Part shown: positions 1 to 19,273 of the stretch, piece after piece | Position numbering within the stretch: position 1 is the stretch's first letter | How the letters are laid out: each line of letters begins with the position of its first letter | Notes under the pieces: generated by a model | Databases searched by the model: none | What the model was told of the DNA's origin: nothing | Seen by the model: the letters and a program-made list of their open reading frames with translations, nothing else | Translations under genes and position numbers: made by a program | UHGV virus genome: UHGV-0105037 | Length of the DNA: 19,273 nt | Strand: one strand, 5' to 3' | From: a virus

Positions 1-49
1 TACAATGCGGGTTTGAGCGGCATAAATTACCACTGAAAGCCCTTAAACG

Positions 50-1063
50 TTACTCTACTGTGGACACTGTGTGGACACTCTCGGCCTCAGTACCACCTCT
101 TAGCGGATTAAGAGAAATGGCGTCCTGAAGGTACTCTGGCGCAAAATGAGCGTAAACCATAGTTTGCTCAATCCGCGTGTGACCTAGTATCCGTTGTAGC
201 GTGATAATACTTCCTCCATTAATCATGAAATGAGTGGCAAAGCTGTGCCTTAGTGCATGTGTGGCTTGCCCCATTGGCAAATCCGGTTTTATTGCTTTCA
301 TTGTTCGTCTGAAGCGAGGGTAATCAGCATCAGGGAATAAAAAACCTCGTTTGTTATCCGCGATCATTTTGGCAACAGCCTCTGAGATCGGGACGGTGCG
401 TGGTTTGTTTGTTTTCGTTTTAACAAACGTGACGCGGTTATGGATGATATTTTCTGCTTTCAAACGAGCTGCTTCTCCCCAACGTGCTCCAGTACTCAGG
501 CAAAGAATCGCAATCTTTTTGTTGTCGCCGTCAAGATCAGCAAGCAGTAAGGCAATTTCTTCCTGCGTGAGATAGCCTGTGTCTGGTTTTTCCTCCTTAA
601 GCCTTTTTGTCCCTCTGATAGGGTGCTCACCAAAGAATAACTCCGCTTCAATCAGGGCTGTAAACATGCCGCTAATACATGTTAAATCACGATTGATACT
701 CGAAGGTTTAATACCCTGACTTCTTCGGGTGGCGCAGTACTGGCTGATAAGCGATTTCGTAATTTGAAATGCGCATGGGTCATTCGTTATTTTTGTGAAG
801 ATTTCAATTTTTCCAAGATTAGATTTCCCATGCTCTTCGTGTTTACCCTTTAAATCCCACCAGATCTGTGTCAGCTCCGACAGACGTCGCTTGTCTGTTG
901 GTTTTGATAGCCATTCTTTATTGTGGTGGTTGTACAACGTGTATTTCTCGAAAGCGACAGCTTCGCTTTTCTTATCAAACTTCCTACGGATGCGTTTTCC
1001 ATTACGTCCAGTAGGGCGGATGTCCACTTCATATCGACCATCATCGAGTTTTTTGATTGCCAT
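50..1063 (-). CDS. int: Tyrosine integrase, P2 Int-like (337 aa)
   Basis: ORF translation has the C-terminal catalytic region of tyrosine recombinases (ARWGEAARL ... HALRHSFATHF ... LGHTRIEQTMVYAHF). Length and N-terminus (MAIKKLDDGRYEVDIRPTGRNGKRIRRKF) match P2 Int as I recall it. Position next to C/cox is the P2 arrangement. Confidence 0.93.
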   Translation of the reverse strand: MAIKKLDDGRYEVDIRPTGRNGKRIRRKFDKKSEAVAFEKYTLYNHHNKEWLSKPTDKRRLSELTQIWWDLKGKHEEHGKSNLGKIEIFTKITNDPCAFQITKSLISQYCATRRSQGIKPSSINRDLTCISGMFTALIEAELFFGEHPIRGTKRLKEEKPDTGYLTQEEIALLLADLDGDNKKIAILCLSTGARWGEAARLKAENIIHNRVTFVKTKTNKPRTVPISEAVAKMIADNKRGFLFPDADYPRFRRTMKAIKPDLPMGQATHALRHSFATHFMINGGSIITLQRILGHTRIEQTMVYAHFAPEYLQDAISLNPLRGGTEAESVHTVSTVE

Positions 1064-1117
1064 CAGAAAACCCTCCGAGTGGTGTGTTTTTTTGCGACTA
1101 CTAATCGCTTTTTTCGT

Positions 1118-1138
1118 GGTGGCTGAAATTTAGCCACC
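1118..1138. repeat. 7-bp inverted repeat (ggtggct-N7-agccacc) in the int-C intergenic region, preceded by a T-run
   Basis: Read directly: ggtggct at 1118-1124 and agccacc at 1132-1138; cgcttttttcg lies just upstream on the + strand. Not a canonical minus-strand terminator, because on that strand the hairpin is followed by A-rich sequence. Confidence 0.4.
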
Positions 1139-1178
1139 AATAGTAGGCACTTGTGATGAATATATTCACGATGAATTG

Positions 1179-1478
1179 TTAACCAGTCTTTTGACCGGAG
1201 TGGGGCGACGTTGTTTCGTTTTGCCCAAAGTGTGCGAGAGCGGGCGCAATTTGCCCGGACTCAGGAGCGATCTGATTGGTCATGAACCATAAAGTGTATT
1301 TGGTGAATTGTGGGGTCTGCAGGATGTTCATCATGACATCTGTTGGAGGTGTTGAACGACCACTTTCATAGTAACTCAGCGTGCCATACGGAACCCCTGT
1401 TAAATCAGCAAGTTGTTGTCTGCTCAAATACTCTGATTTTCGCATTAAGACTATCTTCTCGCTTATCGTGTTTGACAT
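1179..1478 (-). CDS. C: Immunity repressor C (99 aa, HTH)
   Basis: 99-aa ORF with an N-terminal HTH-like segment (SRQQLADLTGVPYGTLSYYESGRSTP). Size matches P2 C, and it is transcribed divergently from cox and co-directionally with int. Confidence 0.88.
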   Translation of the reverse strand: MSNTISEKIVLMRKSEYLSRQQLADLTGVPYGTLSYYESGRSTPPTDVMMNILQTPQFTKYTLWFMTNQIAPESGQIAPALAHFGQNETTSPHSGQKTG

Positions 1479-1511
1479 GGTGTTTAGATCTCAATAGTAT
1501 TTAGTTTAGAT
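1472..1511 (+). promoter_or_regulatory. Early promoter Pe with two direct-repeat C operators (O1, O2)
   Basis: Read directly: TTGACA at 1472-1477, a 17-bp spacer, then TAGTAT at 1495-1500. The 8-bp direct repeat GTTTAGAT occurs at 1482-1489 and 1504-1511, 22 bp centre to centre, flanking the -10. This matches the described P2 arrangement of two direct-repeat operators around the Pe -10. Confidence 0.6.
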
Positions 1512-1549
1512 GTAGATTGTTTAGTGCTTGGATGTGGGCACTAAAAGGC

Positions 1550-1570
1550 ATTATAAGACATTAAACGCAA
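1550..1570 (-). promoter_or_regulatory. Candidate Pc promoter (minus strand), face to face with Pe
   Basis: Minus-strand TATAAT (plus-strand attata at 1550-1555) lies between the C start (1478) and cox start (1593). No good -35 at 17-bp spacing; TTGCGT (plus 1565-1570) is only 9 nt away. Weak promoter call. Confidence 0.3.
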
Positions 1571-1592
1571 TTCATGAGGGCTAGAGGACGAC

Positions 1593-1868
1593 ATGAGCAA
1601 GCAAGTAACACTCATGACTGATGCGATTCCTTATCAGGAGTTCGCAAAACTAATAGGAAAATCGACAGGAGCGGTTCGTCGGATGATCGATAAAGGAAAG
1701 CTGCCTGTAATTGATATGACCGATCCACAATCAGCTTCAGGTCGTGCAGGTGAATATTGGGTATACCTTCCGGCATGGAATAACGGACTAAAACTGGCTT
1801 ATGAAAGCCGACCTAAAGAGATTCGTGACGGCTGGTTGATGTGGTTAGGTCTCGGTGAACCACGTTAA
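1593..1868 (+). CDS. cox: Cox excisionase / Pc repressor (91 aa)
   Basis: 91-aa ORF immediately downstream of Pe with an RBS (gagg at 1577-1580). Size and position match P2 Cox. Confidence 0.88.
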   Translation: MSKQVTLMTDAIPYQEFAKLIGKSTGAVRRMIDKGKLPVIDMTDPQSASGRAGEYWVYLPAWNNGLKLAYESRPKEIRDGWLMWLGLGEPR

Positions 1869-1878
1869 GGAGAACCGT

Positions 1879-2049
1879 ATGAATGAGCCTCGTTGTATTG
1901 CTCAGTTACTGCGTAACGAAAGCCCCAGGGCGATTGACTTCACCATCACCCACGGTAAGGGGCGTAAGGGAATCATTATCCGCACCAAAAAACAGAGTCC
2001 GTTAAAAAAGGCTCTGACCTTTCTGAAAAGCCGGAGGGTATGGAAATGA
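1879..2049 (+). CDS. Small early-operon protein (P2 orf78-like, 56 aa)
   Basis: Internal ATG at 1879 is preceded by AAGGAG (1867-1872) with 6-nt spacing, just after the cox stop. Basic small protein of unknown function. Confidence 0.55.
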   Translation: MNEPRCIAQLLRNESPRAIDFTITHGKGRKGIIIRTKKQSPLKKALTFLKSRRVWK

Positions 2050-2546
2050 CAGTGATGACGCTCAATCTCGTTGAAAAACAGCCAGCAGCTATGCGCCGGA
2101 TAATTGGTAAGCATCTTGCCGTTCCTCGCTGGCAGGATACATGTGATTATTATAATCAGATGATGGAGCGCGAACGGCTAACAGTTTGCTTTCATGCGCA
2201 GTTAAAACAGCGTCACGCAACGATGCGTTTTGAAGAAATGAACGACGTCGAACGTGAACGACTGGTATGTGCAATTGATGAATTGCGTGGGGCATTCTCA
2301 AAACGTCGTCAGGTTGGTGCAAGTGAGTATGCATATATTAGTTTCTTAACAGTCAGTCAGCGTCGTACTTTATTTATGCATGCCGGATTGACTGAAAAAG
2401 AATTTAACCAGCCATACTGGCGAATTAATGAAGAGTCATGTTACTGGCGTGATGCTTTATTCCGTGCATTACGTGAATTATTCAGCCTGTTTGAGTATGC
2501 ACCGACAATTCTGACGTCGGTAAAACCAGAGCAATATCTGCATTAA
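2046..2546 (+). CDS. B: Replication protein B (helicase-loader-like, about 166 aa)
   Basis: ORF 2040-2546; the second ATG at 2046 has GGAGGG (2033-2038) at 7-nt spacing. Size and position match P2 B. Confidence 0.82.
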   Translation: MTVMTLNLVEKQPAAMRRIIGKHLAVPRWQDTCDYYNQMMERERLTVCFHAQLKQRHATMRFEEMNDVERERLVCAIDELRGAFSKRRQVGASEYAYISFLTVSQRRTLFMHAGLTEKEFNQPYWRINEESCYWRDALFRALRELFSLFEYAPTILTSVKPEQYLH

Positions 2547-2609
2547 GTAATTAACCAGAGTTTTTAACGCACTTAATCGTGCGGGGCTTCTTTTTGCCTG
2601 GAGAAAGTT

Positions 2610-2834
2610 ATGCATACAGTTTCTGAAAATCAGTGCGGTAAATACGCATTACTGCTGCAACAGGCCAGAACCGAAGCACAGGCCGACGCTGCGACGCGCT
2701 TTTCTTCTCATCTTGATGCCATGATTCGCCACATCACAAAGGCGGAGTTATCCCGCGTGGAGATAGTCGAGCTGCTCAGTCAGGAGTCGGAAAAATTTCA
2801 CAATATCGGATTGTCTCGCGGGGAGGTGCTTTGA
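2610..2834 (+). CDS. Hypothetical early protein (P2 orf80-like, 74 aa)
   Basis: ORF with RBS ggag upstream (ctggagaaagttATG). Sits in the B-A interval, where P2 has four small ORFs with overlapping stop/start codons. Confidence 0.6.
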
Positions 2835-3136
2835 TGTCCTGTTCTCGTTCAGTTGTATTACTGAATAACGCCTTAAAAATCGCCGTTATGAAAAATGGCG
2901 ATTTGTCTCTTATTCAACTTGGTCTTGATAAAGAAAAACGCGAAATAACTGAGTCTGTTATCGCGATTTATCAGAACGAATTAAACCTCCTGTCTGATGT
3001 GGTCAATTTGCTTGTTAAACGCGCTGTGTTTCACAAGCAAATCTCCTCCGTGGATGAACTGACGAAATTAACGACAGAAATCGCCAGCTATTGCGCTGAT
3101 GAATTTAAAAACCTTAACGACAAAAGGAACTGGTAA
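2831..3136 (+). CDS. Hypothetical early protein (P2 orf81-like, 101 aa)
   Basis: Start overlaps the upstream stop (ATGA-type coupling); co-oriented small ORF in the early operon. Confidence 0.6.
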
Positions 3137-3360
3137 TGCCGGACAACGTAGATTTTATTCAGGCACAACAGGCTGAATTACTGGAGCGCCAGATTAACGC
3201 GGCAAGGGTAAAACATTGCGGTGCTTCTGCGATGGTTTGCGAAGAGTGTGACGCGCCAATACCTGCTGCCCGTCGTGCGGCTTATCCGTCAGCCACGCGT
3301 TGTGTTTCCTGTCAGTCAGTTTTTGAAGCAAAAAACAAACATTACCGGAGAACGGCATGA
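3136..3360 (+). CDS. DksA/TraR-family C4 zinc-finger protein (P2 orf82-like, 74 aa)
   Basis: Translation contains CEEC-N17-CVSC (CxxC...CxxC), typical of TraR/DksA-type zinc fingers. Start overlaps the upstream stop. Confidence 0.72.
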   Translation: MPDNVDFIQAQQAELLERQINAARVKHCGASAMVCEECDAPIPAARRAAYPSATRCVSCQSVFEAKNKHYRRTA

Positions 3361-3632
3361 GTATTCGTATTGAAATTGGCGAACGTTATGTCGTTACCAG
3401 TGACAGCTTTCAGTTTATTCTCCACGAGAAAAAGAGAGCTGAAAGCGGTAAAAACGCCGGTCAGGAATGGCTGGCGGTGGTTGGTTATTACCCGAAATTA
3501 AGCCAGCTCGTTTCCGGCCTGATGCATCACGATATTCTGACCGGAAGCGCAAAGTCTTTTGCTGATTTAAACGCGCAGGTTGAGCAACTCAGCAAGCGTT
3601 GTTCAGAGGCTTTTGGCTCATATGGCCGTTAA
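3357..3632 (+). CDS. Hypothetical early protein (P2 orf83-like, 91 aa)
   Basis: Co-oriented ORF with start overlapping the upstream stop; ends where A begins. Confidence 0.6.
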   Translation: MSIRIEIGERYVVTSDSFQFILHEKKRAESGKNAGQEWLAVVGYYPKLSQLVSGLMHHDILTGSAKSFADLNAQVEQLSKRCSEAFGSYGR

Positions 3633-5892
3633 AGCCTCCGGGCGTTTTGTCCCTCCGTCAGCATTTGCCGCAGGCACCGGTAAGACGTTTACCGGTGCTT
3701 ATGCATGGAACGCGCCACGCGAGGCCGTCGGGCGCGAAAGACCCCTTACACGTGACGAGATGCGTCAGGTGCAAGGTGTTTTATCCACGATTAACCGCCT
3801 GCCTTACTTTTTGCGCTCGCTGTTTACTTCACGCTATGACTACATCCGGCGCAATAAAAGCCCGGTGCACGGGTTTTATTTCCTCACATCCACTTTTCAG
3901 CGTCGTTTATGGCCGCGCATTGAGCGTGTGAATCAGCGCCATGAAATGAACACCGACGCGTCGTTGCTGTTTCTGGCAGAGCGTGATCACTATGCGCGCC
4001 TGCCGGGAATGAATGACAAGGAGCTGAAAAAGTTTGCCGCCCGTATCTCATCGCAGCTTTTCATGATGTATGAGGAACTCAGCGATGCCTGGGTGGATGC
4101 GCATGGCGAGAAAGAATCACTGTTTACGGATGAGGCTCAGGATCACCTGTATGGTCATGTTGCTGGCGCTGCACGAGCTTTCAATATTTCCCCTCTCTAC
4201 TGGAAAAAATACCGTAAAAGACAGATGACCACGAGGCAGGCATATTCTGCCATTGCCCGTCTGTTTAACGATGAGTGGTGGACTCATCAGCTTAAAGGCC
4301 AGCGTATGCGCTGGCATGAAGCGTTACTGATAGCTGTCGGGGAGGTCAATAAAGACCGTTCTCCTTATGCCAGTAAACACGCCATTCGTGATGTGCGTGC
4401 GCGCCGCCAGGCAAATCTGGAATTTCTTAAATCGTGTGACCTTGAAAACAGGGAAACCGGCGAGCGCATCGACCTTATCAGTAAGGTGATGGGCAGTATT
4501 TCTAATCCTGAAATTCGCCGGATGGAGCTGATGAACACCATTGCCGGTATTGAGCGTTACGCCGCTGCAGAGGGGGATGTGGGGATGTTTATCACGCTGA
4601 CCGCGCCGTCAAAGTATCACCCGACACGTCAGGTAGGAAAAGGCGAAAGTAAAACCGTGCAGCTTAATCACGGCTGGAACGATGAGGCATTTAATCCAAA
4701 GGATGCGCAGCGTTATCTCTGCCGTATCTGGAGCCTGATGCGCACGGCATTCAAGGATAATGATTTACAGGTCTACGGTTTGCGTGTCGTCGAGCCACAC
4801 CACGACGGAACGCCGCACTGGCATATGATGCTTTTTTGTAATTCACGCCAGCGTAACCAGATTATCGAAATCATGCGTCGCTATGCGCTCAAAGAGGATG
4901 GCGACGAAAGAGGAGCCGCGCGAAACCGTTTTCAGGCAAAACACCTTAACCGGGGCGGTGCTGCGGGATATATCGCGAAATACATTTCAAAAAACATCGA
5001 CGGCTATGCACTGGATGGTCAGCTCGATAACGACACCGGCAGGCCGCTGAAAGACACTGCAGCGGCTGTTACCGCATGGGCGTCAACGTGGCGCATCCCG
5101 CAATTTAAAACGGTTGGCCTGCCGACAATGGGGGCTTACCGTGAACTACGCAAATTGCCGCGCGGCGTCAGCATTGCTGATGAGTTTGACGAGCGCGTCG
5201 AGGCTGCACGCGCCGCCGCAGACAGTGGTGATTTTGCGTTGTATATCAGCGCGCAGGGTGGGGCAAATGTCCCGCGCGATTGTCAGACTGTCAGAGTCGC
5301 CCGTAGCCCGTCGGATGAAGTTAACGAGTACGAGGAAGAAGTCGAGAGAGTGGTCGGCATTTACGCGCCGCATCTCGGCGCGCGTCATATTCATATCACC
5401 AGAACGACGGACTGGCGCATTGTGCCGAAAGTGCCGGTCGTTGAGCCTTTGACTTTAAAAAGCGGCATCGCCGCGCCTCGGAGTCCTGTCAATAACTGTG
5501 GAAAGCTCACCGGTAGTGATGTTTCGTTACCGGCTCCCACACCTTCTGAGCACGCCGCCGCAGTGCTTAATCTGGTTGATGACGGTGTTATCGAATGGAA
5601 TGACCAGGAGGTCGTGAGGGCGCTCAGGGGCGCATTAAAACACGACCTGAGAACACCAAACCGTCAGCAAAGAAGCGGAAGCCCGTTAAAACCGCATGAA
5701 ATAGCGCCATCGGCCAGACTGACCCGGTCGGAACGAATGCAAATTACCCGTATCCGCGTTGACCTTGCTCAGAACGGTATCAGGCCGCAGCGATGGGAGC
5801 TTGAGGCGCTGGCGCGTGGGGCAACTGTAAATTACGACGGGAGAAGCTTCAGTTATCCTGTTATATGTGATTGGAGAGCGTATGAATTATGA
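3622..5892 (+). CDS. A: Replication initiation protein A (rolling-circle HUH endonuclease)
   Basis: Long ORF (770 aa from a TTG at 3580; first ATG at 3622 gives MAVKASGRF..., the N-terminus I recall for P2 A). Contains an HUH-like motif (GTPHWHMMLF) and paired tyrosines (AGYIAKYISK), as in P2 A / phiX174 gpA-type nickases. Confidence 0.9.
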   Translation: MAVKASGRFVPPSAFAAGTGKTFTGAYAWNAPREAVGRERPLTRDEMRQVQGVLSTINRLPYFLRSLFTSRYDYIRRNKSPVHGFYFLTSTFQRRLWPRIERVNQRHEMNTDASLLFLAERDHYARLPGMNDKELKKFAARISSQLFMMYEELSDAWVDAHGEKESLFTDEAQDHLYGHVAGAARAFNISPLYWKKYRKRQMTTRQAYSAIARLFNDEWWTHQLKGQRMRWHEALLIAVGEVNKDRSPYASKHAIRDVRARRQANLEFLKSCDLENRETGERIDLISKVMGSISNPEIRRMELMNTIAGIERYAAAEGDVGMFITLTAPSKYHPTRQVGKGESKTVQLNHGWNDEAFNPKDAQRYLCRIWSLMRTAFKDNDLQVYGLRVVEPHHDGTPHWHMMLFCNSRQRNQIIEIMRRYALKEDGDERGAARNRFQAKHLNRGGAAGYIAKYISKNIDGYALDGQLDNDTGRPLKDTAAAVTAWASTWRIPQFKTVGLPTMGAYRELRKLPRGVSIADEFDERVEAARAAADSGDFALYISAQGGANVPRDCQTVRVARSPSDEVNEYEEEVERVVGIYAPHLGARHIHITRTTDWRIVPKVPVVEPLTLKSGIAAPRSPVNNCGKLTGSDVSLPAPTPSEHAAAVLNLVDDGVIEWNDQEVVRALRGALKHDLRTPNRQQRSGSPLKPHEIAPSARLTRSERMQITRIRVDLAQNGIRPQRWELEALARGATVNYDGRSFSYPVICDWRAYEL

Positions 5893-5985
5893 GATTGTGA
5901 TAAAAAGTAAATAATTAATATAATGCAATTGCTTAACTGTTTTAAAAGGGACAACGTAGTTGTGAACTATATTGTCCCGGGAGTA

Positions 5986-7041
5986 TTAATTTTTAAATAT
6001 GGATTGTATGTATTCTATAGTGCTATCTTTAGCTCTGATGTCTTTTAAAGTGTTATTTATGAAATCTATTATTCTGTCATTACTTAATAGTGGCGATAAC
6101 GCATAACATGTTGTTGTGAATGTCATGACGTCACTAAAGCTTAGTGAAACACCTTTTGTCGCAGCGTTCTCAATCGCAAGAGACTCATCAATATCTAAGT
6201 TTGTTGCTCTTGGCCCTTTAAGGAAGATAACTTTTGAAATCCCGGATGCAGATGCTTTTGAAACGGCGTGATTAACATCTTGATAATTAAATGGTTTGTC
6301 TTTCACTTCTATAGAAAGGAAAACTATATCATCATGATATACATCTATGTCCAGTATCTCTTTTGAGGAGCTACCGGCCTGATTGACGGGATGTGCTTTT
6401 ATTATCCATCCTCTTTGTTCACCTAATAAATGTAACGAAATTGCGGCAGCAATCGCGCATGTTTCTCCATCACAAGGATGAGATATAATATTATAAATAA
6501 TCTTATGGAAATCAAAATTAATTGAGTTCGGCGTTATAACTCTATTGGTTCGCTGTAGGGTAAAATATAATGCAATAACAAGCATTTCATAAGCTAAGGT
6601 TTGGGTTGTTGCTGCATGTAATATATCAATTGAAAGTTGTTGTAAAACCTTATCATTTCCTCTGCGCACAGGGTTATCAGAGGAGTGGAGCATGTAACGA
6701 GCTGGTTTATTTAGAAATGGCTCATTTGATGCGCCTAACTTACCCTCTAAAAATGGGCCTTCTACTTTGCCTACTATTACCGAATGACATAAACTCCTTG
6801 CATCATAGGCTCCGTCTACGGGGGCATTAGCTTGTAAAGCCAGAGGGTTAACTCTAGGGTCTGTTGCTTTTGCAAGTAAACCAGTAATAAGTATATATCT
6901 GTATGTAAGGTGGGTGCCTAAAATTACATTTTGAATGGAGACCCATTGATTATTTGTTTTGTAATCAGTTAATTTTTTTGCATCGTTGATTGCATTTATA
7001 ATTACATTATAGGCTTGCTCATGATTTACTAATACTTTCAT
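5986..7041 (-). CDS. Uncharacterized 351-aa cargo protein; candidate restriction endonuclease or defence effector with a possible PD-(D/E)xK-like motif
   Basis: ORF in a visibly AT-rich segment unlike the flanking phage DNA. Strong RBS (AAGGA, 5 nt before the ATG at 7041). Its start overlaps the stop of the upstream HTH gene by 23 bp. Motif HDDIVFLSIEVKDK could be a D...(D/E)xK nuclease core. I do not recognise the family. Confidence 0.75.
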   Translation of the reverse strand: MKVLVNHEQAYNVIINAINDAKKLTDYKTNNQWVSIQNVILGTHLTYRYILITGLLAKATDPRVNPLALQANAPVDGAYDARSLCHSVIVGKVEGPFLEGKLGASNEPFLNKPARYMLHSSDNPVRRGNDKVLQQLSIDILHAATTQTLAYEMLVIALYFTLQRTNRVITPNSINFDFHKIIYNIISHPCDGETCAIAAAISLHLLGEQRGWIIKAHPVNQAGSSSKEILDIDVYHDDIVFLSIEVKDKPFNYQDVNHAVSKASASGISKVIFLKGPRATNLDIDESLAIENAATKGVSLSFSDVMTFTTTCYALSPLLSNDRIIDFINNTLKDIRAKDSTIEYIQSIFKN

Positions 7042-7333
7042 AGGTGTCCTTTAGTAAGATATCCATTGGTAGACCTAATCGGCTTGCAACCACCTCTAAT
7101 AATTCAAATAGTTCTAAAGCATCTAATCGCCTTTCAAAGCTTTCGATTTTAGATATATCTGATTGTGATAATCCTAGAAAAATGGCCAATTCTGACTGCG
7201 AAAGAGAAGCTTCTTTGCGTAGTTTGGTGAGAAGCTGGACTAGGCACCTGTATCTATGATCATGTATAGTTGGTTGTCGTTTTGCCATGTGGTTTAGAAG
7301 GTGATTGATTGTGTGTCGATCCTTACCTATCAT
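7019..7333 (-). CDS. XRE/Cro-family HTH transcriptional regulator (candidate controller protein); alternative start at 7288
   Basis: Translation contains a typical XRE HTH (LSQSELAIFLGLSQSDISKIE). Translationally coupled to the downstream 351-aa gene and divergent from the methyltransferase. ATG at 7333 gives 104 aa; the internal ATG at 7288 gives 89 aa. Confidence 0.72.
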   Translation of the reverse strand: MIGKDRHTINHLLNHMAKRQPTIHDHRYRCLVQLLTKLRKEASLSQSELAIFLGLSQSDISKIESFERRLDALELFELLEVVASRLGLPMDILLKDTYESISKS

Positions 7334-7371
7334 TGGTTTTATTCCAAAATCGAATAATTGGTGCTAAAGAA

Positions 7372-8463
7372 GTGAACAAAATTTCAGCGGTGAGCTTATT
7401 TACTGGGGCAGGAGGGATGGATGTCGGTTTCTCTAATGCCGGGTTCCGAACAGTTTGGGCCAATGATATAGATAAGGATGCATGTGATACATTTAAGCTT
7501 AATCATGAATCACCTGTTTTTTGTGGTGATATTGATGAGATGCTAAGTGAATTGTCTGGGCTGAAAAATATAGGTTGTGTTTTTGGTGGGCCTCCATGCC
7601 AAGGATTTTCTGTGGCAGGGAAAATGGACGCTCATGATCCACGTAGTAAGCTGGTTATGTCATTCATGCGGGCGGTGGATATAATTCAACCAGAATGCTT
7701 TGTTATGGAGAATGTTAAGGCTTTAGCACAGTTGTCCAAATTTGAACCAGTTAGGTGTGAACTGTTTAAGATGGCTGAAAAGTCAGGCTATCGTTCAGCC
7801 TTGCTGGTGCTGAATTCTAAAGATTTTGGCGTTCCTCAGAATAGGGAACGTATGTTTTTTATAGGGTTTCGTTCCGAAAATGATGTGAAACGAGTTGAGG
7901 CGGCGATAAAAAAATACCAATATCTTTCGCCAACAGTTGGTGAGATTATTCGGCCTTTAGGGCGAGCGGGTAATCCAAATAATTCAAGAGTCTGTAATGC
8001 AAGGATTACAAATGCTGCTAAGCCAGTATTACGGAAGTCACCTTACGCGGGAATGATGTTTAACGGGCAGGGAAGACCAATTAACCCGAATGGGTATGCT
8101 TCAACTATAGCTGCTTCTATGGGGGGGAATAGGACACCAATTATTGATGAAGAACACCTTTATGATGGCTCAACAAGTTATGTTGAGACTTATCATAATC
8201 ATCTAATGAATGGTGGTGAGCCAAAAGATATGCACGATGTACCTAGTCGTTTACGTCGACTAACGATAGATGAGGCTCTTTTGATTCAAACATTCCCGAG
8301 TAATTATGTCTTTGTGGGGAAAAATTCGTCAATTTGGCGTCAGATAGGGAATGCTGTGCCTTGTAAATTGGCGCAGGCTGTTGCTGCAGGGGTTTTGGAT
8401 GTCCTTACTGGTAAAACTATTAATGTTCAAAAGAGTCAAACAGAGTTGAGTTTGAATTCGTAA
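7372..8463 (+). CDS. DNA (cytosine-5)-methyltransferase
   Basis: Canonical C5-MTase motifs: FTGAGGMDVGF (motif I, AdoMet binding), GGPPCQGFS (motif IV, catalytic Cys), ENV (motif VI), QNRERMFFIG (motif VIII), GNAVP (motif X). The frame has no ATG before motif I; the ORF track starts at a TTG at 7309, and I prefer the GTG at 7372, which leaves a typical short leader before FxGxGG. Confidence 0.9.
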   Translation: MNKISAVSLFTGAGGMDVGFSNAGFRTVWANDIDKDACDTFKLNHESPVFCGDIDEMLSELSGLKNIGCVFGGPPCQGFSVAGKMDAHDPRSKLVMSFMRAVDIIQPECFVMENVKALAQLSKFEPVRCELFKMAEKSGYRSALLVLNSKDFGVPQNRERMFFIGFRSENDVKRVEAAIKKYQYLSPTVGEIIRPLGRAGNPNNSRVCNARITNAAKPVLRKSPYAGMMFNGQGRPINPNGYASTIAASMGGNRTPIIDEEHLYDGSTSYVETYHNHLMNGGEPKDMHDVPSRLRRLTIDEALLIQTFPSNYVFVGKNSSIWRQIGNAVPCKLAQAVAAGVLDVLTGKTINVQKSQTELSLNS

Positions 8464-8619
8464 AACGGATCACATTTTCAAACCGATGGATGCAGAATTT
8501 AACATTGCTGCATGAGTTTGCATCTTGAAATCATAAGCTGTACTGCTTAGCTTGACCAGAATTGATGTGGGTAAGAAGTGGTTATGCACCCGCATTAAAA
8601 CCGCCCCATTAAGCGGGCG

Positions 8620-8638
8620 GGCGAGGCGGGGAAAGCAC
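8620..8638. other. cos: cos cohesive-end site (P2-type 19-nt GGCGAGGCGGGGAAAGCAC)
   Basis: Exact 19-mer ggcgaggcggggaaagcac read at 8620-8638. This is the P2 cohesive-end sequence as I recall it. It sits where expected, between the end of the early/cargo region and Q, and is preceded by the palindrome ccgccc-atta-agcgggcgg. Confidence 0.6.
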
Positions 8639-8780
8639 TGCGCGCTGGCGGTGGTGCTGATTTTATTTTTTCAGCGTCTGAGCGCGTCGTGATGGCGTTT
8701 AGATTGTTCGCCGGGGCGTTGGTGTGTCTGCGGGCTGTTTTGTGCGGTGGTGAGCGTGTGAGGGCGTGATGGCGGGGTGT

Positions 8781-8802
8781 AAAAAAGCCGCCCACAGGCG
8801 GC
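8781..8802 (-). terminator. Rho-independent terminator downstream of Q (minus strand)
   Basis: GC hairpin gccgcc-caca-ggcggc (8787-8802), followed on the minus strand by a T-run (plus-strand aaaaaa at 8781-8786), immediately 3' of the Q stop (8808-8810). Confidence 0.6.
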
Positions 8803-8807
8803 GATGT

Positions 8808-9842
8808 TCAGCCGTTGTCAGTGTCCAGTGAGTAGTTTTTAAAGCGGATGACCTCCTGACCGAGCCAGCCGTTTATCTCGCGGATCCTGTCCTGTAACGG
8901 GATAAGCTCATTGCGGACAAAGACCTTTGCCACTTTCTCTATATCACCCAGCGACCCGACGTTCTCCGGCTTGCCACCCATCAACTGAAAGGGGATGCGG
9001 TGCGCGTCCAGCAGGTCAGCGGCGCTGGCTTTTTTGATATTAAAAAAATCGTCCTTCGTCGCCACTTCACTGAGGGGGATAATTTTAATGCCGTCGGCTT
9101 TCCCCTGTGGGGCATAGAGAAACAGATTTTTAAAGTTATTGCGGCCTTTCGACTTAACCATGTTTTCGCGTAGCATTTCGATATCGTTGCGATCCTGCAC
9201 GGCATCAGTGACGTACATGATGTATCCGGCATGTGCGCCATTTTCGTAATACTTGCGGCGGAACAGCGTGGCCGACTCATTCAGCCAGGCAGAATTAAGG
9301 GCGCTGAGATATTCCGGCAGACCGTACAGCTCCTGATTAATATCCGGCTCCAGCAGGTGAAACACGGAGCCGGGCGCGAAGGCTGTCGGCTCGTTGAAGG
9401 ACGGCACCCACCAGTAAACATCCTCTTCCACACCACGGCGGGTATATTTTGCCGGTGAGGTTTCCAGTCTGATGACCTTACCGGTGGTACTGTAACGCTT
9501 TTCCAGAAACGCATTACCGAACACCAGAAAATCCAGCACAAAGCGGCTGAAATCCTGCTGGGAAAGCCACGGGTGCGGGATAAACGTTGAGGCCAGAATA
9601 TTACGTTTGACGTAAATCGGTGAGCTGTGATGCACGGCAGCACGCAGGCTTTTTGCCAGACCGGTAAAGCTGACCGGTGGCTCATACCATCTGCCGTTAC
9701 TGATGCACTCGACGTAATCCAGAATATCACGGCGGTCGAGTACCGGCACCGGCTCACCAAAGGTGAATGCCTCCATTTTCGGGGCGCTGGCAGTCATTGT
9801 TTTCACCGCTGGCTGCGGTGTTTTCCCTTTTTTCTTACTCAT
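8808..9842 (-). CDS. Q: Portal (capsid vertex) protein Q (344 aa)
   Basis: 344-aa ORF next to cos on the minus strand; its start codon overlaps the P stop. Size, position and sequence match P2 Q as recalled. Confidence 0.88.
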   Translation of the reverse strand: MSKKKGKTPQPAVKTMTASAPKMEAFTFGEPVPVLDRRDILDYVECISNGRWYEPPVSFTGLAKSLRAAVHHSSPIYVKRNILASTFIPHPWLSQQDFSRFVLDFLVFGNAFLEKRYSTTGKVIRLETSPAKYTRRGVEEDVYWWVPSFNEPTAFAPGSVFHLLEPDINQELYGLPEYLSALNSAWLNESATLFRRKYYENGAHAGYIMYVTDAVQDRNDIEMLRENMVKSKGRNNFKNLFLYAPQGKADGIKIIPLSEVATKDDFFNIKKASAADLLDAHRIPFQLMGGKPENVGSLGDIEKVAKVFVRNELIPLQDRIREINGWLGQEVIRFKNYSLDTDNG

Positions 9843-11614
9843 CAGTAAAACTCCAGAATGGTGGATGTCAGCGGAGTGCTGATACCGGCGGTGAGTGGCT
9901 CATTTAACAGGGCGTGCATGGTCGCCCAGGCGAGGTCGGCGTGGCTGGCTTCCTCGCTGCGGCTGGCCTCATAGGTGGCGCTGCGTCCGCTGCTGGTCAT
10001 GGTCTTGCGGATAGCCATGAACGAGCTGGTGATGTCGGTGGCGCTGACGTCATATTCCAGACAGCTACGGCGGATAACGTCTTTTGCCTTGAGCACCATT
10101 GCAGTTTTCATTTCCGGCGTGTAGCGGATATCGCGCGCGGCGGGATAGAACGAGCGCACGAGCTGGAACACGCCGACACCGAGGCCGGTGGCATCAATAC
10201 CGATGTATTCGACGTTATATTTTTCGGTGAGTTTGCGGATGGATTCAGCCTGGGTGGCAAAGTCCATGCCTTTCCACTGGTGACGCTCAAGTATTCTGAA
10301 TTTGCCACCGGCCACCACCGGCGGTGCCAGCACCACGCATCCGGCGCTGTCGCCACGGTGTGACGGGTCGTAACCAATCCATACCGGACGTGAGCCGAAC
10401 GGATTGGCGGCAAACGGAGCATAGTCTTCCCATTCTTCCAGCGTGTCGACCATGCAGCGTTGCAGCTCCTCGAACGGGAACACCGACGCCTTGTCGTCAA
10501 CAAATTCACACATGAACAGGTTTTTAAAATCGTCGGCGCTGTTTTCACGTTTGAGCTGCTCAATGTCGAACAGCGTGCAGCCGCCTTTCAGGGCGTCCTC
10601 AATGGTGACAATCTGCCGCCACTGGCCGTCCGCACAGAGAAGCCCACCGGCAAGGGCGTTATGACTGACGTCGATTTCCACGCGCTCGGCGGCGCTGGCG
10701 CGTCCCCGGTTAAACAGTTCACCCGACCAGAACGGGTAGGCGTCGTGCGCCAGTGTGGACGGGGTGGAGAAATAGGTCGAGCGCAGGTGACTCTGTGAGG
10801 CCATACCTGATGCCACCTTACGCAGTACCTGAAAATTCGGGATCCAGAAAATCTCGTCGACGTACAGGTCGCCGTTATGGCTCTGCGCGGTGTTGGAGTT
10901 GGTGCCGAGAAAAATCAGTTTTGCGCCGTTATTGCCCAGGACAATCGGGTCACCGGTCAGGTCAACGTCAACCAGCCGGGCAAAGGCGATGATGTATTCG
11001 CGGAACACATACGCCTGCGTTTTACTGGCCGACAGAAAAATCTGGTTATGACCGGTTTTCAGGGCGCGCAGCAGCGCCTCGCGGGAAAAATAAAACGTCG
11101 CGCCAATCTGGCGGGATTTCAGGATATCGCGGATGCGGTGCTCAAGCCCGGCGCGATACCAGTGCAACTGATATTCGAAAGACTGCTCAAAGAAAATCTG
11201 CTCCAGCTTTTCGATGGCCTCGTCACTGAAAAAATTCTTTTTCGGTTTGCGCCGCCCGCCTTTGTTGCGGTTAGCGACGTTCGGATTAAGGTCTGCCTCG
11301 TTGCCGGTCTGACTGTAACGGTTTACCCGTGCCAGTCGTTCAATCTGGCGTCCGAGCAGGTCAATTTCCTTGAAGTCACCGCCAGTTTTCTGCGGTTTGA
11401 TGATGAGCTGGGTCAGCCGCGCTTCCAGACTCATTTCGACACGGCTGATGGGGGCAACGCTGTCCCAGCCGTCGCGCTGTTTCCAGCTCTGCACCGTCGG
11501 GCGTTTCATCTGCAACATGGCGGCAATCTGCGGCACGGAAAACCCCTGCCAGTACAGCAGCGCCGCCTGACGACGCGGGTCGTGTAAAAGAGTGGTGTCT
11601 GTGGTGATGGTCAT
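9842..11614 (-). CDS. P: Terminase large subunit (ATPase/nuclease) P (590 aa from ATG at 11614)
   Basis: The ORF extends to 11644, but the internal ATG at 11614 (MTITTDTTLL...) has GAGGT 4-5 nt upstream and gives the 590-aa P2 P length. Large ORF adjacent to and co-transcribed with the portal gene. Confidence 0.9.
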   Translation of the reverse strand: MTITTDTTLLHDPRRQAALLYWQGFSVPQIAAMLQMKRPTVQSWKQRDGWDSVAPISRVEMSLEARLTQLIIKPQKTGGDFKEIDLLGRQIERLARVNRYSQTGNEADLNPNVANRNKGGRRKPKKNFFSDEAIEKLEQIFFEQSFEYQLHWYRAGLEHRIRDILKSRQIGATFYFSREALLRALKTGHNQIFLSASKTQAYVFREYIIAFARLVDVDLTGDPIVLGNNGAKLIFLGTNSNTAQSHNGDLYVDEIFWIPNFQVLRKVASGMASQSHLRSTYFSTPSTLAHDAYPFWSGELFNRGRASAAERVEIDVSHNALAGGLLCADGQWRQIVTIEDALKGGCTLFDIEQLKRENSADDFKNLFMCEFVDDKASVFPFEELQRCMVDTLEEWEDYAPFAANPFGSRPVWIGYDPSHRGDSAGCVVLAPPVVAGGKFRILERHQWKGMDFATQAESIRKLTEKYNVEYIGIDATGLGVGVFQLVRSFYPAARDIRYTPEMKTAMVLKAKDVIRRSCLEYDVSATDITSSFMAIRKTMTSSGRSATYEASRSEEASHADLAWATMHALLNEPLTAGISTPLTSTILEFY

Positions 11615-11787
11615 GAATACCTCGCCGTGATGAATACACGGCAAGGCTACTGAGTCGCGCCCCGCGATTCGCTAAGGTGCTGTTGTGTCAGTGATAAGCC
11701 ATCCGGGACTGATGGCGGAGGATGCGCATCGTCGGGAAACTGATGCCGACATGTGACTCCTCTAATCACTATTCAGGACTCCTGACA
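11615..11787. promoter_or_regulatory. Divergent late-promoter region between P and O (expected Ogr-dependent promoters)
   Basis: 173-bp intergenic region between divergent late operons. Contains the inverted repeat ccatc-N7-gatgg (11699-11715) and TGT-rich sequence (tgttgtgtca, 11681-11690). I could not place an exact TGT-N12-ACA activator site. Confidence 0.35.
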
Positions 11788-12642
11788 ATGGCAAAAAAAG
11801 TCTCAAAATTCTTTCGTATCGGCGTTGAGGGTGACACCTGTGACGGGCGTGTCATCAGTGCGCAGGATATTCAGGAAATGGCCGAAACCTTTGACCCGCG
11901 AGTCTATGGTTGCCGCATTAACCTGGAACATCTGCGCGGCATCCTGCCTGACGGTATTTTTAAGCGTTATGGCGATGTGGCCGAACTGAAGGCCGAAAAG
12001 ATTGACGATGATTCGGCGCTGAAAGGCAAATGGGCGCTGTTTGCGAAAATCACCCCGACCGATGACCTTATCGCGATGAACAAGGCCGCGCAGAAGGTCT
12101 ACACCTCAATGGAAATTCAGCCGAACTTTGCCAACACCGGCAAATGTTATCTGGTGGGTCTGGCCGTCACCGATGACCCGGCAAGCCTCGGCACGGAATA
12201 CCTGGAATTCTGCCGCACGGCAAAACACAACCCCCTGAACCGCTTCAAATTAAGCCCTGAAAACCTGATTTCAGTGGCAACGCCTGTTGAGCTGGAATTT
12301 GAAGACCTGCCTGAAACCGTGTTCACCGCCCTGACCGAAAAGGTGAAATCCATTTTTGGCCGCAAACAGGCCAGCGATGACGCCCGTCTGAATGACGTGC
12401 ATGAAGCGGTGACCGCTGTTGCTGAACATGTGCAGGAAAAACTGAGCGCCACTGAGCAGCGCCTCGCTGAGATGGAAACCGCCTTTTCCGCACTTAAGCA
12501 GGAGGTGACTGACAGGGCGGATGAAACCAGTCAGGCATTCACCCGCCTGAAAAACAGTCTCGACCACACCGAAAGTCTGACCCAGCAGCGCCGCAGTAAA
12601 GCCACCGGCGGTGGCGGTGACGCCCTGATGACGAACTGCTAA
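11788..12642 (+). CDS. O: Capsid scaffolding protein O (284 aa)
   Basis: ORF from the ATG at 11788 (MAKKVSKFFRIGVEGD...). The C-terminal half is helix-rich (LSATEQRLAEMETAFSALKQEV), typical of scaffolds. Divergent from P as in P2. Confidence 0.85.
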   Translation: MAKKVSKFFRIGVEGDTCDGRVISAQDIQEMAETFDPRVYGCRINLEHLRGILPDGIFKRYGDVAELKAEKIDDDSALKGKWALFAKITPTDDLIAMNKAAQKVYTSMEIQPNFANTGKCYLVGLAVTDDPASLGTEYLEFCRTAKHNPLNRFKLSPENLISVATPVELEFEDLPETVFTALTEKVKSIFGRKQASDDARLNDVHEAVTAVAEHVQEKLSATEQRLAEMETAFSALKQEVTDRADETSQAFTRLKNSLDHTESLTQQRRSKATGGGGDALMTNC

Positions 12643-12700
12643 CCGGCGTCAGTCAGTCCGGGAAAACCTTCACGATTAACCCTTAATTTCAGGAAAAACT

Positions 12701-12871
12701 ATGCGCCAGGAAACCCGCTTTAAATTTAATGCCTACCTGTCCCGTGTTGCCGAACTGAACGGCATCGACGCCGGTGATGTGTCGAAAAAATTCACCGTTG
12801 AACCGTCGGTCACCCAGACCCTGATACGGAATTGCAGCGTAACGCGCTGGAGTGCGCAGGATGTGAGCTGA
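12701..12871 (+). pseudogene. N: Truncated major capsid gene N: first 41 or so codons, then out-of-frame fusion
   Basis: ATG at 12701 with RBS (aggaaaaact). Translation MRQETRFKFNAYLSRVAELNGIDAGDVSKKFTVEPSVTQTL matches the P2 N N-terminus, then switches to unrelated residues (IRNCSVTRWSAQDVS) and stops at 12869-12871. A full capsid protein would be about 357 aa. Confidence 0.7.
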
Positions 12872-13377
12872 TTTTTGAGGATAAAATCAGCGGCACGAAG
12901 TCCGACCGACCGGGACTGAAAAAACTGCTCAGGACATTATCGGAGGGGGATACACTGGTGGTCTGGAAGCTGGACCGGCTGGGGCGTAGTATGCGGCATC
13001 TGGTCATTCTGGTTGAGGAACTGCGCGAACGCGGCGTTAATTTTCGCAGCCTGACGGATGCTATTGATACCAGCACACCGATGGGGCGTTTTTTCTTTCA
13101 TGTGATGGGTGCCCTGGCTGAAATGGAGCGAGAACTCATTGTCGAGCGGACACGCGCCGGACTGGAAGCGGCCAGAGCCAAAGGTCGTATTGGTGGCAGA
13201 CGACCGAAACTCACCGCGAGTGAGTGGGAGCAGGCCGGGCGTTTGCTGGCTGCAGGGGAGTCACGTCAACGCGTGGCACTGATTTTTGATATTGGCCTGT
13301 CCACGCTCTATAAAAAATTTCCCTCATCAGCGACAAAGAATAAATTGTGTCATCCCTTAGCCAACCGGGACAAATAG
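12832..13377 (+). pseudogene. 5'-truncated serine DNA invertase (Hin/Gin/Pin/Cin family) lacking the catalytic N-terminus
   Basis: Translation (LQRNALECAGCELIFEDKISGTKSDRPGLKKLL ... MGRFFFHVMGALAEMERELIVERT ... GGRRPKL ... STLYKKF) is a typical resolvase/invertase from about residue 20 onward. There is an in-frame stop at 12799-12801 and no ATG near the homology boundary, so the first ~20 residues, including the catalytic serine, are missing. Confidence 0.78.
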
Positions 13378-13436
13378 CCTGACATCTCCGGCACAACTGA
13401 AAATACCACTCACCCATTAACCACGGAGTTAAACGG

Positions 13437-14003
13437 ATGAGTGACTATCATCACGGCGTGCAGGTGCTGGAGATTAACGACGGCACCCGCGTCATTTCCA
13501 CCGTATCCACTGCCATTGTCGGCATGGTCTGCACGGCCAGCGATGCGGATGCGGAAACCTTCCCCCTCAATAAACCGGTGCTGATTACCAATGTGCAGAG
13601 TGCAATTGCAAAGGCCGGTAAAAAAGGCACGCTGGCGGCATCGTTGCAGGCCATCGCCGACCAGTCAAAACCGGTCACCGTTGTCGTACGTGTGGAAGAC
13701 GGCACCGGCGACGACGAGGAAACGAAACTCGCGCAGACCGTTTCCAATATCATCGGCACCACCGACGAAAACGGTCAGTACACCGGACTGAAAGCCCTGC
13801 TGGCGGCGGAGTCGGTAACCGGTGTTAAACCGCGTATTCTCGGCGTGCCGGGACTGGATACCAAAGAGGTGGCTGTTGCACTGGCATCAGTCTGTCAGAA
13901 GCTGCGTGCTTTCGGATATATCAGCGCATGGGGCTGTAAGACCATTTCCGAGGTGAAAGCCTACCGCCAGAATTTCAGCCAGCGTGAGCTGATGGTCATC
14001 TGA
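13437..14003 (+). pseudogene. FI: Truncated tail sheath gene FI (188 codons of about 396)
   Basis: Good RBS (acggag) and start ([25 protein letters not shown]...) matching the P2 sheath N-terminus. The ORF stops abruptly at ...QRELMVI, and the downstream sequence continues as FII in another frame. Confidence 0.72.
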
Positions 14004-14392
14004 ACGGCAGCGCACCGGTAGACCTCGGCCTTGATGACGATGCGCTGTCAATGGAGTGGTCGCTCGGTGGTTTCCCGGATTCGGTTATCTGGGAGCTTTA
14101 CGCCGCAACCGGTGTGGATGCTGTGCCGATTCGTTTTGCAGGCTCTTACCAGCGTGACGATACCGGCGAAACGGTGGCCGTTGAAGTGGTCATGCGTGGA
14201 CGTCAGAAAGAAATCGACACCGGCGAGGGTAAACAGGGAGAAGACACCGAGTCGAAAATCTCCGTGGTCTGCACCTATTTCCGGCTGACGATAGACGGTA
14301 AGGAGCTGGTCGAAATCGACACCATCAACATGATTGAGAAGGTGAACGGCGTCGACCGGCTGGAGCAACACCGCCGCAATATCGGCCTGTGA
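14004..14392 (+). pseudogene. FII: 5'-truncated tail tube gene FII (C-terminal ~130 codons, no start or RBS)
   Basis: In the mod-2 frame the sequence right after the FI stop reads NGSAPVDLGLDDDALSMEWSLGGFPDSVIWELY ... EQHRRNIGL, which I recognise as the middle and C-terminus of the P2 tail tube protein. The only ATG (14051) has no RBS. Confidence 0.68.
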
Positions 14393-14399
14393 TTTTCAT

Positions 14400-14420
14400 C
14401 CGGTCAGCCTGGCTGACCGG
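14400..14420. repeat. Perfect 10-bp inverted repeat (ccggtcagcc-t-ggctgaccgg) between the FII remnant and E
   Basis: Read directly at 14400-14420. No U-run follows, so it is not a classical terminator; it may be an RNA stem-loop or a protein-binding palindrome. Confidence 0.5.
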
Positions 14421-14448
14421 TTAACCCCGATTCAGAAGTGAGAAAACC

Positions 14449-14724
14449 ATGAACAAAGAAAACGTCATTACCCTGGACAATCCGGTCAAACGTGGTGAGC
14501 AGGTTATCGAACAGGTCACGCTGATGAAACCCAATGCCGGGACGCTGCGCGGTGTCAGTCTGGCTGCAGTCGCGAACTCCGAAGTCGATGCACTGATTAA
14601 AGTGCTGCCGCGCATGACGGCACCGATGCTGACCGAGCAGGAAGTCGCCGCGCTGGAACTGCCTGACCTTGTGGCGCTGGCCGGTAAGGTGGTCGGTTTT
14701 TTGTCGCCGAACTCGGTGCAGTGA
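14449..14724 (+). CDS. E: Tail assembly chaperone E (91 aa)
   Basis: ORF with RBS (gtgagaaaacc ATG). Matches P2 gpE in size and position immediately upstream of the tape measure gene. Confidence 0.85.
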   Translation: MNKENVITLDNPVKRGEQVIEQVTLMKPNAGTLRGVSLAAVANSEVDALIKVLPRMTAPMLTEQEVAALELPDLVALAGKVVGFLSPNSVQ

Positions 14725-14876
14725 CGTTTCCGAAAAATCTCTCGGTCGATGACCTGATGGCGGATGTGGCAGTGATATTTCACTGGCCGCCATCAGAACT
14801 GTATCCCATGAGCCTGACCGAACTCATCACATGGCGCGAAAAGGCGCTCCGGCGAAGCGGAAACACGAATGAGTAA
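14449..14876 (+). CDS. E': E+E' frameshift fusion product (programmed -1 frameshift at the TTTTTTG slippery heptamer, 14697-14703)
   Basis: Slippery heptamer T TTT TTG sits in the E frame near its 3' end. The -1 frame is open from 14703 to a TAA at 14874-14876, overlapping the T start. This is the conserved chaperone frameshift, analogous to lambda G/GT. Confidence 0.6.
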
Positions 14877-17316
14877 CAATGTAAAATTACAGGTATTGCT
14901 AAGGGCTGTTGACCAGGCATCCCGTCCGTTTAAATCCATCCGCACAGCGAGCAAATCGCTGTCGGGGGATATCCGGGAAACACAAAAATCACTGCGCGAG
15001 CTGAACGGTCAGGCATCCCGTATTGAGGGATTCCGCAAGACCAGTGCACAGCTCGCCGTGACTGGTCATGCACTTGAAAAGGCACGGCAGGAGGCCGAAG
15101 CCCTTGCCACACAGTTTAAAAACACCGAACGTCCGACCCGTGGTCAGGCGAAAGTGCTGGAATCCGCAAAGCGTGCGGCGGAGGACTTACAGGCGAAATA
15201 TAACCGCCTGACAGATTCCGTTAAACGCCAGCAGCGGGAACTGGCCGCTGTGGGAATTAATACCCGCAATCTTGCACATGATGAGCAGGGACTGAAAAAC
15301 CGTATCAGTGAAACCACCGCACAGCTTAACCGTCAGCGCGACGCGCTGGCGCGTGTCAGTGCGCAACAGGCAAAACTTAACGCAGTCAAACAGCGTTATC
15401 AGGCCGGAAAGGAACTGGCCGGAAATATGGCCTCAGTAGGCGCTGCCGGTGTGGGGATTGCGGCGGCGGGAACGATGACCGGAGTTAAGTTGCTGATGCC
15501 CGGTTATGAGTTTGCGCAGAAAAACTCAGAATTGCAGGCCGTGCTCGGAGTGGCAAAAGACTCCGCCGAAATGACCGCACTACGCAAACAGGCGCGCCAG
15601 CTCGGCGACAATACCGCCGCCTCGGCGGATGATGCGGCCGGTGCACAGATAATCATCGCGAAAGCGGGTGGGGATGTTGATGCCATTCAGGCGGCAACGC
15701 CGGTCACGCTGAATATGGCGCTGGCGAACCGCCGCACGATGGAAGAAAACGCCGCCCTGCTGATGGGGATGAAATCCGCCTTTCAGCTTTCAAACGATAA
15801 GGTCGCTCATATCGGGGATGTTCTCTCCATGACGATGAACAAAACCGCCGCCGATTTTGACGGCATGAGCGATGCGCTGACCTATGCCGCACCTGTGGCA
15901 AAAAATGCCGGTGTCAGCATTGAAGAAACTGCCGCAATGGTCGGGGCGCTGCATGATGCAAAAATCACAGGCTCAATGGCGGGGACGGGAAGCCGTGCCG
16001 TGTTAAGCCGCCTGCAGGCACCGACGGGAAAAGCATGGGATGCACTCAAAGAGCTTGGAGTGAAAACCTCAGACAGCAAGGGAAACACCCGGCCAATATT
16101 TACCATTCTGAAAGAAATGCAGGCCAGTTTTGAGAAAAACCGGCTCGGTACTGCCCAGCAGGCTGAATACATGAAAACTATTTTCGGGGAGGAGGCCAGC
16201 TCAGCCGCCGCCGTGCTGATGACTGCCGCCTCAACCGGAAAGCTGGACAAACTGACCGCTGCGTTTAAAGCCTCAGACGGGAAGACCGCCGAGCTGGTAA
16301 ATATCATGCAGGACAACCTAGGCGGTGACTTTAAAGAGTTTCAGTCCGCTTATGAGGCAGTGGGGACTGACCTGTTTGACCAGCAGGAAGGCGCGCTGCG
16401 TAAGCTCACGCAGACGGCCACAAAGTATGTGTTAAAACTCGACGGCTGGATCCAGAAAAACAAATCACTGGCGTCAACCATCGGCATCATTGCCGGTGGC
16501 GCGCTGGCGCTGACTGGCATCATCGGTGCCATTGGCCTCGTAGCCTGGCCGGTTATCACCGGCATCAATGCCATCATCGCGGCAGCAGGCGCAATGGGGG
16601 CAGTCTTCACGACGGTTGGCAGTGCTGTTATGACCGCCATCGGGGCTATTAGCTGGCCGGTTGTGGCCGTGGTGGCCGCAATTGTCGCCGGGGCGTTGCT
16701 TATCCGTAAATACTGGGAGCCTGTCAGCGCATTCTTTGGCGGTGTGGTTGAAGGGCTGAAAGTGGCATTTGCGCCGGTGGGGGAACTGTTCACGCCACTT
16801 AAGCCGGTGTTTGACTGGCTGGGCGAAAAGTTACAGGCCGCGTGGCAGTGGTTTAAAAACCTGATTGCCCCGGTCAAAGCCACCCAGGACACCCTGAACC
16901 GTTGCCGTGATACTGGCGTCATGTTCGGGCAGGCACTGGCTGACGCGCTGATGCTGCCGCTTAATGCGTTCAACAAACTGCGCAGCGGTATTGACTGGGT
17001 ACTGGAAAAACTCGGCGTCATCAACAAAGAGTCTGACGCACTTGACCAGACTGCCGCCAGAACTCATGCCGCCACGTATGGCACAGGTGGTTATATTCCG
17101 GCGACCAGCTCTTATGCAGGCTATCAGGCTTACCAGCCGGTCACGGCACCGGCTGGTCGCTCTTATGTGGACCAGAGTAAAAACGAATATCACATCAACC
17201 TGACGGGCGGTACTGCGCCGGGGACACAGCTTGACCGCCAGTTACAGGATGCGCTCGAAAAATACGAGCGGGATAAACGTGCGCGCGCCCGTGCCAGCAT
17301 GATGCATGACGGTTAA
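14869..17316 (+). CDS. T: Tail tape measure protein T (815 aa)
   Basis: Long ORF with a coiled-coil-rich N-terminal half and a Gly/Ala-rich hydrophobic segment (IIAGGALALTGIIGAIGLVAWPVITGINAIIAAAGAMG). Follows E/E' as in all long-tailed phages. Confidence 0.9.
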   Translation: MSNNVKLQVLLRAVDQASRPFKSIRTASKSLSGDIRETQKSLRELNGQASRIEGFRKTSAQLAVTGHALEKARQEAEALATQFKNTERPTRGQAKVLESAKRAAEDLQAKYNRLTDSVKRQQRELAAVGINTRNLAHDEQGLKNRISETTAQLNRQRDALARVSAQQAKLNAVKQRYQAGKELAGNMASVGAAGVGIAAAGTMTGVKLLMPGYEFAQKNSELQAVLGVAKDSAEMTALRKQARQLGDNTAASADDAAGAQIIIAKAGGDVDAIQAATPVTLNMALANRRTMEENAALLMGMKSAFQLSNDKVAHIGDVLSMTMNKTAADFDGMSDALTYAAPVAKNAGVSIEETAAMVGALHDAKITGSMAGTGSRAVLSRLQAPTGKAWDALKELGVKTSDSKGNTRPIFTILKEMQASFEKNRLGTAQQAEYMKTIFGEEASSAAAVLMTAASTGKLDKLTAAFKASDGKTAELVNIMQDNLGGDFKEFQSAYEAVGTDLFDQQEGALRKLTQTATKYVLKLDGWIQKNKSLASTIGIIAGGALALTGIIGAIGLVAWPVITGINAIIAAAGAMGAVFTTVGSAVMTAIGAISWPVVAVVAAIVAGALLIRKYWEPVSAFFGGVVEGLKVAFAPVGELFTPLKPVFDWLGEKLQAAWQWFKNLIAPVKATQDTLNRCRDTGVMFGQALADALMLPLNAFNKLRSGIDWVLEKLGVINKESDALDQTAARTHAATYGTGGYIPATSSYAGYQAYQPVTAPAGRSYVDQSKNEYHINLTGGTAPGTQLDRQLQDALEKYERDKRARARASMMHDG

Positions 17317-17330
17317 GGAGGTAACGAAAA

Positions 17331-17810
17331 ATGATGCTCGCGTTAGGTATGTTTGTTTTTATGCGCCAGACGCTGCCACACCAGACCATGCAGCGTGAAT
17401 CAGATTATCGCTGGCCGTCAAATTCCCGTATCGGCAAACGGGATGCCTTTCAGTTTCTCGGTACGGGTGAGGAAAACATCACGCTTGCCGGTGTGCTTTA
17501 TCCTGAACTGACCGGCGGAAAGCTGACGATGACCACGCTCAGACTGATGGCAGAGGAAGGCCGGGCGTGGCCGTTGCTGGATGGCACCGGCATGATTTAC
17601 GGCATGTATGTCATCAGCAAGGTGAGTGAAACAGGGAGTATTTTCTTTGCAGACGGCACACCCCGGAAAATTGATTTTACGCTGTCACTCACCCGCGTTG
17701 ATGAATCACTGGCCGCGCTTTATGGCGATATCGGTAAACAGGCGGAATCGCTCATCGGTAAGGCTGGCAGTATGGCGACCAGATTCACGGGTATGACGGG
17801 GGCGGGATAA
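17331..17810 (+). CDS. U: Tail protein U (159 aa)
   Basis: ORF with strong RBS (taaggaggtaacgaaaa ATG); P2 gene order T-U-D. Confidence 0.85.
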   Translation: MMLALGMFVFMRQTLPHQTMQRESDYRWPSNSRIGKRDAFQFLGTGEENITLAGVLYPELTGGKLTMTTLRLMAEEGRAWPLLDGTGMIYGMYVISKVSETGSIFFADGTPRKIDFTLSLTRVDESLAALYGDIGKQAESLIGKAGSMATRFTGMTGAG

Positions 17811-18973
17811 TGCTGGATACGCTGACATTTGATGCAGGCAGTACGCTGACGCCGGATTACATGCTGATGCTCGACAGCAGGGATATTACCGGCAATATCA
17901 GCGACCGTCTGATGAGCATGACTCTGACGGATAACCGGGGCTTTGAGGCTGACCAGCTTGATATTGAACTGAACGATGCCGACGGGCAGGTCGGACTGCC
18001 GGTTCGTGGCGCTGTCCTGACGGTGTATATCGGCTGGAAAGGTTTTGCCTTGGTATGCAAAGGGAAATTTACCGTTGATGAGGTTGAACACCGGGGCGCG
18101 CCGGATGTGGTCACCATCCGCGCCCGGAGTGCAGATTTCCGCGGGACGCTCAATTCCCGCCGTGAAGGTTCATGGCATGACACCACGCTCGGTGCGATTG
18201 TTGAGGCGATAGCCTCCCGTAACAGGCTGGAAGCCAGTGTCGCTCCGTCACTGGCCGGAATTAAAATCCCGCACATCGACCAGTCGCAGGAGTCTGATGC
18301 GAAATTCCTGACCCGTCTTGCAGAACGCAACGGCGGTGAGGTGTCGGTAAAAATGGGAAAACTGTTGTTTCTCAAAGCGGGGCAGGGGGTGACGGCCAGC
18401 GGTAAAAAAATCCCGCAGGTCACCATAACCCGCAGCGACGGCGACCGCCATCATTTTGCGATTGCTGACCGTGGAGCCTATACCGGTGTAACGGCAAAGT
18501 GGTTACACACCAAAGACCCGAAACCGCAAAAGCAGAAGGTAAAACTGAAACGCAAAAAGAAAGAGAAACACCTGCGCGCACTGGAGCACCCGAAAGCGAA
18601 ACCAGTCACGCAGAAGAAAGCGCCAAAAGTACCGGAAGCGCGCGAAGGTGAATACATGGCTGGTGAGGCTGACAATGTTTTTGCCCTGACCACGGTATAT
18701 GCCACGAAAGCACAGGCCATGCGTGCCGCTCAGGCGAAGTGGGATAAGCTGCAACGGGGTGTAGCGGAGTTCTCCATCATCCTGGCTACCGGTCGTGCAG
18801 ATATTTACACGGAAACGCCGGTCAAAGTGTCAGGCTTTAAGCGCGTCATAGACGAGCAGGACTGGACAATCACTAAGGTGACACATTTTCTGAATAATAG
18901 CGGCTTCACGACGTCCTTGGAGCTTGAGGTCAGGCTTTCTGATGTGGAGTACGAAACAGAAGATGATGAGTGA
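17810..18973 (+). CDS. D: Tail protein D (387 aa)
   Basis: Start ATG overlaps the U stop (TAATG); has a Lys-rich basic stretch (KPQKQKVKLKRKKKEKHLR). Size and position match P2 D. Confidence 0.85.
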   Translation: MLDTLTFDAGSTLTPDYMLMLDSRDITGNISDRLMSMTLTDNRGFEADQLDIELNDADGQVGLPVRGAVLTVYIGWKGFALVCKGKFTVDEVEHRGAPDVVTIRARSADFRGTLNSRREGSWHDTTLGAIVEAIASRNRLEASVAPSLAGIKIPHIDQSQESDAKFLTRLAERNGGEVSVKMGKLLFLKAGQGVTASGKKIPQVTITRSDGDRHHFAIADRGAYTGVTAKWLHTKDPKPQKQKVKLKRKKKEKHLRALEHPKAKPVTQKKAPKVPEAREGEYMAGEADNVFALTTVYATKAQAMRAAQAKWDKLQRGVAEFSIILATGRADIYTETPVKVSGFKRVIDEQDWTITKVTHFLNNSGFTTSLELEVRLSDVEYETEDDE

Positions 18974-19054
18974 TGTGTTTTATTTATGTATTTGTTTTAT
19001 ATGTATAAATTAACTAAAATGGCACCATCAACAAAATCGGAAGAGGTGCTCGCG

Positions 19055-19273
19055 ATGTTTCATTGTCCTTTATGCCAGCATGCCGCACATGCGCGTACAA
19101 GCCGCTATATCACTGACACGACAAAAGAGCGTTATCACCAGTGTCAGAACGTGAATTGCAGCGCCACGTTCATCACTTATGAGTCGGTACAGAGATACAT
19201 CGTGAAGCCGGGAGAAGTCCACGCCGTAAGGCCGCACCCGTTGCCGTCAGGGCAGCAAATTATGTGGATGTAA
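19055..19273 (+). CDS. ogr: Late gene transcriptional activator Ogr (zinc finger, 72 aa)
   Basis: The ORF begins at 18986, but the internal ATG at 19055 has RBS aagagg and gives MFHCPLCQHAAHARTSRYITDTTKERYHQCQNVNCSATF..., with CxxC ... CxxxxC zinc-finger cysteines and the 72-aa length of P2 Ogr. The stop is the last codon of the window. Confidence 0.85.
   Translation: MFHCPLCQHAAHARTSRYITDTTKERYHQCQNVNCSATFITYESVQRYIVKPGEVHAVRPHPLPSGQQIMWM

Follow-up and report, generated by a model that had tools for sequence, protein, structure and literature searches.

A defective P2 prophage of Escherichia coli with two deletions and a SacI-family restriction–modification cassette

Results

The window analyzed here, the whole 19,273-nt stretch of virus genome UHGV-0105037, is very probably a P2 prophage in the strict sense, integrated between yegR and yegQ of E. 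coli, of the P2 immunity type, and recently crippled by two successive illegitimate-recombination deletions (D1 and D2). An initial annotation, made from the sequence alone, had read it as a defective P2-like prophage that retains a lysogeny and replication core, the Q-P-O genes, the E-T-U-D block and defense cargo, and that forms no virions alone. That core reading is correct, and the element is an ordinary one of an already known kind.

Collinearity with P2

The window begins 49 nt past the stop codon of int (50–1063, minus strand) and ends on the stop codon of ogr (19055–19273, plus strand), so that the ORF map bears out, at both edges, the proposed span from int on the left to ogr on the right. 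The ORF map, Pfam assignments and alignment to P2 (Peduovirus P2, NC_001895; alignment starting at P2 position 24413) give a collinear series of P2-family proteins, int-C-cox-B-A-(cargo)-cos-Q-P-O...E-T-U-D-ogr, in the same order as in P2 from int to ogr. DNA identity to P2 is 97–98% across the shared regions, and C, Cox, orf78, O, and Ogr are 100% identical to the P2 proteins. Everything listed as retained in the initial annotation (int, C, cox, B, A, cos, Q, P, O, E/E′, T, U, D, and ogr) was found, the genes at full length. The ORF check counted 21 of 21 retained genes as intact; int, C, cox, orf78, B, orf80–83, A, Q, P, O, E/E′, T, U, D, and ogr are full length and free of internal stops, with fitting Pfam assignments. 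The lysogeny, switch and replication features are as follows.

1–84, unstranded: right (P′) arm of the attachment region, with 60/74 nt of the P2 Cox-binding region and the Int P′-arm site
50–1063, minus strand: int, tyrosine integrase, 337 aa, intact; Pfam Int_N and Phage_integrase; 99.4% identical to P2 Int
1179–1478, minus strand: C, immunity repressor, 99 aa; Pfam HTH_3; 100% identical to P2 C
1472–1575, unstranded: Pe/Pc switch with operators O1 and O2; identical to P2 25884–25923 and 25962–25987
1593–1868, plus strand: cox, excisionase and Pc repressor; Pfam Phage_Cox, 5.5e-48; 100% identical to P2 Cox
1879–3632, plus strand: early operon orf78, B (2046–2546), orf80, orf81, orf82 (TraR/DksA type), and orf83, intact; 96–100% identical to P2
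3622–5892, plus strand: A, replication initiator/nickase, 756 aa; Pfam Phage_GPA, 1.2e-122; 95.8% identical to P2 A
5468–5492: ori nick region, inside A; identical to P2

Names of the early operon genes were taken from the annotation of an intact P2-like prophage, that of E. coli 00-3076 (L001). B has no Pfam match, yet is 99.4% identical to P2 B. With C and Cox identical to those of P2, and operators and promoters identical as well, the immunity type is that of P2. The 19-nt cos ends (8620–8638) and the A-dependent ori, with its nick region, are likewise those of P2. The exact int allele occurs on only five contigs, all of the same lineage. An SOS-induction assay had been suggested for detecting excised circles; it is unsuited to this element because the repressor is 100% identical to P2 C and P2 is not SOS-inducible (PMC8440029).

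Attachment sites and chromosomal location

The Int P′-arm site at 58–84 is identical to that of P2. The att core had been placed inside the first 49 bp, but the 27-bp core has no match anywhere in the window with up to three mismatches allowed. It was found instead in the source contig, a metagenome scaffold 100% identical to the window, where attL lies 31–57 bp before base 1 and matches the P2 27-bp core exactly, and attR lies 102–128 bp past the window end and differs from attL by one mismatch. The proposed inspection of the flanks for a duplicated core of 20–30 bp thus succeeded on both sides. Host genes directly adjoin both ends (left, yegR and yegS; right, yegQ, yegP, and baeRS), as Int-mediated integration with duplication of the core would leave them; the suggestion that the window might be part of a larger intact prophage, with the missing genes rearranged elsewhere, is not borne out. 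The scaffold covers the prophage and its flanks rather than the rest of the host genome, and the same cell may harbor a second, intact P2-like prophage at another position. This chromosomal site is the only one at which the lineage was seen. For annotation, the left prophage boundary should be moved outward by 57 bp and the right one by 128 bp, and the predicted excised circle is 19,431 bp, compared with 33,593 bp for P2.

A SacI-family restriction–modification cassette between A and Q

The segment at 5986–8463 encodes, by Pfam and PADLOC, a SacI-family restriction endonuclease, a probable helix-turn-helix (HTH) controller, and an m5C methyltransferase, and replaces orf91, tin, and old of P2.

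5986–7041, minus strand: type II restriction endonuclease, SacI family, 351 aa; Pfam RE_SacI, 1.9e-76; PADLOC REase_II, 2.3e-252, full length
7019–7288, minus strand: small HTH protein; Pfam HTH_3; weak PADLOC matches to HTH_VI and Control_protein
7309–8463, plus strand: C5-cytosine DNA methyltransferase; Pfam DNA_methylase, 1.3e-66; PADLOC MTase_II, 1.9e-79

The endonuclease covers positions 4–276 of the 276 in the RE_SacI profile, and this full-length domain adjoins the DNA methyltransferase, as in a SacI-family type II system. The small HTH protein, whose gene overlaps the 5′ end of the endonuclease gene, is probably the controller (C protein) of the cassette; its start codon is ambiguous (89 or 104 aa). 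The methyltransferase start is ambiguous also, with gene callers disagreeing between TTG at 7309 and ATG at 7417. GAGCTC is absent from the window, an absence that is uninformative because P2, which is free of the cassette, lacks it too, along with many other palindromic hexamers. The cassette occupies the cos-proximal gpA–gpQ locus, a defense hotspot where P2 itself has old and tin (PMC9122126). It was found in 20/5,426 complete E. coli genomes.

The retained late genes and the missing ones

Beyond the cassette, cos and two blocks of late genes are preserved.

8620–8638, plus strand: cos, 19-nt cohesive end GGCGAGGCGGGGAAAGCAC; identical to P2 cosL/cosR, with flanks conserved over 8592–8680
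8808–9842, minus strand: Q, portal protein, intact; Pfam Phage_portal; 99.1% identical to P2 Q
9842–11614, minus strand: P, terminase large (ATPase) subunit, intact; Pfam Terminase_5, Terminase_6N, and Terminase_6C; 99.7% identical to P2 P
11678–11708, unstranded: Ogr activator-binding site of the divergent late promoters pP/pO; identical to P2 3057–3087
11788–12642, plus strand: O, capsid scaffold/protease, intact; Pfam Phage_GPO, 5.6e-110; 100% identical to P2 O
14449–14876, plus strand: E (14449–14724) and E+E′, tail assembly chaperones; Pfam Phage_TAC_7
14869–17316, plus strand: T, tape measure protein, 815 aa, intact; Pfam PhageMin_Tail; 98.5% identical to P2 T
17331–17810, plus strand: U, tail protein, intact; Pfam Phage_P2_GpU; 98.7% identical to P2
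17810–18973, plus strand: D, tail protein, intact; Pfam Phage_GPD; 98.7% identical to P2
19055–19273, plus strand: ogr, late-gene activator, 72 aa; Pfam Ogr_Delta; 100% identical to P2 Ogr

The −1 slip site of E/E′ falls within 14694–14714, in a region identical to P2. Searches of the window for M, L, X, Y, K, lysABC, R, S, V, W, J, I, H, and G found none of them. Relative to P2, the window is ~14.2 kb shorter. It lacks N beyond its 41 codons, M, L, X, Y, K, lysABC, R, S, orf30, V, W, J, I, H, G, and Z/fun, as well as two-thirds of FI at the 3′ end and a quarter of FII at the 5′ end. The losses of capsid, small terminase, lysis, baseplate, and fiber genes given in the initial annotation are therefore confirmed, except that the capsid gene is not cleanly gone, its first 41 codons remaining. 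The deficit of about 14 kb relative to P2 is numerically right, whereas the loss relative to the element's own intact siblings is only ~11.3 kb. A tailocin of the R type does not fit this inventory: sheath and tube are truncated, baseplate, fiber, and lysis genes are deleted, and portal, terminase, and scaffold are kept.

Two deletions and four gene remnants

A single clean loss of 14 kb had been implied. Alignment to intact prophages (L001 and L003), from which junctions and microhomologies were taken, shows instead two separate deletions and four gene remnants, N′, ′invertase, FI′, and ′FII, which the first reading had overlooked.

12701–12825, plus strand: N′, first 41 codons of the major capsid gene; Pfam Phage_cap_P2 positions 1–37 only; alignment to L001 ends at 12825
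12824–12826, unstranded: D1 junction, N codon 42 to invertase codon 14; 2-bp microhomology AT in a three-way alignment
12826–13377, plus strand: ′invertase, remnant of a Hin/Gin/Cin/Pin-type serine recombinase; Pfam Resolvase from profile position 19, and HTH_7
13437–14003, plus strand: FI′, first 188 codons of the tail sheath gene; Pfam Gp18_domIII_N and partial Phage_sheath_1
14000–14003, unstranded: D2 junction, FI codon 189 to FII codon 43, out of frame; 2-bp microhomology TG; 764 bp gone
14003–14392, plus strand: ′FII, last 129 codons of the tail tube gene; Pfam Phage_tube positions 55–165

The limits of the Pfam domains in the remnants agree with the D1 and D2 boundaries from alignment. 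D1 measures ~10.55 kb from L003 coordinates 9447–20000, a size derived from siblings (L003, and L024 joined to L027) rather than from the true ancestor. The ORF of N′ continues out of frame to 12871. FI′ is terminated by a TGA formed at the D2 junction, and ′FII lacks its own start but has an internal ATG at 14051. The four ORFs at 12701–14392 should be annotated as pseudogene fragments.

The invertase remnant, at the place of Z/fun in P2, has the Resolvase and HTH_7 domains of the Hin/Gin/Cin/Pin invertases that switch tail fibers, and is 99.9–100% identical to the intact genes in L003, L027, L033, and L035; intact siblings have at this place a 197-aa invertase beside an inverted G′/H′ segment. 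Unlike working invertases, it is a dead remnant: D1 took codons 1–13 (MLIGYVRVSTNDQ), including the catalytic Ser9, and with them all of the invertible segment and the DNA that lay upstream of the invertase gene.

Relatives and the order of the deletions

The comparison with intact P2-like prophages that the initial annotation had called for was made on siblings at the same site, and these keep the morphogenesis, lysis, and tail genes missing here. Three intact prophages in draft genomes (L024–L026), which share the site, the A allele, and the restriction–modification gene set with the window, are 99.93% identical to it over window positions 1–12825 and still have N, M, L, and what comes after them. 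Right halves of intact prophages (L027, L029, L033, and L035) are 100% identical over 12824–14002 and retain H, G, the inverted G′/H′ segment, the invertase, FI, and FII. The prophage of E. coli 00-3076, also at yegR/yegQ, carries the cassette at 99.9% identity. Set against the full morphogenesis, lysis, and tail set of these siblings, the window has lost its ~11.3 kb in two steps.

As read from these alignments, D1 is shown to have preceded D2, because a public contig 100% identical to the window over 11,302 + 5,273 bp (ERZ15609685 NODE_743, L016) has D1 with FI and FII intact. In a second contig (L017), D1 is present and FI runs unbroken through the position of the D2 junction, the contig ending within FI. 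Altogether the D1 junction is on eight contigs from ENA and Logan assemblies, and D1 and D2 occur together in ERZ28596679 scaffold_74 (plus three similar places) and in ERR1190732; the D1 junction was found in none of the complete RefSeq E. coli genomes, GTDB representative genomes, or IMG/VR contigs. Outside D2, the form with D1 only and the form with both deletions show 100% identity; for the intact siblings the figure is 99.9–100% over the parts they cover. Intact siblings, D1-only forms, and forms with both deletions are thus all in public data, a clean, datable case of stepwise prophage decay.

Discussion

The course of decay starts from a P2 relative of ~30.7 kb, which carried the SacI-family cassette in the gpA–gpQ hotspot and, unlike P2 itself, an invertible tail-fiber segment with a DNA invertase upstream of FI. 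D1 came first and took away N, M, L, and X, the lysis cassette, R and S, the baseplate and fiber genes, and the invertible segment; D2 later joined the sheath and tube genes out of frame, from FI codon 189 to FII codon 43. With N, M, L, X, R, S, V, W, J, I, H, G, FI, FII, Y, and K deleted or truncated by the two events, the element is not a viable P2-like phage, and its gene content indicates that capsid and tail building, cos cutting (M being absent), and cell lysis would all be beyond its reach. Other functions are predicted to survive. C is probably still expressed and would confer P2 immunity, and the cassette, probably expressed as well, would restrict unmodified DNA and could possibly stabilize the element by a postsegregational effect. 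The requirements for excision by Int/Cox and replication from A and ori appear to be kept (an exact attL, an attR with one mismatch, int, cox, A, B, and ori), and the claim that the element may still excise, replicate, and go on supplying immunity and restriction is a reasonable reading of its intact genes and sites. Most simply, Q, P, O, E, T, U, and D, all of them intact, are leftovers that have not had time to decay.

The best-surviving alternative, which we nonetheless hold to be improbable, is a domesticated defense island, in which restriction–modification addiction and P2 immunity are selected and the loss of lysis and virion genes is host-adaptive. Cargo and repressor are indeed intact while the lysis and virion genes are lost, and grounding has happened independently in other prophages at yegR/yegQ. 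One in 13TMH22 (L037) has the same restriction–modification cassette and an IS3 inside int; another, in E. coli isolateD (L002), has different cargo and a single M′–′FII deletion with a GGTA microhomology. In both, as in the window, the hotspot cargo and, apart from the interrupted int of 13TMH22, the lysogeny genes of the P2 backbone are intact though the prophage is inactivated, and conserved defense genes in defective P2-like prophages are described in published surveys (PMC13586616). Against domestication, zero substitutions have accrued since the D1-only stage, leaving no time for visible selection; the useless Q, P, O, E, T, U, and D are as intact as the useful genes; and the lineage is rare, judging by the five contigs with its int allele and the low count of cassette-bearing genomes. 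The window adds a further example of a grounded P2 that keeps a defense cassette in the known cos-proximal hotspot, with little import beyond annotation.

Two readings grant the remnant some mobility. Helper mobilization is conceivable given the survival of cos, int/cox, A/ori, and usable att sites: a heteroimmune P2-like phage could excise, amplify, and occasionally package the remnant, or recombine the hotspot cargo into itself. We consider such a still-mobile defense carrier very unlikely; were it real, grounded P2 prophages would form a reservoir that continually exchanges the cassette. Marginally less probable again is a functional, helper-dependent “mini-P2,” packaged and spread in the manner of a satellite by a coresident or superinfecting P2-like phage. 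The same intact cos, int, cox, A, B, and ori, with att sites that differ at one position, speak for it, but the 19,431-bp circle is ~58% of the P2 genome. In cos packaging, a genome of ~58% length would badly underfill the P2 head, and a dimer would amount to ~116% of capacity. No P4-type size-determination or helper-manipulation Pfam domain was found in any scanned protein, a homoimmune helper would be repressed because the element has P2 immunity, the lineage was seen at a single chromosomal site, and the 100% identity to the D1-only precursor points to recent accidents rather than evolved design. A P4-like satellite (alpha, sid/psu, delta, epsilon; ~11 kb) is likewise not what we found: the scanned proteins match P2-type or restriction–modification Pfam families, and the excised size is 19.4 kb.

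Least credible of all is that a metagenome assembler collapsed or misjoined an intact P2-like prophage to create the deletions: the 100%-identical source is a metagenome scaffold and the D1 junction is absent from the reference collections searched, but that junction recurs on eight contigs from different samples and, by naming style (scaffold_, NODE_, k141_, Logan), different assemblers, the two deletions occur together in at least two samples, the junction overlap of merely 2 bp is far under any assembler k-mer, and the D1-only intermediate exists.

Gene content and prophage identity

Coordinates transferred from two intact relatives gave 21 full-length genes without internal stops. The gene order of the window (19,273 bp) is collinear with prophage-ordered P2, and Pfam supports the assignment of each retained gene. 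Genes and sites outside the deletions are as follows.

50-1063, minus strand: int; Pfam Phage_integrase; 99.4% identical to P2 Int
1179-1478, minus strand: C; 100% identical to P2
1472-1575: Pe/O1/O2/Pc switch; unchanged relative to P2
1593-1868, plus strand: cox; Pfam Phage_Cox; 100% identical to P2
between cox and A: orf78, B and orf80-83; full length; orf78 100% identical to P2
3622-5892, plus strand: A; Pfam Phage_GPA; 95.8% identical to P2
5468-5492: ori nick region; unchanged relative to P2
5986-8463: three-gene restriction-modification (R-M) cassette, between A and cos/Q
8620-8638: 19-nt cohesive end; unchanged relative to P2
8808-9842, minus strand: Q; Pfam Phage_portal
9842-11614, minus strand: P; Pfam Terminase_5/6N/6C
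11678-11708: Ogr-binding site of pP/pO; unchanged relative to P2
11788-12642, plus strand: O; Pfam Phage_GPO; 100% identical to P2
14449-14724, plus strand: E; Pfam Phage_TAC_7; E/E' slip site unchanged relative to P2
14869-17316, plus strand: T; Pfam PhageMin_Tail
between T and ogr, plus strand: U and D; Pfam Phage_P2_GpU and Phage_GPD
19055-19273, plus strand: ogr; Pfam Ogr_Delta; 100% identical to P2

The identity of C and Cox to their P2 counterparts, together with the unchanged switch and other P2 sites, means that the immunity type is that of P2 itself, not just "P2-like." No tRNA genes were found in the window, and an Rfam gathering scan of it gave no non-coding RNA match. Readings of the element as a satellite or as a tailocin were rejected on its gene content.

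Two deletions and their remnants

The initial annotation listed the retained genes correctly and pictured a single deletion; two are present. Window positions 1-12825 align at 99.1% identity (BLAST) with the intact prophage at the same site in E. coli 00-3076 (L001), after which the alignment jumps to the FI region and again to FII. The 531 bp without a match in L001 code for an N-terminally truncated serine recombinase of the Hin/Gin/Cin/Pin type. In intact P2-like prophages, such as that of E. coli KL53 (L003), this invertase (197 aa) lies between the inverted G'/H' fibre segment and FI. Four gene remnants, absent from the earlier gene list, border the two junctions.

12701-12825: N' remnant
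12826-13377: 'invertase remnant
13437-14003: FI' remnant
14003-14392: 'FII remnant

In three-way alignments the first junction (D1) fuses codon 42 of N to codon 14 of the invertase at a 2-bp microhomology (AT). D1 spans approximately 10.55 kb as measured on L003 (9447-20000), and a reconstruction from two siblings, L024 for the left part and L027 for the right, comes to a similar size. It removed most of N; all of M, L, X, Y, K, lysABC, R, S, V, W, J, I, H, and G; the invertible segment; and the catalytic Ser9 of the invertase. The second deletion (D2) links codon 189 of FI with codon 43 of FII, also at a 2-bp microhomology (TG). Its loss of 764 bp leaves the join out of frame, so that a TGA follows FI codon 188, and the FII start is gone. 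Exact look-up of two junction-specific products showed the element to be present in public assemblies; the D1 junction was not found by exact search of GTDB representative genomes or IMG/VR, nor was D1 found by megablast in any complete E. coli genome.

The 188-aa FI' product recurs elsewhere in identical form: through a nonsense codon 189 in L007 (TGA) and L008 (TAG), through other deletions from the same nucleotide into T (L006) or U (L013), and on four contigs that end at codon 189 (all cases, L006, L007, L008, and L010-L014). A deletion hotspot at this codon was rejected as unproven, because the look-up returns only products ending exactly there and because the 90% cluster of the FI' product includes 1,868 truncated FI fragments that vary in length and occur on comparable numbers of contigs. 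The recurrence is probably ascertainment.

Order and age of the deletions

A D1-only contig (L016, ERZ15609685 NODE_743) is 100.000% identical to the window across 11,302 and 5,273 bp and retains intact FI (396 aa) and FII (172 aa). A further contig, L017, likewise carries D1 and is unbroken at the D2 junction in FI, within which the contig stops. These D1-only forms indicate that D1 preceded D2, with no intervening substitution between L016 and the window across the compared sequence.

Intact siblings also occupy this site. Three draft genomes with a prophage at the same site (L024-L026) share the A allele, differ by 8-9 mismatches across window positions 1-12825, and keep N, M, L, X, Y, and K. 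Four sibling right halves (L027, L029, L033, and L035) share the T allele, are 100% identical across 12824-14002, and retain H, G, G'/H', invertase, FI, and FII. The int allele of the window occurs on only five contigs, all from its own lineage. On this evidence, Q, P, O, E, T, U, and D most likely remain intact because the damage is recent, not because the genes are functional.

Integration site and attachment sequences

The 165-kb contig ENA ERZ28596679 scaffold_74 is 100% identical across the entire window. Left of int lie the host genes yegR and yegS, followed by a sugar-alcohol operon; right of ogr lie yegQ, yegP, baeR, baeS, and mdtD. Host genes on both flanks mean that the missing phage genes are not adjacent, which speaks against the stretch being part of a larger intact prophage, the outcome that the initial annotation had named as contrary to its reading.

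That annotation had also placed an att core within the first 49 bp, which is wrong; those bases fall within the P' arm, in its Cox-binding portion, and the 27-bp P2 core AAAAAATAAGCCCGTGTAAGGGAGATT was not found in the window. In scaffold_74, attL holds the exact 27-bp core 31-57 bp left of base 1, and attR holds a core with one substitution 102-128 bp past the right end of the window. The attR core (AAAAAATTAGCCC...; L028, a locus of this contig, ~14507-14533) differs by one base, an A-to-T change, from that of attL and P2 attP (AAAAAATAAGCCC...). The D1-only relative L016 shares this substitution, and the attR of L001 is exact. With both cores the prophage measures 19,458 bp, and excision would yield a circle of 19,431 bp.

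The host flank just left of attL (CGATGTGGTCAATGGAAGACGGTGACCAG; on the reverse complement of L036, ~60-105 bp to the left of base 1) is similar to the Int-binding sequence of the phage P arm beside attR (CGATGTGGTCAATGTGTGGACGTGACCAG), a likeness that points to the trace of an earlier P2 integration there. In E. coli 00-3076 and several sibling contigs, a parDE toxin-antitoxin pair separates yegQ from yegP; comparison of the right host flank (L028 14678-16518 with L001 33548-36147) showed the source strain to lack it.

Predicted behaviour and related defective prophages

Because the capsid, small terminase, head completion, lysis, baseplate, fibre, sheath, and tube genes are lost, the prophage should be incapable of forming virions or lysing its host. 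C, expressed constitutively, should make the host immune to P2, and incoming DNA without modification should be restricted by the R-M cassette; by analogy with other type II systems, cells that lose the element may also pay a penalty. The element keeps Int, Cox, the att sites, A, B, and ori intact and might therefore still excise and replicate once derepressed. Helper-mediated packaging would be unlikely, since the circle is just ~58% of the P2 genome. SOS does not induce P2 (PMC8440029); the SOS-induction experiment proposed earlier would therefore probably be negative for an uninformative reason. The initial annotation is confirmed in part, and its interpretation is supported in part.

Earlier work describes defective P2 prophages in which defence genes are conserved (PMC13586616), and independent cases occur at the same yegR/yegQ site. 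That of E. coli isolateD and two further genomes (L002; H37-H39) arose by one deletion that starts in M and reaches FII codon 48, with a GGTA microhomology (L002 18520-18620). Its right end lies ~16 bp from that of D2, and its hotspot cargo differs from that of the window. The P2 prophage of E. coli 13TMH22 carries a SacI-type R-M cassette 100% identical to that of the window (L037 1897-4171); this phage is grounded by an IS3 inside int, and within the stretch that the locus covers its genes for capsid, packaging, and lysis are undamaged. In light of these precedents the element is real but of an ordinary, known kind, and its sole, modest value is a well-resolved decay series.

The restriction-modification cassette

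The cassette lies between A and cos/Q, the P2 defence hotspot that old and tin occupy in P2 (PMC9122126), and its GC content falls to 0.36-0.41. Within 5986-8463 it encodes the following.

REase of the SacI family: full length; Pfam 1.9e-76; PADLOC REase_II 2.3e-252
small HTH protein: weak controller-protein matches
C5-cytosine methyltransferase: Pfam and PADLOC matches

At ≥99% identity, the cassette (window 5893-8619) was present in 20 of 5,426 complete E. coli genomes, always single-copy and chromosomal, and megablast gave no match among 50,697 phage records. It is a rare hotspot allele. Within window 7019-7417, pipelines differ on where the two divergent genes start: the HTH product is called as 89 or 104 aa, and the methyltransferase start is placed variously at TTG 7309, ATG 7417, or elsewhere; the longest calls for the two genes overlap head to head, and at least one is therefore too long.

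GAGCTC, the recognition sequence to be expected if the specificity matches that of SacI, has zero sites in the window against ~3.5 expected. As a pointer to R-M specificity this absence is uninformative, GAGCTC being likewise missing from P2, L001, and L003. Palindromic hexamers absent altogether number 17 of 64 in the window and 9 of 64 in the 33.6-kb P2 genome (9-17 of 64 across the genomes compared), several with 5-14 expected sites (e.g., GGCGCC, CGGCCG, and GAGCTC). Palindromic hexamers are generally and strongly avoided in the window, P2 (L004), and L001.

Follow-up and report, generated by a model that had tools for sequence, protein, structure and literature searches.

Which genes fill the AT-rich interval between the replication gene A and the cos site of this P2-type prophage, and what keeps them there? 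The original prediction placed at 5893-8619 of the window (the whole 19,273-nt stretch analysed) a three-gene cargo island and regarded a controller-regulated type II restriction-modification (R-M) system as its simplest reading. This reading holds: the island is almost certainly the EcoT38I type II R-M system, which a P2-type prophage carries as accessory cargo in its cos-proximal A-Q hotspot, with the 351-aa protein as R.EcoT38I, the helix-turn-helix (HTH) protein as C.EcoT38I and the C5 enzyme as the cognate methyltransferase M. The cassette is thus real but already known, having been published in 2003, and structures of its nuclease and its controller are in the PDB. All three genes match curated families far above threshold and the island is therefore no chance pattern of open reading frames.

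Comparison of the window with P2 (NC_001895) by blastn aligned positions 1-5858 with P2 24413-30270, from int through most of A, and positions 8620-12825 with P2 1-4204, that is cos, Q, P, O and the start of N, while no counterpart of 5859-8619 was found in P2. According to the P2 annotation the insert stands in for P2 30271-33593, which comprises the end of A, orf91, tin and old, as predicted for the segment between A and cos. The left flank is the replication gene A (3580-5892, plus strand; the start annotated in relatives corresponds to 3622), identified by Pfam Phage_GPA (E 1.3e-122), by 98% DNA identity to P2 and by the RefSeq label “replication endonuclease”. The right flank is the portal gene Q (8808-9842, minus strand), identified by Pfam Phage_portal, the P2 annotation and blastn. 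At the left junction (5859-5985), defined by blastn and the sequence, P2 homology stops at 5858, 34 nt short of the A stop (5892), and an AT-rich spacer of 93 nt leads from the A stop to the stop codon of the R gene. The right junction with cos (8464-8638) was delimited by alignment with P2 33370-33593, blastn and the P2 cosL/cosR annotation. There, 156 nt of spacer separate the M stop from the 19-nt cohesive end, GGCGAGGCGGGGAAAGCAC at 8620-8638, which is shared with P2; about 32 nt to its left (about 8588-8619) likewise recur at the right end of P2. The lower GC content that had been noticed relative to the flanking phage DNA was confirmed: it is 0.385 in the insert (from about 5859 or 5893 to 8619) and 0.528 elsewhere in the window. 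By gene, values were 0.355 for R, 0.370 for C and 0.418 for M, as against 0.537 and 0.527 for the flanking genes A and Q. In P2-like phages this A-Q interval has been documented as a hotspot for anti-phage cargo (Rousset et al. 2022, PMC9122126), in agreement with the position proposed from the sequence. Here too a variable insert is flanked by conserved gpA and cos/gpQ, and in other E. coli prophages the same interval carries unrelated genes. The E. coli prophage of the window is of the P2 type and is defective, since blastn against P2 revealed two internal deletions, with joints at 12825/12826 and 14001, and about 13 kb of late genes together with part of FI/FII are missing.

Within the insert the open reading frames lie as had been described: a minus-strand HTH gene overlaps the gene for the 351-aa protein, and the C5 methyltransferase gene diverges from this pair. 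The largest product was the one for which the original prediction had recognized no family signature, and on this point it was mistaken, as the protein falls into a Pfam family, is matched by a PADLOC model and has been solved by crystallography. The gene, ecoT38IR (5986-7041, minus strand), encodes the 351-aa type II restriction endonuclease R.EcoT38I of the SacI family. Its product matches Pfam RE_SacI (PF09566) with 258 bits (E 1.9e-76; cut-off 19.3) over profile positions 4-276 of 276. In the search against PADLOC models suggested as a check, it gave 834 bits with the REase_II model PDLC03473 across 351 of 351 residues. It is 100% identical (351/351) to the protein deposited in the PDB under 7E8R and 7EDB as “EcoT38I restriction endonuclease”. 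The NCBIfam collection holds no model for this protein, which may be why it looked free of any signature. Residues D231, D233, E245 and K247 are invariant across the 12 homologous sequences compared, down to 38% identity, and by the PD-(D/E)XK pattern they are predicted to form the catalytic core (D-x-D...E-x-K). Beyond the P2 lineage, homologues reach only about 35-41% identity.

Directly upstream of R and in the same orientation lies ecoT38IC (7019-7288, minus strand), the 3′ end of which overlaps the start of R by 23 nt (7019-7041). Its Pfam HTH_3 match (28.3 bits, cut-off 23), its position and its identity to a PDB entry mark the product as a controller (C) protein with an XRE-type HTH. 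The open reading frame can be read back to an ATG at 7333 (7019-7333, 104 aa), and residues 21-104 of this longer form match, at 100% identity, the 84-aa chain of PDB 2EF8, whose molecule name is just “Putative transcription factor”. C.EcoT38I appears among the REBASE C proteins in PMC2632904. Matches to characterized C proteins were weak, namely PADLOC Control_protein (E 2e-4 and 4e-3), C.BclI (E 0.021) and C.AhdI (E 0.064). The spacer that lies upstream of the MAKR... start varies in length among diverged cassettes (+14, +12, +10 and +7 nt). The longer frame is thus lost, and the N-terminal extension of the 104-aa reading falls out of frame in the relatives. The C gene accordingly comprises 89 codons and not 104.

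Phylogenetic footprinting of the diverged cassettes also yielded a candidate operator. The 15-nt sequence ATTCGATTTTGGAAT (7341-7355, minus strand), located where the M and C/R genes diverge, is the core of a conserved palindrome, the inverted repeat TTATTC-N7-GAATAA (7339-7357). Across 10 cassettes with R proteins of only 39-73% identity it shows at most 3 substitutions, and the intergenic DNA around it cannot be aligned among distant cassettes. We consider this 15-mer the likely C operator (C-box), to which C.EcoT38I is expected to bind. It is present once in the window, and no second, weaker copy was found there when up to 3 mismatches were allowed; the usual layout with two operators is thus not demonstrated.

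The divergent gene, ecoT38IM (7372-8463, plus strand, GTG start), encodes the 363-aa C5 cytosine DNA methyltransferase M.EcoT38I. Its product was matched by Pfam DNA_methylase (PF00145; E 1.3e-66, 225.7 bits, cut-off 22), by TIGR00675 dcm (200.3 bits, cut-off 100.65) and by PADLOC MTase_II (265 bits), and its nearest solved relative is M.HaeIII (6e-39). As anticipated for a C5 enzyme with the core motifs, the translation contains FTGAGG (I), GPPCQGFS (IV), ENV (VI), QNRER (VIII) and GNAVP (X). The full open reading frame spans 7309-8463, and a 384-aa protein could be read from the TTG at 7309. We place the start at 7372 on two grounds: the M protein deposited as UniProt Q83VT0 (taxon Peduovirus P2) matches the 363-aa form exactly, and the 330-bp spacing between R and M (7042-7371) requires this start. 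PMC9346568 attributes the 330-bp spacing to Kita et al. 2003. Judging by its accession neighbourhood and taxon, Q83VT0 is probably the M deposit of those authors. Start annotation of the C and M genes is inconsistent in RefSeq, and annotators may profit from the C-box candidate, the 89-codon C start and the 363-codon M start.

The EcoT38I system is reported to have been described from E. coli TH38 by Kita, Kawakami and Tanaka in 2003 (J Bacteriol 185:2296-2305), where C is said to activate R and to repress M. In everything that could be compared, we detected no difference between the TH38 system and the window. The R, C and M sequences are identical, R and M are arranged head to head and 330 bp apart, C overlaps R, and in both cases a defective P2 prophage carries the cassette between its genes A and Q. 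The title of Kita et al. 2003, as given in a citing paper, likewise assigns the EcoT38I genes to defective P2 prophages. The recognition of a C-controlled R-M system in the P2 cargo hotspot from raw sequence alone can serve as a positive control.

A mode of action can be proposed from these identities. We take it from Kita 2003 and REBASE that EcoT38I cuts GRGCY^C, that M methylates the inner cytosine and that R is homodimeric. M.EcoT38I, as a monomeric C5 methyltransferase, would methylate G(A/G)GC(T/C)C in the DNA of the host and of the prophage, and R.EcoT38I, a SacI-family enzyme with a D-x-D...E-x-K core, would cleave the same site where it is unmethylated in incoming DNA. C.EcoT38I would bind its operator within the 83 bp that separate the divergent starts of M and C, and in the bound state would switch the C-R operon on and M down. 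Such control would delay the nuclease until the DNA of a new host has been methylated. Given its enzyme class, the system would be expected to protect the lysogen against phages with GRGCYC sites.

The same island, with at least 99.5% identity, was present in 20 of 5,426 complete E. coli genomes, in every case between genes annotated as “replication endonuclease” and “phage portal protein”. In these carriers its products bear the RefSeq labels SacI-family endonuclease, HTH protein and DNA cytosine methyltransferase. The best complete-genome matches show 98.5% identity over 97% of the window, and their prophages are non-deleted. The INPHARED phage collection gave no nucleotide match to the island, and at the protein level only relatives of about 35% identity in Evtepia phages. 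The plasmid collection held only distant archaeal and alphaproteobacterial relatives. Within the annotated collections the cassette is thus seen only in chromosomal prophages. In IMG/VR it is present in P2-like contigs.

If the identity of the genes is hardly in doubt, the selection that maintains them can be viewed differently. The cassette might be chiefly a selfish addiction module: upon loss of the prophage, methylation would be diluted faster than the nuclease and post-segregational killing would follow, which would stabilize even a defective P2 prophage and make phage defence a by-product. This explanation is compatible with the EcoT38I identity and differs only in what is selected. Post-segregational killing has been described for the class of C-controlled type II systems (Naito, Kusano and Kobayashi 1995). 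It would account for the state of the window, where the late genes and part of FI/FII have been lost yet all three R-M genes are intact, R and C being identical to the crystallized proteins, and for another carrier in which IS3 splits the integrase and the cassette is intact. Against it, most carriers among the complete genomes have apparently full-length prophages, so that the cassette is not specifically tied to decayed elements, and the slot that it occupies is a hotspot for anti-phage cargo in general (PMC9122126). On balance we consider addiction as the main function possible but rather unlikely.

Far less probable is that the genes are an inactive relic of a decaying prophage which neither cut nor methylate. 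Decay of the element is evident from its deletions, and in one carrier, FORC_082, the methyltransferase is annotated in two pieces, but in the window the three open reading frames are full length with intact catalytic motifs, and they are 100% identical to expressed and crystallized proteins (R, C) or to the M.EcoT38I deposit. Moreover, an active R combined with an inactive M would be lethal, and all TH38 strains tested are said to have expressed EcoT38I enzyme activity. That the 351-aa protein is instead a new restriction enzyme or some other effector beside an orphan methyltransferase is effectively ruled out, since no supporting point remained after testing, and the RE_SacI score, the end-to-end REase_II match and the identity to a solved and named enzyme (7E8R/7EDB) all oppose it.

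Taken as the EcoT38I system, the island can be compared with related elements. R.EcoT38I belongs to the same protein family as SacI and the other PF09566 members, with full-length profile coverage. The SacI site GAGCTC is, by REBASE, a subset of GRGCYC, and in contrast to SacI the specificity of EcoT38I is degenerate, of the HgiJII/BanII type. A closer parallel in genomic setting is EcoO109I, whose R, M and C genes are carried by satellite prophages of the P4 type (Kita et al. 1999, as cited in PMC9122126). Like EcoT38I it is a C-controlled type II R-M system beside the cos of an element of the P2/P4 system, in a recognized defence hotspot, but its enzymes are different, its specificity is RGGNCCY and it is carried by the satellite instead of the helper phage. 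The old and tin genes of P2 share the position between A and cos and are non-essential lysogenic-conversion genes that exclude other phages. Old is, however, an ATPase/exonuclease and Tin excludes T-even phages, and neither distinguishes self from non-self by methylation.

The distribution of the recognition site provides a further view on the history of the cassette. There are no GRGCYC sites in the window and none in the 33.6 kb of reference P2, which lacks the cassette. By comparison, the 30.6 kb of the related coliphage 186 hold 17 sites, and the density in sampled host DNA is about 23 per 100 kb. As P2 itself is free of sites, avoidance specific to the carrier prophage was rejected as an explanation, and the 17 sites of 186 weaken the proposal that the absence merely reflects a general under-representation in the host. 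The pattern is not universal, because diverged P2-like contigs with diverged cassettes contain 3-4 sites per 12 kb. In P2-like phages, diverged copies of the cassette with its divergent M and C-R genes occupy the same A-Q slot, and the backbone genes of these phages are about equally diverged, which suggests vertical co-divergence rather than recent acquisition. The literature searched on GRGCYC and on the SacI family contained nothing relevant. The absence of GRGCYC from the P2 backbone hints at a long association of phage and R-M system, and, as a tentative reading that we find plausible without favouring it, the P2 (Peduovirus) lineage and an EcoT38I-type cassette may share a long history that shaped the phage genome by purging these sites from the backbone. 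Since the P2 backbone has no GRGCYC sites, EcoT38I cannot act on P2-type phages. If this history is true, the R-M system would be an old resident of the phage family, P2-type phages would be intrinsically immune, and EcoT38I would work only against non-P2 competitors.

The AT-rich island between gene A and cos is the published and structurally characterised EcoT38I restriction-modification cassette of a defective P2 prophage, comprising an endonuclease (R), a methyltransferase (M) and a controller (C), and is thus already known. The open reading frames and coordinates of the original prediction were found as described: the 351-aa R frame (5986-7041, minus strand), the HTH frame of C (originally 7019-7333, minus strand), the last 23 nucleotides of which overlap the start of R, and the divergent plus-strand frame of M, which ends at 8463 and probably starts at GTG 7372 (363 aa). 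The translation of the latter holds the complete set of C5-methyltransferase motifs (FTGAGG, GPPCQGFS, ENV, QNRER and GNAVP). The anticipated drop in GC content relative to the flanking phage DNA was also observed (38.5% in the island versus 52.8% in the remaining window). Alignment with phage P2 (NC_001895) matched window positions 1-5858 to P2 24413-30270 (int to near the end of A) and 8620-12825 to P2 1-4204 (cos, Q, P, O and the start of N), and no P2 counterpart was found in this alignment for the stretch between 5858 and 8620. The latter occupies the place of the end of A, orf91, tin and old, as had been proposed, and the view of this interval as a cargo hotspot agrees with Rousset et al. 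(PMC9122126), who distinguished 1,650 arrangements of genes among 18,150 A-Q loci. Positions 8620-8638 hold the 19-nt cohesive end, and about 32 bp on its left are still P2-like. Further to the left of cos, a TGCATGAG(T/A)TTGCAT block is common to the window (8505-8521) and P2 (about 33470-33490); kept despite unrelated neighbouring cargo genes, it could be part of the packaging region and not of the cargo.

R matches Pfam RE_SacI with the profile covered in full (E 1.9e-76) and the PADLOC type II REase model from end to end (834 bits), and matches PDB 7E8R/7EDB, the “EcoT38I restriction endonuclease”, at every one of its 351 residues (100% identity). Residues D231, D233, E245 and K247, invariant among homologues down to 38% identity, constitute, as judged from sequence, a PD-(D/E)XK-like core that is intact in the window. 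C is 100% identical to the PDB 2EF8 chain over its 84 residues, and C.EcoT38I is among the REBASE controller proteins studied by Sorokin et al. (PMC2632904). M translated from GTG 7372 exactly equals UniProt Q83VT0, an entry filed under Peduovirus P2; it scores far over the cut-off with Pfam DNA_methylase and TIGR00675, and its nearest solved relative is M.HaeIII. Given this start, R and M lie head to head with exactly 330 bp between them (7042-7371), the R-M spacing that a later paper (PMC9346568) quotes for Kita, Kawakami and Tanaka 2003, whose title places the EcoT38I genes on defective P2 prophages, as here. The main reading of the original prediction, a controller-regulated type II restriction-modification system, was right, the proteins being identical to their EcoT38I counterparts.

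EcoT38I is said to recognise G(A/G)GC(C/T)C and to methylate its inner cytosine, R being a homodimer and M a monomer; C reportedly activates R and represses M, and the insertion is reported between A and Q of defective P2 at locI. The cassette would work as a C-controlled type IIP system, in which C5 methylation of the target by M would shield the DNA of both host and prophage, R would cut unmethylated copies in incoming DNA and C would postpone R expression once the cassette enters a new cell. That the cassette is intact within a decayed prophage would also fit a selfish role in stabilising the prophage, which would leave the identity of the cassette unchanged. Since the three proteins are all of full length and match expressed proteins exactly, the cassette is unlikely to be an inactive relic. 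A novel effector function of the 351-aa protein is excluded by the RE_SacI match, the PADLOC model and the 7E8R/7EDB identity, which also refute the claim that this protein has no family signature.

The window spans a P2 prophage from just inside att/int to ogr and is a defective, 19.3-kb remnant. Absent are P2 4205-17571 (most of N through fun(Z)) and, in a second deletion that fuses FI to FII (joint at 14001), P2 18218-18981. The first joint holds 531 bp of non-P2 DNA (12826-13356) with an N-terminally truncated serine recombinase/invertase gene (12832-13377, plus strand), whose product shows a Resolvase domain from profile position 19 followed by HTH_7; “recombinase family protein” genes of about 99-100% identity to this segment are present in many E. 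coli genomes. The island was present at ≥99.5% identity in 20 of 5,426 complete E. coli genomes, always chromosomal and always between “replication endonuclease” and “phage portal protein”, its genes labelled in RefSeq as SacI-family endonuclease, HTH protein and DNA cytosine methyltransferase. In strain 00-3076 the carrier prophage looks complete and lies between yegR and yegQ; in 13TMH22 (locus L001, 4897-7171) IS3 splits the P2 integrase and the cassette is intact. In a large protein collection, exact matches to the proteins are found on about 190 to 1,000 or more contigs, some of Salmonella included. Several complete chromosomes (CP146507, AP027697, CP062876, CP075640 and AP045787) carry the island at record position 2272-4998 and were therefore rotated to begin exactly at P2 gene A; presumably a start-fixing tool mistook the phage replication endonuclease for a chromosomal replication gene.

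Footprinting was performed on ten M<->C-R cassettes, with diverged forms from four P2-like or P2-sized viral contigs (R 56-73% identical), an Enterobacteriaceae metagenome-assembled genome (65%) and Psychrobacter, Enterovibrio, Rouxiella and another viral contig (about 40%). A candidate operator, ATTCGATTTTGGAAT (7341-7355, C-coding strand), lies between the M and C starts and is kept with at most three substitutions in all ten (the window, L006, L007, L012, L018, L091, L093-L095 and L097), at R identities down to 39%. This 15-nt palindrome forms the core of a TTATTC-N7-GAATAA inverted repeat; the conserved MAKR... start of C follows about 50 nt further on, and the M start codon is 17 nt away. 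A sigma-70-like promoter match (TTGATT-17-TATCAT, plus strand, 7305-7333) would place it just downstream of an M transcription start. From this position a bound protein could thus both block M and switch on the oppositely directed C-R promoter, which would fit the reported dual function of C. Some 10-20 nt further downstream is another conserved block, ATGATAGGT in near and TGTCAAAT in distant relatives, possibly a promoter element or another operator. The spacer upstream of the C start varies by +14, +12, +10 and +7 nt among relatives; the N-terminal extension of C to 104 aa is hence not conserved, and the 104-aa reading was rejected in favour of the 89-codon gene (7019-7288, minus strand). 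RefSeq records are inconsistent for the start of C (104, 89 or shorter) and for M (348, 363, 384 or 397 aa).

No copy of the EcoT38I target GRGCYC occurs in the window, against a shuffle expectation of 15.5 ± 3.5, or in the 33,593 bp of reference P2, which lacks the cassette (expected 33 by mono-nucleotide and 13.8 by maximal-order Markov models). GRGCYC occurs 5 and 18 times per 50 kb in sampled host DNA (about 23 per 100 kb) and 17 times in the 30.6 kb of the related coliphage 186. P2 is also poorer than 186 in CTGCAG (3 versus 29) and CYCGRG (3 versus 17). RGGNCCY, which is the site of the EcoO109I system found on P4-like satellites, is nearly absent from both phages. Diverged P2-like contigs with diverged cassettes do have 3-4 GRGCYC per 12 kb. 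Such cassettes lie between gpA and gpQ of P2-like phages in L006 and in two IMG/VR contigs of about 30 kb (L091 and L093), with 63-73% (R), 78-81% (M) and 82-83% (C) identity to the window. Their backbone proteins gpA, gpQ and gpP are 74-84% identical to those of the window; the cassette is about equally diverged, and this likeness at the sequence level suggests that cassette and backbone co-diverged. On the basis of essentially one lineage, the data suggest a long association with the cassette and purging of its target sites in the P2 lineage of E. coli.

Follow-up and report, generated by a model that had tools for sequence, protein, structure and literature searches.

An EcoT38I restriction-modification cassette in the cargo slot of a defective P2-like prophage

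Introduction

What does a 351-codon open reading frame encode when it lies among the genes of a P2-like phage, and is its product as novel as a reading of its letters might suggest? The frame occupies the minus strand, ATG through stop, at positions 5986-7041 of the 19,273-nucleotide stretch of DNA analysed here, hereafter the window, which spans from an integrase gene (50-1063) to a partial open reading frame at 18986-19273. An initial annotation, made from the sequence by eye, placed the product (here R) in an unrecognised family, named a possible PD-(D/E)xK nuclease core as its only recognisable feature, and found it plausible that its specificity or its effector fold was new. The evidence taken as a whole leaves little room for doubt about a different answer: the frame is almost certainly ecoT38IR, which encodes the SacI-family Type II restriction endonuclease EcoT38I and is situated in a C-controlled restriction-modification cassette, cargo of a P2-like prophage of E. 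coli. None of this is new: the enzyme with its family and fold class, the control protein and the carriage on P2 prophages are documented already, and the value of the present analysis lies mainly in a correct annotation of the EcoT38I cassette in the P2 cargo slot.

Results

The open reading frame encodes EcoT38I

The identity of R can be read from the PDB, Pfam, PADLOC and RefSeq. In a phmmer search of the PDB, residues 1-351 of R align with residues 1-351 of 7e8r chain A at 100% identity (E=4.2e-234). Entries 7e8r (apo) and 7edb (DNA complex) both describe the "EcoT38I restriction endonuclease", a previously characterised and crystallised enzyme, and at the protein level there is no difference between it and R, all 351 residues being identical; with this identity, the suggestion of a new specificity or effector fold falls away. 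R is also a strong, full-length match to the Pfam family of R.SacI, PF09566 (RE_SacI), scoring 258 bits (E=1.9e-76; gathering threshold, 19.3 bits) over model positions 4-276 of 276, and it scores 834 bits against the PADLOC REase_II model PDLC03473. RefSeq holds R as WP_000866882.1 under the same family name, 'restriction endonuclease, SacI family'. Because Pfam, PADLOC and the PDB each recognise the whole of the protein, neither the description of the nuclease-like segment as its only recognisable feature nor the assignment to an unrecognised family can be upheld.

Other parts of the initial annotation were sound. The frame is well supported as a gene, both by the Pfam match and by at least 1419 homologues, with PF09566 in all among the matches listed, and the exact R sequence is present on 986 contigs of a large protein collection. 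The reported AAGGA ribosome-binding site is in place 5 nt before the ATG (minus strand ...taAAGGAcacctATG; start region ...taAAGGAcacctATGaaagta). The stop codon of the upstream HTH open reading frame lies at 7019, giving a 23-nt overlap with the start of R that is consistent with the translational coupling proposed for the two genes.

We take the recognition and cleavage specificity of EcoT38I to be GRGCY^C, that of a Type IIP enzyme and an isoschizomer of HgiJII and BanII, as we understand it to be given in REBASE and the Takara catalogue. SacI presumably cuts a strict site, GAGCT^C; at positions 2 and 5, where that site is fixed, EcoT38I would tolerate R and Y, respectively. Within the searchable literature we found no statement of the EcoT38I recognition site, and no paper describing 7e8r or 7edb beyond their use as a software test case.

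Domain organisation and the catalytic motif

An AlphaFold prediction from the single sequence of R was unusable (pLDDT 40.5) and was replaced by an AF2 model built on a 117-sequence alignment, A2 (pLDDT 94.8, pTM 0.86). According to the secondary structure of this model, R begins with an all-helical domain of about residues 1-189 (positions 6475-7041, minus strand) and ends with an alpha/beta domain of about residues 190-351 (5989-6474, minus strand), to which the beta strands of the protein are confined. The N-terminal domain, which is presumed to be the DNA-recognition domain, contains invariant blocks, DARSLCH (80-86) and SNEPFLNKPAR (105-115) among them, in alignments A1 and A2. The C-terminal domain is predicted to consist of a helix (193-210), strands at 212-216, 232-236 and 239-247, a second helix (253-265) and a strand (270-275), followed by a further helix (286-295) and strand (299-304). 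As modelled, its topology is that of a canonical PD-(D/E)xK domain with an alpha-beta-beta-beta-alpha-beta core. The top Foldseek match of the model is 7edb_A, 'EcoT38I complexed with DNA', at a TM-score of 0.88. The structure prediction that the initial annotation had proposed as a check favours the fold that it had suspected.

Conservation and the model together place the catalytic motif in the segment DIDVYHDDIVFLSIEVKDK (R residues 231-249, positions 6295-6351, minus strand), which reads D231-I-D233-...-E245-V-K247-D248-K249. D231, D233, E245, K247, D248 and K249 are invariant among the 117 homologues of R, and E228 is also invariant in the family alignment. In the AF2 model, the second core strand (232-236) carries D233, and the third (239-247), adjacent to the second, carries E245-x-K247 at its end. 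From this conservation and the predicted fold we infer that D233, E245 and K247 form the catalytic triad of R. The segment first singled out as a PD-(D/E)xK core would therefore be the right one, with the invariant D233, E245 and K247 on modelled core strands 2 and 3. The HDD residues nominated for mutagenesis, H236, D237 and D238, vary among the homologues, some of which have YQ-NGRA, YC-NENI or YE-NKVL in this region. A D...ExK pattern picked out by eye had the fold right, yet missed a catalogued family.

When the profile of the R family (A2) was compared by hhalign with the FokI cleavage domain, in a sequence entered by hand, the probability was 0.2%, a negative result, and a profile search of the PDB with the family returned EcoT38I as its sole match. 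Because profile methods tie the family to no other nuclease, the link to the superfamily comes from structure only; profile similarity is not required for PD-(D/E)xK membership, since the superfamily is defined by fold. Likewise, no sequence relationship to EcoT38I is detectable in the PD-(D/E)xK domains of FokI, the R.BspD6I small subunit, N.BspD6I or LlaBIII. These are Type IIS or ISP enzymes with separate recognition modules and cleavage outside the site, whereas EcoT38I is a Type IIP enzyme with a helical N-terminal domain of its own. From an analysis of sequences, Orlowski and Bujnicki (2008, PMC2441816) had earlier assigned the SacI subfamily to the PD-(D/E)XK superfamily, with the lowest of their grades of reliability.

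The AF2 model resembles the available structures to different degrees. Its TM-score, as given above for chain A of 7edb, falls to 0.48 against chain B of the same entry and to 0.55 against the apo structure 7e8r, a gap that suggests large inter-domain movement or an asymmetric complex. On this reading, which we hold to be improbable, the domains of R would shift greatly when it binds DNA, or its dimer would be asymmetric, and the way in which the SacI-family helical domain reads the degenerate R and Y positions, perhaps as yet unpublished, might be derived from the deposited coordinates.

A C-controlled cassette and its putative operator

R is one of three genes in a classic C-controlled Type II restriction-modification cassette. 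The cognate C5-cytosine DNA methyltransferase gene, ecoT38IM, encodes 363 amino acids from a GTG at 7372 (positions 7372-8463, plus strand) and is transcribed divergently from the other two genes. Its product, M, matches Pfam DNA_methylase PF00145 (E=1.3e-66) and TIGR00675 (dcm), and in its 363-residue form is identical to UniRef entry Q83VT0_9CAUD, 'DNA (cytosine-5-)-methyltransferase', of taxon Peduovirus P2. Directly ahead of R on the same strand, the HTH open reading frame matches Pfam HTH_3 and the PADLOC Control_protein model; this is ecoT38IC, encoding the control (C) protein, of 89 amino acids when counted from ATG 7288 (7019-7288, minus strand). The same divergent arrangement, with M on one side and C followed by R on the other, is repeated at homologues of R in Enterobacter, Pseudescherichia, Yersinia and Pseudoalteromonas (74, 64, 60 and 51% identity, respectively). 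With PvuII, EcoRV and EcoO109I, as C-controlled systems, the cassette shares a small HTH gene upstream of R and overlapping it, a divergent methyltransferase gene and a palindromic operator upstream of C, the last being putative here (PMC2632904). That study (Sorokin et al. 2009) names C.EcoT38I itself as one of the REBASE C proteins for which a binding site is predicted.

The C gene could start at either of two codons within 7286-7333 of the minus strand, and both lengths of the protein are deposited in public collections. RefSeq begins the gene at ATG 7333, for 104 amino acids. The 89-residue start is common to the Yersinia and Pseudoalteromonas homologues, as judged from gene calls and an alignment of the M-C intergenic region, and given this alignment and the 89-residue calls in two homologues, a comparison of sequences, ATG 7288 is most likely the start.

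Between the start codons of M and C lies a putative C-box operator, the palindrome TATTC-N7-GAATA (positions 7340-7356), which was recognised through the homologous loci. The palindrome, TATTCGATTTTGGAATA on the minus strand, is identical in three enterobacterial homologous loci, and its counterpart in Pseudoalteromonas is TATGCGATTTTGGCATA, or TATGC-N7-GCATA, in which both arms are altered and the dyad is retained. A two-arm change that preserves the dyad would be expected of the operator of a dimeric C protein. TATTC-N7-GAATA occurs once in the window, where no second, weaker copy was found within 3 mismatches.

An imperfect inverted repeat of 18-20 nt, with arms at 7319-7336 (ATCCTTACCTATCATTGG) and 7460-7479 (CCAATGATATAGATAAGGAT), flanks a stretch that holds the operator and the opening codons of M. 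It was considered as a regulatory element and set aside, being absent from the four homologous loci, and may be fortuitous.

Prophage setting and distribution

As a cargo insert of low GC content, the cassette occupies the slot between gpA and cos/Q of a P2-like prophage. On its left, the slot is bounded by the P2 gpA replication endonuclease gene (3580-5892, plus strand; Pfam Phage_GPA, E=1.3e-122), and on its right by the P2 gpQ portal protein gene (8808-9842, minus strand; Pfam Phage_portal), which at the DNA level is about 98% identical to P2-like phages. GC content is 36-41% across positions 6001-8500 and 48-58% in the adjoining 500-nt windows. The corresponding slot holds tin and old in P2 and other cargo in phage 899. 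Among complete E. coli genomes in RefSeq, 20 of 5426 carry the cassette at 99% or higher DNA identity over its whole length, and in all 20 it has the P2 replication endonuclease gene on one side and the portal gene on the other. A megablast search of a phage collection with the cassette gave no match, and the cassette has thus been seen solely in prophages within bacterial genomes.

The prophage in the window is defective. The gpO scaffold gene (11722-12642) is directly followed by a serine recombinase/invertase gene (12832-13377), after which come a truncated tail sheath gene FI of 188 amino acids (13437-14003), as compared with the 1191 nt of an intact P2 FI (P2 positions 17652-18842), and a truncated tube gene FII (14051-14392). 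Missing from the window are genes N to G, which cover capsid, lysis, baseplate and fibre functions. Among complete RefSeq E. coli genomes, none matches 80% or more of positions 11700-14900 as one place. In its title, an earlier report locates the EcoT38I restriction-modification gene on a P2 prophage that is possibly defective (Kita, Kawakami and Tanaka 2003, J Bacteriol 185:2296, PMID 12644501); as far as that title goes, the genomic setting found here, a defective P2 prophage, is alike.

Discussion

Proposed mechanism

A general scheme for the action of the cassette can be proposed. M would methylate the recognition site, and host and prophage DNA would thereby be protected. By analogy with other C-controlled systems, the C protein would build up slowly and bind the palindromic operator in front of the C gene, so that activation of the C-R operon would be delayed, and translation of R would be coupled to that of C through their overlap of 23 nt. 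The helical N-terminal domain of R would then read the DNA sequence, and a homodimer of R, presumed because the DNA complex 7edb has two protein chains, would bind the palindromic site. D233, E245 and K247 would bind Mg2+ and hydrolyse the phosphodiester bond, and both strands would be cut. In the cargo slot, the cassette would serve its prophage as both a defence and an addiction module.

Alternative readings of the locus

It might be argued that R is after all a new restriction-type nuclease of no recognised family, whose specificity or effector fold could be new as well. NCBIfam has no model that matches R, which is perhaps why the protein looked unassigned. A PF09566 match at E=1.9e-76, 100% identity to a crystallised enzyme, and at least 1419 homologues, those listed carrying PF09566, under an existing RefSeq name speak so strongly against such novelty that we give it virtually no credence. 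Only slightly more credible, and still very improbable in our judgement, is a decaying or silent cassette, perhaps unexpressed or inactive in its host. The condition of the prophage might be thought to point that way, most of its late genes being gone and gpO giving way to a serine recombinase and to truncated sheath and tube genes. Against decay or silence, R keeps its full length and the exact sequence of the crystallised enzyme, and C, M, the operator and the ribosome-binding site are all intact; moreover, the cassette is kept at 99% identity or above in the 20 complete genomes, and the exact protein recurs on the 986 contigs.

The identification as EcoT38I in a C-controlled cassette of a P2-like prophage is compatible with a further possibility, which concerns what the cassette is for. 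Its main role may lie in addiction, with post-segregational killing serving to stabilise the defective prophage, and not in anti-phage defence. C-controlled Type II systems are classic selfish restriction-modification modules, and this one sits on a prophage that is defective and does not look inducible. In P2, however, the same slot holds the anti-phage genes tin and old, and on balance we regard a primary role in addiction as a serious possibility that is nonetheless less probable than not.

Recognition sites in the window and in related phages

GRGCYC, the presumed EcoT38I site, occurs 0 times in the 19,273 bases of the window, against an expectation of 15.5 +/- 3.5 from shuffles and 8.6 from an order-4 Markov model. 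We considered selection by the cassette as the cause and rejected it. P2 (L003, positions 1-33593), which is without the cassette, also has 0 sites in 33.6 kb, where 13.8 are expected, and phage 899 has 3 against 17.9 expected, all of them in its cargo region (L002, 7098-8223). Moreover, the window lacks 17 of the 64 palindromic hexamers, among them CAGCTG, GCCGGC and GGCGCC (14-16 expected). The absence of GRGCYC looks like a general avoidance of palindromes in P2-like genomes and not an effect of the cassette.

A second position on P2-type elements

The gpA to cos/Q slot is not the only place in which such a cassette is found. In Yersinia aldovae (L004/L005, positions 3575-6053), the 60%-identical M-C-R cassette adjoins a P2-like prophage at the opposite end, by ogr and gpD. 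From this location it follows that P2-type elements have acquired the M-C-R cassette at more than one site.

Follow-up and report, generated by a model that had tools for sequence, protein, structure and literature searches.

The small HTH gene of a P2-like Escherichia coli prophage encodes the controller protein of EcoT38I restriction-modification: gene starts, predicted operator and a proposed regulatory mechanism

Introduction

In the PvuII restriction-modification (R-M) system, the controller (C) gene forms an operon with the endonuclease (R) gene and overlaps it, the methyltransferase (M) gene is transcribed divergently, and nuclease expression is delayed after entry (PMC2175313, PMC2997769, PMC2377437). 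The C-R operon of PvuII has a weak C-independent promoter and a C-dependent promoter, the latter giving a leaderless C-dependent mRNA, and two M promoters oppose it (PMC2175313). Its control region carries a 35-bp double C-box with a GTG/TGTA spacer, at which activation is followed by repression. This box represents the PvuII-type class (motifs 1-4), which consists of two tandem palindromic operators with a conserved GTG between them and complementary trinucleotides flanking, while C.EcoRV and C.EcoO109I represent palindromic single-operator classes (motifs 7 and 8) (Sorokin et al. 2009, PMC2632904).

Another C protein listed in REBASE, with a predicted upstream site, is C.EcoT38I, and the EcoT38I system is placed on P2 by the title of its description (Kita, Kawakami and Tanaka 2003, J Bacteriol 185:2296). 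In the other literature that we searched, EcoT38I was mentioned in reference lists or tables only, and for the structure 2EF8 no description was found beyond 'E. coli putative transcription factor'. Experiments by Kita and colleagues in 2003 reportedly showed that C.EcoT38I activates the expression of R and represses that of M.

We analysed a window of 19,273 nucleotides (the whole stretch of DNA examined, UHGV virus genome UHGV-0105037), for which an initial annotation had proposed that a small HTH ORF is the R-M controller between a divergent M gene and a following R gene. The features discussed below are collected in Table 1.

Results

Identity of the locus

The methyltransferase read from GTG 7372 agreed letter for letter with UniProt Q83VT0 (taxon Peduovirus P2), and residues 6-89 of the HTH protein were 100% identical to PDB 2EF8. 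The interval from the R start to the M start (7042-7371) was 330 nt, and Kita and colleagues reportedly gave an intergenic length of 330 nt. We take Q83VT0 and 2EF8 to be the deposits of M.EcoT38I and C.EcoT38I, respectively. This assignment is supported by the rare codons tabulated for EcoT38I, which are AUA at codon 15 of R and GGG at codons 12 and 15 of M (PMC6456624); all of them were found at the same codons here. The small HTH gene is the previously characterised C protein of EcoT38I, an ordinary and already known feature, and the proposal of an R-M controller at this position was correct. By locus identity, the 351-aa gene is R.EcoT38I. When the regulatory mechanism proposed below is included, we consider it highly probable that this ORF encodes the controller of the type II R-M system EcoT38I in a P2-like E. 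coli prophage.

Table 1. Features of the EcoT38I locus and its surroundings in the window
Feature	Position	Strand	Basis or details
Phage_GPA gene (gpA)	3580-5892		Flanks the island
R-M cargo island, low GC	5862-8580	.	Between P2 gene A and cos/gene Q
R gene, 351 aa, SacI family	5986-7041	-	Pfam RE_SacI, E 1.9e-76
C gene (C.EcoT38I), 89 aa from conserved ATG 7288	7019-7288	-	HTH_3, 2EF8 identity, start conservation
Overlap of C 3' end and R 5' end, 23 bp	7019-7041	-	R ATG at 7041, C stop at 7021-7019
Shine-Dalgarno AAGGA of R, within C coding sequence	7047-7051	-	5 nt before ATG 7041; read from sequence
Candidate distal M promoter, within C gene (codons 7-16)	7241-7270	+	-35 TAGGCA 7241-7246, 18-nt spacer, -10 TATAGT 7265-7270 (promoter scan)
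Candidate proximal M promoter	7305-7333	+	-35 TTGATT 7305-7310, 17-nt spacer, -10 TATCAT 7328-7333, predicted start about 7340; 9/12 matches (promoter scan)
Alternative candidate C/R -10, CACAAT	7313-7308	-	Versus AAGGAT 7324-7319; the two are not separated by sequence alone
Candidate weak C/R promoter	7319-7347	-	-35 TTGGAA 7347-7342 (within operator), 17-nt spacer, -10 AAGGAT 7324-7319, predicted start about 7312; 7/12 matches
Predicted operator (C-box), 17-bp palindrome, TATTCGATTTTGGAATA on C strand	7340-7356	.	Consensus TATTCSA-N3-TSGAATA
Candidate M -10 in operator centre, CAAAAT	7345-7350	+	Paired with TTACCT 7323-7328
Shine-Dalgarno-like GGTG of M	7360-7363	+	8 nt before M start; AGGTG in homologues (alignment)
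M gene (M.EcoT38I), C5 DNA methyltransferase, 363 aa from GTG 7372	7372-8463	+	PF00145, E 1.3e-66; RefSeq start; Q83VT0
Portal gene	8808-9842		Flanks the island
Terminase gene	9842-11644		

The proteins themselves agree with this identity. The RE_SacI match covered R over the full length of the profile (residues 4-277 aligned with positions 4-276 of a 276-position profile), RefSeq labels the gene 'restriction endonuclease, SacI family', and the pairing of a SacI-family type IIP endonuclease with a C5 methyltransferase is found here likewise (RE_SacI and PF00145). C, with 89 aa and a solved structure, is within the range of C proteins (about 70-100 aa, XRE-type HTH), and its ORF matched Pfam HTH_3 above the gathering score (E 1.8e-6). 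It also gave weak matches to the structures of C.BclI (E 0.015) and C.AhdI (E 0.046), with marginal sequence similarity.

The recognition site of EcoT38I is presumably GRGCYC, which is degenerate and includes the SacI site GAGCTC, and methylation would be expected on its inner cytosine. No GRGCYC was observed in the window against 15.5 expected, but P2, which lacks this system, equally avoids the site (0 in 33.6 kb); the avoidance is therefore not diagnostic, and it was ruled out as evidence of specificity.

The three genes lie in a cargo island of 2.7 kb with a GC content of 31-44%, compared to 50-60% outside, and similarity to P2-like phages by Megablast ends near 5861 and returns near 8581. 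The same slot holds tin/old in the map of phage P2, and P2 itself is without the M-C-R trio. The EcoT38I system of the defective P2 prophage has the same M, the same C residues 6-89 and the same slot between P2 genes A and Q, with R and M head-to-head and the C gene within that interval, overlapping R. There is no detectable difference between the two, and we regard the present locus as that system, carried by a different E. coli isolate. A search of the phage collection with the R-M insert as query gave no match. The layout, in which M diverges from C and C is followed by R with a C/R overlap of 8-56 bp, recurred in nine homologous loci that are independent of one another, with C proteins 46-89% identical, so the gene arrangement is not a matter of chance.

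Start codons of C and M

The initial annotation had put the 5' end of the HTH ORF at 7333 or 7288, had its 3' end overlap the start of the 351-aa gene by 23 bp, and had offered TTG 7309 or GTG 7372 as the M start, there being no ATG before motif I. All of these positions were confirmed: the HTH ORF is 7019-7333 on the minus strand (104 aa from ATG 7333, with a second in-frame ATG at 7288), R begins at ATG 7041 with a 23-bp overlap, the first ATG of the M ORF is the Met within motif I (GAGGMD), and TTG 7309 and GTG 7372 are the only upstream starts listed. The anatomy of the starts and of the operator was then refined by comparison with more than 20 homologous loci (designated by L numbers).

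In the twelve loci checked for it, only one start of C was conserved, six codons before TIHD (an ATG in ten loci and a GTG in the other two, L007 and L009), which by this comparison sets the start of C at ATG 7288 and not at 7333. For M, an ATG was aligned with GTG 7372 in L004, L006, L008 and L011, and the homologues diverge upstream of that position. The alignment sets the M start at GTG 7372, and TTG 7309 was rejected. Because the starts are ATG 7288 and GTG 7372, C overlaps only R and is separated from M by a spacer of 83 bp (7289-7371); the gap would be 38 bp from the RefSeq C start at 7333. Of the claim that the HTH gene overlaps both neighbours, the 23-bp overlap with R was retained, and that with M was replaced by the 83-bp gap.

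A single predicted palindromic operator

The 17-bp palindrome in the spacer was unique in the window, with one match when up to 2 mismatches were allowed (0.18 expected), and it had a PWM score of 25.7 bits compared to 7.1 for the next best site in the window. It was found upstream of the C homologues in L002-L012, L014-L018, L020-L021, L023, L025 and L162-L164. In a scan of metagenomes with the exact operator, which gave 120 loci, 111 had no nearby C homologue and were taken as chance 17-mer matches, and the palindrome was found with a C homologue in nine metagenomic loci (C proteins 34-74% identical). Its conservation in more than 20 loci extended across phyla and included C proteins that were only 34-49% identical, and in every case it lay 1-18 nt from the M start codon, with the C gene on its other side. 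This comparative evidence suggests that the palindrome is likely the C operator, overlapping candidate promoter elements for both directions.

A second operator was not found at this locus, where the next-best PWM match within 7200-7450 scored 0.2 bits. An 18-bp imperfect palindrome at 7251-7268 was considered as a second operator and rejected, as it shares only the outer TAT/ATA triplets with the first. Distant relatives (L077, L125, L130 and L117/L123) have a second operator copy, which overlaps the first by 2 nt.

The locus thus differs from PvuII, whose double C-box comprises two operators, in having one palindrome of unrelated sequence with no detectable second copy in the PWM scan. EcoO109I is also prophage-borne (P4-like), and C.EcoO109I binds CTAAG-N5-CTTAG, a sequence different from the TATTCSA-N3-TSGAATA of the EcoT38I locus. 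By operator form, the single palindrome resembles those of C.EcoRV and C.EcoO109I rather than the 35-bp double box. EcoRV shares the divergence of the M and R promoters as well.

Candidate promoters in both directions

For M, three promoter candidates compete, and the sequence does not rank them; plus-strand transcription is predicted to start near 7277, 7340 and/or 7357. The proximal candidate is accompanied in most enterobacterial homologues by TTGCnT-like and TAnCAT-like hexamers at equal offsets, and another has its -10 in the centre of the operator. The distal candidate coincides exactly with a 30-nt block (7241-7270) that is invariant even at synonymous sites. In a codon table of seven loci, a single codon was used at 9 of the 10 positions of the block compared to 4 of 32 elsewhere (Fisher p = 1.4e-5), and the block was invariant in three further loci, making ten in all. 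A different source of the constraint could be its rare codons (ATA/AGA/AGG/CTA) or the Dam GATC site at 7258-7261. Since this constrained promoter-like block sits inside the C gene, the spacer need not hold every promoter. The idea that both promoters must fit into less than 90 bp was borne out insofar as the spacer contains the operator and promoter-like elements in both directions, but not for the constrained M-directed site. This candidate, which faces C/R, resembles the opposing pvuIIM and pvuIICR promoters of PvuII (PMC2175313).

In the C/R direction, a hexamer of the rACnAT type kept a constant distance to the operator (16-17 nt) in most aligned loci, and in distant loci such a hexamer was located 6-8 nt before the C start codon, which is the geometry of a leaderless mRNA. 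The predicted leader of the C mRNA is about 23 nt long here, without a Shine-Dalgarno sequence. The EcoT38I candidates parallel the arrangement of PvuII in the weak C/R promoter, in the presence of more than one M promoter and in their opposing directions.

Discussion

We propose the following mechanism for the regulation of EcoT38I. On entry into a new cell there would be no C protein, and M would be made from the plus-strand sigma-70 promoter candidates (7305-7333, 7241-7270 and TTACCT/CAAAAT). The C/R promoter (TTGGAA, 17 nt, AAGGAT) would be weak and would overlap the M promoters back-to-back, so that C would accumulate slowly. A C dimer might then bind 7340-7356, which would correspond to the M -10, the start region or the early leader, and M transcription would fall. 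At the same time, the bound operator would overlap the C/R -35 and C/R transcription would rise, either via contact with RNA polymerase or via relieved promoter competition, resulting in positive feedback and delayed endonuclease synthesis. Direct activation from the operator would be uncertain, because its centre is at about -36 relative to the predicted C/R start. Sites of classic class II activators are more distant (-41.5), and in PvuII-type systems it is the repressing operator that has a similar position.

A more specific version is possible, although we hold it to be doubtful. In it, the single 17-bp operator would be both the M -10/start region and the C/R -35, the second M promoter in C codons 7-16 would fire head-on into C/R, and timing would be set mostly by competition and interference instead of by activating and repressing operators. 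If this is true and these elements were unmapped in the 2003 paper, C-protein circuitry would have a form not described before, unlike the textbook two-operator C-box, and the circuit would be common to a family ranging from Enterobacteria to Alphaproteobacteria, Legionellales and Acidobacteria.

Other explanations of the delayed endonuclease can be weighed against the proposed mechanism. C could be a repressor only, acting on M and/or its own promoter, with R rising indirectly when the weak C/R promoter is freed from a stronger M promoter, with no contact to RNA polymerase. The studied C proteins C.PvuII and C.AhdI are direct activators, and the very weak predicted C/R promoter (7/12) is typical of activator-dependent promoters, so we consider a pure repressor unlikely, even though the operator overlaps the candidate C/R -35 with a centre near -36, which is unusual for an activator, the candidate promoters are interleaved back-to-back, and a further M-directed promoter-like site within the C gene faces the C/R promoter. 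Opposing promoters and their possible interference have been discussed for PvuII as well (PMC2175313). We give somewhat less credit still to the explanation that the main gate on endonuclease synthesis is translational coupling via the 23-bp C/R overlap, a coupling which the initial annotation had held the overlap to imply. An overlap is present in all nine homologous loci, and PMC2997769 describes such an overlap as typical of C-controlled systems, with a +/- 20 nt rule for C/R placement that the 23 bp here fits. On the other hand, R has its own AAGGA at 5-nt spacing, the overlap varies in length (8, 11, 23, 35 or 56 bp), and no hairpin occluding the ribosome-binding site was predicted at the R start, where the fold was weaker than in shuffled controls (z = +1.5). 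For the PvuII overlap, the only one tested by experiment, translation of R did not depend on that of C in direct tests (PMC2997769).

If C were made from ATG 7333 (104 aa) and/or M from TTG 7309 (384 aa), the two genes would share sequence head-to-head, with the palindrome falling in coding sequence. Both ORFs are open, RefSeq annotates the 104-aa C as a 'helix-turn-helix domain-containing protein', and databases hold four different M lengths, including 384-aa and 397-aa versions besides 363 aa. We nevertheless regard these long forms as very improbable and the RefSeq start of C as probably over-long: an in-frame ATG equivalent to 7333 is absent from five loci (L002, L004, L006, L008 and L010), no conservation at the protein level is seen for 7289-7333, the homologues of M align and diverge as described above, the deposited M (Q83VT0) has 363 aa, and DNA conservation of the palindrome extends to loci in which it clearly does not code for protein. 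We consider it extremely unlikely that the HTH protein has no part in R-M control and is instead an XRE regulator of the prophage or antitoxin type. Its best NCBIfam matches were antitoxins of the HipB/Y4mF type and phage repressors, all of them far below the cut-offs, and although the window is prophage, the gene travels with M and R and not with P2, as the trio was found outside P2 contexts in L010, L016, L018 and L021. P2 itself has no such HTH gene, and the gene is catalogued as C.EcoT38I.

The locus has little importance as a discovery, since the cloning, assays and crystallisation of this system date back some twenty years, and the practical value of this analysis is corrective, in that both starts are fixed and the operator is defined by comparative analysis. 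Studies of the timing of a phage-borne R-M nuclease on lysogenisation would find precise targets in the consensus of the operator and in the 30-nt block under constraint. Among 5426 complete E. coli genomes, 20 carry the system at 99.5% identity or higher.

Identity of the locus

The locus is the type II restriction-modification (R-M) system EcoT38I, and its HTH gene with the surrounding regulatory region is the already known C.EcoT38I. In EcoT38I, as Kita and co-workers reportedly described it, R and M lie head-to-head 330 nt apart, with the C gene between them and overlapping R; C is said to activate R and repress M, the specificity to be GRGCYC, and the insertion to lie between P2 genes A and Q. 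The segment from R start to M start, 7042-7371, is exactly 330 nt. Read from GTG 7372, M is identical to UniProt Q83VT0 (taxon Peduovirus P2), and the 89-aa HTH protein shows, over its residues 6-89, 100% identity to the 84-residue chain of PDB 2EF8. The rare codons listed for EcoT38I in a table of E. coli R-M genes, AUA at R codon 15 and GGG at M codons 12 and 15 (PMC6456624), match exactly with ATG 7041 taken as the R start and GTG 7372 as the M start. C.EcoT38I is also among the REBASE C proteins with an upstream binding motif predicted by Sorokin et al. (PMC2632904), and the title of Kita, Kawakami and Tanaka 2003 puts EcoT38I on P2. Together with the 330-nt spacing, these matches identify the locus, and the initial annotation, which took the HTH gene for an R-M controller between divergent M and R, was thus right in substance.

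Features of the prophage and the R-M locus (positions in the window)
Feature	Position	Strand	Description
Replication protein gpA	3580-5892		
R ORF	7041-5986	minus	351 codons; RE_SacI, full-length, E 1.9e-76
C ORF	7333-7019	minus	ATG 7333 to stop 7021-7019, 104 codons; second in-frame ATG at 7288; Pfam HTH_3, E 1.8e-6, above gathering score
M ORF	ends 8463	plus	C5 cytosine methyltransferase PF00145, E 1.3e-66
Candidate operator	7356-7340	minus (C strand)	palindrome TATTCGATTTTGGAATA, 17 bp, within C-M spacer
Candidate M promoter	7305-7333	plus	TTGATT-17-TATCAT; scan, 9/12
Candidate M promoter	7241-7270	plus	TAGGCA-18-TATAGT; scan, 9/12
Candidate M promoter	7323-7328, 7345-7350	plus	TTACCT, CAAAAT; comparison
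Candidate C/R promoter	7324-7319 (-10), 7347-7342 (-35)	minus	AAGGAT, TTGGAA; comparison, match 7/12
Portal gene	8808-9842		
Terminase gene	9842-11644		

Translation starts and the C/R overlap

Homologous loci were gathered through the C protein, with an additional metagenome scan using the operator sequence. Among the 12 loci checked, the sole in-frame C start that is conserved precedes the TIHD motif by six codons (ATG in 10, GTG in L007 and L009), and its equivalent in the window is ATG 7288. The alternative start, ATG 7333, was rejected, because its in-frame equivalent is absent from five loci (L002, L004, L006, L008 and L010) and the stretch between the two ATGs shows no protein-level conservation among the homologous loci. 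For M, the earliest ATG encodes the Met within motif I, leaving only TTG 7309 and GTG 7372 upstream, as the initial annotation had it. GTG 7372, which is also the start used by RefSeq and Q83VT0, aligns with an ATG in L004, L006, L008 and L011, and further upstream the homologues diverge, apart from (A)GGTG, which resembles an SD and precedes the start by 8 nt; TTG 7309 was rejected on these grounds. With starts assigned by this conservation, together with RefSeq and Q83VT0, C is read as an 89-aa and M as a 363-aa protein, 83 bp apart, so that C overlaps R alone and the overlap with M first proposed disappears. Public annotation of these starts is inconsistent: proteins of 69-104 aa share the C cluster (7019-7333), and one gene is represented in the M cluster (7309-8463) by forms of 348, 363, 384 and 397 aa.

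The overlap with R stands as first described, R starting 23 bp inside the C ORF, on the same strand and directly downstream. Translational coupling, which had been read from it, is not implied, because R has its own SD (AAGGA, 5 nt before its ATG), the length of the overlap differs between homologues (8-56 bp), the overlap region folds no better than shuffled controls, and C and R of PvuII were translated independently in direct tests (PMC2997769).

A conserved candidate operator between C and M

The candidate operator (C-box) is unique in the window, where a search allowing up to two mismatches gives a single match (0.18 expected), and scores 25.7 bits against 7.1 for the next-best site. It was kept between variable flanks in all nine first-round loci; of the 12 closest genome loci, from Alphaproteobacteria, Legionellales, Thiotrichaceae and Bryobacteraceae, 10 have it, as do the three extra enterobacterial loci; beside nine metagenomic C homologues it is base-for-base identical at a protein identity of only 34-74%. 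Its consensus is TATTCSA-N3-TSGAATA. In every case it has the C gene on one side and, at a distance of 1-18 nt, the M start codon on the other, and these C homologues hardly vary in their predicted recognition helix, SQSDISKIE. Such conservation is what would be expected of a cognate C-box, and the defined consensus with its wide phylogenetic spread is possibly new. Whereas the PvuII class has a 35-bp double box, the EcoT38I locus has a single palindrome, no second copy being detectable in this locus.

In the metagenomic loci L077, L125, L130 and L117/L123, C homologues of 34-43% identity are preceded by the identical 17-bp operator, which is followed by a weaker second copy beginning at operator position 16 (2-nt overlap, 15 bp centre-to-centre). 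This arrangement resembles an OL/OR pair, which the EcoT38I locus does not have. Elsewhere, a C and operator module, with neither R nor M matched beside it, adjoins an AAA_21/DUF4435 ATPase gene in convergent orientation (L015, 2884-5012); the HTH makes up the N-terminus of what may be a C fusion, a protein of 262 aa (L025, 2995-3783); and a 359-aa ORF without a Pfam match lies downstream of C (L020, 3258-4337).

Candidate promoters and regulatory model

The best-supported model is the classical C-controlled delay proposed in the initial annotation. M would be expressed first while C builds up slowly from a weak promoter; C would then bind the operator, lowering M transcription and raising that of C/R, and the nuclease would therefore appear late. 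The rise in C/R could come from direct activation by C at a site centred near -36, or from relief of competition by interleaved M promoters. For the kinetics, the pair of weak and strong promoters and the opposing M and C/R promoters, the PvuII studies provide measured precedents (PMC2175313, PMC2997769, PMC2377437).

The scores of both scanned M promoter candidates are no higher than shuffled sequence yields, and it is comparison that adds weight to both. For 7305-7333, most enterobacterial loci have TTGCnT-like and TAnCAT-like hexamers at matching offsets. The 30 nt of 7241-7270 correspond exactly to C codons 7-16 (89-aa reading) and are nucleotide-invariant in 10 loci, one variable Arg codon excepted, among C proteins 64-89% identical. 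Single-codon positions make up 9 of 10 in this block against 4 of 32 elsewhere in C (7 loci; Fisher p = 1.4e-5), where synonymous sites vary freely. This constrained promoter-like block is possibly new, and with an M-directed candidate inside the C gene, the earlier statement that all promoters sit in under 90 bp is wrong or not established. Four rare codons (ATA, AGA, AGG and CTA) fall in the block too, as does the palindrome ATGATCAT, which includes a Dam GATC site (7258-7261).

A further M promoter candidate is the window's counterpart of a pair seen in distant loci, where TTGACA or TTGACT, both near consensus, stands 17-18 bp away from CAAAWT, the centre of the operator. With any of these promoters, protein bound at 7340-7356 would cover the -10, start site or early leader of the M transcript, consistent with repression of M. 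Most of the aligned loci have, on the minus strand, an rACnAT-type hexamer at a constant distance of 16-17 nt from the operator; in distant loci, 6-8 nt separate this hexamer from the C start codon, a leaderless-mRNA geometry like that of the C-dependent pvuIIC transcript of PvuII, known to be leaderless (PMC2175313). The poor match of the C/R candidate would be expected of a promoter that is activator-dependent or easily out-competed.

Prophage setting and GRGCYC avoidance

The window is a P2-like prophage, in which similarity to P2-like phages breaks off at ~5861 and picks up again at ~8581. The intervening 2.7 kb has a GC content of 31-44% against 50-60% outside, and this slot, here filled by the R-M island, is occupied in phage P2 by tin and old. 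Of 5426 complete E. coli genomes, 20 carry the island at an identity of at least 99.5%, in every case on the chromosome, and it had no match in the phage collection searched. In Yersinia aldovae (L004/L005), a homologous M/C/R trio has ogr and gpD as neighbours where a P2-like prophage ends, and in Enterobacter ludwigii (L010) the trio adjoins a PIN-domain gene in a non-phage setting. Since the trio takes other positions in other hosts, the cassette moves independently of P2.

The 19.3-kb window has no GRGCYC site at all, where 15.5 +/- 3.5 would be expected. We rejected this absence as a footprint of the system's specificity, because phage P2 (AF063097), with tin/old instead of the R-M system, is equally devoid of sites in 33.6 kb. 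In the E. coli 13TMH22 lysogen (L041, NZ_CP019256.1), the P2-like parts also have none, against 25 in 34.75 kb of an inserted IS26-bounded resistance island. Both comparisons suggest that avoidance is a trait of the P2 lineage and says nothing of this copy. That lysogen carries the identical R-M island, and its prophage is split in the tail-fibre region by the ~35-kb multiresistance island (13700-48450), which carries aac(3)-IIe, oqxAB, tet(B), dfrA17, aadA5, sul1 and mph(A).

Follow-up and report, generated by a model that had tools for sequence, protein, structure and literature searches.

A probable 10.5-kb deletion scar joining capsid gene N to a Gin-like invertase relic in a defective P2-like prophage

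Gene content and the fusion of N to an invertase gene

The window analysed here is the whole 19,273-nt stretch of the virus genome UHGV-0105037. BLAST comparison with P2 and P2-like prophages indicated that the window is a P2-like prophage, with 97-99% identity across its length. Read off an annotated relative, its genes followed the P2 order, int-C-cox-B-A-cargo-cos-Q-P-O-N...FI-FII-E-T-U-D-ogr, from which only the N...invertase and FI/FII intervals were absent. The genes int, C repressor, cox, B, A, Q, P, O, E, T, U, D and ogr were intact, and outside the two lesions each gene had the same length as in the intact 00-3076 prophage. Also intact was the cargo between A and cos (5986-8463), in which two minus-strand genes, one for a SacI-family restriction endonuclease of 351 aa and one for a small HTH controller of 104 aa, were found with a gene for a C5 cytosine methyltransferase of 384 aa. 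This restriction-modification cargo was shared by the 00-3076 and FORC_082 prophages. The 19-nt P2 cohesive-end (cos) sequence, GGCGAGGCGGGGAAAGCAC, occurred exactly at 8620-8638, against a chance expectation of 0.01 matches. As judged from its genes, the element is a defective prophage predicted to retain immunity and defence functions. With int, cox, A and cos intact, excision and replication may still be possible. It might be speculated that the 19-kb remnant, which retains cos and intact copies of int, cox, B, A, Q and P, could still excise and replicate, and that a helper P2-like phage could package it.

The gene for gpO, the capsid scaffold and protease (284 aa, 11788..12642, plus strand), was the final intact gene ahead of the first lesion, junction 1. 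Its length and position were those of the GPO coding sequence in the 00-3076 and KL53 prophages, and it was annotated as a 284-aa Phage_GPO_N product on contigs identical to the window. It was followed by an ORF of 56 aa (12701..12871, plus strand), which translates to MRQETRFKFNAYLSRVAELNGIDAGDVSKKFTVEPSVTQTL and then IRNCSVTRWSAQDVS before a TGA stop. This ORF comprised residues 1-41 of N, ending in ...EPSVTQTL, and 15 out-of-frame residues read from invertase DNA. The N remnant itself (12701..12825, plus strand) was delimited by positions 1-37 of the PF05125 profile and by comparison with KL53, and contained codons 1-41 and the first two bases of codon 42. A sequence-only reading of this DNA had likewise recognised the P2 capsid N-terminus up to ...VTQTL. 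In Pfam, the 56-aa ORF matched Phage_cap_P2 (PF05125) only at profile positions 1-37 of 327, with 29.5 bits. By this profile coverage the ORF is a fragment of the gpN gene, which would fall short of a full-length capsid fold. N survives solely as this fusion ORF downstream of gpO.

A megablast search with 12400-13700 gave two cleanly separated matches, which met at query position 425-427. To the left, the matches were to O and N of P2 and related elements, and to the right they were to the adjoining DNA invertase and tail sheath genes of P2-like phages, pro483 among them, and of many E. coli prophages. By BLAST, window 11380-12825 corresponded to positions 1-1446 of the intact E. coli KL53 prophage locus (L002) with 99.7% identity, and window 12824-14002 corresponded to L002 12001-13179 with 99.9% identity. 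These colinear flanks overlap by 2 bp (AT, 12824..12825), which a three-way alignment and the BLAST coordinates showed to be common to both parents, and the breakpoint was therefore placed at 12824/12825, inside the range of 12823-12831 proposed earlier. The left breakpoint lay 125 bp into N and the right breakpoint 40 bp into the invertase gene. From base 2 of its codon 14 onward the invertase gene was present, in a frame other than that of N, and 13 codons were lost. The sequence-only reading had described a fusion of N, at about codon 41, to the interior of an invertase gene in a different frame. The N codon and the frame offset were confirmed by this alignment, but the invertase point was found at the extreme 5' end of the gene and not deep within it.

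From 12826, a frame reads TELQRNALECAGCELIFEDK... up to a stop at 13377. Pfam, the Gin alignment and the KL53 alignment assigned this frame (12826..13377, plus strand) to a Gin-like serine invertase pseudogene made of codons 15-197 and the stop. The frame covered Resolvase profile positions 17-144 of 145, so that the remaining catalytic domain was retained, and it also retained HTH_7 (PF02796, 48.5 bits). Codons 1-13 were missing from it, and with them the start codon and the Ser9 nucleophile, as was the promoter region. The full-length KL53 invertase aligned with Mu Gin (PDB 3UJ3, 4M6F) over residues 1-182 with an E value of 1.6e-94, and was about 80% identical to it as estimated by eye from the printed alignment. 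Its N-terminus, MLIGYVRVSTNDQN, carries Ser9, which aligned with Ser9 of Mu Gin in 4M6F; the 3UJ3 chain has Ala at this position. The Ser9 codon falls in the deleted 40 nt, which agrees with the earlier claim that the remnant lacks its catalytic serine.

The crossover sites of the KL53 prophage were a 26-bp inverted pair (L002 9983-10008 and 11880-11905), and both lay inside the deleted interval. The whole window gave no match to the crossover consensus TTCTCNNAAACCNNGGTTTNNGAGAA with up to three mismatches allowed. No crossover site is left in the window and the tail-fibre switch is therefore gone, as had been supposed. The invertase is, on this sequence evidence, a pseudogene predicted to be untranslatable as such, a relic and not a working switch. 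The relic can be compared with the Gin/Cin/Pin/Hin switches of tail-fibre or flagellin genes. The complete KL53 enzyme resembles Mu Gin, and in intact relatives the invertase adjoins an H/G-G'/H' segment flanked by the 26-bp crossover sites. The window differs from such systems in that the enzyme lacks Ser9, start codon and promoter, and the invertible H/G segment and its crossover sites were deleted, which together would have destroyed the switch. P2-like prophages with working invertible loci have been documented in EPEC (PMC4272514).

The deleted interval and a later deletion in the tail genes

Relative to the KL53 prophage, 10,554 bp were missing at junction 1 (L002 1447-12000). The order in the KL53 prophage was N, M, L, X, holin, endolysin, lysA/B/C, R, S, V, W, J, I, H, G, inverted G'/H', invertase and FI, and the annotation of phage pro483 gave the same gene order between the breakpoints. 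In both, the invertase lies just upstream of FI, as the sequence-only reading had assumed, and the losses that it had listed, from about N codon 42 onward through M, L and the lysis, baseplate and tail-fibre genes, correspond to the absent 10,554 bp. The interval takes N from codon 42, both crossover sites and invertase codons 1-13 including Ser9. The KL53 prophage was rejected as the direct ancestor, since it differs in integrase, att site and cargo, and no intact ancestor identical in sequence to the window was found. The deleted length and content are therefore only approximate, because they were taken from the KL53 relative, which lies at another att site and carries different cargo.

Judged from its gene content, the element would no longer be able to make capsids, the small terminase M, holin, endolysin and spanins, the baseplate or tail fibres. 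A single step removes the capsid, lysis, baseplate, tail fibres and host-range switch, and immunity, integrase, replication, cos and the restriction-modification system are kept. The late-promoter Ogr dyad, TGT-N12-ACA, gave only two chance matches inside the methylase gene and none upstream of O or FI. A scan of 11500-14600 for sigma-70 promoters and terminators remained at the level of shuffled sequence.

The second lesion, junction 2 (14001..14002), lies 1.2 kb downstream of junction 1 and has a 2-bp overlap (TG) and a deletion of 764 bp (L005 11303-12066), which joins FI codon 189 to FII codon 43. The tail sheath FI remnant (13437..14003, plus strand) contains codons 1-188 and ends at a TGA stop made by the junction. 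The tail tube FII remnant (14003..14392, plus strand) contains codons 44-172 without its own start codon and matched positions 42-165 of 165 in the PF04985 profile. The contig L005 (ERZ15609685) was 100% identical to the window on both sides of junction 2 and kept the 764 bp, with an FI of 396 aa and an FII of 172 aa. Another contig, L007, has junction 1 and an FI without truncation at the junction-2 site. Junction 2 is younger than junction 1, because L005 has junction 1 yet retains the 764 bp. The later 764-bp deletion then truncated FI and FII. Junction 2 was not found in complete E. coli genomes, and neither the 10,554-bp nor the 764-bp segment was found elsewhere in the window. The modest value of the locus lies in a dated series, in which one lineage is seen in public metagenome assemblies before and after its second deletion.

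Origin of the N-invertase junction

The exact 56-aa fusion product was found by exact-protein look-up on at least eight contigs from five accessions (ERZ28596679, ERZ15609685, ERR1190732, ERR10687706 and ERZ27287786), some of which may be one biological sample assembled twice; the evidence consists of assemblies. All five loci that were retrieved matched the window with 100% identity, in lengths of up to 16.6 kb. The carriers come from ENA and Logan assemblies, and the contig names (scaffold_, NODE_, k141_, Logan) suggested different assemblers. Junction 1 occurred in two genotypes, alone (L005, L007) or together with the second deletion (L004, L006 and the window). It was not present in any of 5,426 complete E. 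coli genomes or in phage records, and the exact 25-nt junction pattern had no match in IMG/VR, GTDB representative genomes or JGI metagenome contigs. These absences suggested that junction 1, which surfaced solely through the exact-protein look-up, is confined to a rare lineage. They would also fit an assembler that had wrongly joined N to the invertase gene, the true locus being an intact prophage, and all carriers found were short-read assemblies. Such an error is, however, hardly credible for a junction that came out identical from several pipelines, as judged by contig naming, under five accessions, both with and without the second deletion. Moreover, the join shares merely 2 bp, so there is no repeat to mislead an assembler. 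Misassembly, which had been named earlier as the outcome that would undo the fusion, is excluded for practical purposes by the independent assemblies that share junction 1.

We consider junction 1, with a probability of about 0.88, to be the genuine scar of a single 10.5-kb internal deletion by illegitimate joining in a prophage of the P2-like (Peduovirus) type, integrated at the yegQ(trhP)/cyaR-yegR site of E. coli. The flanks were colinear, both junctions had 2-bp overlaps and there was no IS or recombinase site, as in a minimal-homology deletion; no IS or repeat was seen at junction 1. Illegitimate recombination, independent of RecA, would have linked two unrelated points of the late region through no more than 2 bp of common sequence, possibly by template switching during replication or by end joining after a double-strand break. 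A 2-bp overlap arises by chance in about 1 of 10 random joins and is weakly informative, so homology-guided and homology-independent joining are indistinguishable here.

Serine recombinases make cuts staggered by 2 bp and can act on quasi-crossover sites. The invertase itself might thus have joined a quasi-site in N to another within the invertase gene, and this would account for the overlap of exactly 2 bp at both junctions and for the invertase gene as one of the junction partners. The invertase-mediated deletion was rejected by scoring against the crossover consensus. The four breakpoints scored 2-4 of 20, below the background mean of 4.9, whereas the genuine KL53 sites scored 18-19 of 20. 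In addition, the breakpoint is 95-120 bp downstream of the genuine right-hand site, and the second 2-bp junction was formed after Ser9 had already been lost. We regard action of the invertase as extremely improbable, and the dissimilarity between the breakpoints and its crossover sites points to illegitimate, minimal-homology joining as the likely event. A join between two P2-like prophages, in tandem or co-resident, was also considered, in which case each half would have its own parent and more, or other, DNA would be missing. The identity of the window to the references is mosaic, which speaks for such an origin: 1-12825 had its nearest match in the 00-3076 prophage, in which an invertase is lacking, 12824-14002 was 99.9% identical to KL53, and from 14001 on the identity to either 00-3076 or KL53 was about 97.5%. 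However, mosaicism is normal in P2-like phages and need not date from the junction event, and the KL53 match also covers O and the N remnant on the left, at 99.7%. We find two parents unlikely on balance; the functions lost and the class of mechanism would be the same either way. Under the preferred reading of a single internal deletion, the N-invertase junction is an ordinary prophage-decay deletion that is new merely as a particular allele.

Attachment site, related remnants and deletion endpoints in FI

On the carrier contigs, the element adjoins yegQ/yegP/baeRS, and the 00-3076 prophage occupies the same site, between yegR and yegQ. In K-12, the cyaR sRNA gene overlaps the att core at its 3' end. 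A graded series of independently decayed P2-like elements was observed at the yegQ/cyaR-yegR site, in FORC_082 (L009), FG92-1 (L020), E308 (L111) and K-12 (L112), ranging from 24 kb with two fusions, through about 12 kb with three fusions, to the 629 bp of the K-12 element PR-X. The FORC_082, FG92-1 and E308 remnants share locus and phage type with the window. Their breakpoints differ: FORC_082 has fusions of O to M and of I to FI, FG92-1 has a truncated A and fusions of P to FI and of T to the ogr region, E308 has a fusion of FI to D, and none has the N-invertase or FI-FII junction of the window. The cryptic prophage PR-X of K-12 MG1655 resembles the window in its trhP(yegQ)/cyaR-yegR site, in its P2-type ogr and D sequences and in an internal deletion with a few bp of overlap. 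It differs in being 629 bp long, with only ogr(K) and the last ~215 nt of D (the yegZ pseudogene), whereas the window keeps 19.3 kb and 20-odd intact genes with two discrete lesions. The element in the window may represent an intermediate on the path that ends in K-12 as PR-X (ogrK-yegZ). The dated series, at a locus shared with this final 629-bp remnant, provides concrete intermediates for prophage domestication.

Defective P2-like prophages that keep nearly intact defence genes have been described (PMC13586616), and 'grounded' prophages decay by deletion (PMC6379469). The window is similar to the prophages of these reports in that morphogenesis is lost and the variable cargo is intact. The reports stress the loss of mobility and replication genes, whereas int, cox, A and cos are intact in the window.

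A stretch of FI at nt ~566-575 (CATCTG/GCCGGA/TTTCC; window 14002) was observed to be the endpoint of at least six independent deletions in P2-like prophages, and the partners of six such deletions were FII, T, U, D, P and Q. The endpoint loci were window 13995-14002, L005 11300-11312, and L012, L018, L020, L021 and L111. An exact look-up with the 188-aa FI returned two deletions that leave the same FI nucleotide as junction 2, into T (L012) and into U (L018), and two independent nonsense alleles of FI codon 189, TGG to TGA (L013) and TGG to TAG (L014); this look-up was conditioned on the product, and a fixed end is expected there. Unconditioned sampling of complete genomes yielded three more deletions, with endpoints 2-9 nt away. 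In L005 coordinates, P was joined to FI from 11309-11312 in FG92-1, Q was joined to FI from 11309 in F247, and FI up to 11308-11310 was joined to D in E308. We also counted complete-genome records with high-identity partial matches in 120-nt windows. The FI site window had about 10 partial records, compared with about 0-4 in three control windows, namely about 1 for FI control A, 1-4 for FI control B and 0 for the N breakpoint; these counts are per record and not per lineage, and low-identity matches were assumed to be diverged homologues. At the N breakpoint window, 0 of 1505 complete-genome records were broken, and N was rejected as a recurrent site. For the invertase breakpoint window, diverged paralogues confound the count in complete genomes. 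A scan of IMG/VR for FI-site variants (GCTGATGGTCATCTGH) gave 89 matches, and none of the 80 returned loci, which were checked, lay in an FI context. No common motif was found among the partner breakpoints.

The clustering of FI endpoints is suggestive of a deletion hot spot. A competing element's nuclease that cuts CATCTGGCCGGATTTCC, or a strong topoisomerase site, could be the cause of an FI break. The decay of P2-like prophages would then perhaps be non-random and seeded by a recurrent, site-specific break in FI, of which junction 2 would be an example, and large lesions such as that between N and the invertase could have arisen in the repair of a similar attack; we hold this proposal to be doubtful. 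The FI endpoint clustering, if real, would be of more interest than the N-invertase junction.

At its left edge the window begins 31 nt into the attL repeat, and its right edge coincides with the ogr stop codon, the att repeat having been located at L001 1436-1470 and, in K-12, at L112 5175-5209. In these limits, the window looks like a predicted provirus that was trimmed to gene boundaries.

Follow-up and report, generated by a model that had tools for sequence, protein, structure and literature searches.

The 19,273-nt stretch of viral DNA analyzed here (the window) contains a tail sheath gene, FI, which breaks off and passes, out of frame, into the interior of the tail tube gene, FII. This locus raises the question of whether the break is a genuine deletion, what produced it and why it is located at this particular position in FI. 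We consider it likely that the break is a recent second deletion, 766 bp in size, which belongs to the neutral decay of a P2-like prophage and has a recurrent, non-random left breakpoint in FI.

The window element is a P2-like prophage of E. coli that has become defective and lies between yegR and yegQ. Both its gene order and its identity to known members place it among the P2-like (Peduovirus) prophages. The order is of the P2-like type (int-C-cox-B-A ... cos-Q-P / O-N ... FI-FII-E-T-U-D-ogr), and the window is collinear in three blocks (1–12825, 13357–14002 and 14001–19273; 95.5–99.1% identity) with L002, a P2-like prophage located between yegR and yegQ of E. coli 00-3076. Peduovirus phage records were likewise collinear with the window in the BLASTN comparison. 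The genes int, C, cox, B, A, Q, P, O, E, T, U, D and ogr are of full length. The lysogeny, replication and cargo modules had been predicted from the sequence to be intact, and all of them were found to be full length and collinear with those of L002. The cargo is located between gene A and cos (5986–8463) and contains three full-length genes, namely those of a SacI-family restriction endonuclease, an HTH controller and a C5 cytosine methyltransferase, which were assigned using the ORFs, the collinear annotation of L002 and Pfam. In other P2-like prophages, the region upstream of FI contains other defence genes (reverse transcriptase with AAA_15, SduA, DndB, Mrr, RelA_SpoT and others). The 19-nt sequence that we take to be the P2 cohesive end (cos) was found exactly, with 0 mismatches, at 8620–8638 on the plus strand, where 0.01 chance matches were expected. 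Downstream of FII, the orphaned tail genes E/E', T (tape measure), U and D were kept (14449–18973, plus strand; collinear with L002 25951–30475 and labeled by Pfam). The late-gene activator gene ogr (19055–19273, plus strand; L002 30557–30775) forms the right end of the prophage and adjoins yegQ. The genes from N codon 43 through G, the C-terminal half of FI and the N-terminus of FII are missing. The element is not a functional (inducible) P2-like prophage, as its head, tail, baseplate, fibre and lysis modules are incomplete.

Most of the missing DNA belongs to another deletion, referred to as deletion 1. The major capsid remnant N' (12701–12871, plus strand) consists of 42 N codons followed by an out-of-frame read-through and matches positions 1–37 of the 327 positions of the Phage_cap_P2 profile. 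At the junction CTGAT/ACGG (12825–12826), N codon 42 is joined to codon 15 of a DNA invertase gene, and no microhomology was found there. The Hin/Cin-type invertase remnant (12826–13377, plus strand) matches the Resolvase profile from position 19 of 145 onwards and has lost its first 14 codons, within which the region of the catalytic serine falls. Deletion 1 removed the rest of N, together with M, L, X, the lysis genes, R, S, V, W, J, I, H and G. Its size compared with L002 is about 9.8 kb, which may differ from the true size, since L002 contains no invertase gene and the invertase portion of the window (12826–13356) has no counterpart there.

In deletion 2, 766 bp are absent between FI codon 189 (TGG) and FII codon 43 (ATG). 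The junction is ATCTG/AACGG (14001–14002, placed by alignment to intact relatives); both breaks fall after the second base of the codon, and the dinucleotide TG, which is common to the two codons, is the sole shared homology. No inserted DNA was found at the junction. The pairwise alignment of FI and FII that had been proposed in the original prediction was performed using the intact P2-like phage KC618326 (L001). BLASTN gave two collinear pieces (13300–14002 and 14001–14600 of the window) that stand 766 bp further apart in the phage than in the window. The alignment agrees with the junction originally read as atctg/aacggc, the deletion that had been estimated at roughly 0.75 kb has now been measured, and the suspected short microhomology corresponds to the TG. 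A megablast search with 13300–14600 against 50,697 phage records revealed 80 records that match in two collinear pieces, which span 2,067 bp in the phage versus 1,301 bp in the window. Intact FI-FII with both flanks 97–100% identical was found in 1,512 complete E. coli genomes and 80 phage records, and thus the junction is not a product of chance. In the deletion-1-only contig L048, which is the precursor described below, the left site reads ATCTGGCCGG and the right site reads GGGGATGAACGG. The known precursor, the homology limited to TG and the absence of filler characterize deletion 2 as a microhomology-mediated illegitimate deletion. An IS-mediated adjacent deletion was also considered, and no insertion sequence was found at an endpoint of the junction, which reads from FI straight into FII; likewise, none was found at the junctions of the related contigs L004, L011, L069–L072 and L075. 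Judging from the junction anatomy (2 bp of homology and no added bases), RecA-independent illegitimate recombination would be the underlying process, and its route would be either template switching in replication or end joining after a break. Homology of 2 bp is weak evidence for any particular pathway.

The deleted length equals 3 x 255 + 1 bp, and therefore the reading frames of the two gene remnants differ. The truncated sheath gene FI' (13437–14003, plus strand; defined by translation and intact relatives) comprises 188 codons and a TGA formed at the junction. As had been predicted, the translation ends with QRELMVI and a stop at 14001–14003. Its product is identical to residues 1–188 of the intact FI protein (396 aa). 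Analysis using Pfam revealed Gp18_domIII_N and Phage_sheath_1 (PF04984) at positions 1–90 of 168 in FI', while Phage_sheath_1C (PF17482) is absent; FI' is thus not a complete contractile tail sheath protein of the gpFI / gp18 family, both domains of which are complete in the precursor L048. The tail tube remnant FII' (14003–14392, plus strand; defined by ORFs, alignment and Pfam) encodes residues 44–172 and the stop codon. Its frame reads NGSAPVDLGLDDDALSMEWSLGG... from 14003 to the stop at 14390–14392, out of frame with FI', so the tube interior that had been noticed in another frame after the FI stop is indeed open as far as the end of FII. No start codon precedes the ATG at 14051 (Met60 of FII) in this frame, and no Shine-Dalgarno-like sequence was found upstream of it. 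The remnant matches Phage_tube (PF04985) at positions 42–165 of 165 and is not a full tail tube protein. From these sequence features, we take both the FI' fragment and the FII' remnant to be non-functional.

The deletion-2 junction was found in 0 of 5,426 complete E. coli genomes and in 0 of 50,697 phage records. The junction 32-mer, the 22-mer and the pattern ...CATCTGH had no exact match in IMG/VR viral contigs, GTDB species genomes or JGI metagenomes. The original prediction was open to the possibility that full-length homologous phages naturally have a short FI in this arrangement, and no full-length phage or complete genome with such an arrangement was found. An exact look-up of the 188-residue product located the element with both deletions in ENA and Logan assemblies only. 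A look-up of the FII' product revealed five public contigs that carry both deletions with the same architecture. Among them, the 165-kb scaffold L003 and contig L007 agree with the window at 100% identity over 15,837 and 10,658 nt, respectively. It is hardly conceivable that the junction arose from misassembly or a chimeric read in a genome whose FI-FII is in fact intact. Many short-read contigs do break within about 20 nt of the site; however, these breaks are spread over several positions, and related junctions at the FI site are present in finished genomes. In addition, the same junction with its flanks occurs in the five contigs, which come from different assemblers and sources (ENA scaffolds of 50–200 kb and a Logan contig), and a de Bruijn graph cannot join sequences that have 2 bp in common. 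Deletion 2 is genuine, and its reality, on which the original prediction depended, is borne out by the reproduction of the junction in independent assemblies.

A look-up of the 56-residue N' product found contigs L048 and L050, which carry deletion 1 only, with an intact FI (396 aa) and TGG at codon 189. L048, the longer of the two (33 kb), also contains an intact FII (172 aa) and shows zero mismatches with the window over 7,302 nt to the left and 4,105 nt to the right. Since L048 and L050 have deletion 1 and an intact FI, deletion 1 preceded deletion 2. Two independent deletions in structural genes had been proposed, and this is what the contigs demonstrate, two of them carrying deletion 1 alone and five carrying both. 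The comparison with L048 shows that deletion 2 is very recent and started from the wild-type codon. A TGA-nonsense ancestor like that in contig L005, which would have offered longer microhomologies, was also considered and was excluded by the TGG of the precursor L048. With a precursor and a product that have zero other differences, the succession of the decay steps and their anatomy can be read without ambiguity. Deletion 1 would already have left the prophage incapable of particle formation. Deletion 2 was most likely neutral decay; neutrality is an assumption that we make because the head, baseplate, fibre and lysis genes had already been lost.

The left breakpoint of deletion 2 is located in a region of about 10 nt, FI nt 565–575 (TGGCCGGATTT), which forms an end of at least 10 independent deletions in related prophages. 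The events are found at two positions 8–9 nt apart, FI-566 and FI-574, and run in both directions (three of the first class, six of the second and one leftward). The left end of the first class is ...GGTCATCTG^ (ATCTG^) and was found, through the look-up of the 188-residue product, in the window and in contigs L004 and L011. In L004, 3,706 bp were deleted into the 3' part of T, with CTG shared, and in L011, 4,233 bp were deleted into U, with G shared. The FI' sequence of the window differs from those of L004 and L011 by 13–16 synonymous differences; among all three there are 11–16, and the three are therefore separate lineages. The second class breaks after CCGGATT^ (FI nt 574/575), 9 nt downstream of the first, and comprises six events. 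The deletions starting from CCGGATT^ measure 829 bp in L070, 4,100 bp in L075 (complete genome Z217-2), 5,261 bp in L069 and 5,662 bp in L071, L072 and L077; the 5,662-bp junction is also matched by strain PSS-10 in a single piece with 100% identity, as read from the hit table only. At the protein level, two further products are consistent with the position of the second class, the in-frame FI-FII fusion P0046 and the in-frame internal deletion P0051/P0054. In the complete genome of FG92-1, a 12-kb leftward deletion joins gene P (CGGTTT^) to FI (^TCCTCGC) at the spot of the second class.

The FG92-1 prophage (L068; NZ_CP142677, 1731717–1737383) is a multi-deletion remnant located at the same locus as the window element. 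It contains P'-FI', FII, E, a truncated T joined to the 3' end of D, and ogrK, and a SIR2-family anti-phage gene pair is located upstream.

The number of events at this site was obtained in part from look-ups that match the 188-residue product only, which introduces an ascertainment bias; four other Trp codons served as a control. Products ending before W165, W195, W224 and W245 were found to be nonsense mutants or contig ends, and no deletions were found among them. The products of 187 and 189 residues are contig ends. Other FI alleles cut at residue 188 were not found in the collection. A homology search with FI', which is less biased than the exact look-up for left ends in codons 189–396, revealed eight rearrangements with left ends in these codons, five of them at codons 191–192. 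This search returned many odd-length FI fusion proteins. Two of the apparent FI fusions, P0047 and P0055, were rejected as contigs with untrimmed adapters: they end with LSLIHI or similar, and LSLIHI is the translated Nextera adapter CTGTCTCTTATACACATC. Some of the events counted as independent could be sequential deletions restarting at an earlier junction. The nucleotide-precise recurrence of the FI breakpoint is a real pattern and a modest new lead; a description of an FI hot spot was not found in the literature search.

Short-read contigs from many samples (L008–L012 and L018–L047) end at exact positions in FI nt 562–582, namely nt 562 (93 listed blocks), 564–565, 567–568 and 581–582. These contig ends near the breakpoint would be assembly-graph forks at synonymous SNPs of co-resident P2-like prophages. 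Contig ends at codon 188 were also considered as a sign of an insertion; this was excluded, as every tested truncation length from 150 to 194 aa is present in the collection. Two further positions drew attention. Breakpoints also recur at the 3' end of D (L002 30404–30410, GCGGCTTCACG), where deletions from FI nt 574 (L071 and L077), from FI nt 768 (L076, strain MS20649) and, in junction B of L075, from inside U, with the 6-bp homology TTCACG, have their right end. Divergence after FI residue 161 (about 13917–13919 in the window) was found in P0068–P0071, which are fusions to the D C-terminus, and in P0074, an in-frame internal deletion. Codon 161 may be another small hot spot, and the local sequence TTCGGATAT again contains CGGAT.

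Truncation of FI could also have been selected, if the loss of sheath and tube or the 188-residue fragment itself benefits the host or the element, for example, by dodging a tail-triggered defence, by hindering superinfecting P2-like phages or by streamlining a helper-dependent mobilisable element. Such a reading would suit the intact cos and the full-length integration, replication, late-activator and restriction-modification genes, as well as the independent truncations of FI at the same codon, which include the point nonsense mutants at codon 189 in L005 (TGA) and L006 (TAG). However, nonsense mutants occur equally at W165, W224 and W245, and selection on the protein product does not require the breakpoints to coincide to the nucleotide. 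Moreover, the leftward deletion leaves nothing of FI but its C-terminal part and ends at the same site. The small terminase subunit gene M has been deleted, a length of 19.3 kb is far from the P2 headful size, and P2 lysogens are not expected to express late genes. Taken together, these observations make selection improbable. Among the nonsense mutants, L006 and L063 (Logan SRR29743956 and ERR9955044; contigs both of 20,454 nt) have two base differences in 6 kb, W189 being amber in one and W224 in the other, that is, two independent TGG-to-TAG changes in one clone.

Given the recurrence of the left breakpoint, the FI site itself seems prone to breakage or polymerase switching, and several local causes of this were considered. 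No significant hairpin or cruciform was found at the site (101-nt DNA fold, z = -0.8, with one weak inverted repeat only). A search for CRISPR self-targeting with an 80-nt query over the site in 5,426 genomes revealed no spacer-like isolated match, the weakest match being a prophage fragment. Perfect Chi sequences are absent from both prophage strands. A one-mismatch Chi-like octamer, GCTGATGG, ends 6–7 nt upstream of the first-class break, and the right-hand partner sites contain nothing comparable. Nicking by P2 gpA at a pseudo-origin was rejected, as the ori, presumably GCGCCTCGGAGTCCTGTC, is located at window position 5473 and is unlike the FI site. A pseudo-site of the Hin-type invertase was rejected as well, since no likeness was seen by eye and L011 contains no invertase. 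The FI site fits a Y^GGCCR restriction cut, but this motif occurs 19 times in 8 kb and is absent from the partner ends, so this candidate was also dismissed.

It is doubtful, though possible, that FI nt 565–575 is a sequence-specific fragile site with an enzymatic cut staggered by about 9 nt and that decay is channelled via FI-566, FI-574, D-30265 and D-30405. That the deletion in the window itself arose from a site-specific enzyme cutting FI, such as a P2-type integrase acting at secondary att-like sites, DNA gyrase (e.g., under quinolones) or a transposase-type staggered cut, appears still somewhat less probable. According to this explanation, the two classes of breakpoints, 8–9 nt apart and used in both directions, are the two ends of a staggered break, and a 5'-staggered break of about 9 nt would fit the geometry. 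The clustering of at least 10 events at two exact positions about 9 nt apart speaks for it. So does the choice of partners: the hexamer GGCTTC occurs three times in the 6 kb downstream of FI, and these copies are the partner sites of three second-class deletions, while the perfect 7-nt repeat of CCGGATT in FII, located 8 nt from one of the used GGCTTC sites, is not used. However, the observation on GGCTTC was made post hoc (about 1 in 56), and the fit to the gyrase consensus is a by-eye comparison only. Insertion sequences or foreign DNA were not found at any junction.

The comparison with the 27-nt att core bears on the integrase in particular. The best match in the prophage interior (18/27; L002 28829–28855, where gene U begins) coincides with the right-hand partner site of the Z217-2 deletion from FI-574 (L075, about position 1550) and is broken between core positions 18 and 19, as in PR-X, the remnant of a P2-like prophage in E. 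coli K-12. In contrast, the FI site matches the att core at 9/27 (mean 6.8, sd 2.3), about one standard deviation above the mean, and the right partner in the window matches at 14/27, with the break about 6 nt off the position between 18 and 19. The window junction thus does not have the features of an integrase-mediated secondary-site deletion. The fusion P0053, which joins FI residue 257 to D, uses the same att-like site in D (L002 30248–30274) as the PR-X junction. Integrase secondary-site recombination probably made some of the remnants at this locus and explains the window junction poorly.

The deletion in the window is ordinary prophage decay, and the element represents one stage of a known decay path. 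The deletion is a further recorded step in the erosion of a prophage whose useful restriction-modification cargo is still in place. The FI sheath gene is present in roughly a third of complete E. coli genomes. If erosion repeatedly starts at the same nucleotides, deletion spectra would depend on local fragility of the DNA or on a specific enzyme, which would bear on the origin of remnants like PR-X, on the speed at which lysogens become immune to induction and on models of prophage "domestication".

A comparison with intact P2/Peduovirus genes (FI, 396 aa; FII, 172 aa) showed 97–100% nucleotide identity in the window flanks, and the retained residues are colinear. Compared with these genes, the window lacks the C-terminal half of the sheath, the first 43 residues of the tube and the tube start codon. 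R-type pyocins and tailocins are similar to the window element in their P2-like ancestry and in the loss of part of the virion genes. However, tailocins have lost the head but retain the genes of sheath, tube, baseplate, fibres and lysis, whereas in the window the sheath and tube are broken and the others are deleted, so the element is not an R-type tailocin. The production of tailocins, for which induction had originally been suggested, is not realistic to expect from it, because the baseplate, fibre and lysis genes, the C-terminal half of the sheath and the N-terminus of the tube are gone. P4-like satellites depend on a helper, which they exploit through genes for capsid size redirection and helper derepression. 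In the window element, cos, int, cox, A, B and ogr are present, and no satellite-specific gene was found among the annotated ORFs.

With regard to mechanism, short-homology illegitimate recombination in E. coli (e.g., PMC3375238, PMC11372144) is RecA-independent, with 0–9 bp of homology and with known hot spots in lambda Spi- assays. The prophage junctions are similar in their 0–6 bp of homology, the absence of filler and the kilobase scale of the deletions. Unlike in the lambda Spi- assays, one endpoint recurs with nucleotide precision and with many partners in natural isolates, and longer microhomologies are not preferred. P2 eduction is the Int-dependent loss of the prophage with adjacent DNA through secondary sites. 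A deletion of this kind has one end in the P2 prophage, and eduction could plausibly account for PR-X and the Z217-2 junction. In contrast, neither end of the deletion in the window lies outside the prophage, and the FI site resembles att only poorly.

The closest counterpart is PR-X of E. coli K-12 (ogrK and yegZ, a gpD fragment, between yegR and trhP/yegQ), which shares the site and the lineage of the window element and, like it, is an internal-deletion remnant of a P2-like prophage. At the left junction of PR-X, the attL core is joined between positions 18 and 19 to an att-like site in D (13/27) at the aligned position, which suggests that the integrase made this remnant, whereas the window junctions show no convincing att similarity. 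PR-X (L074; K-12 2167183–2167811) represents the end state of such decay, with 629 bp left, and the window, with 19.3 kb, represents an early stage.
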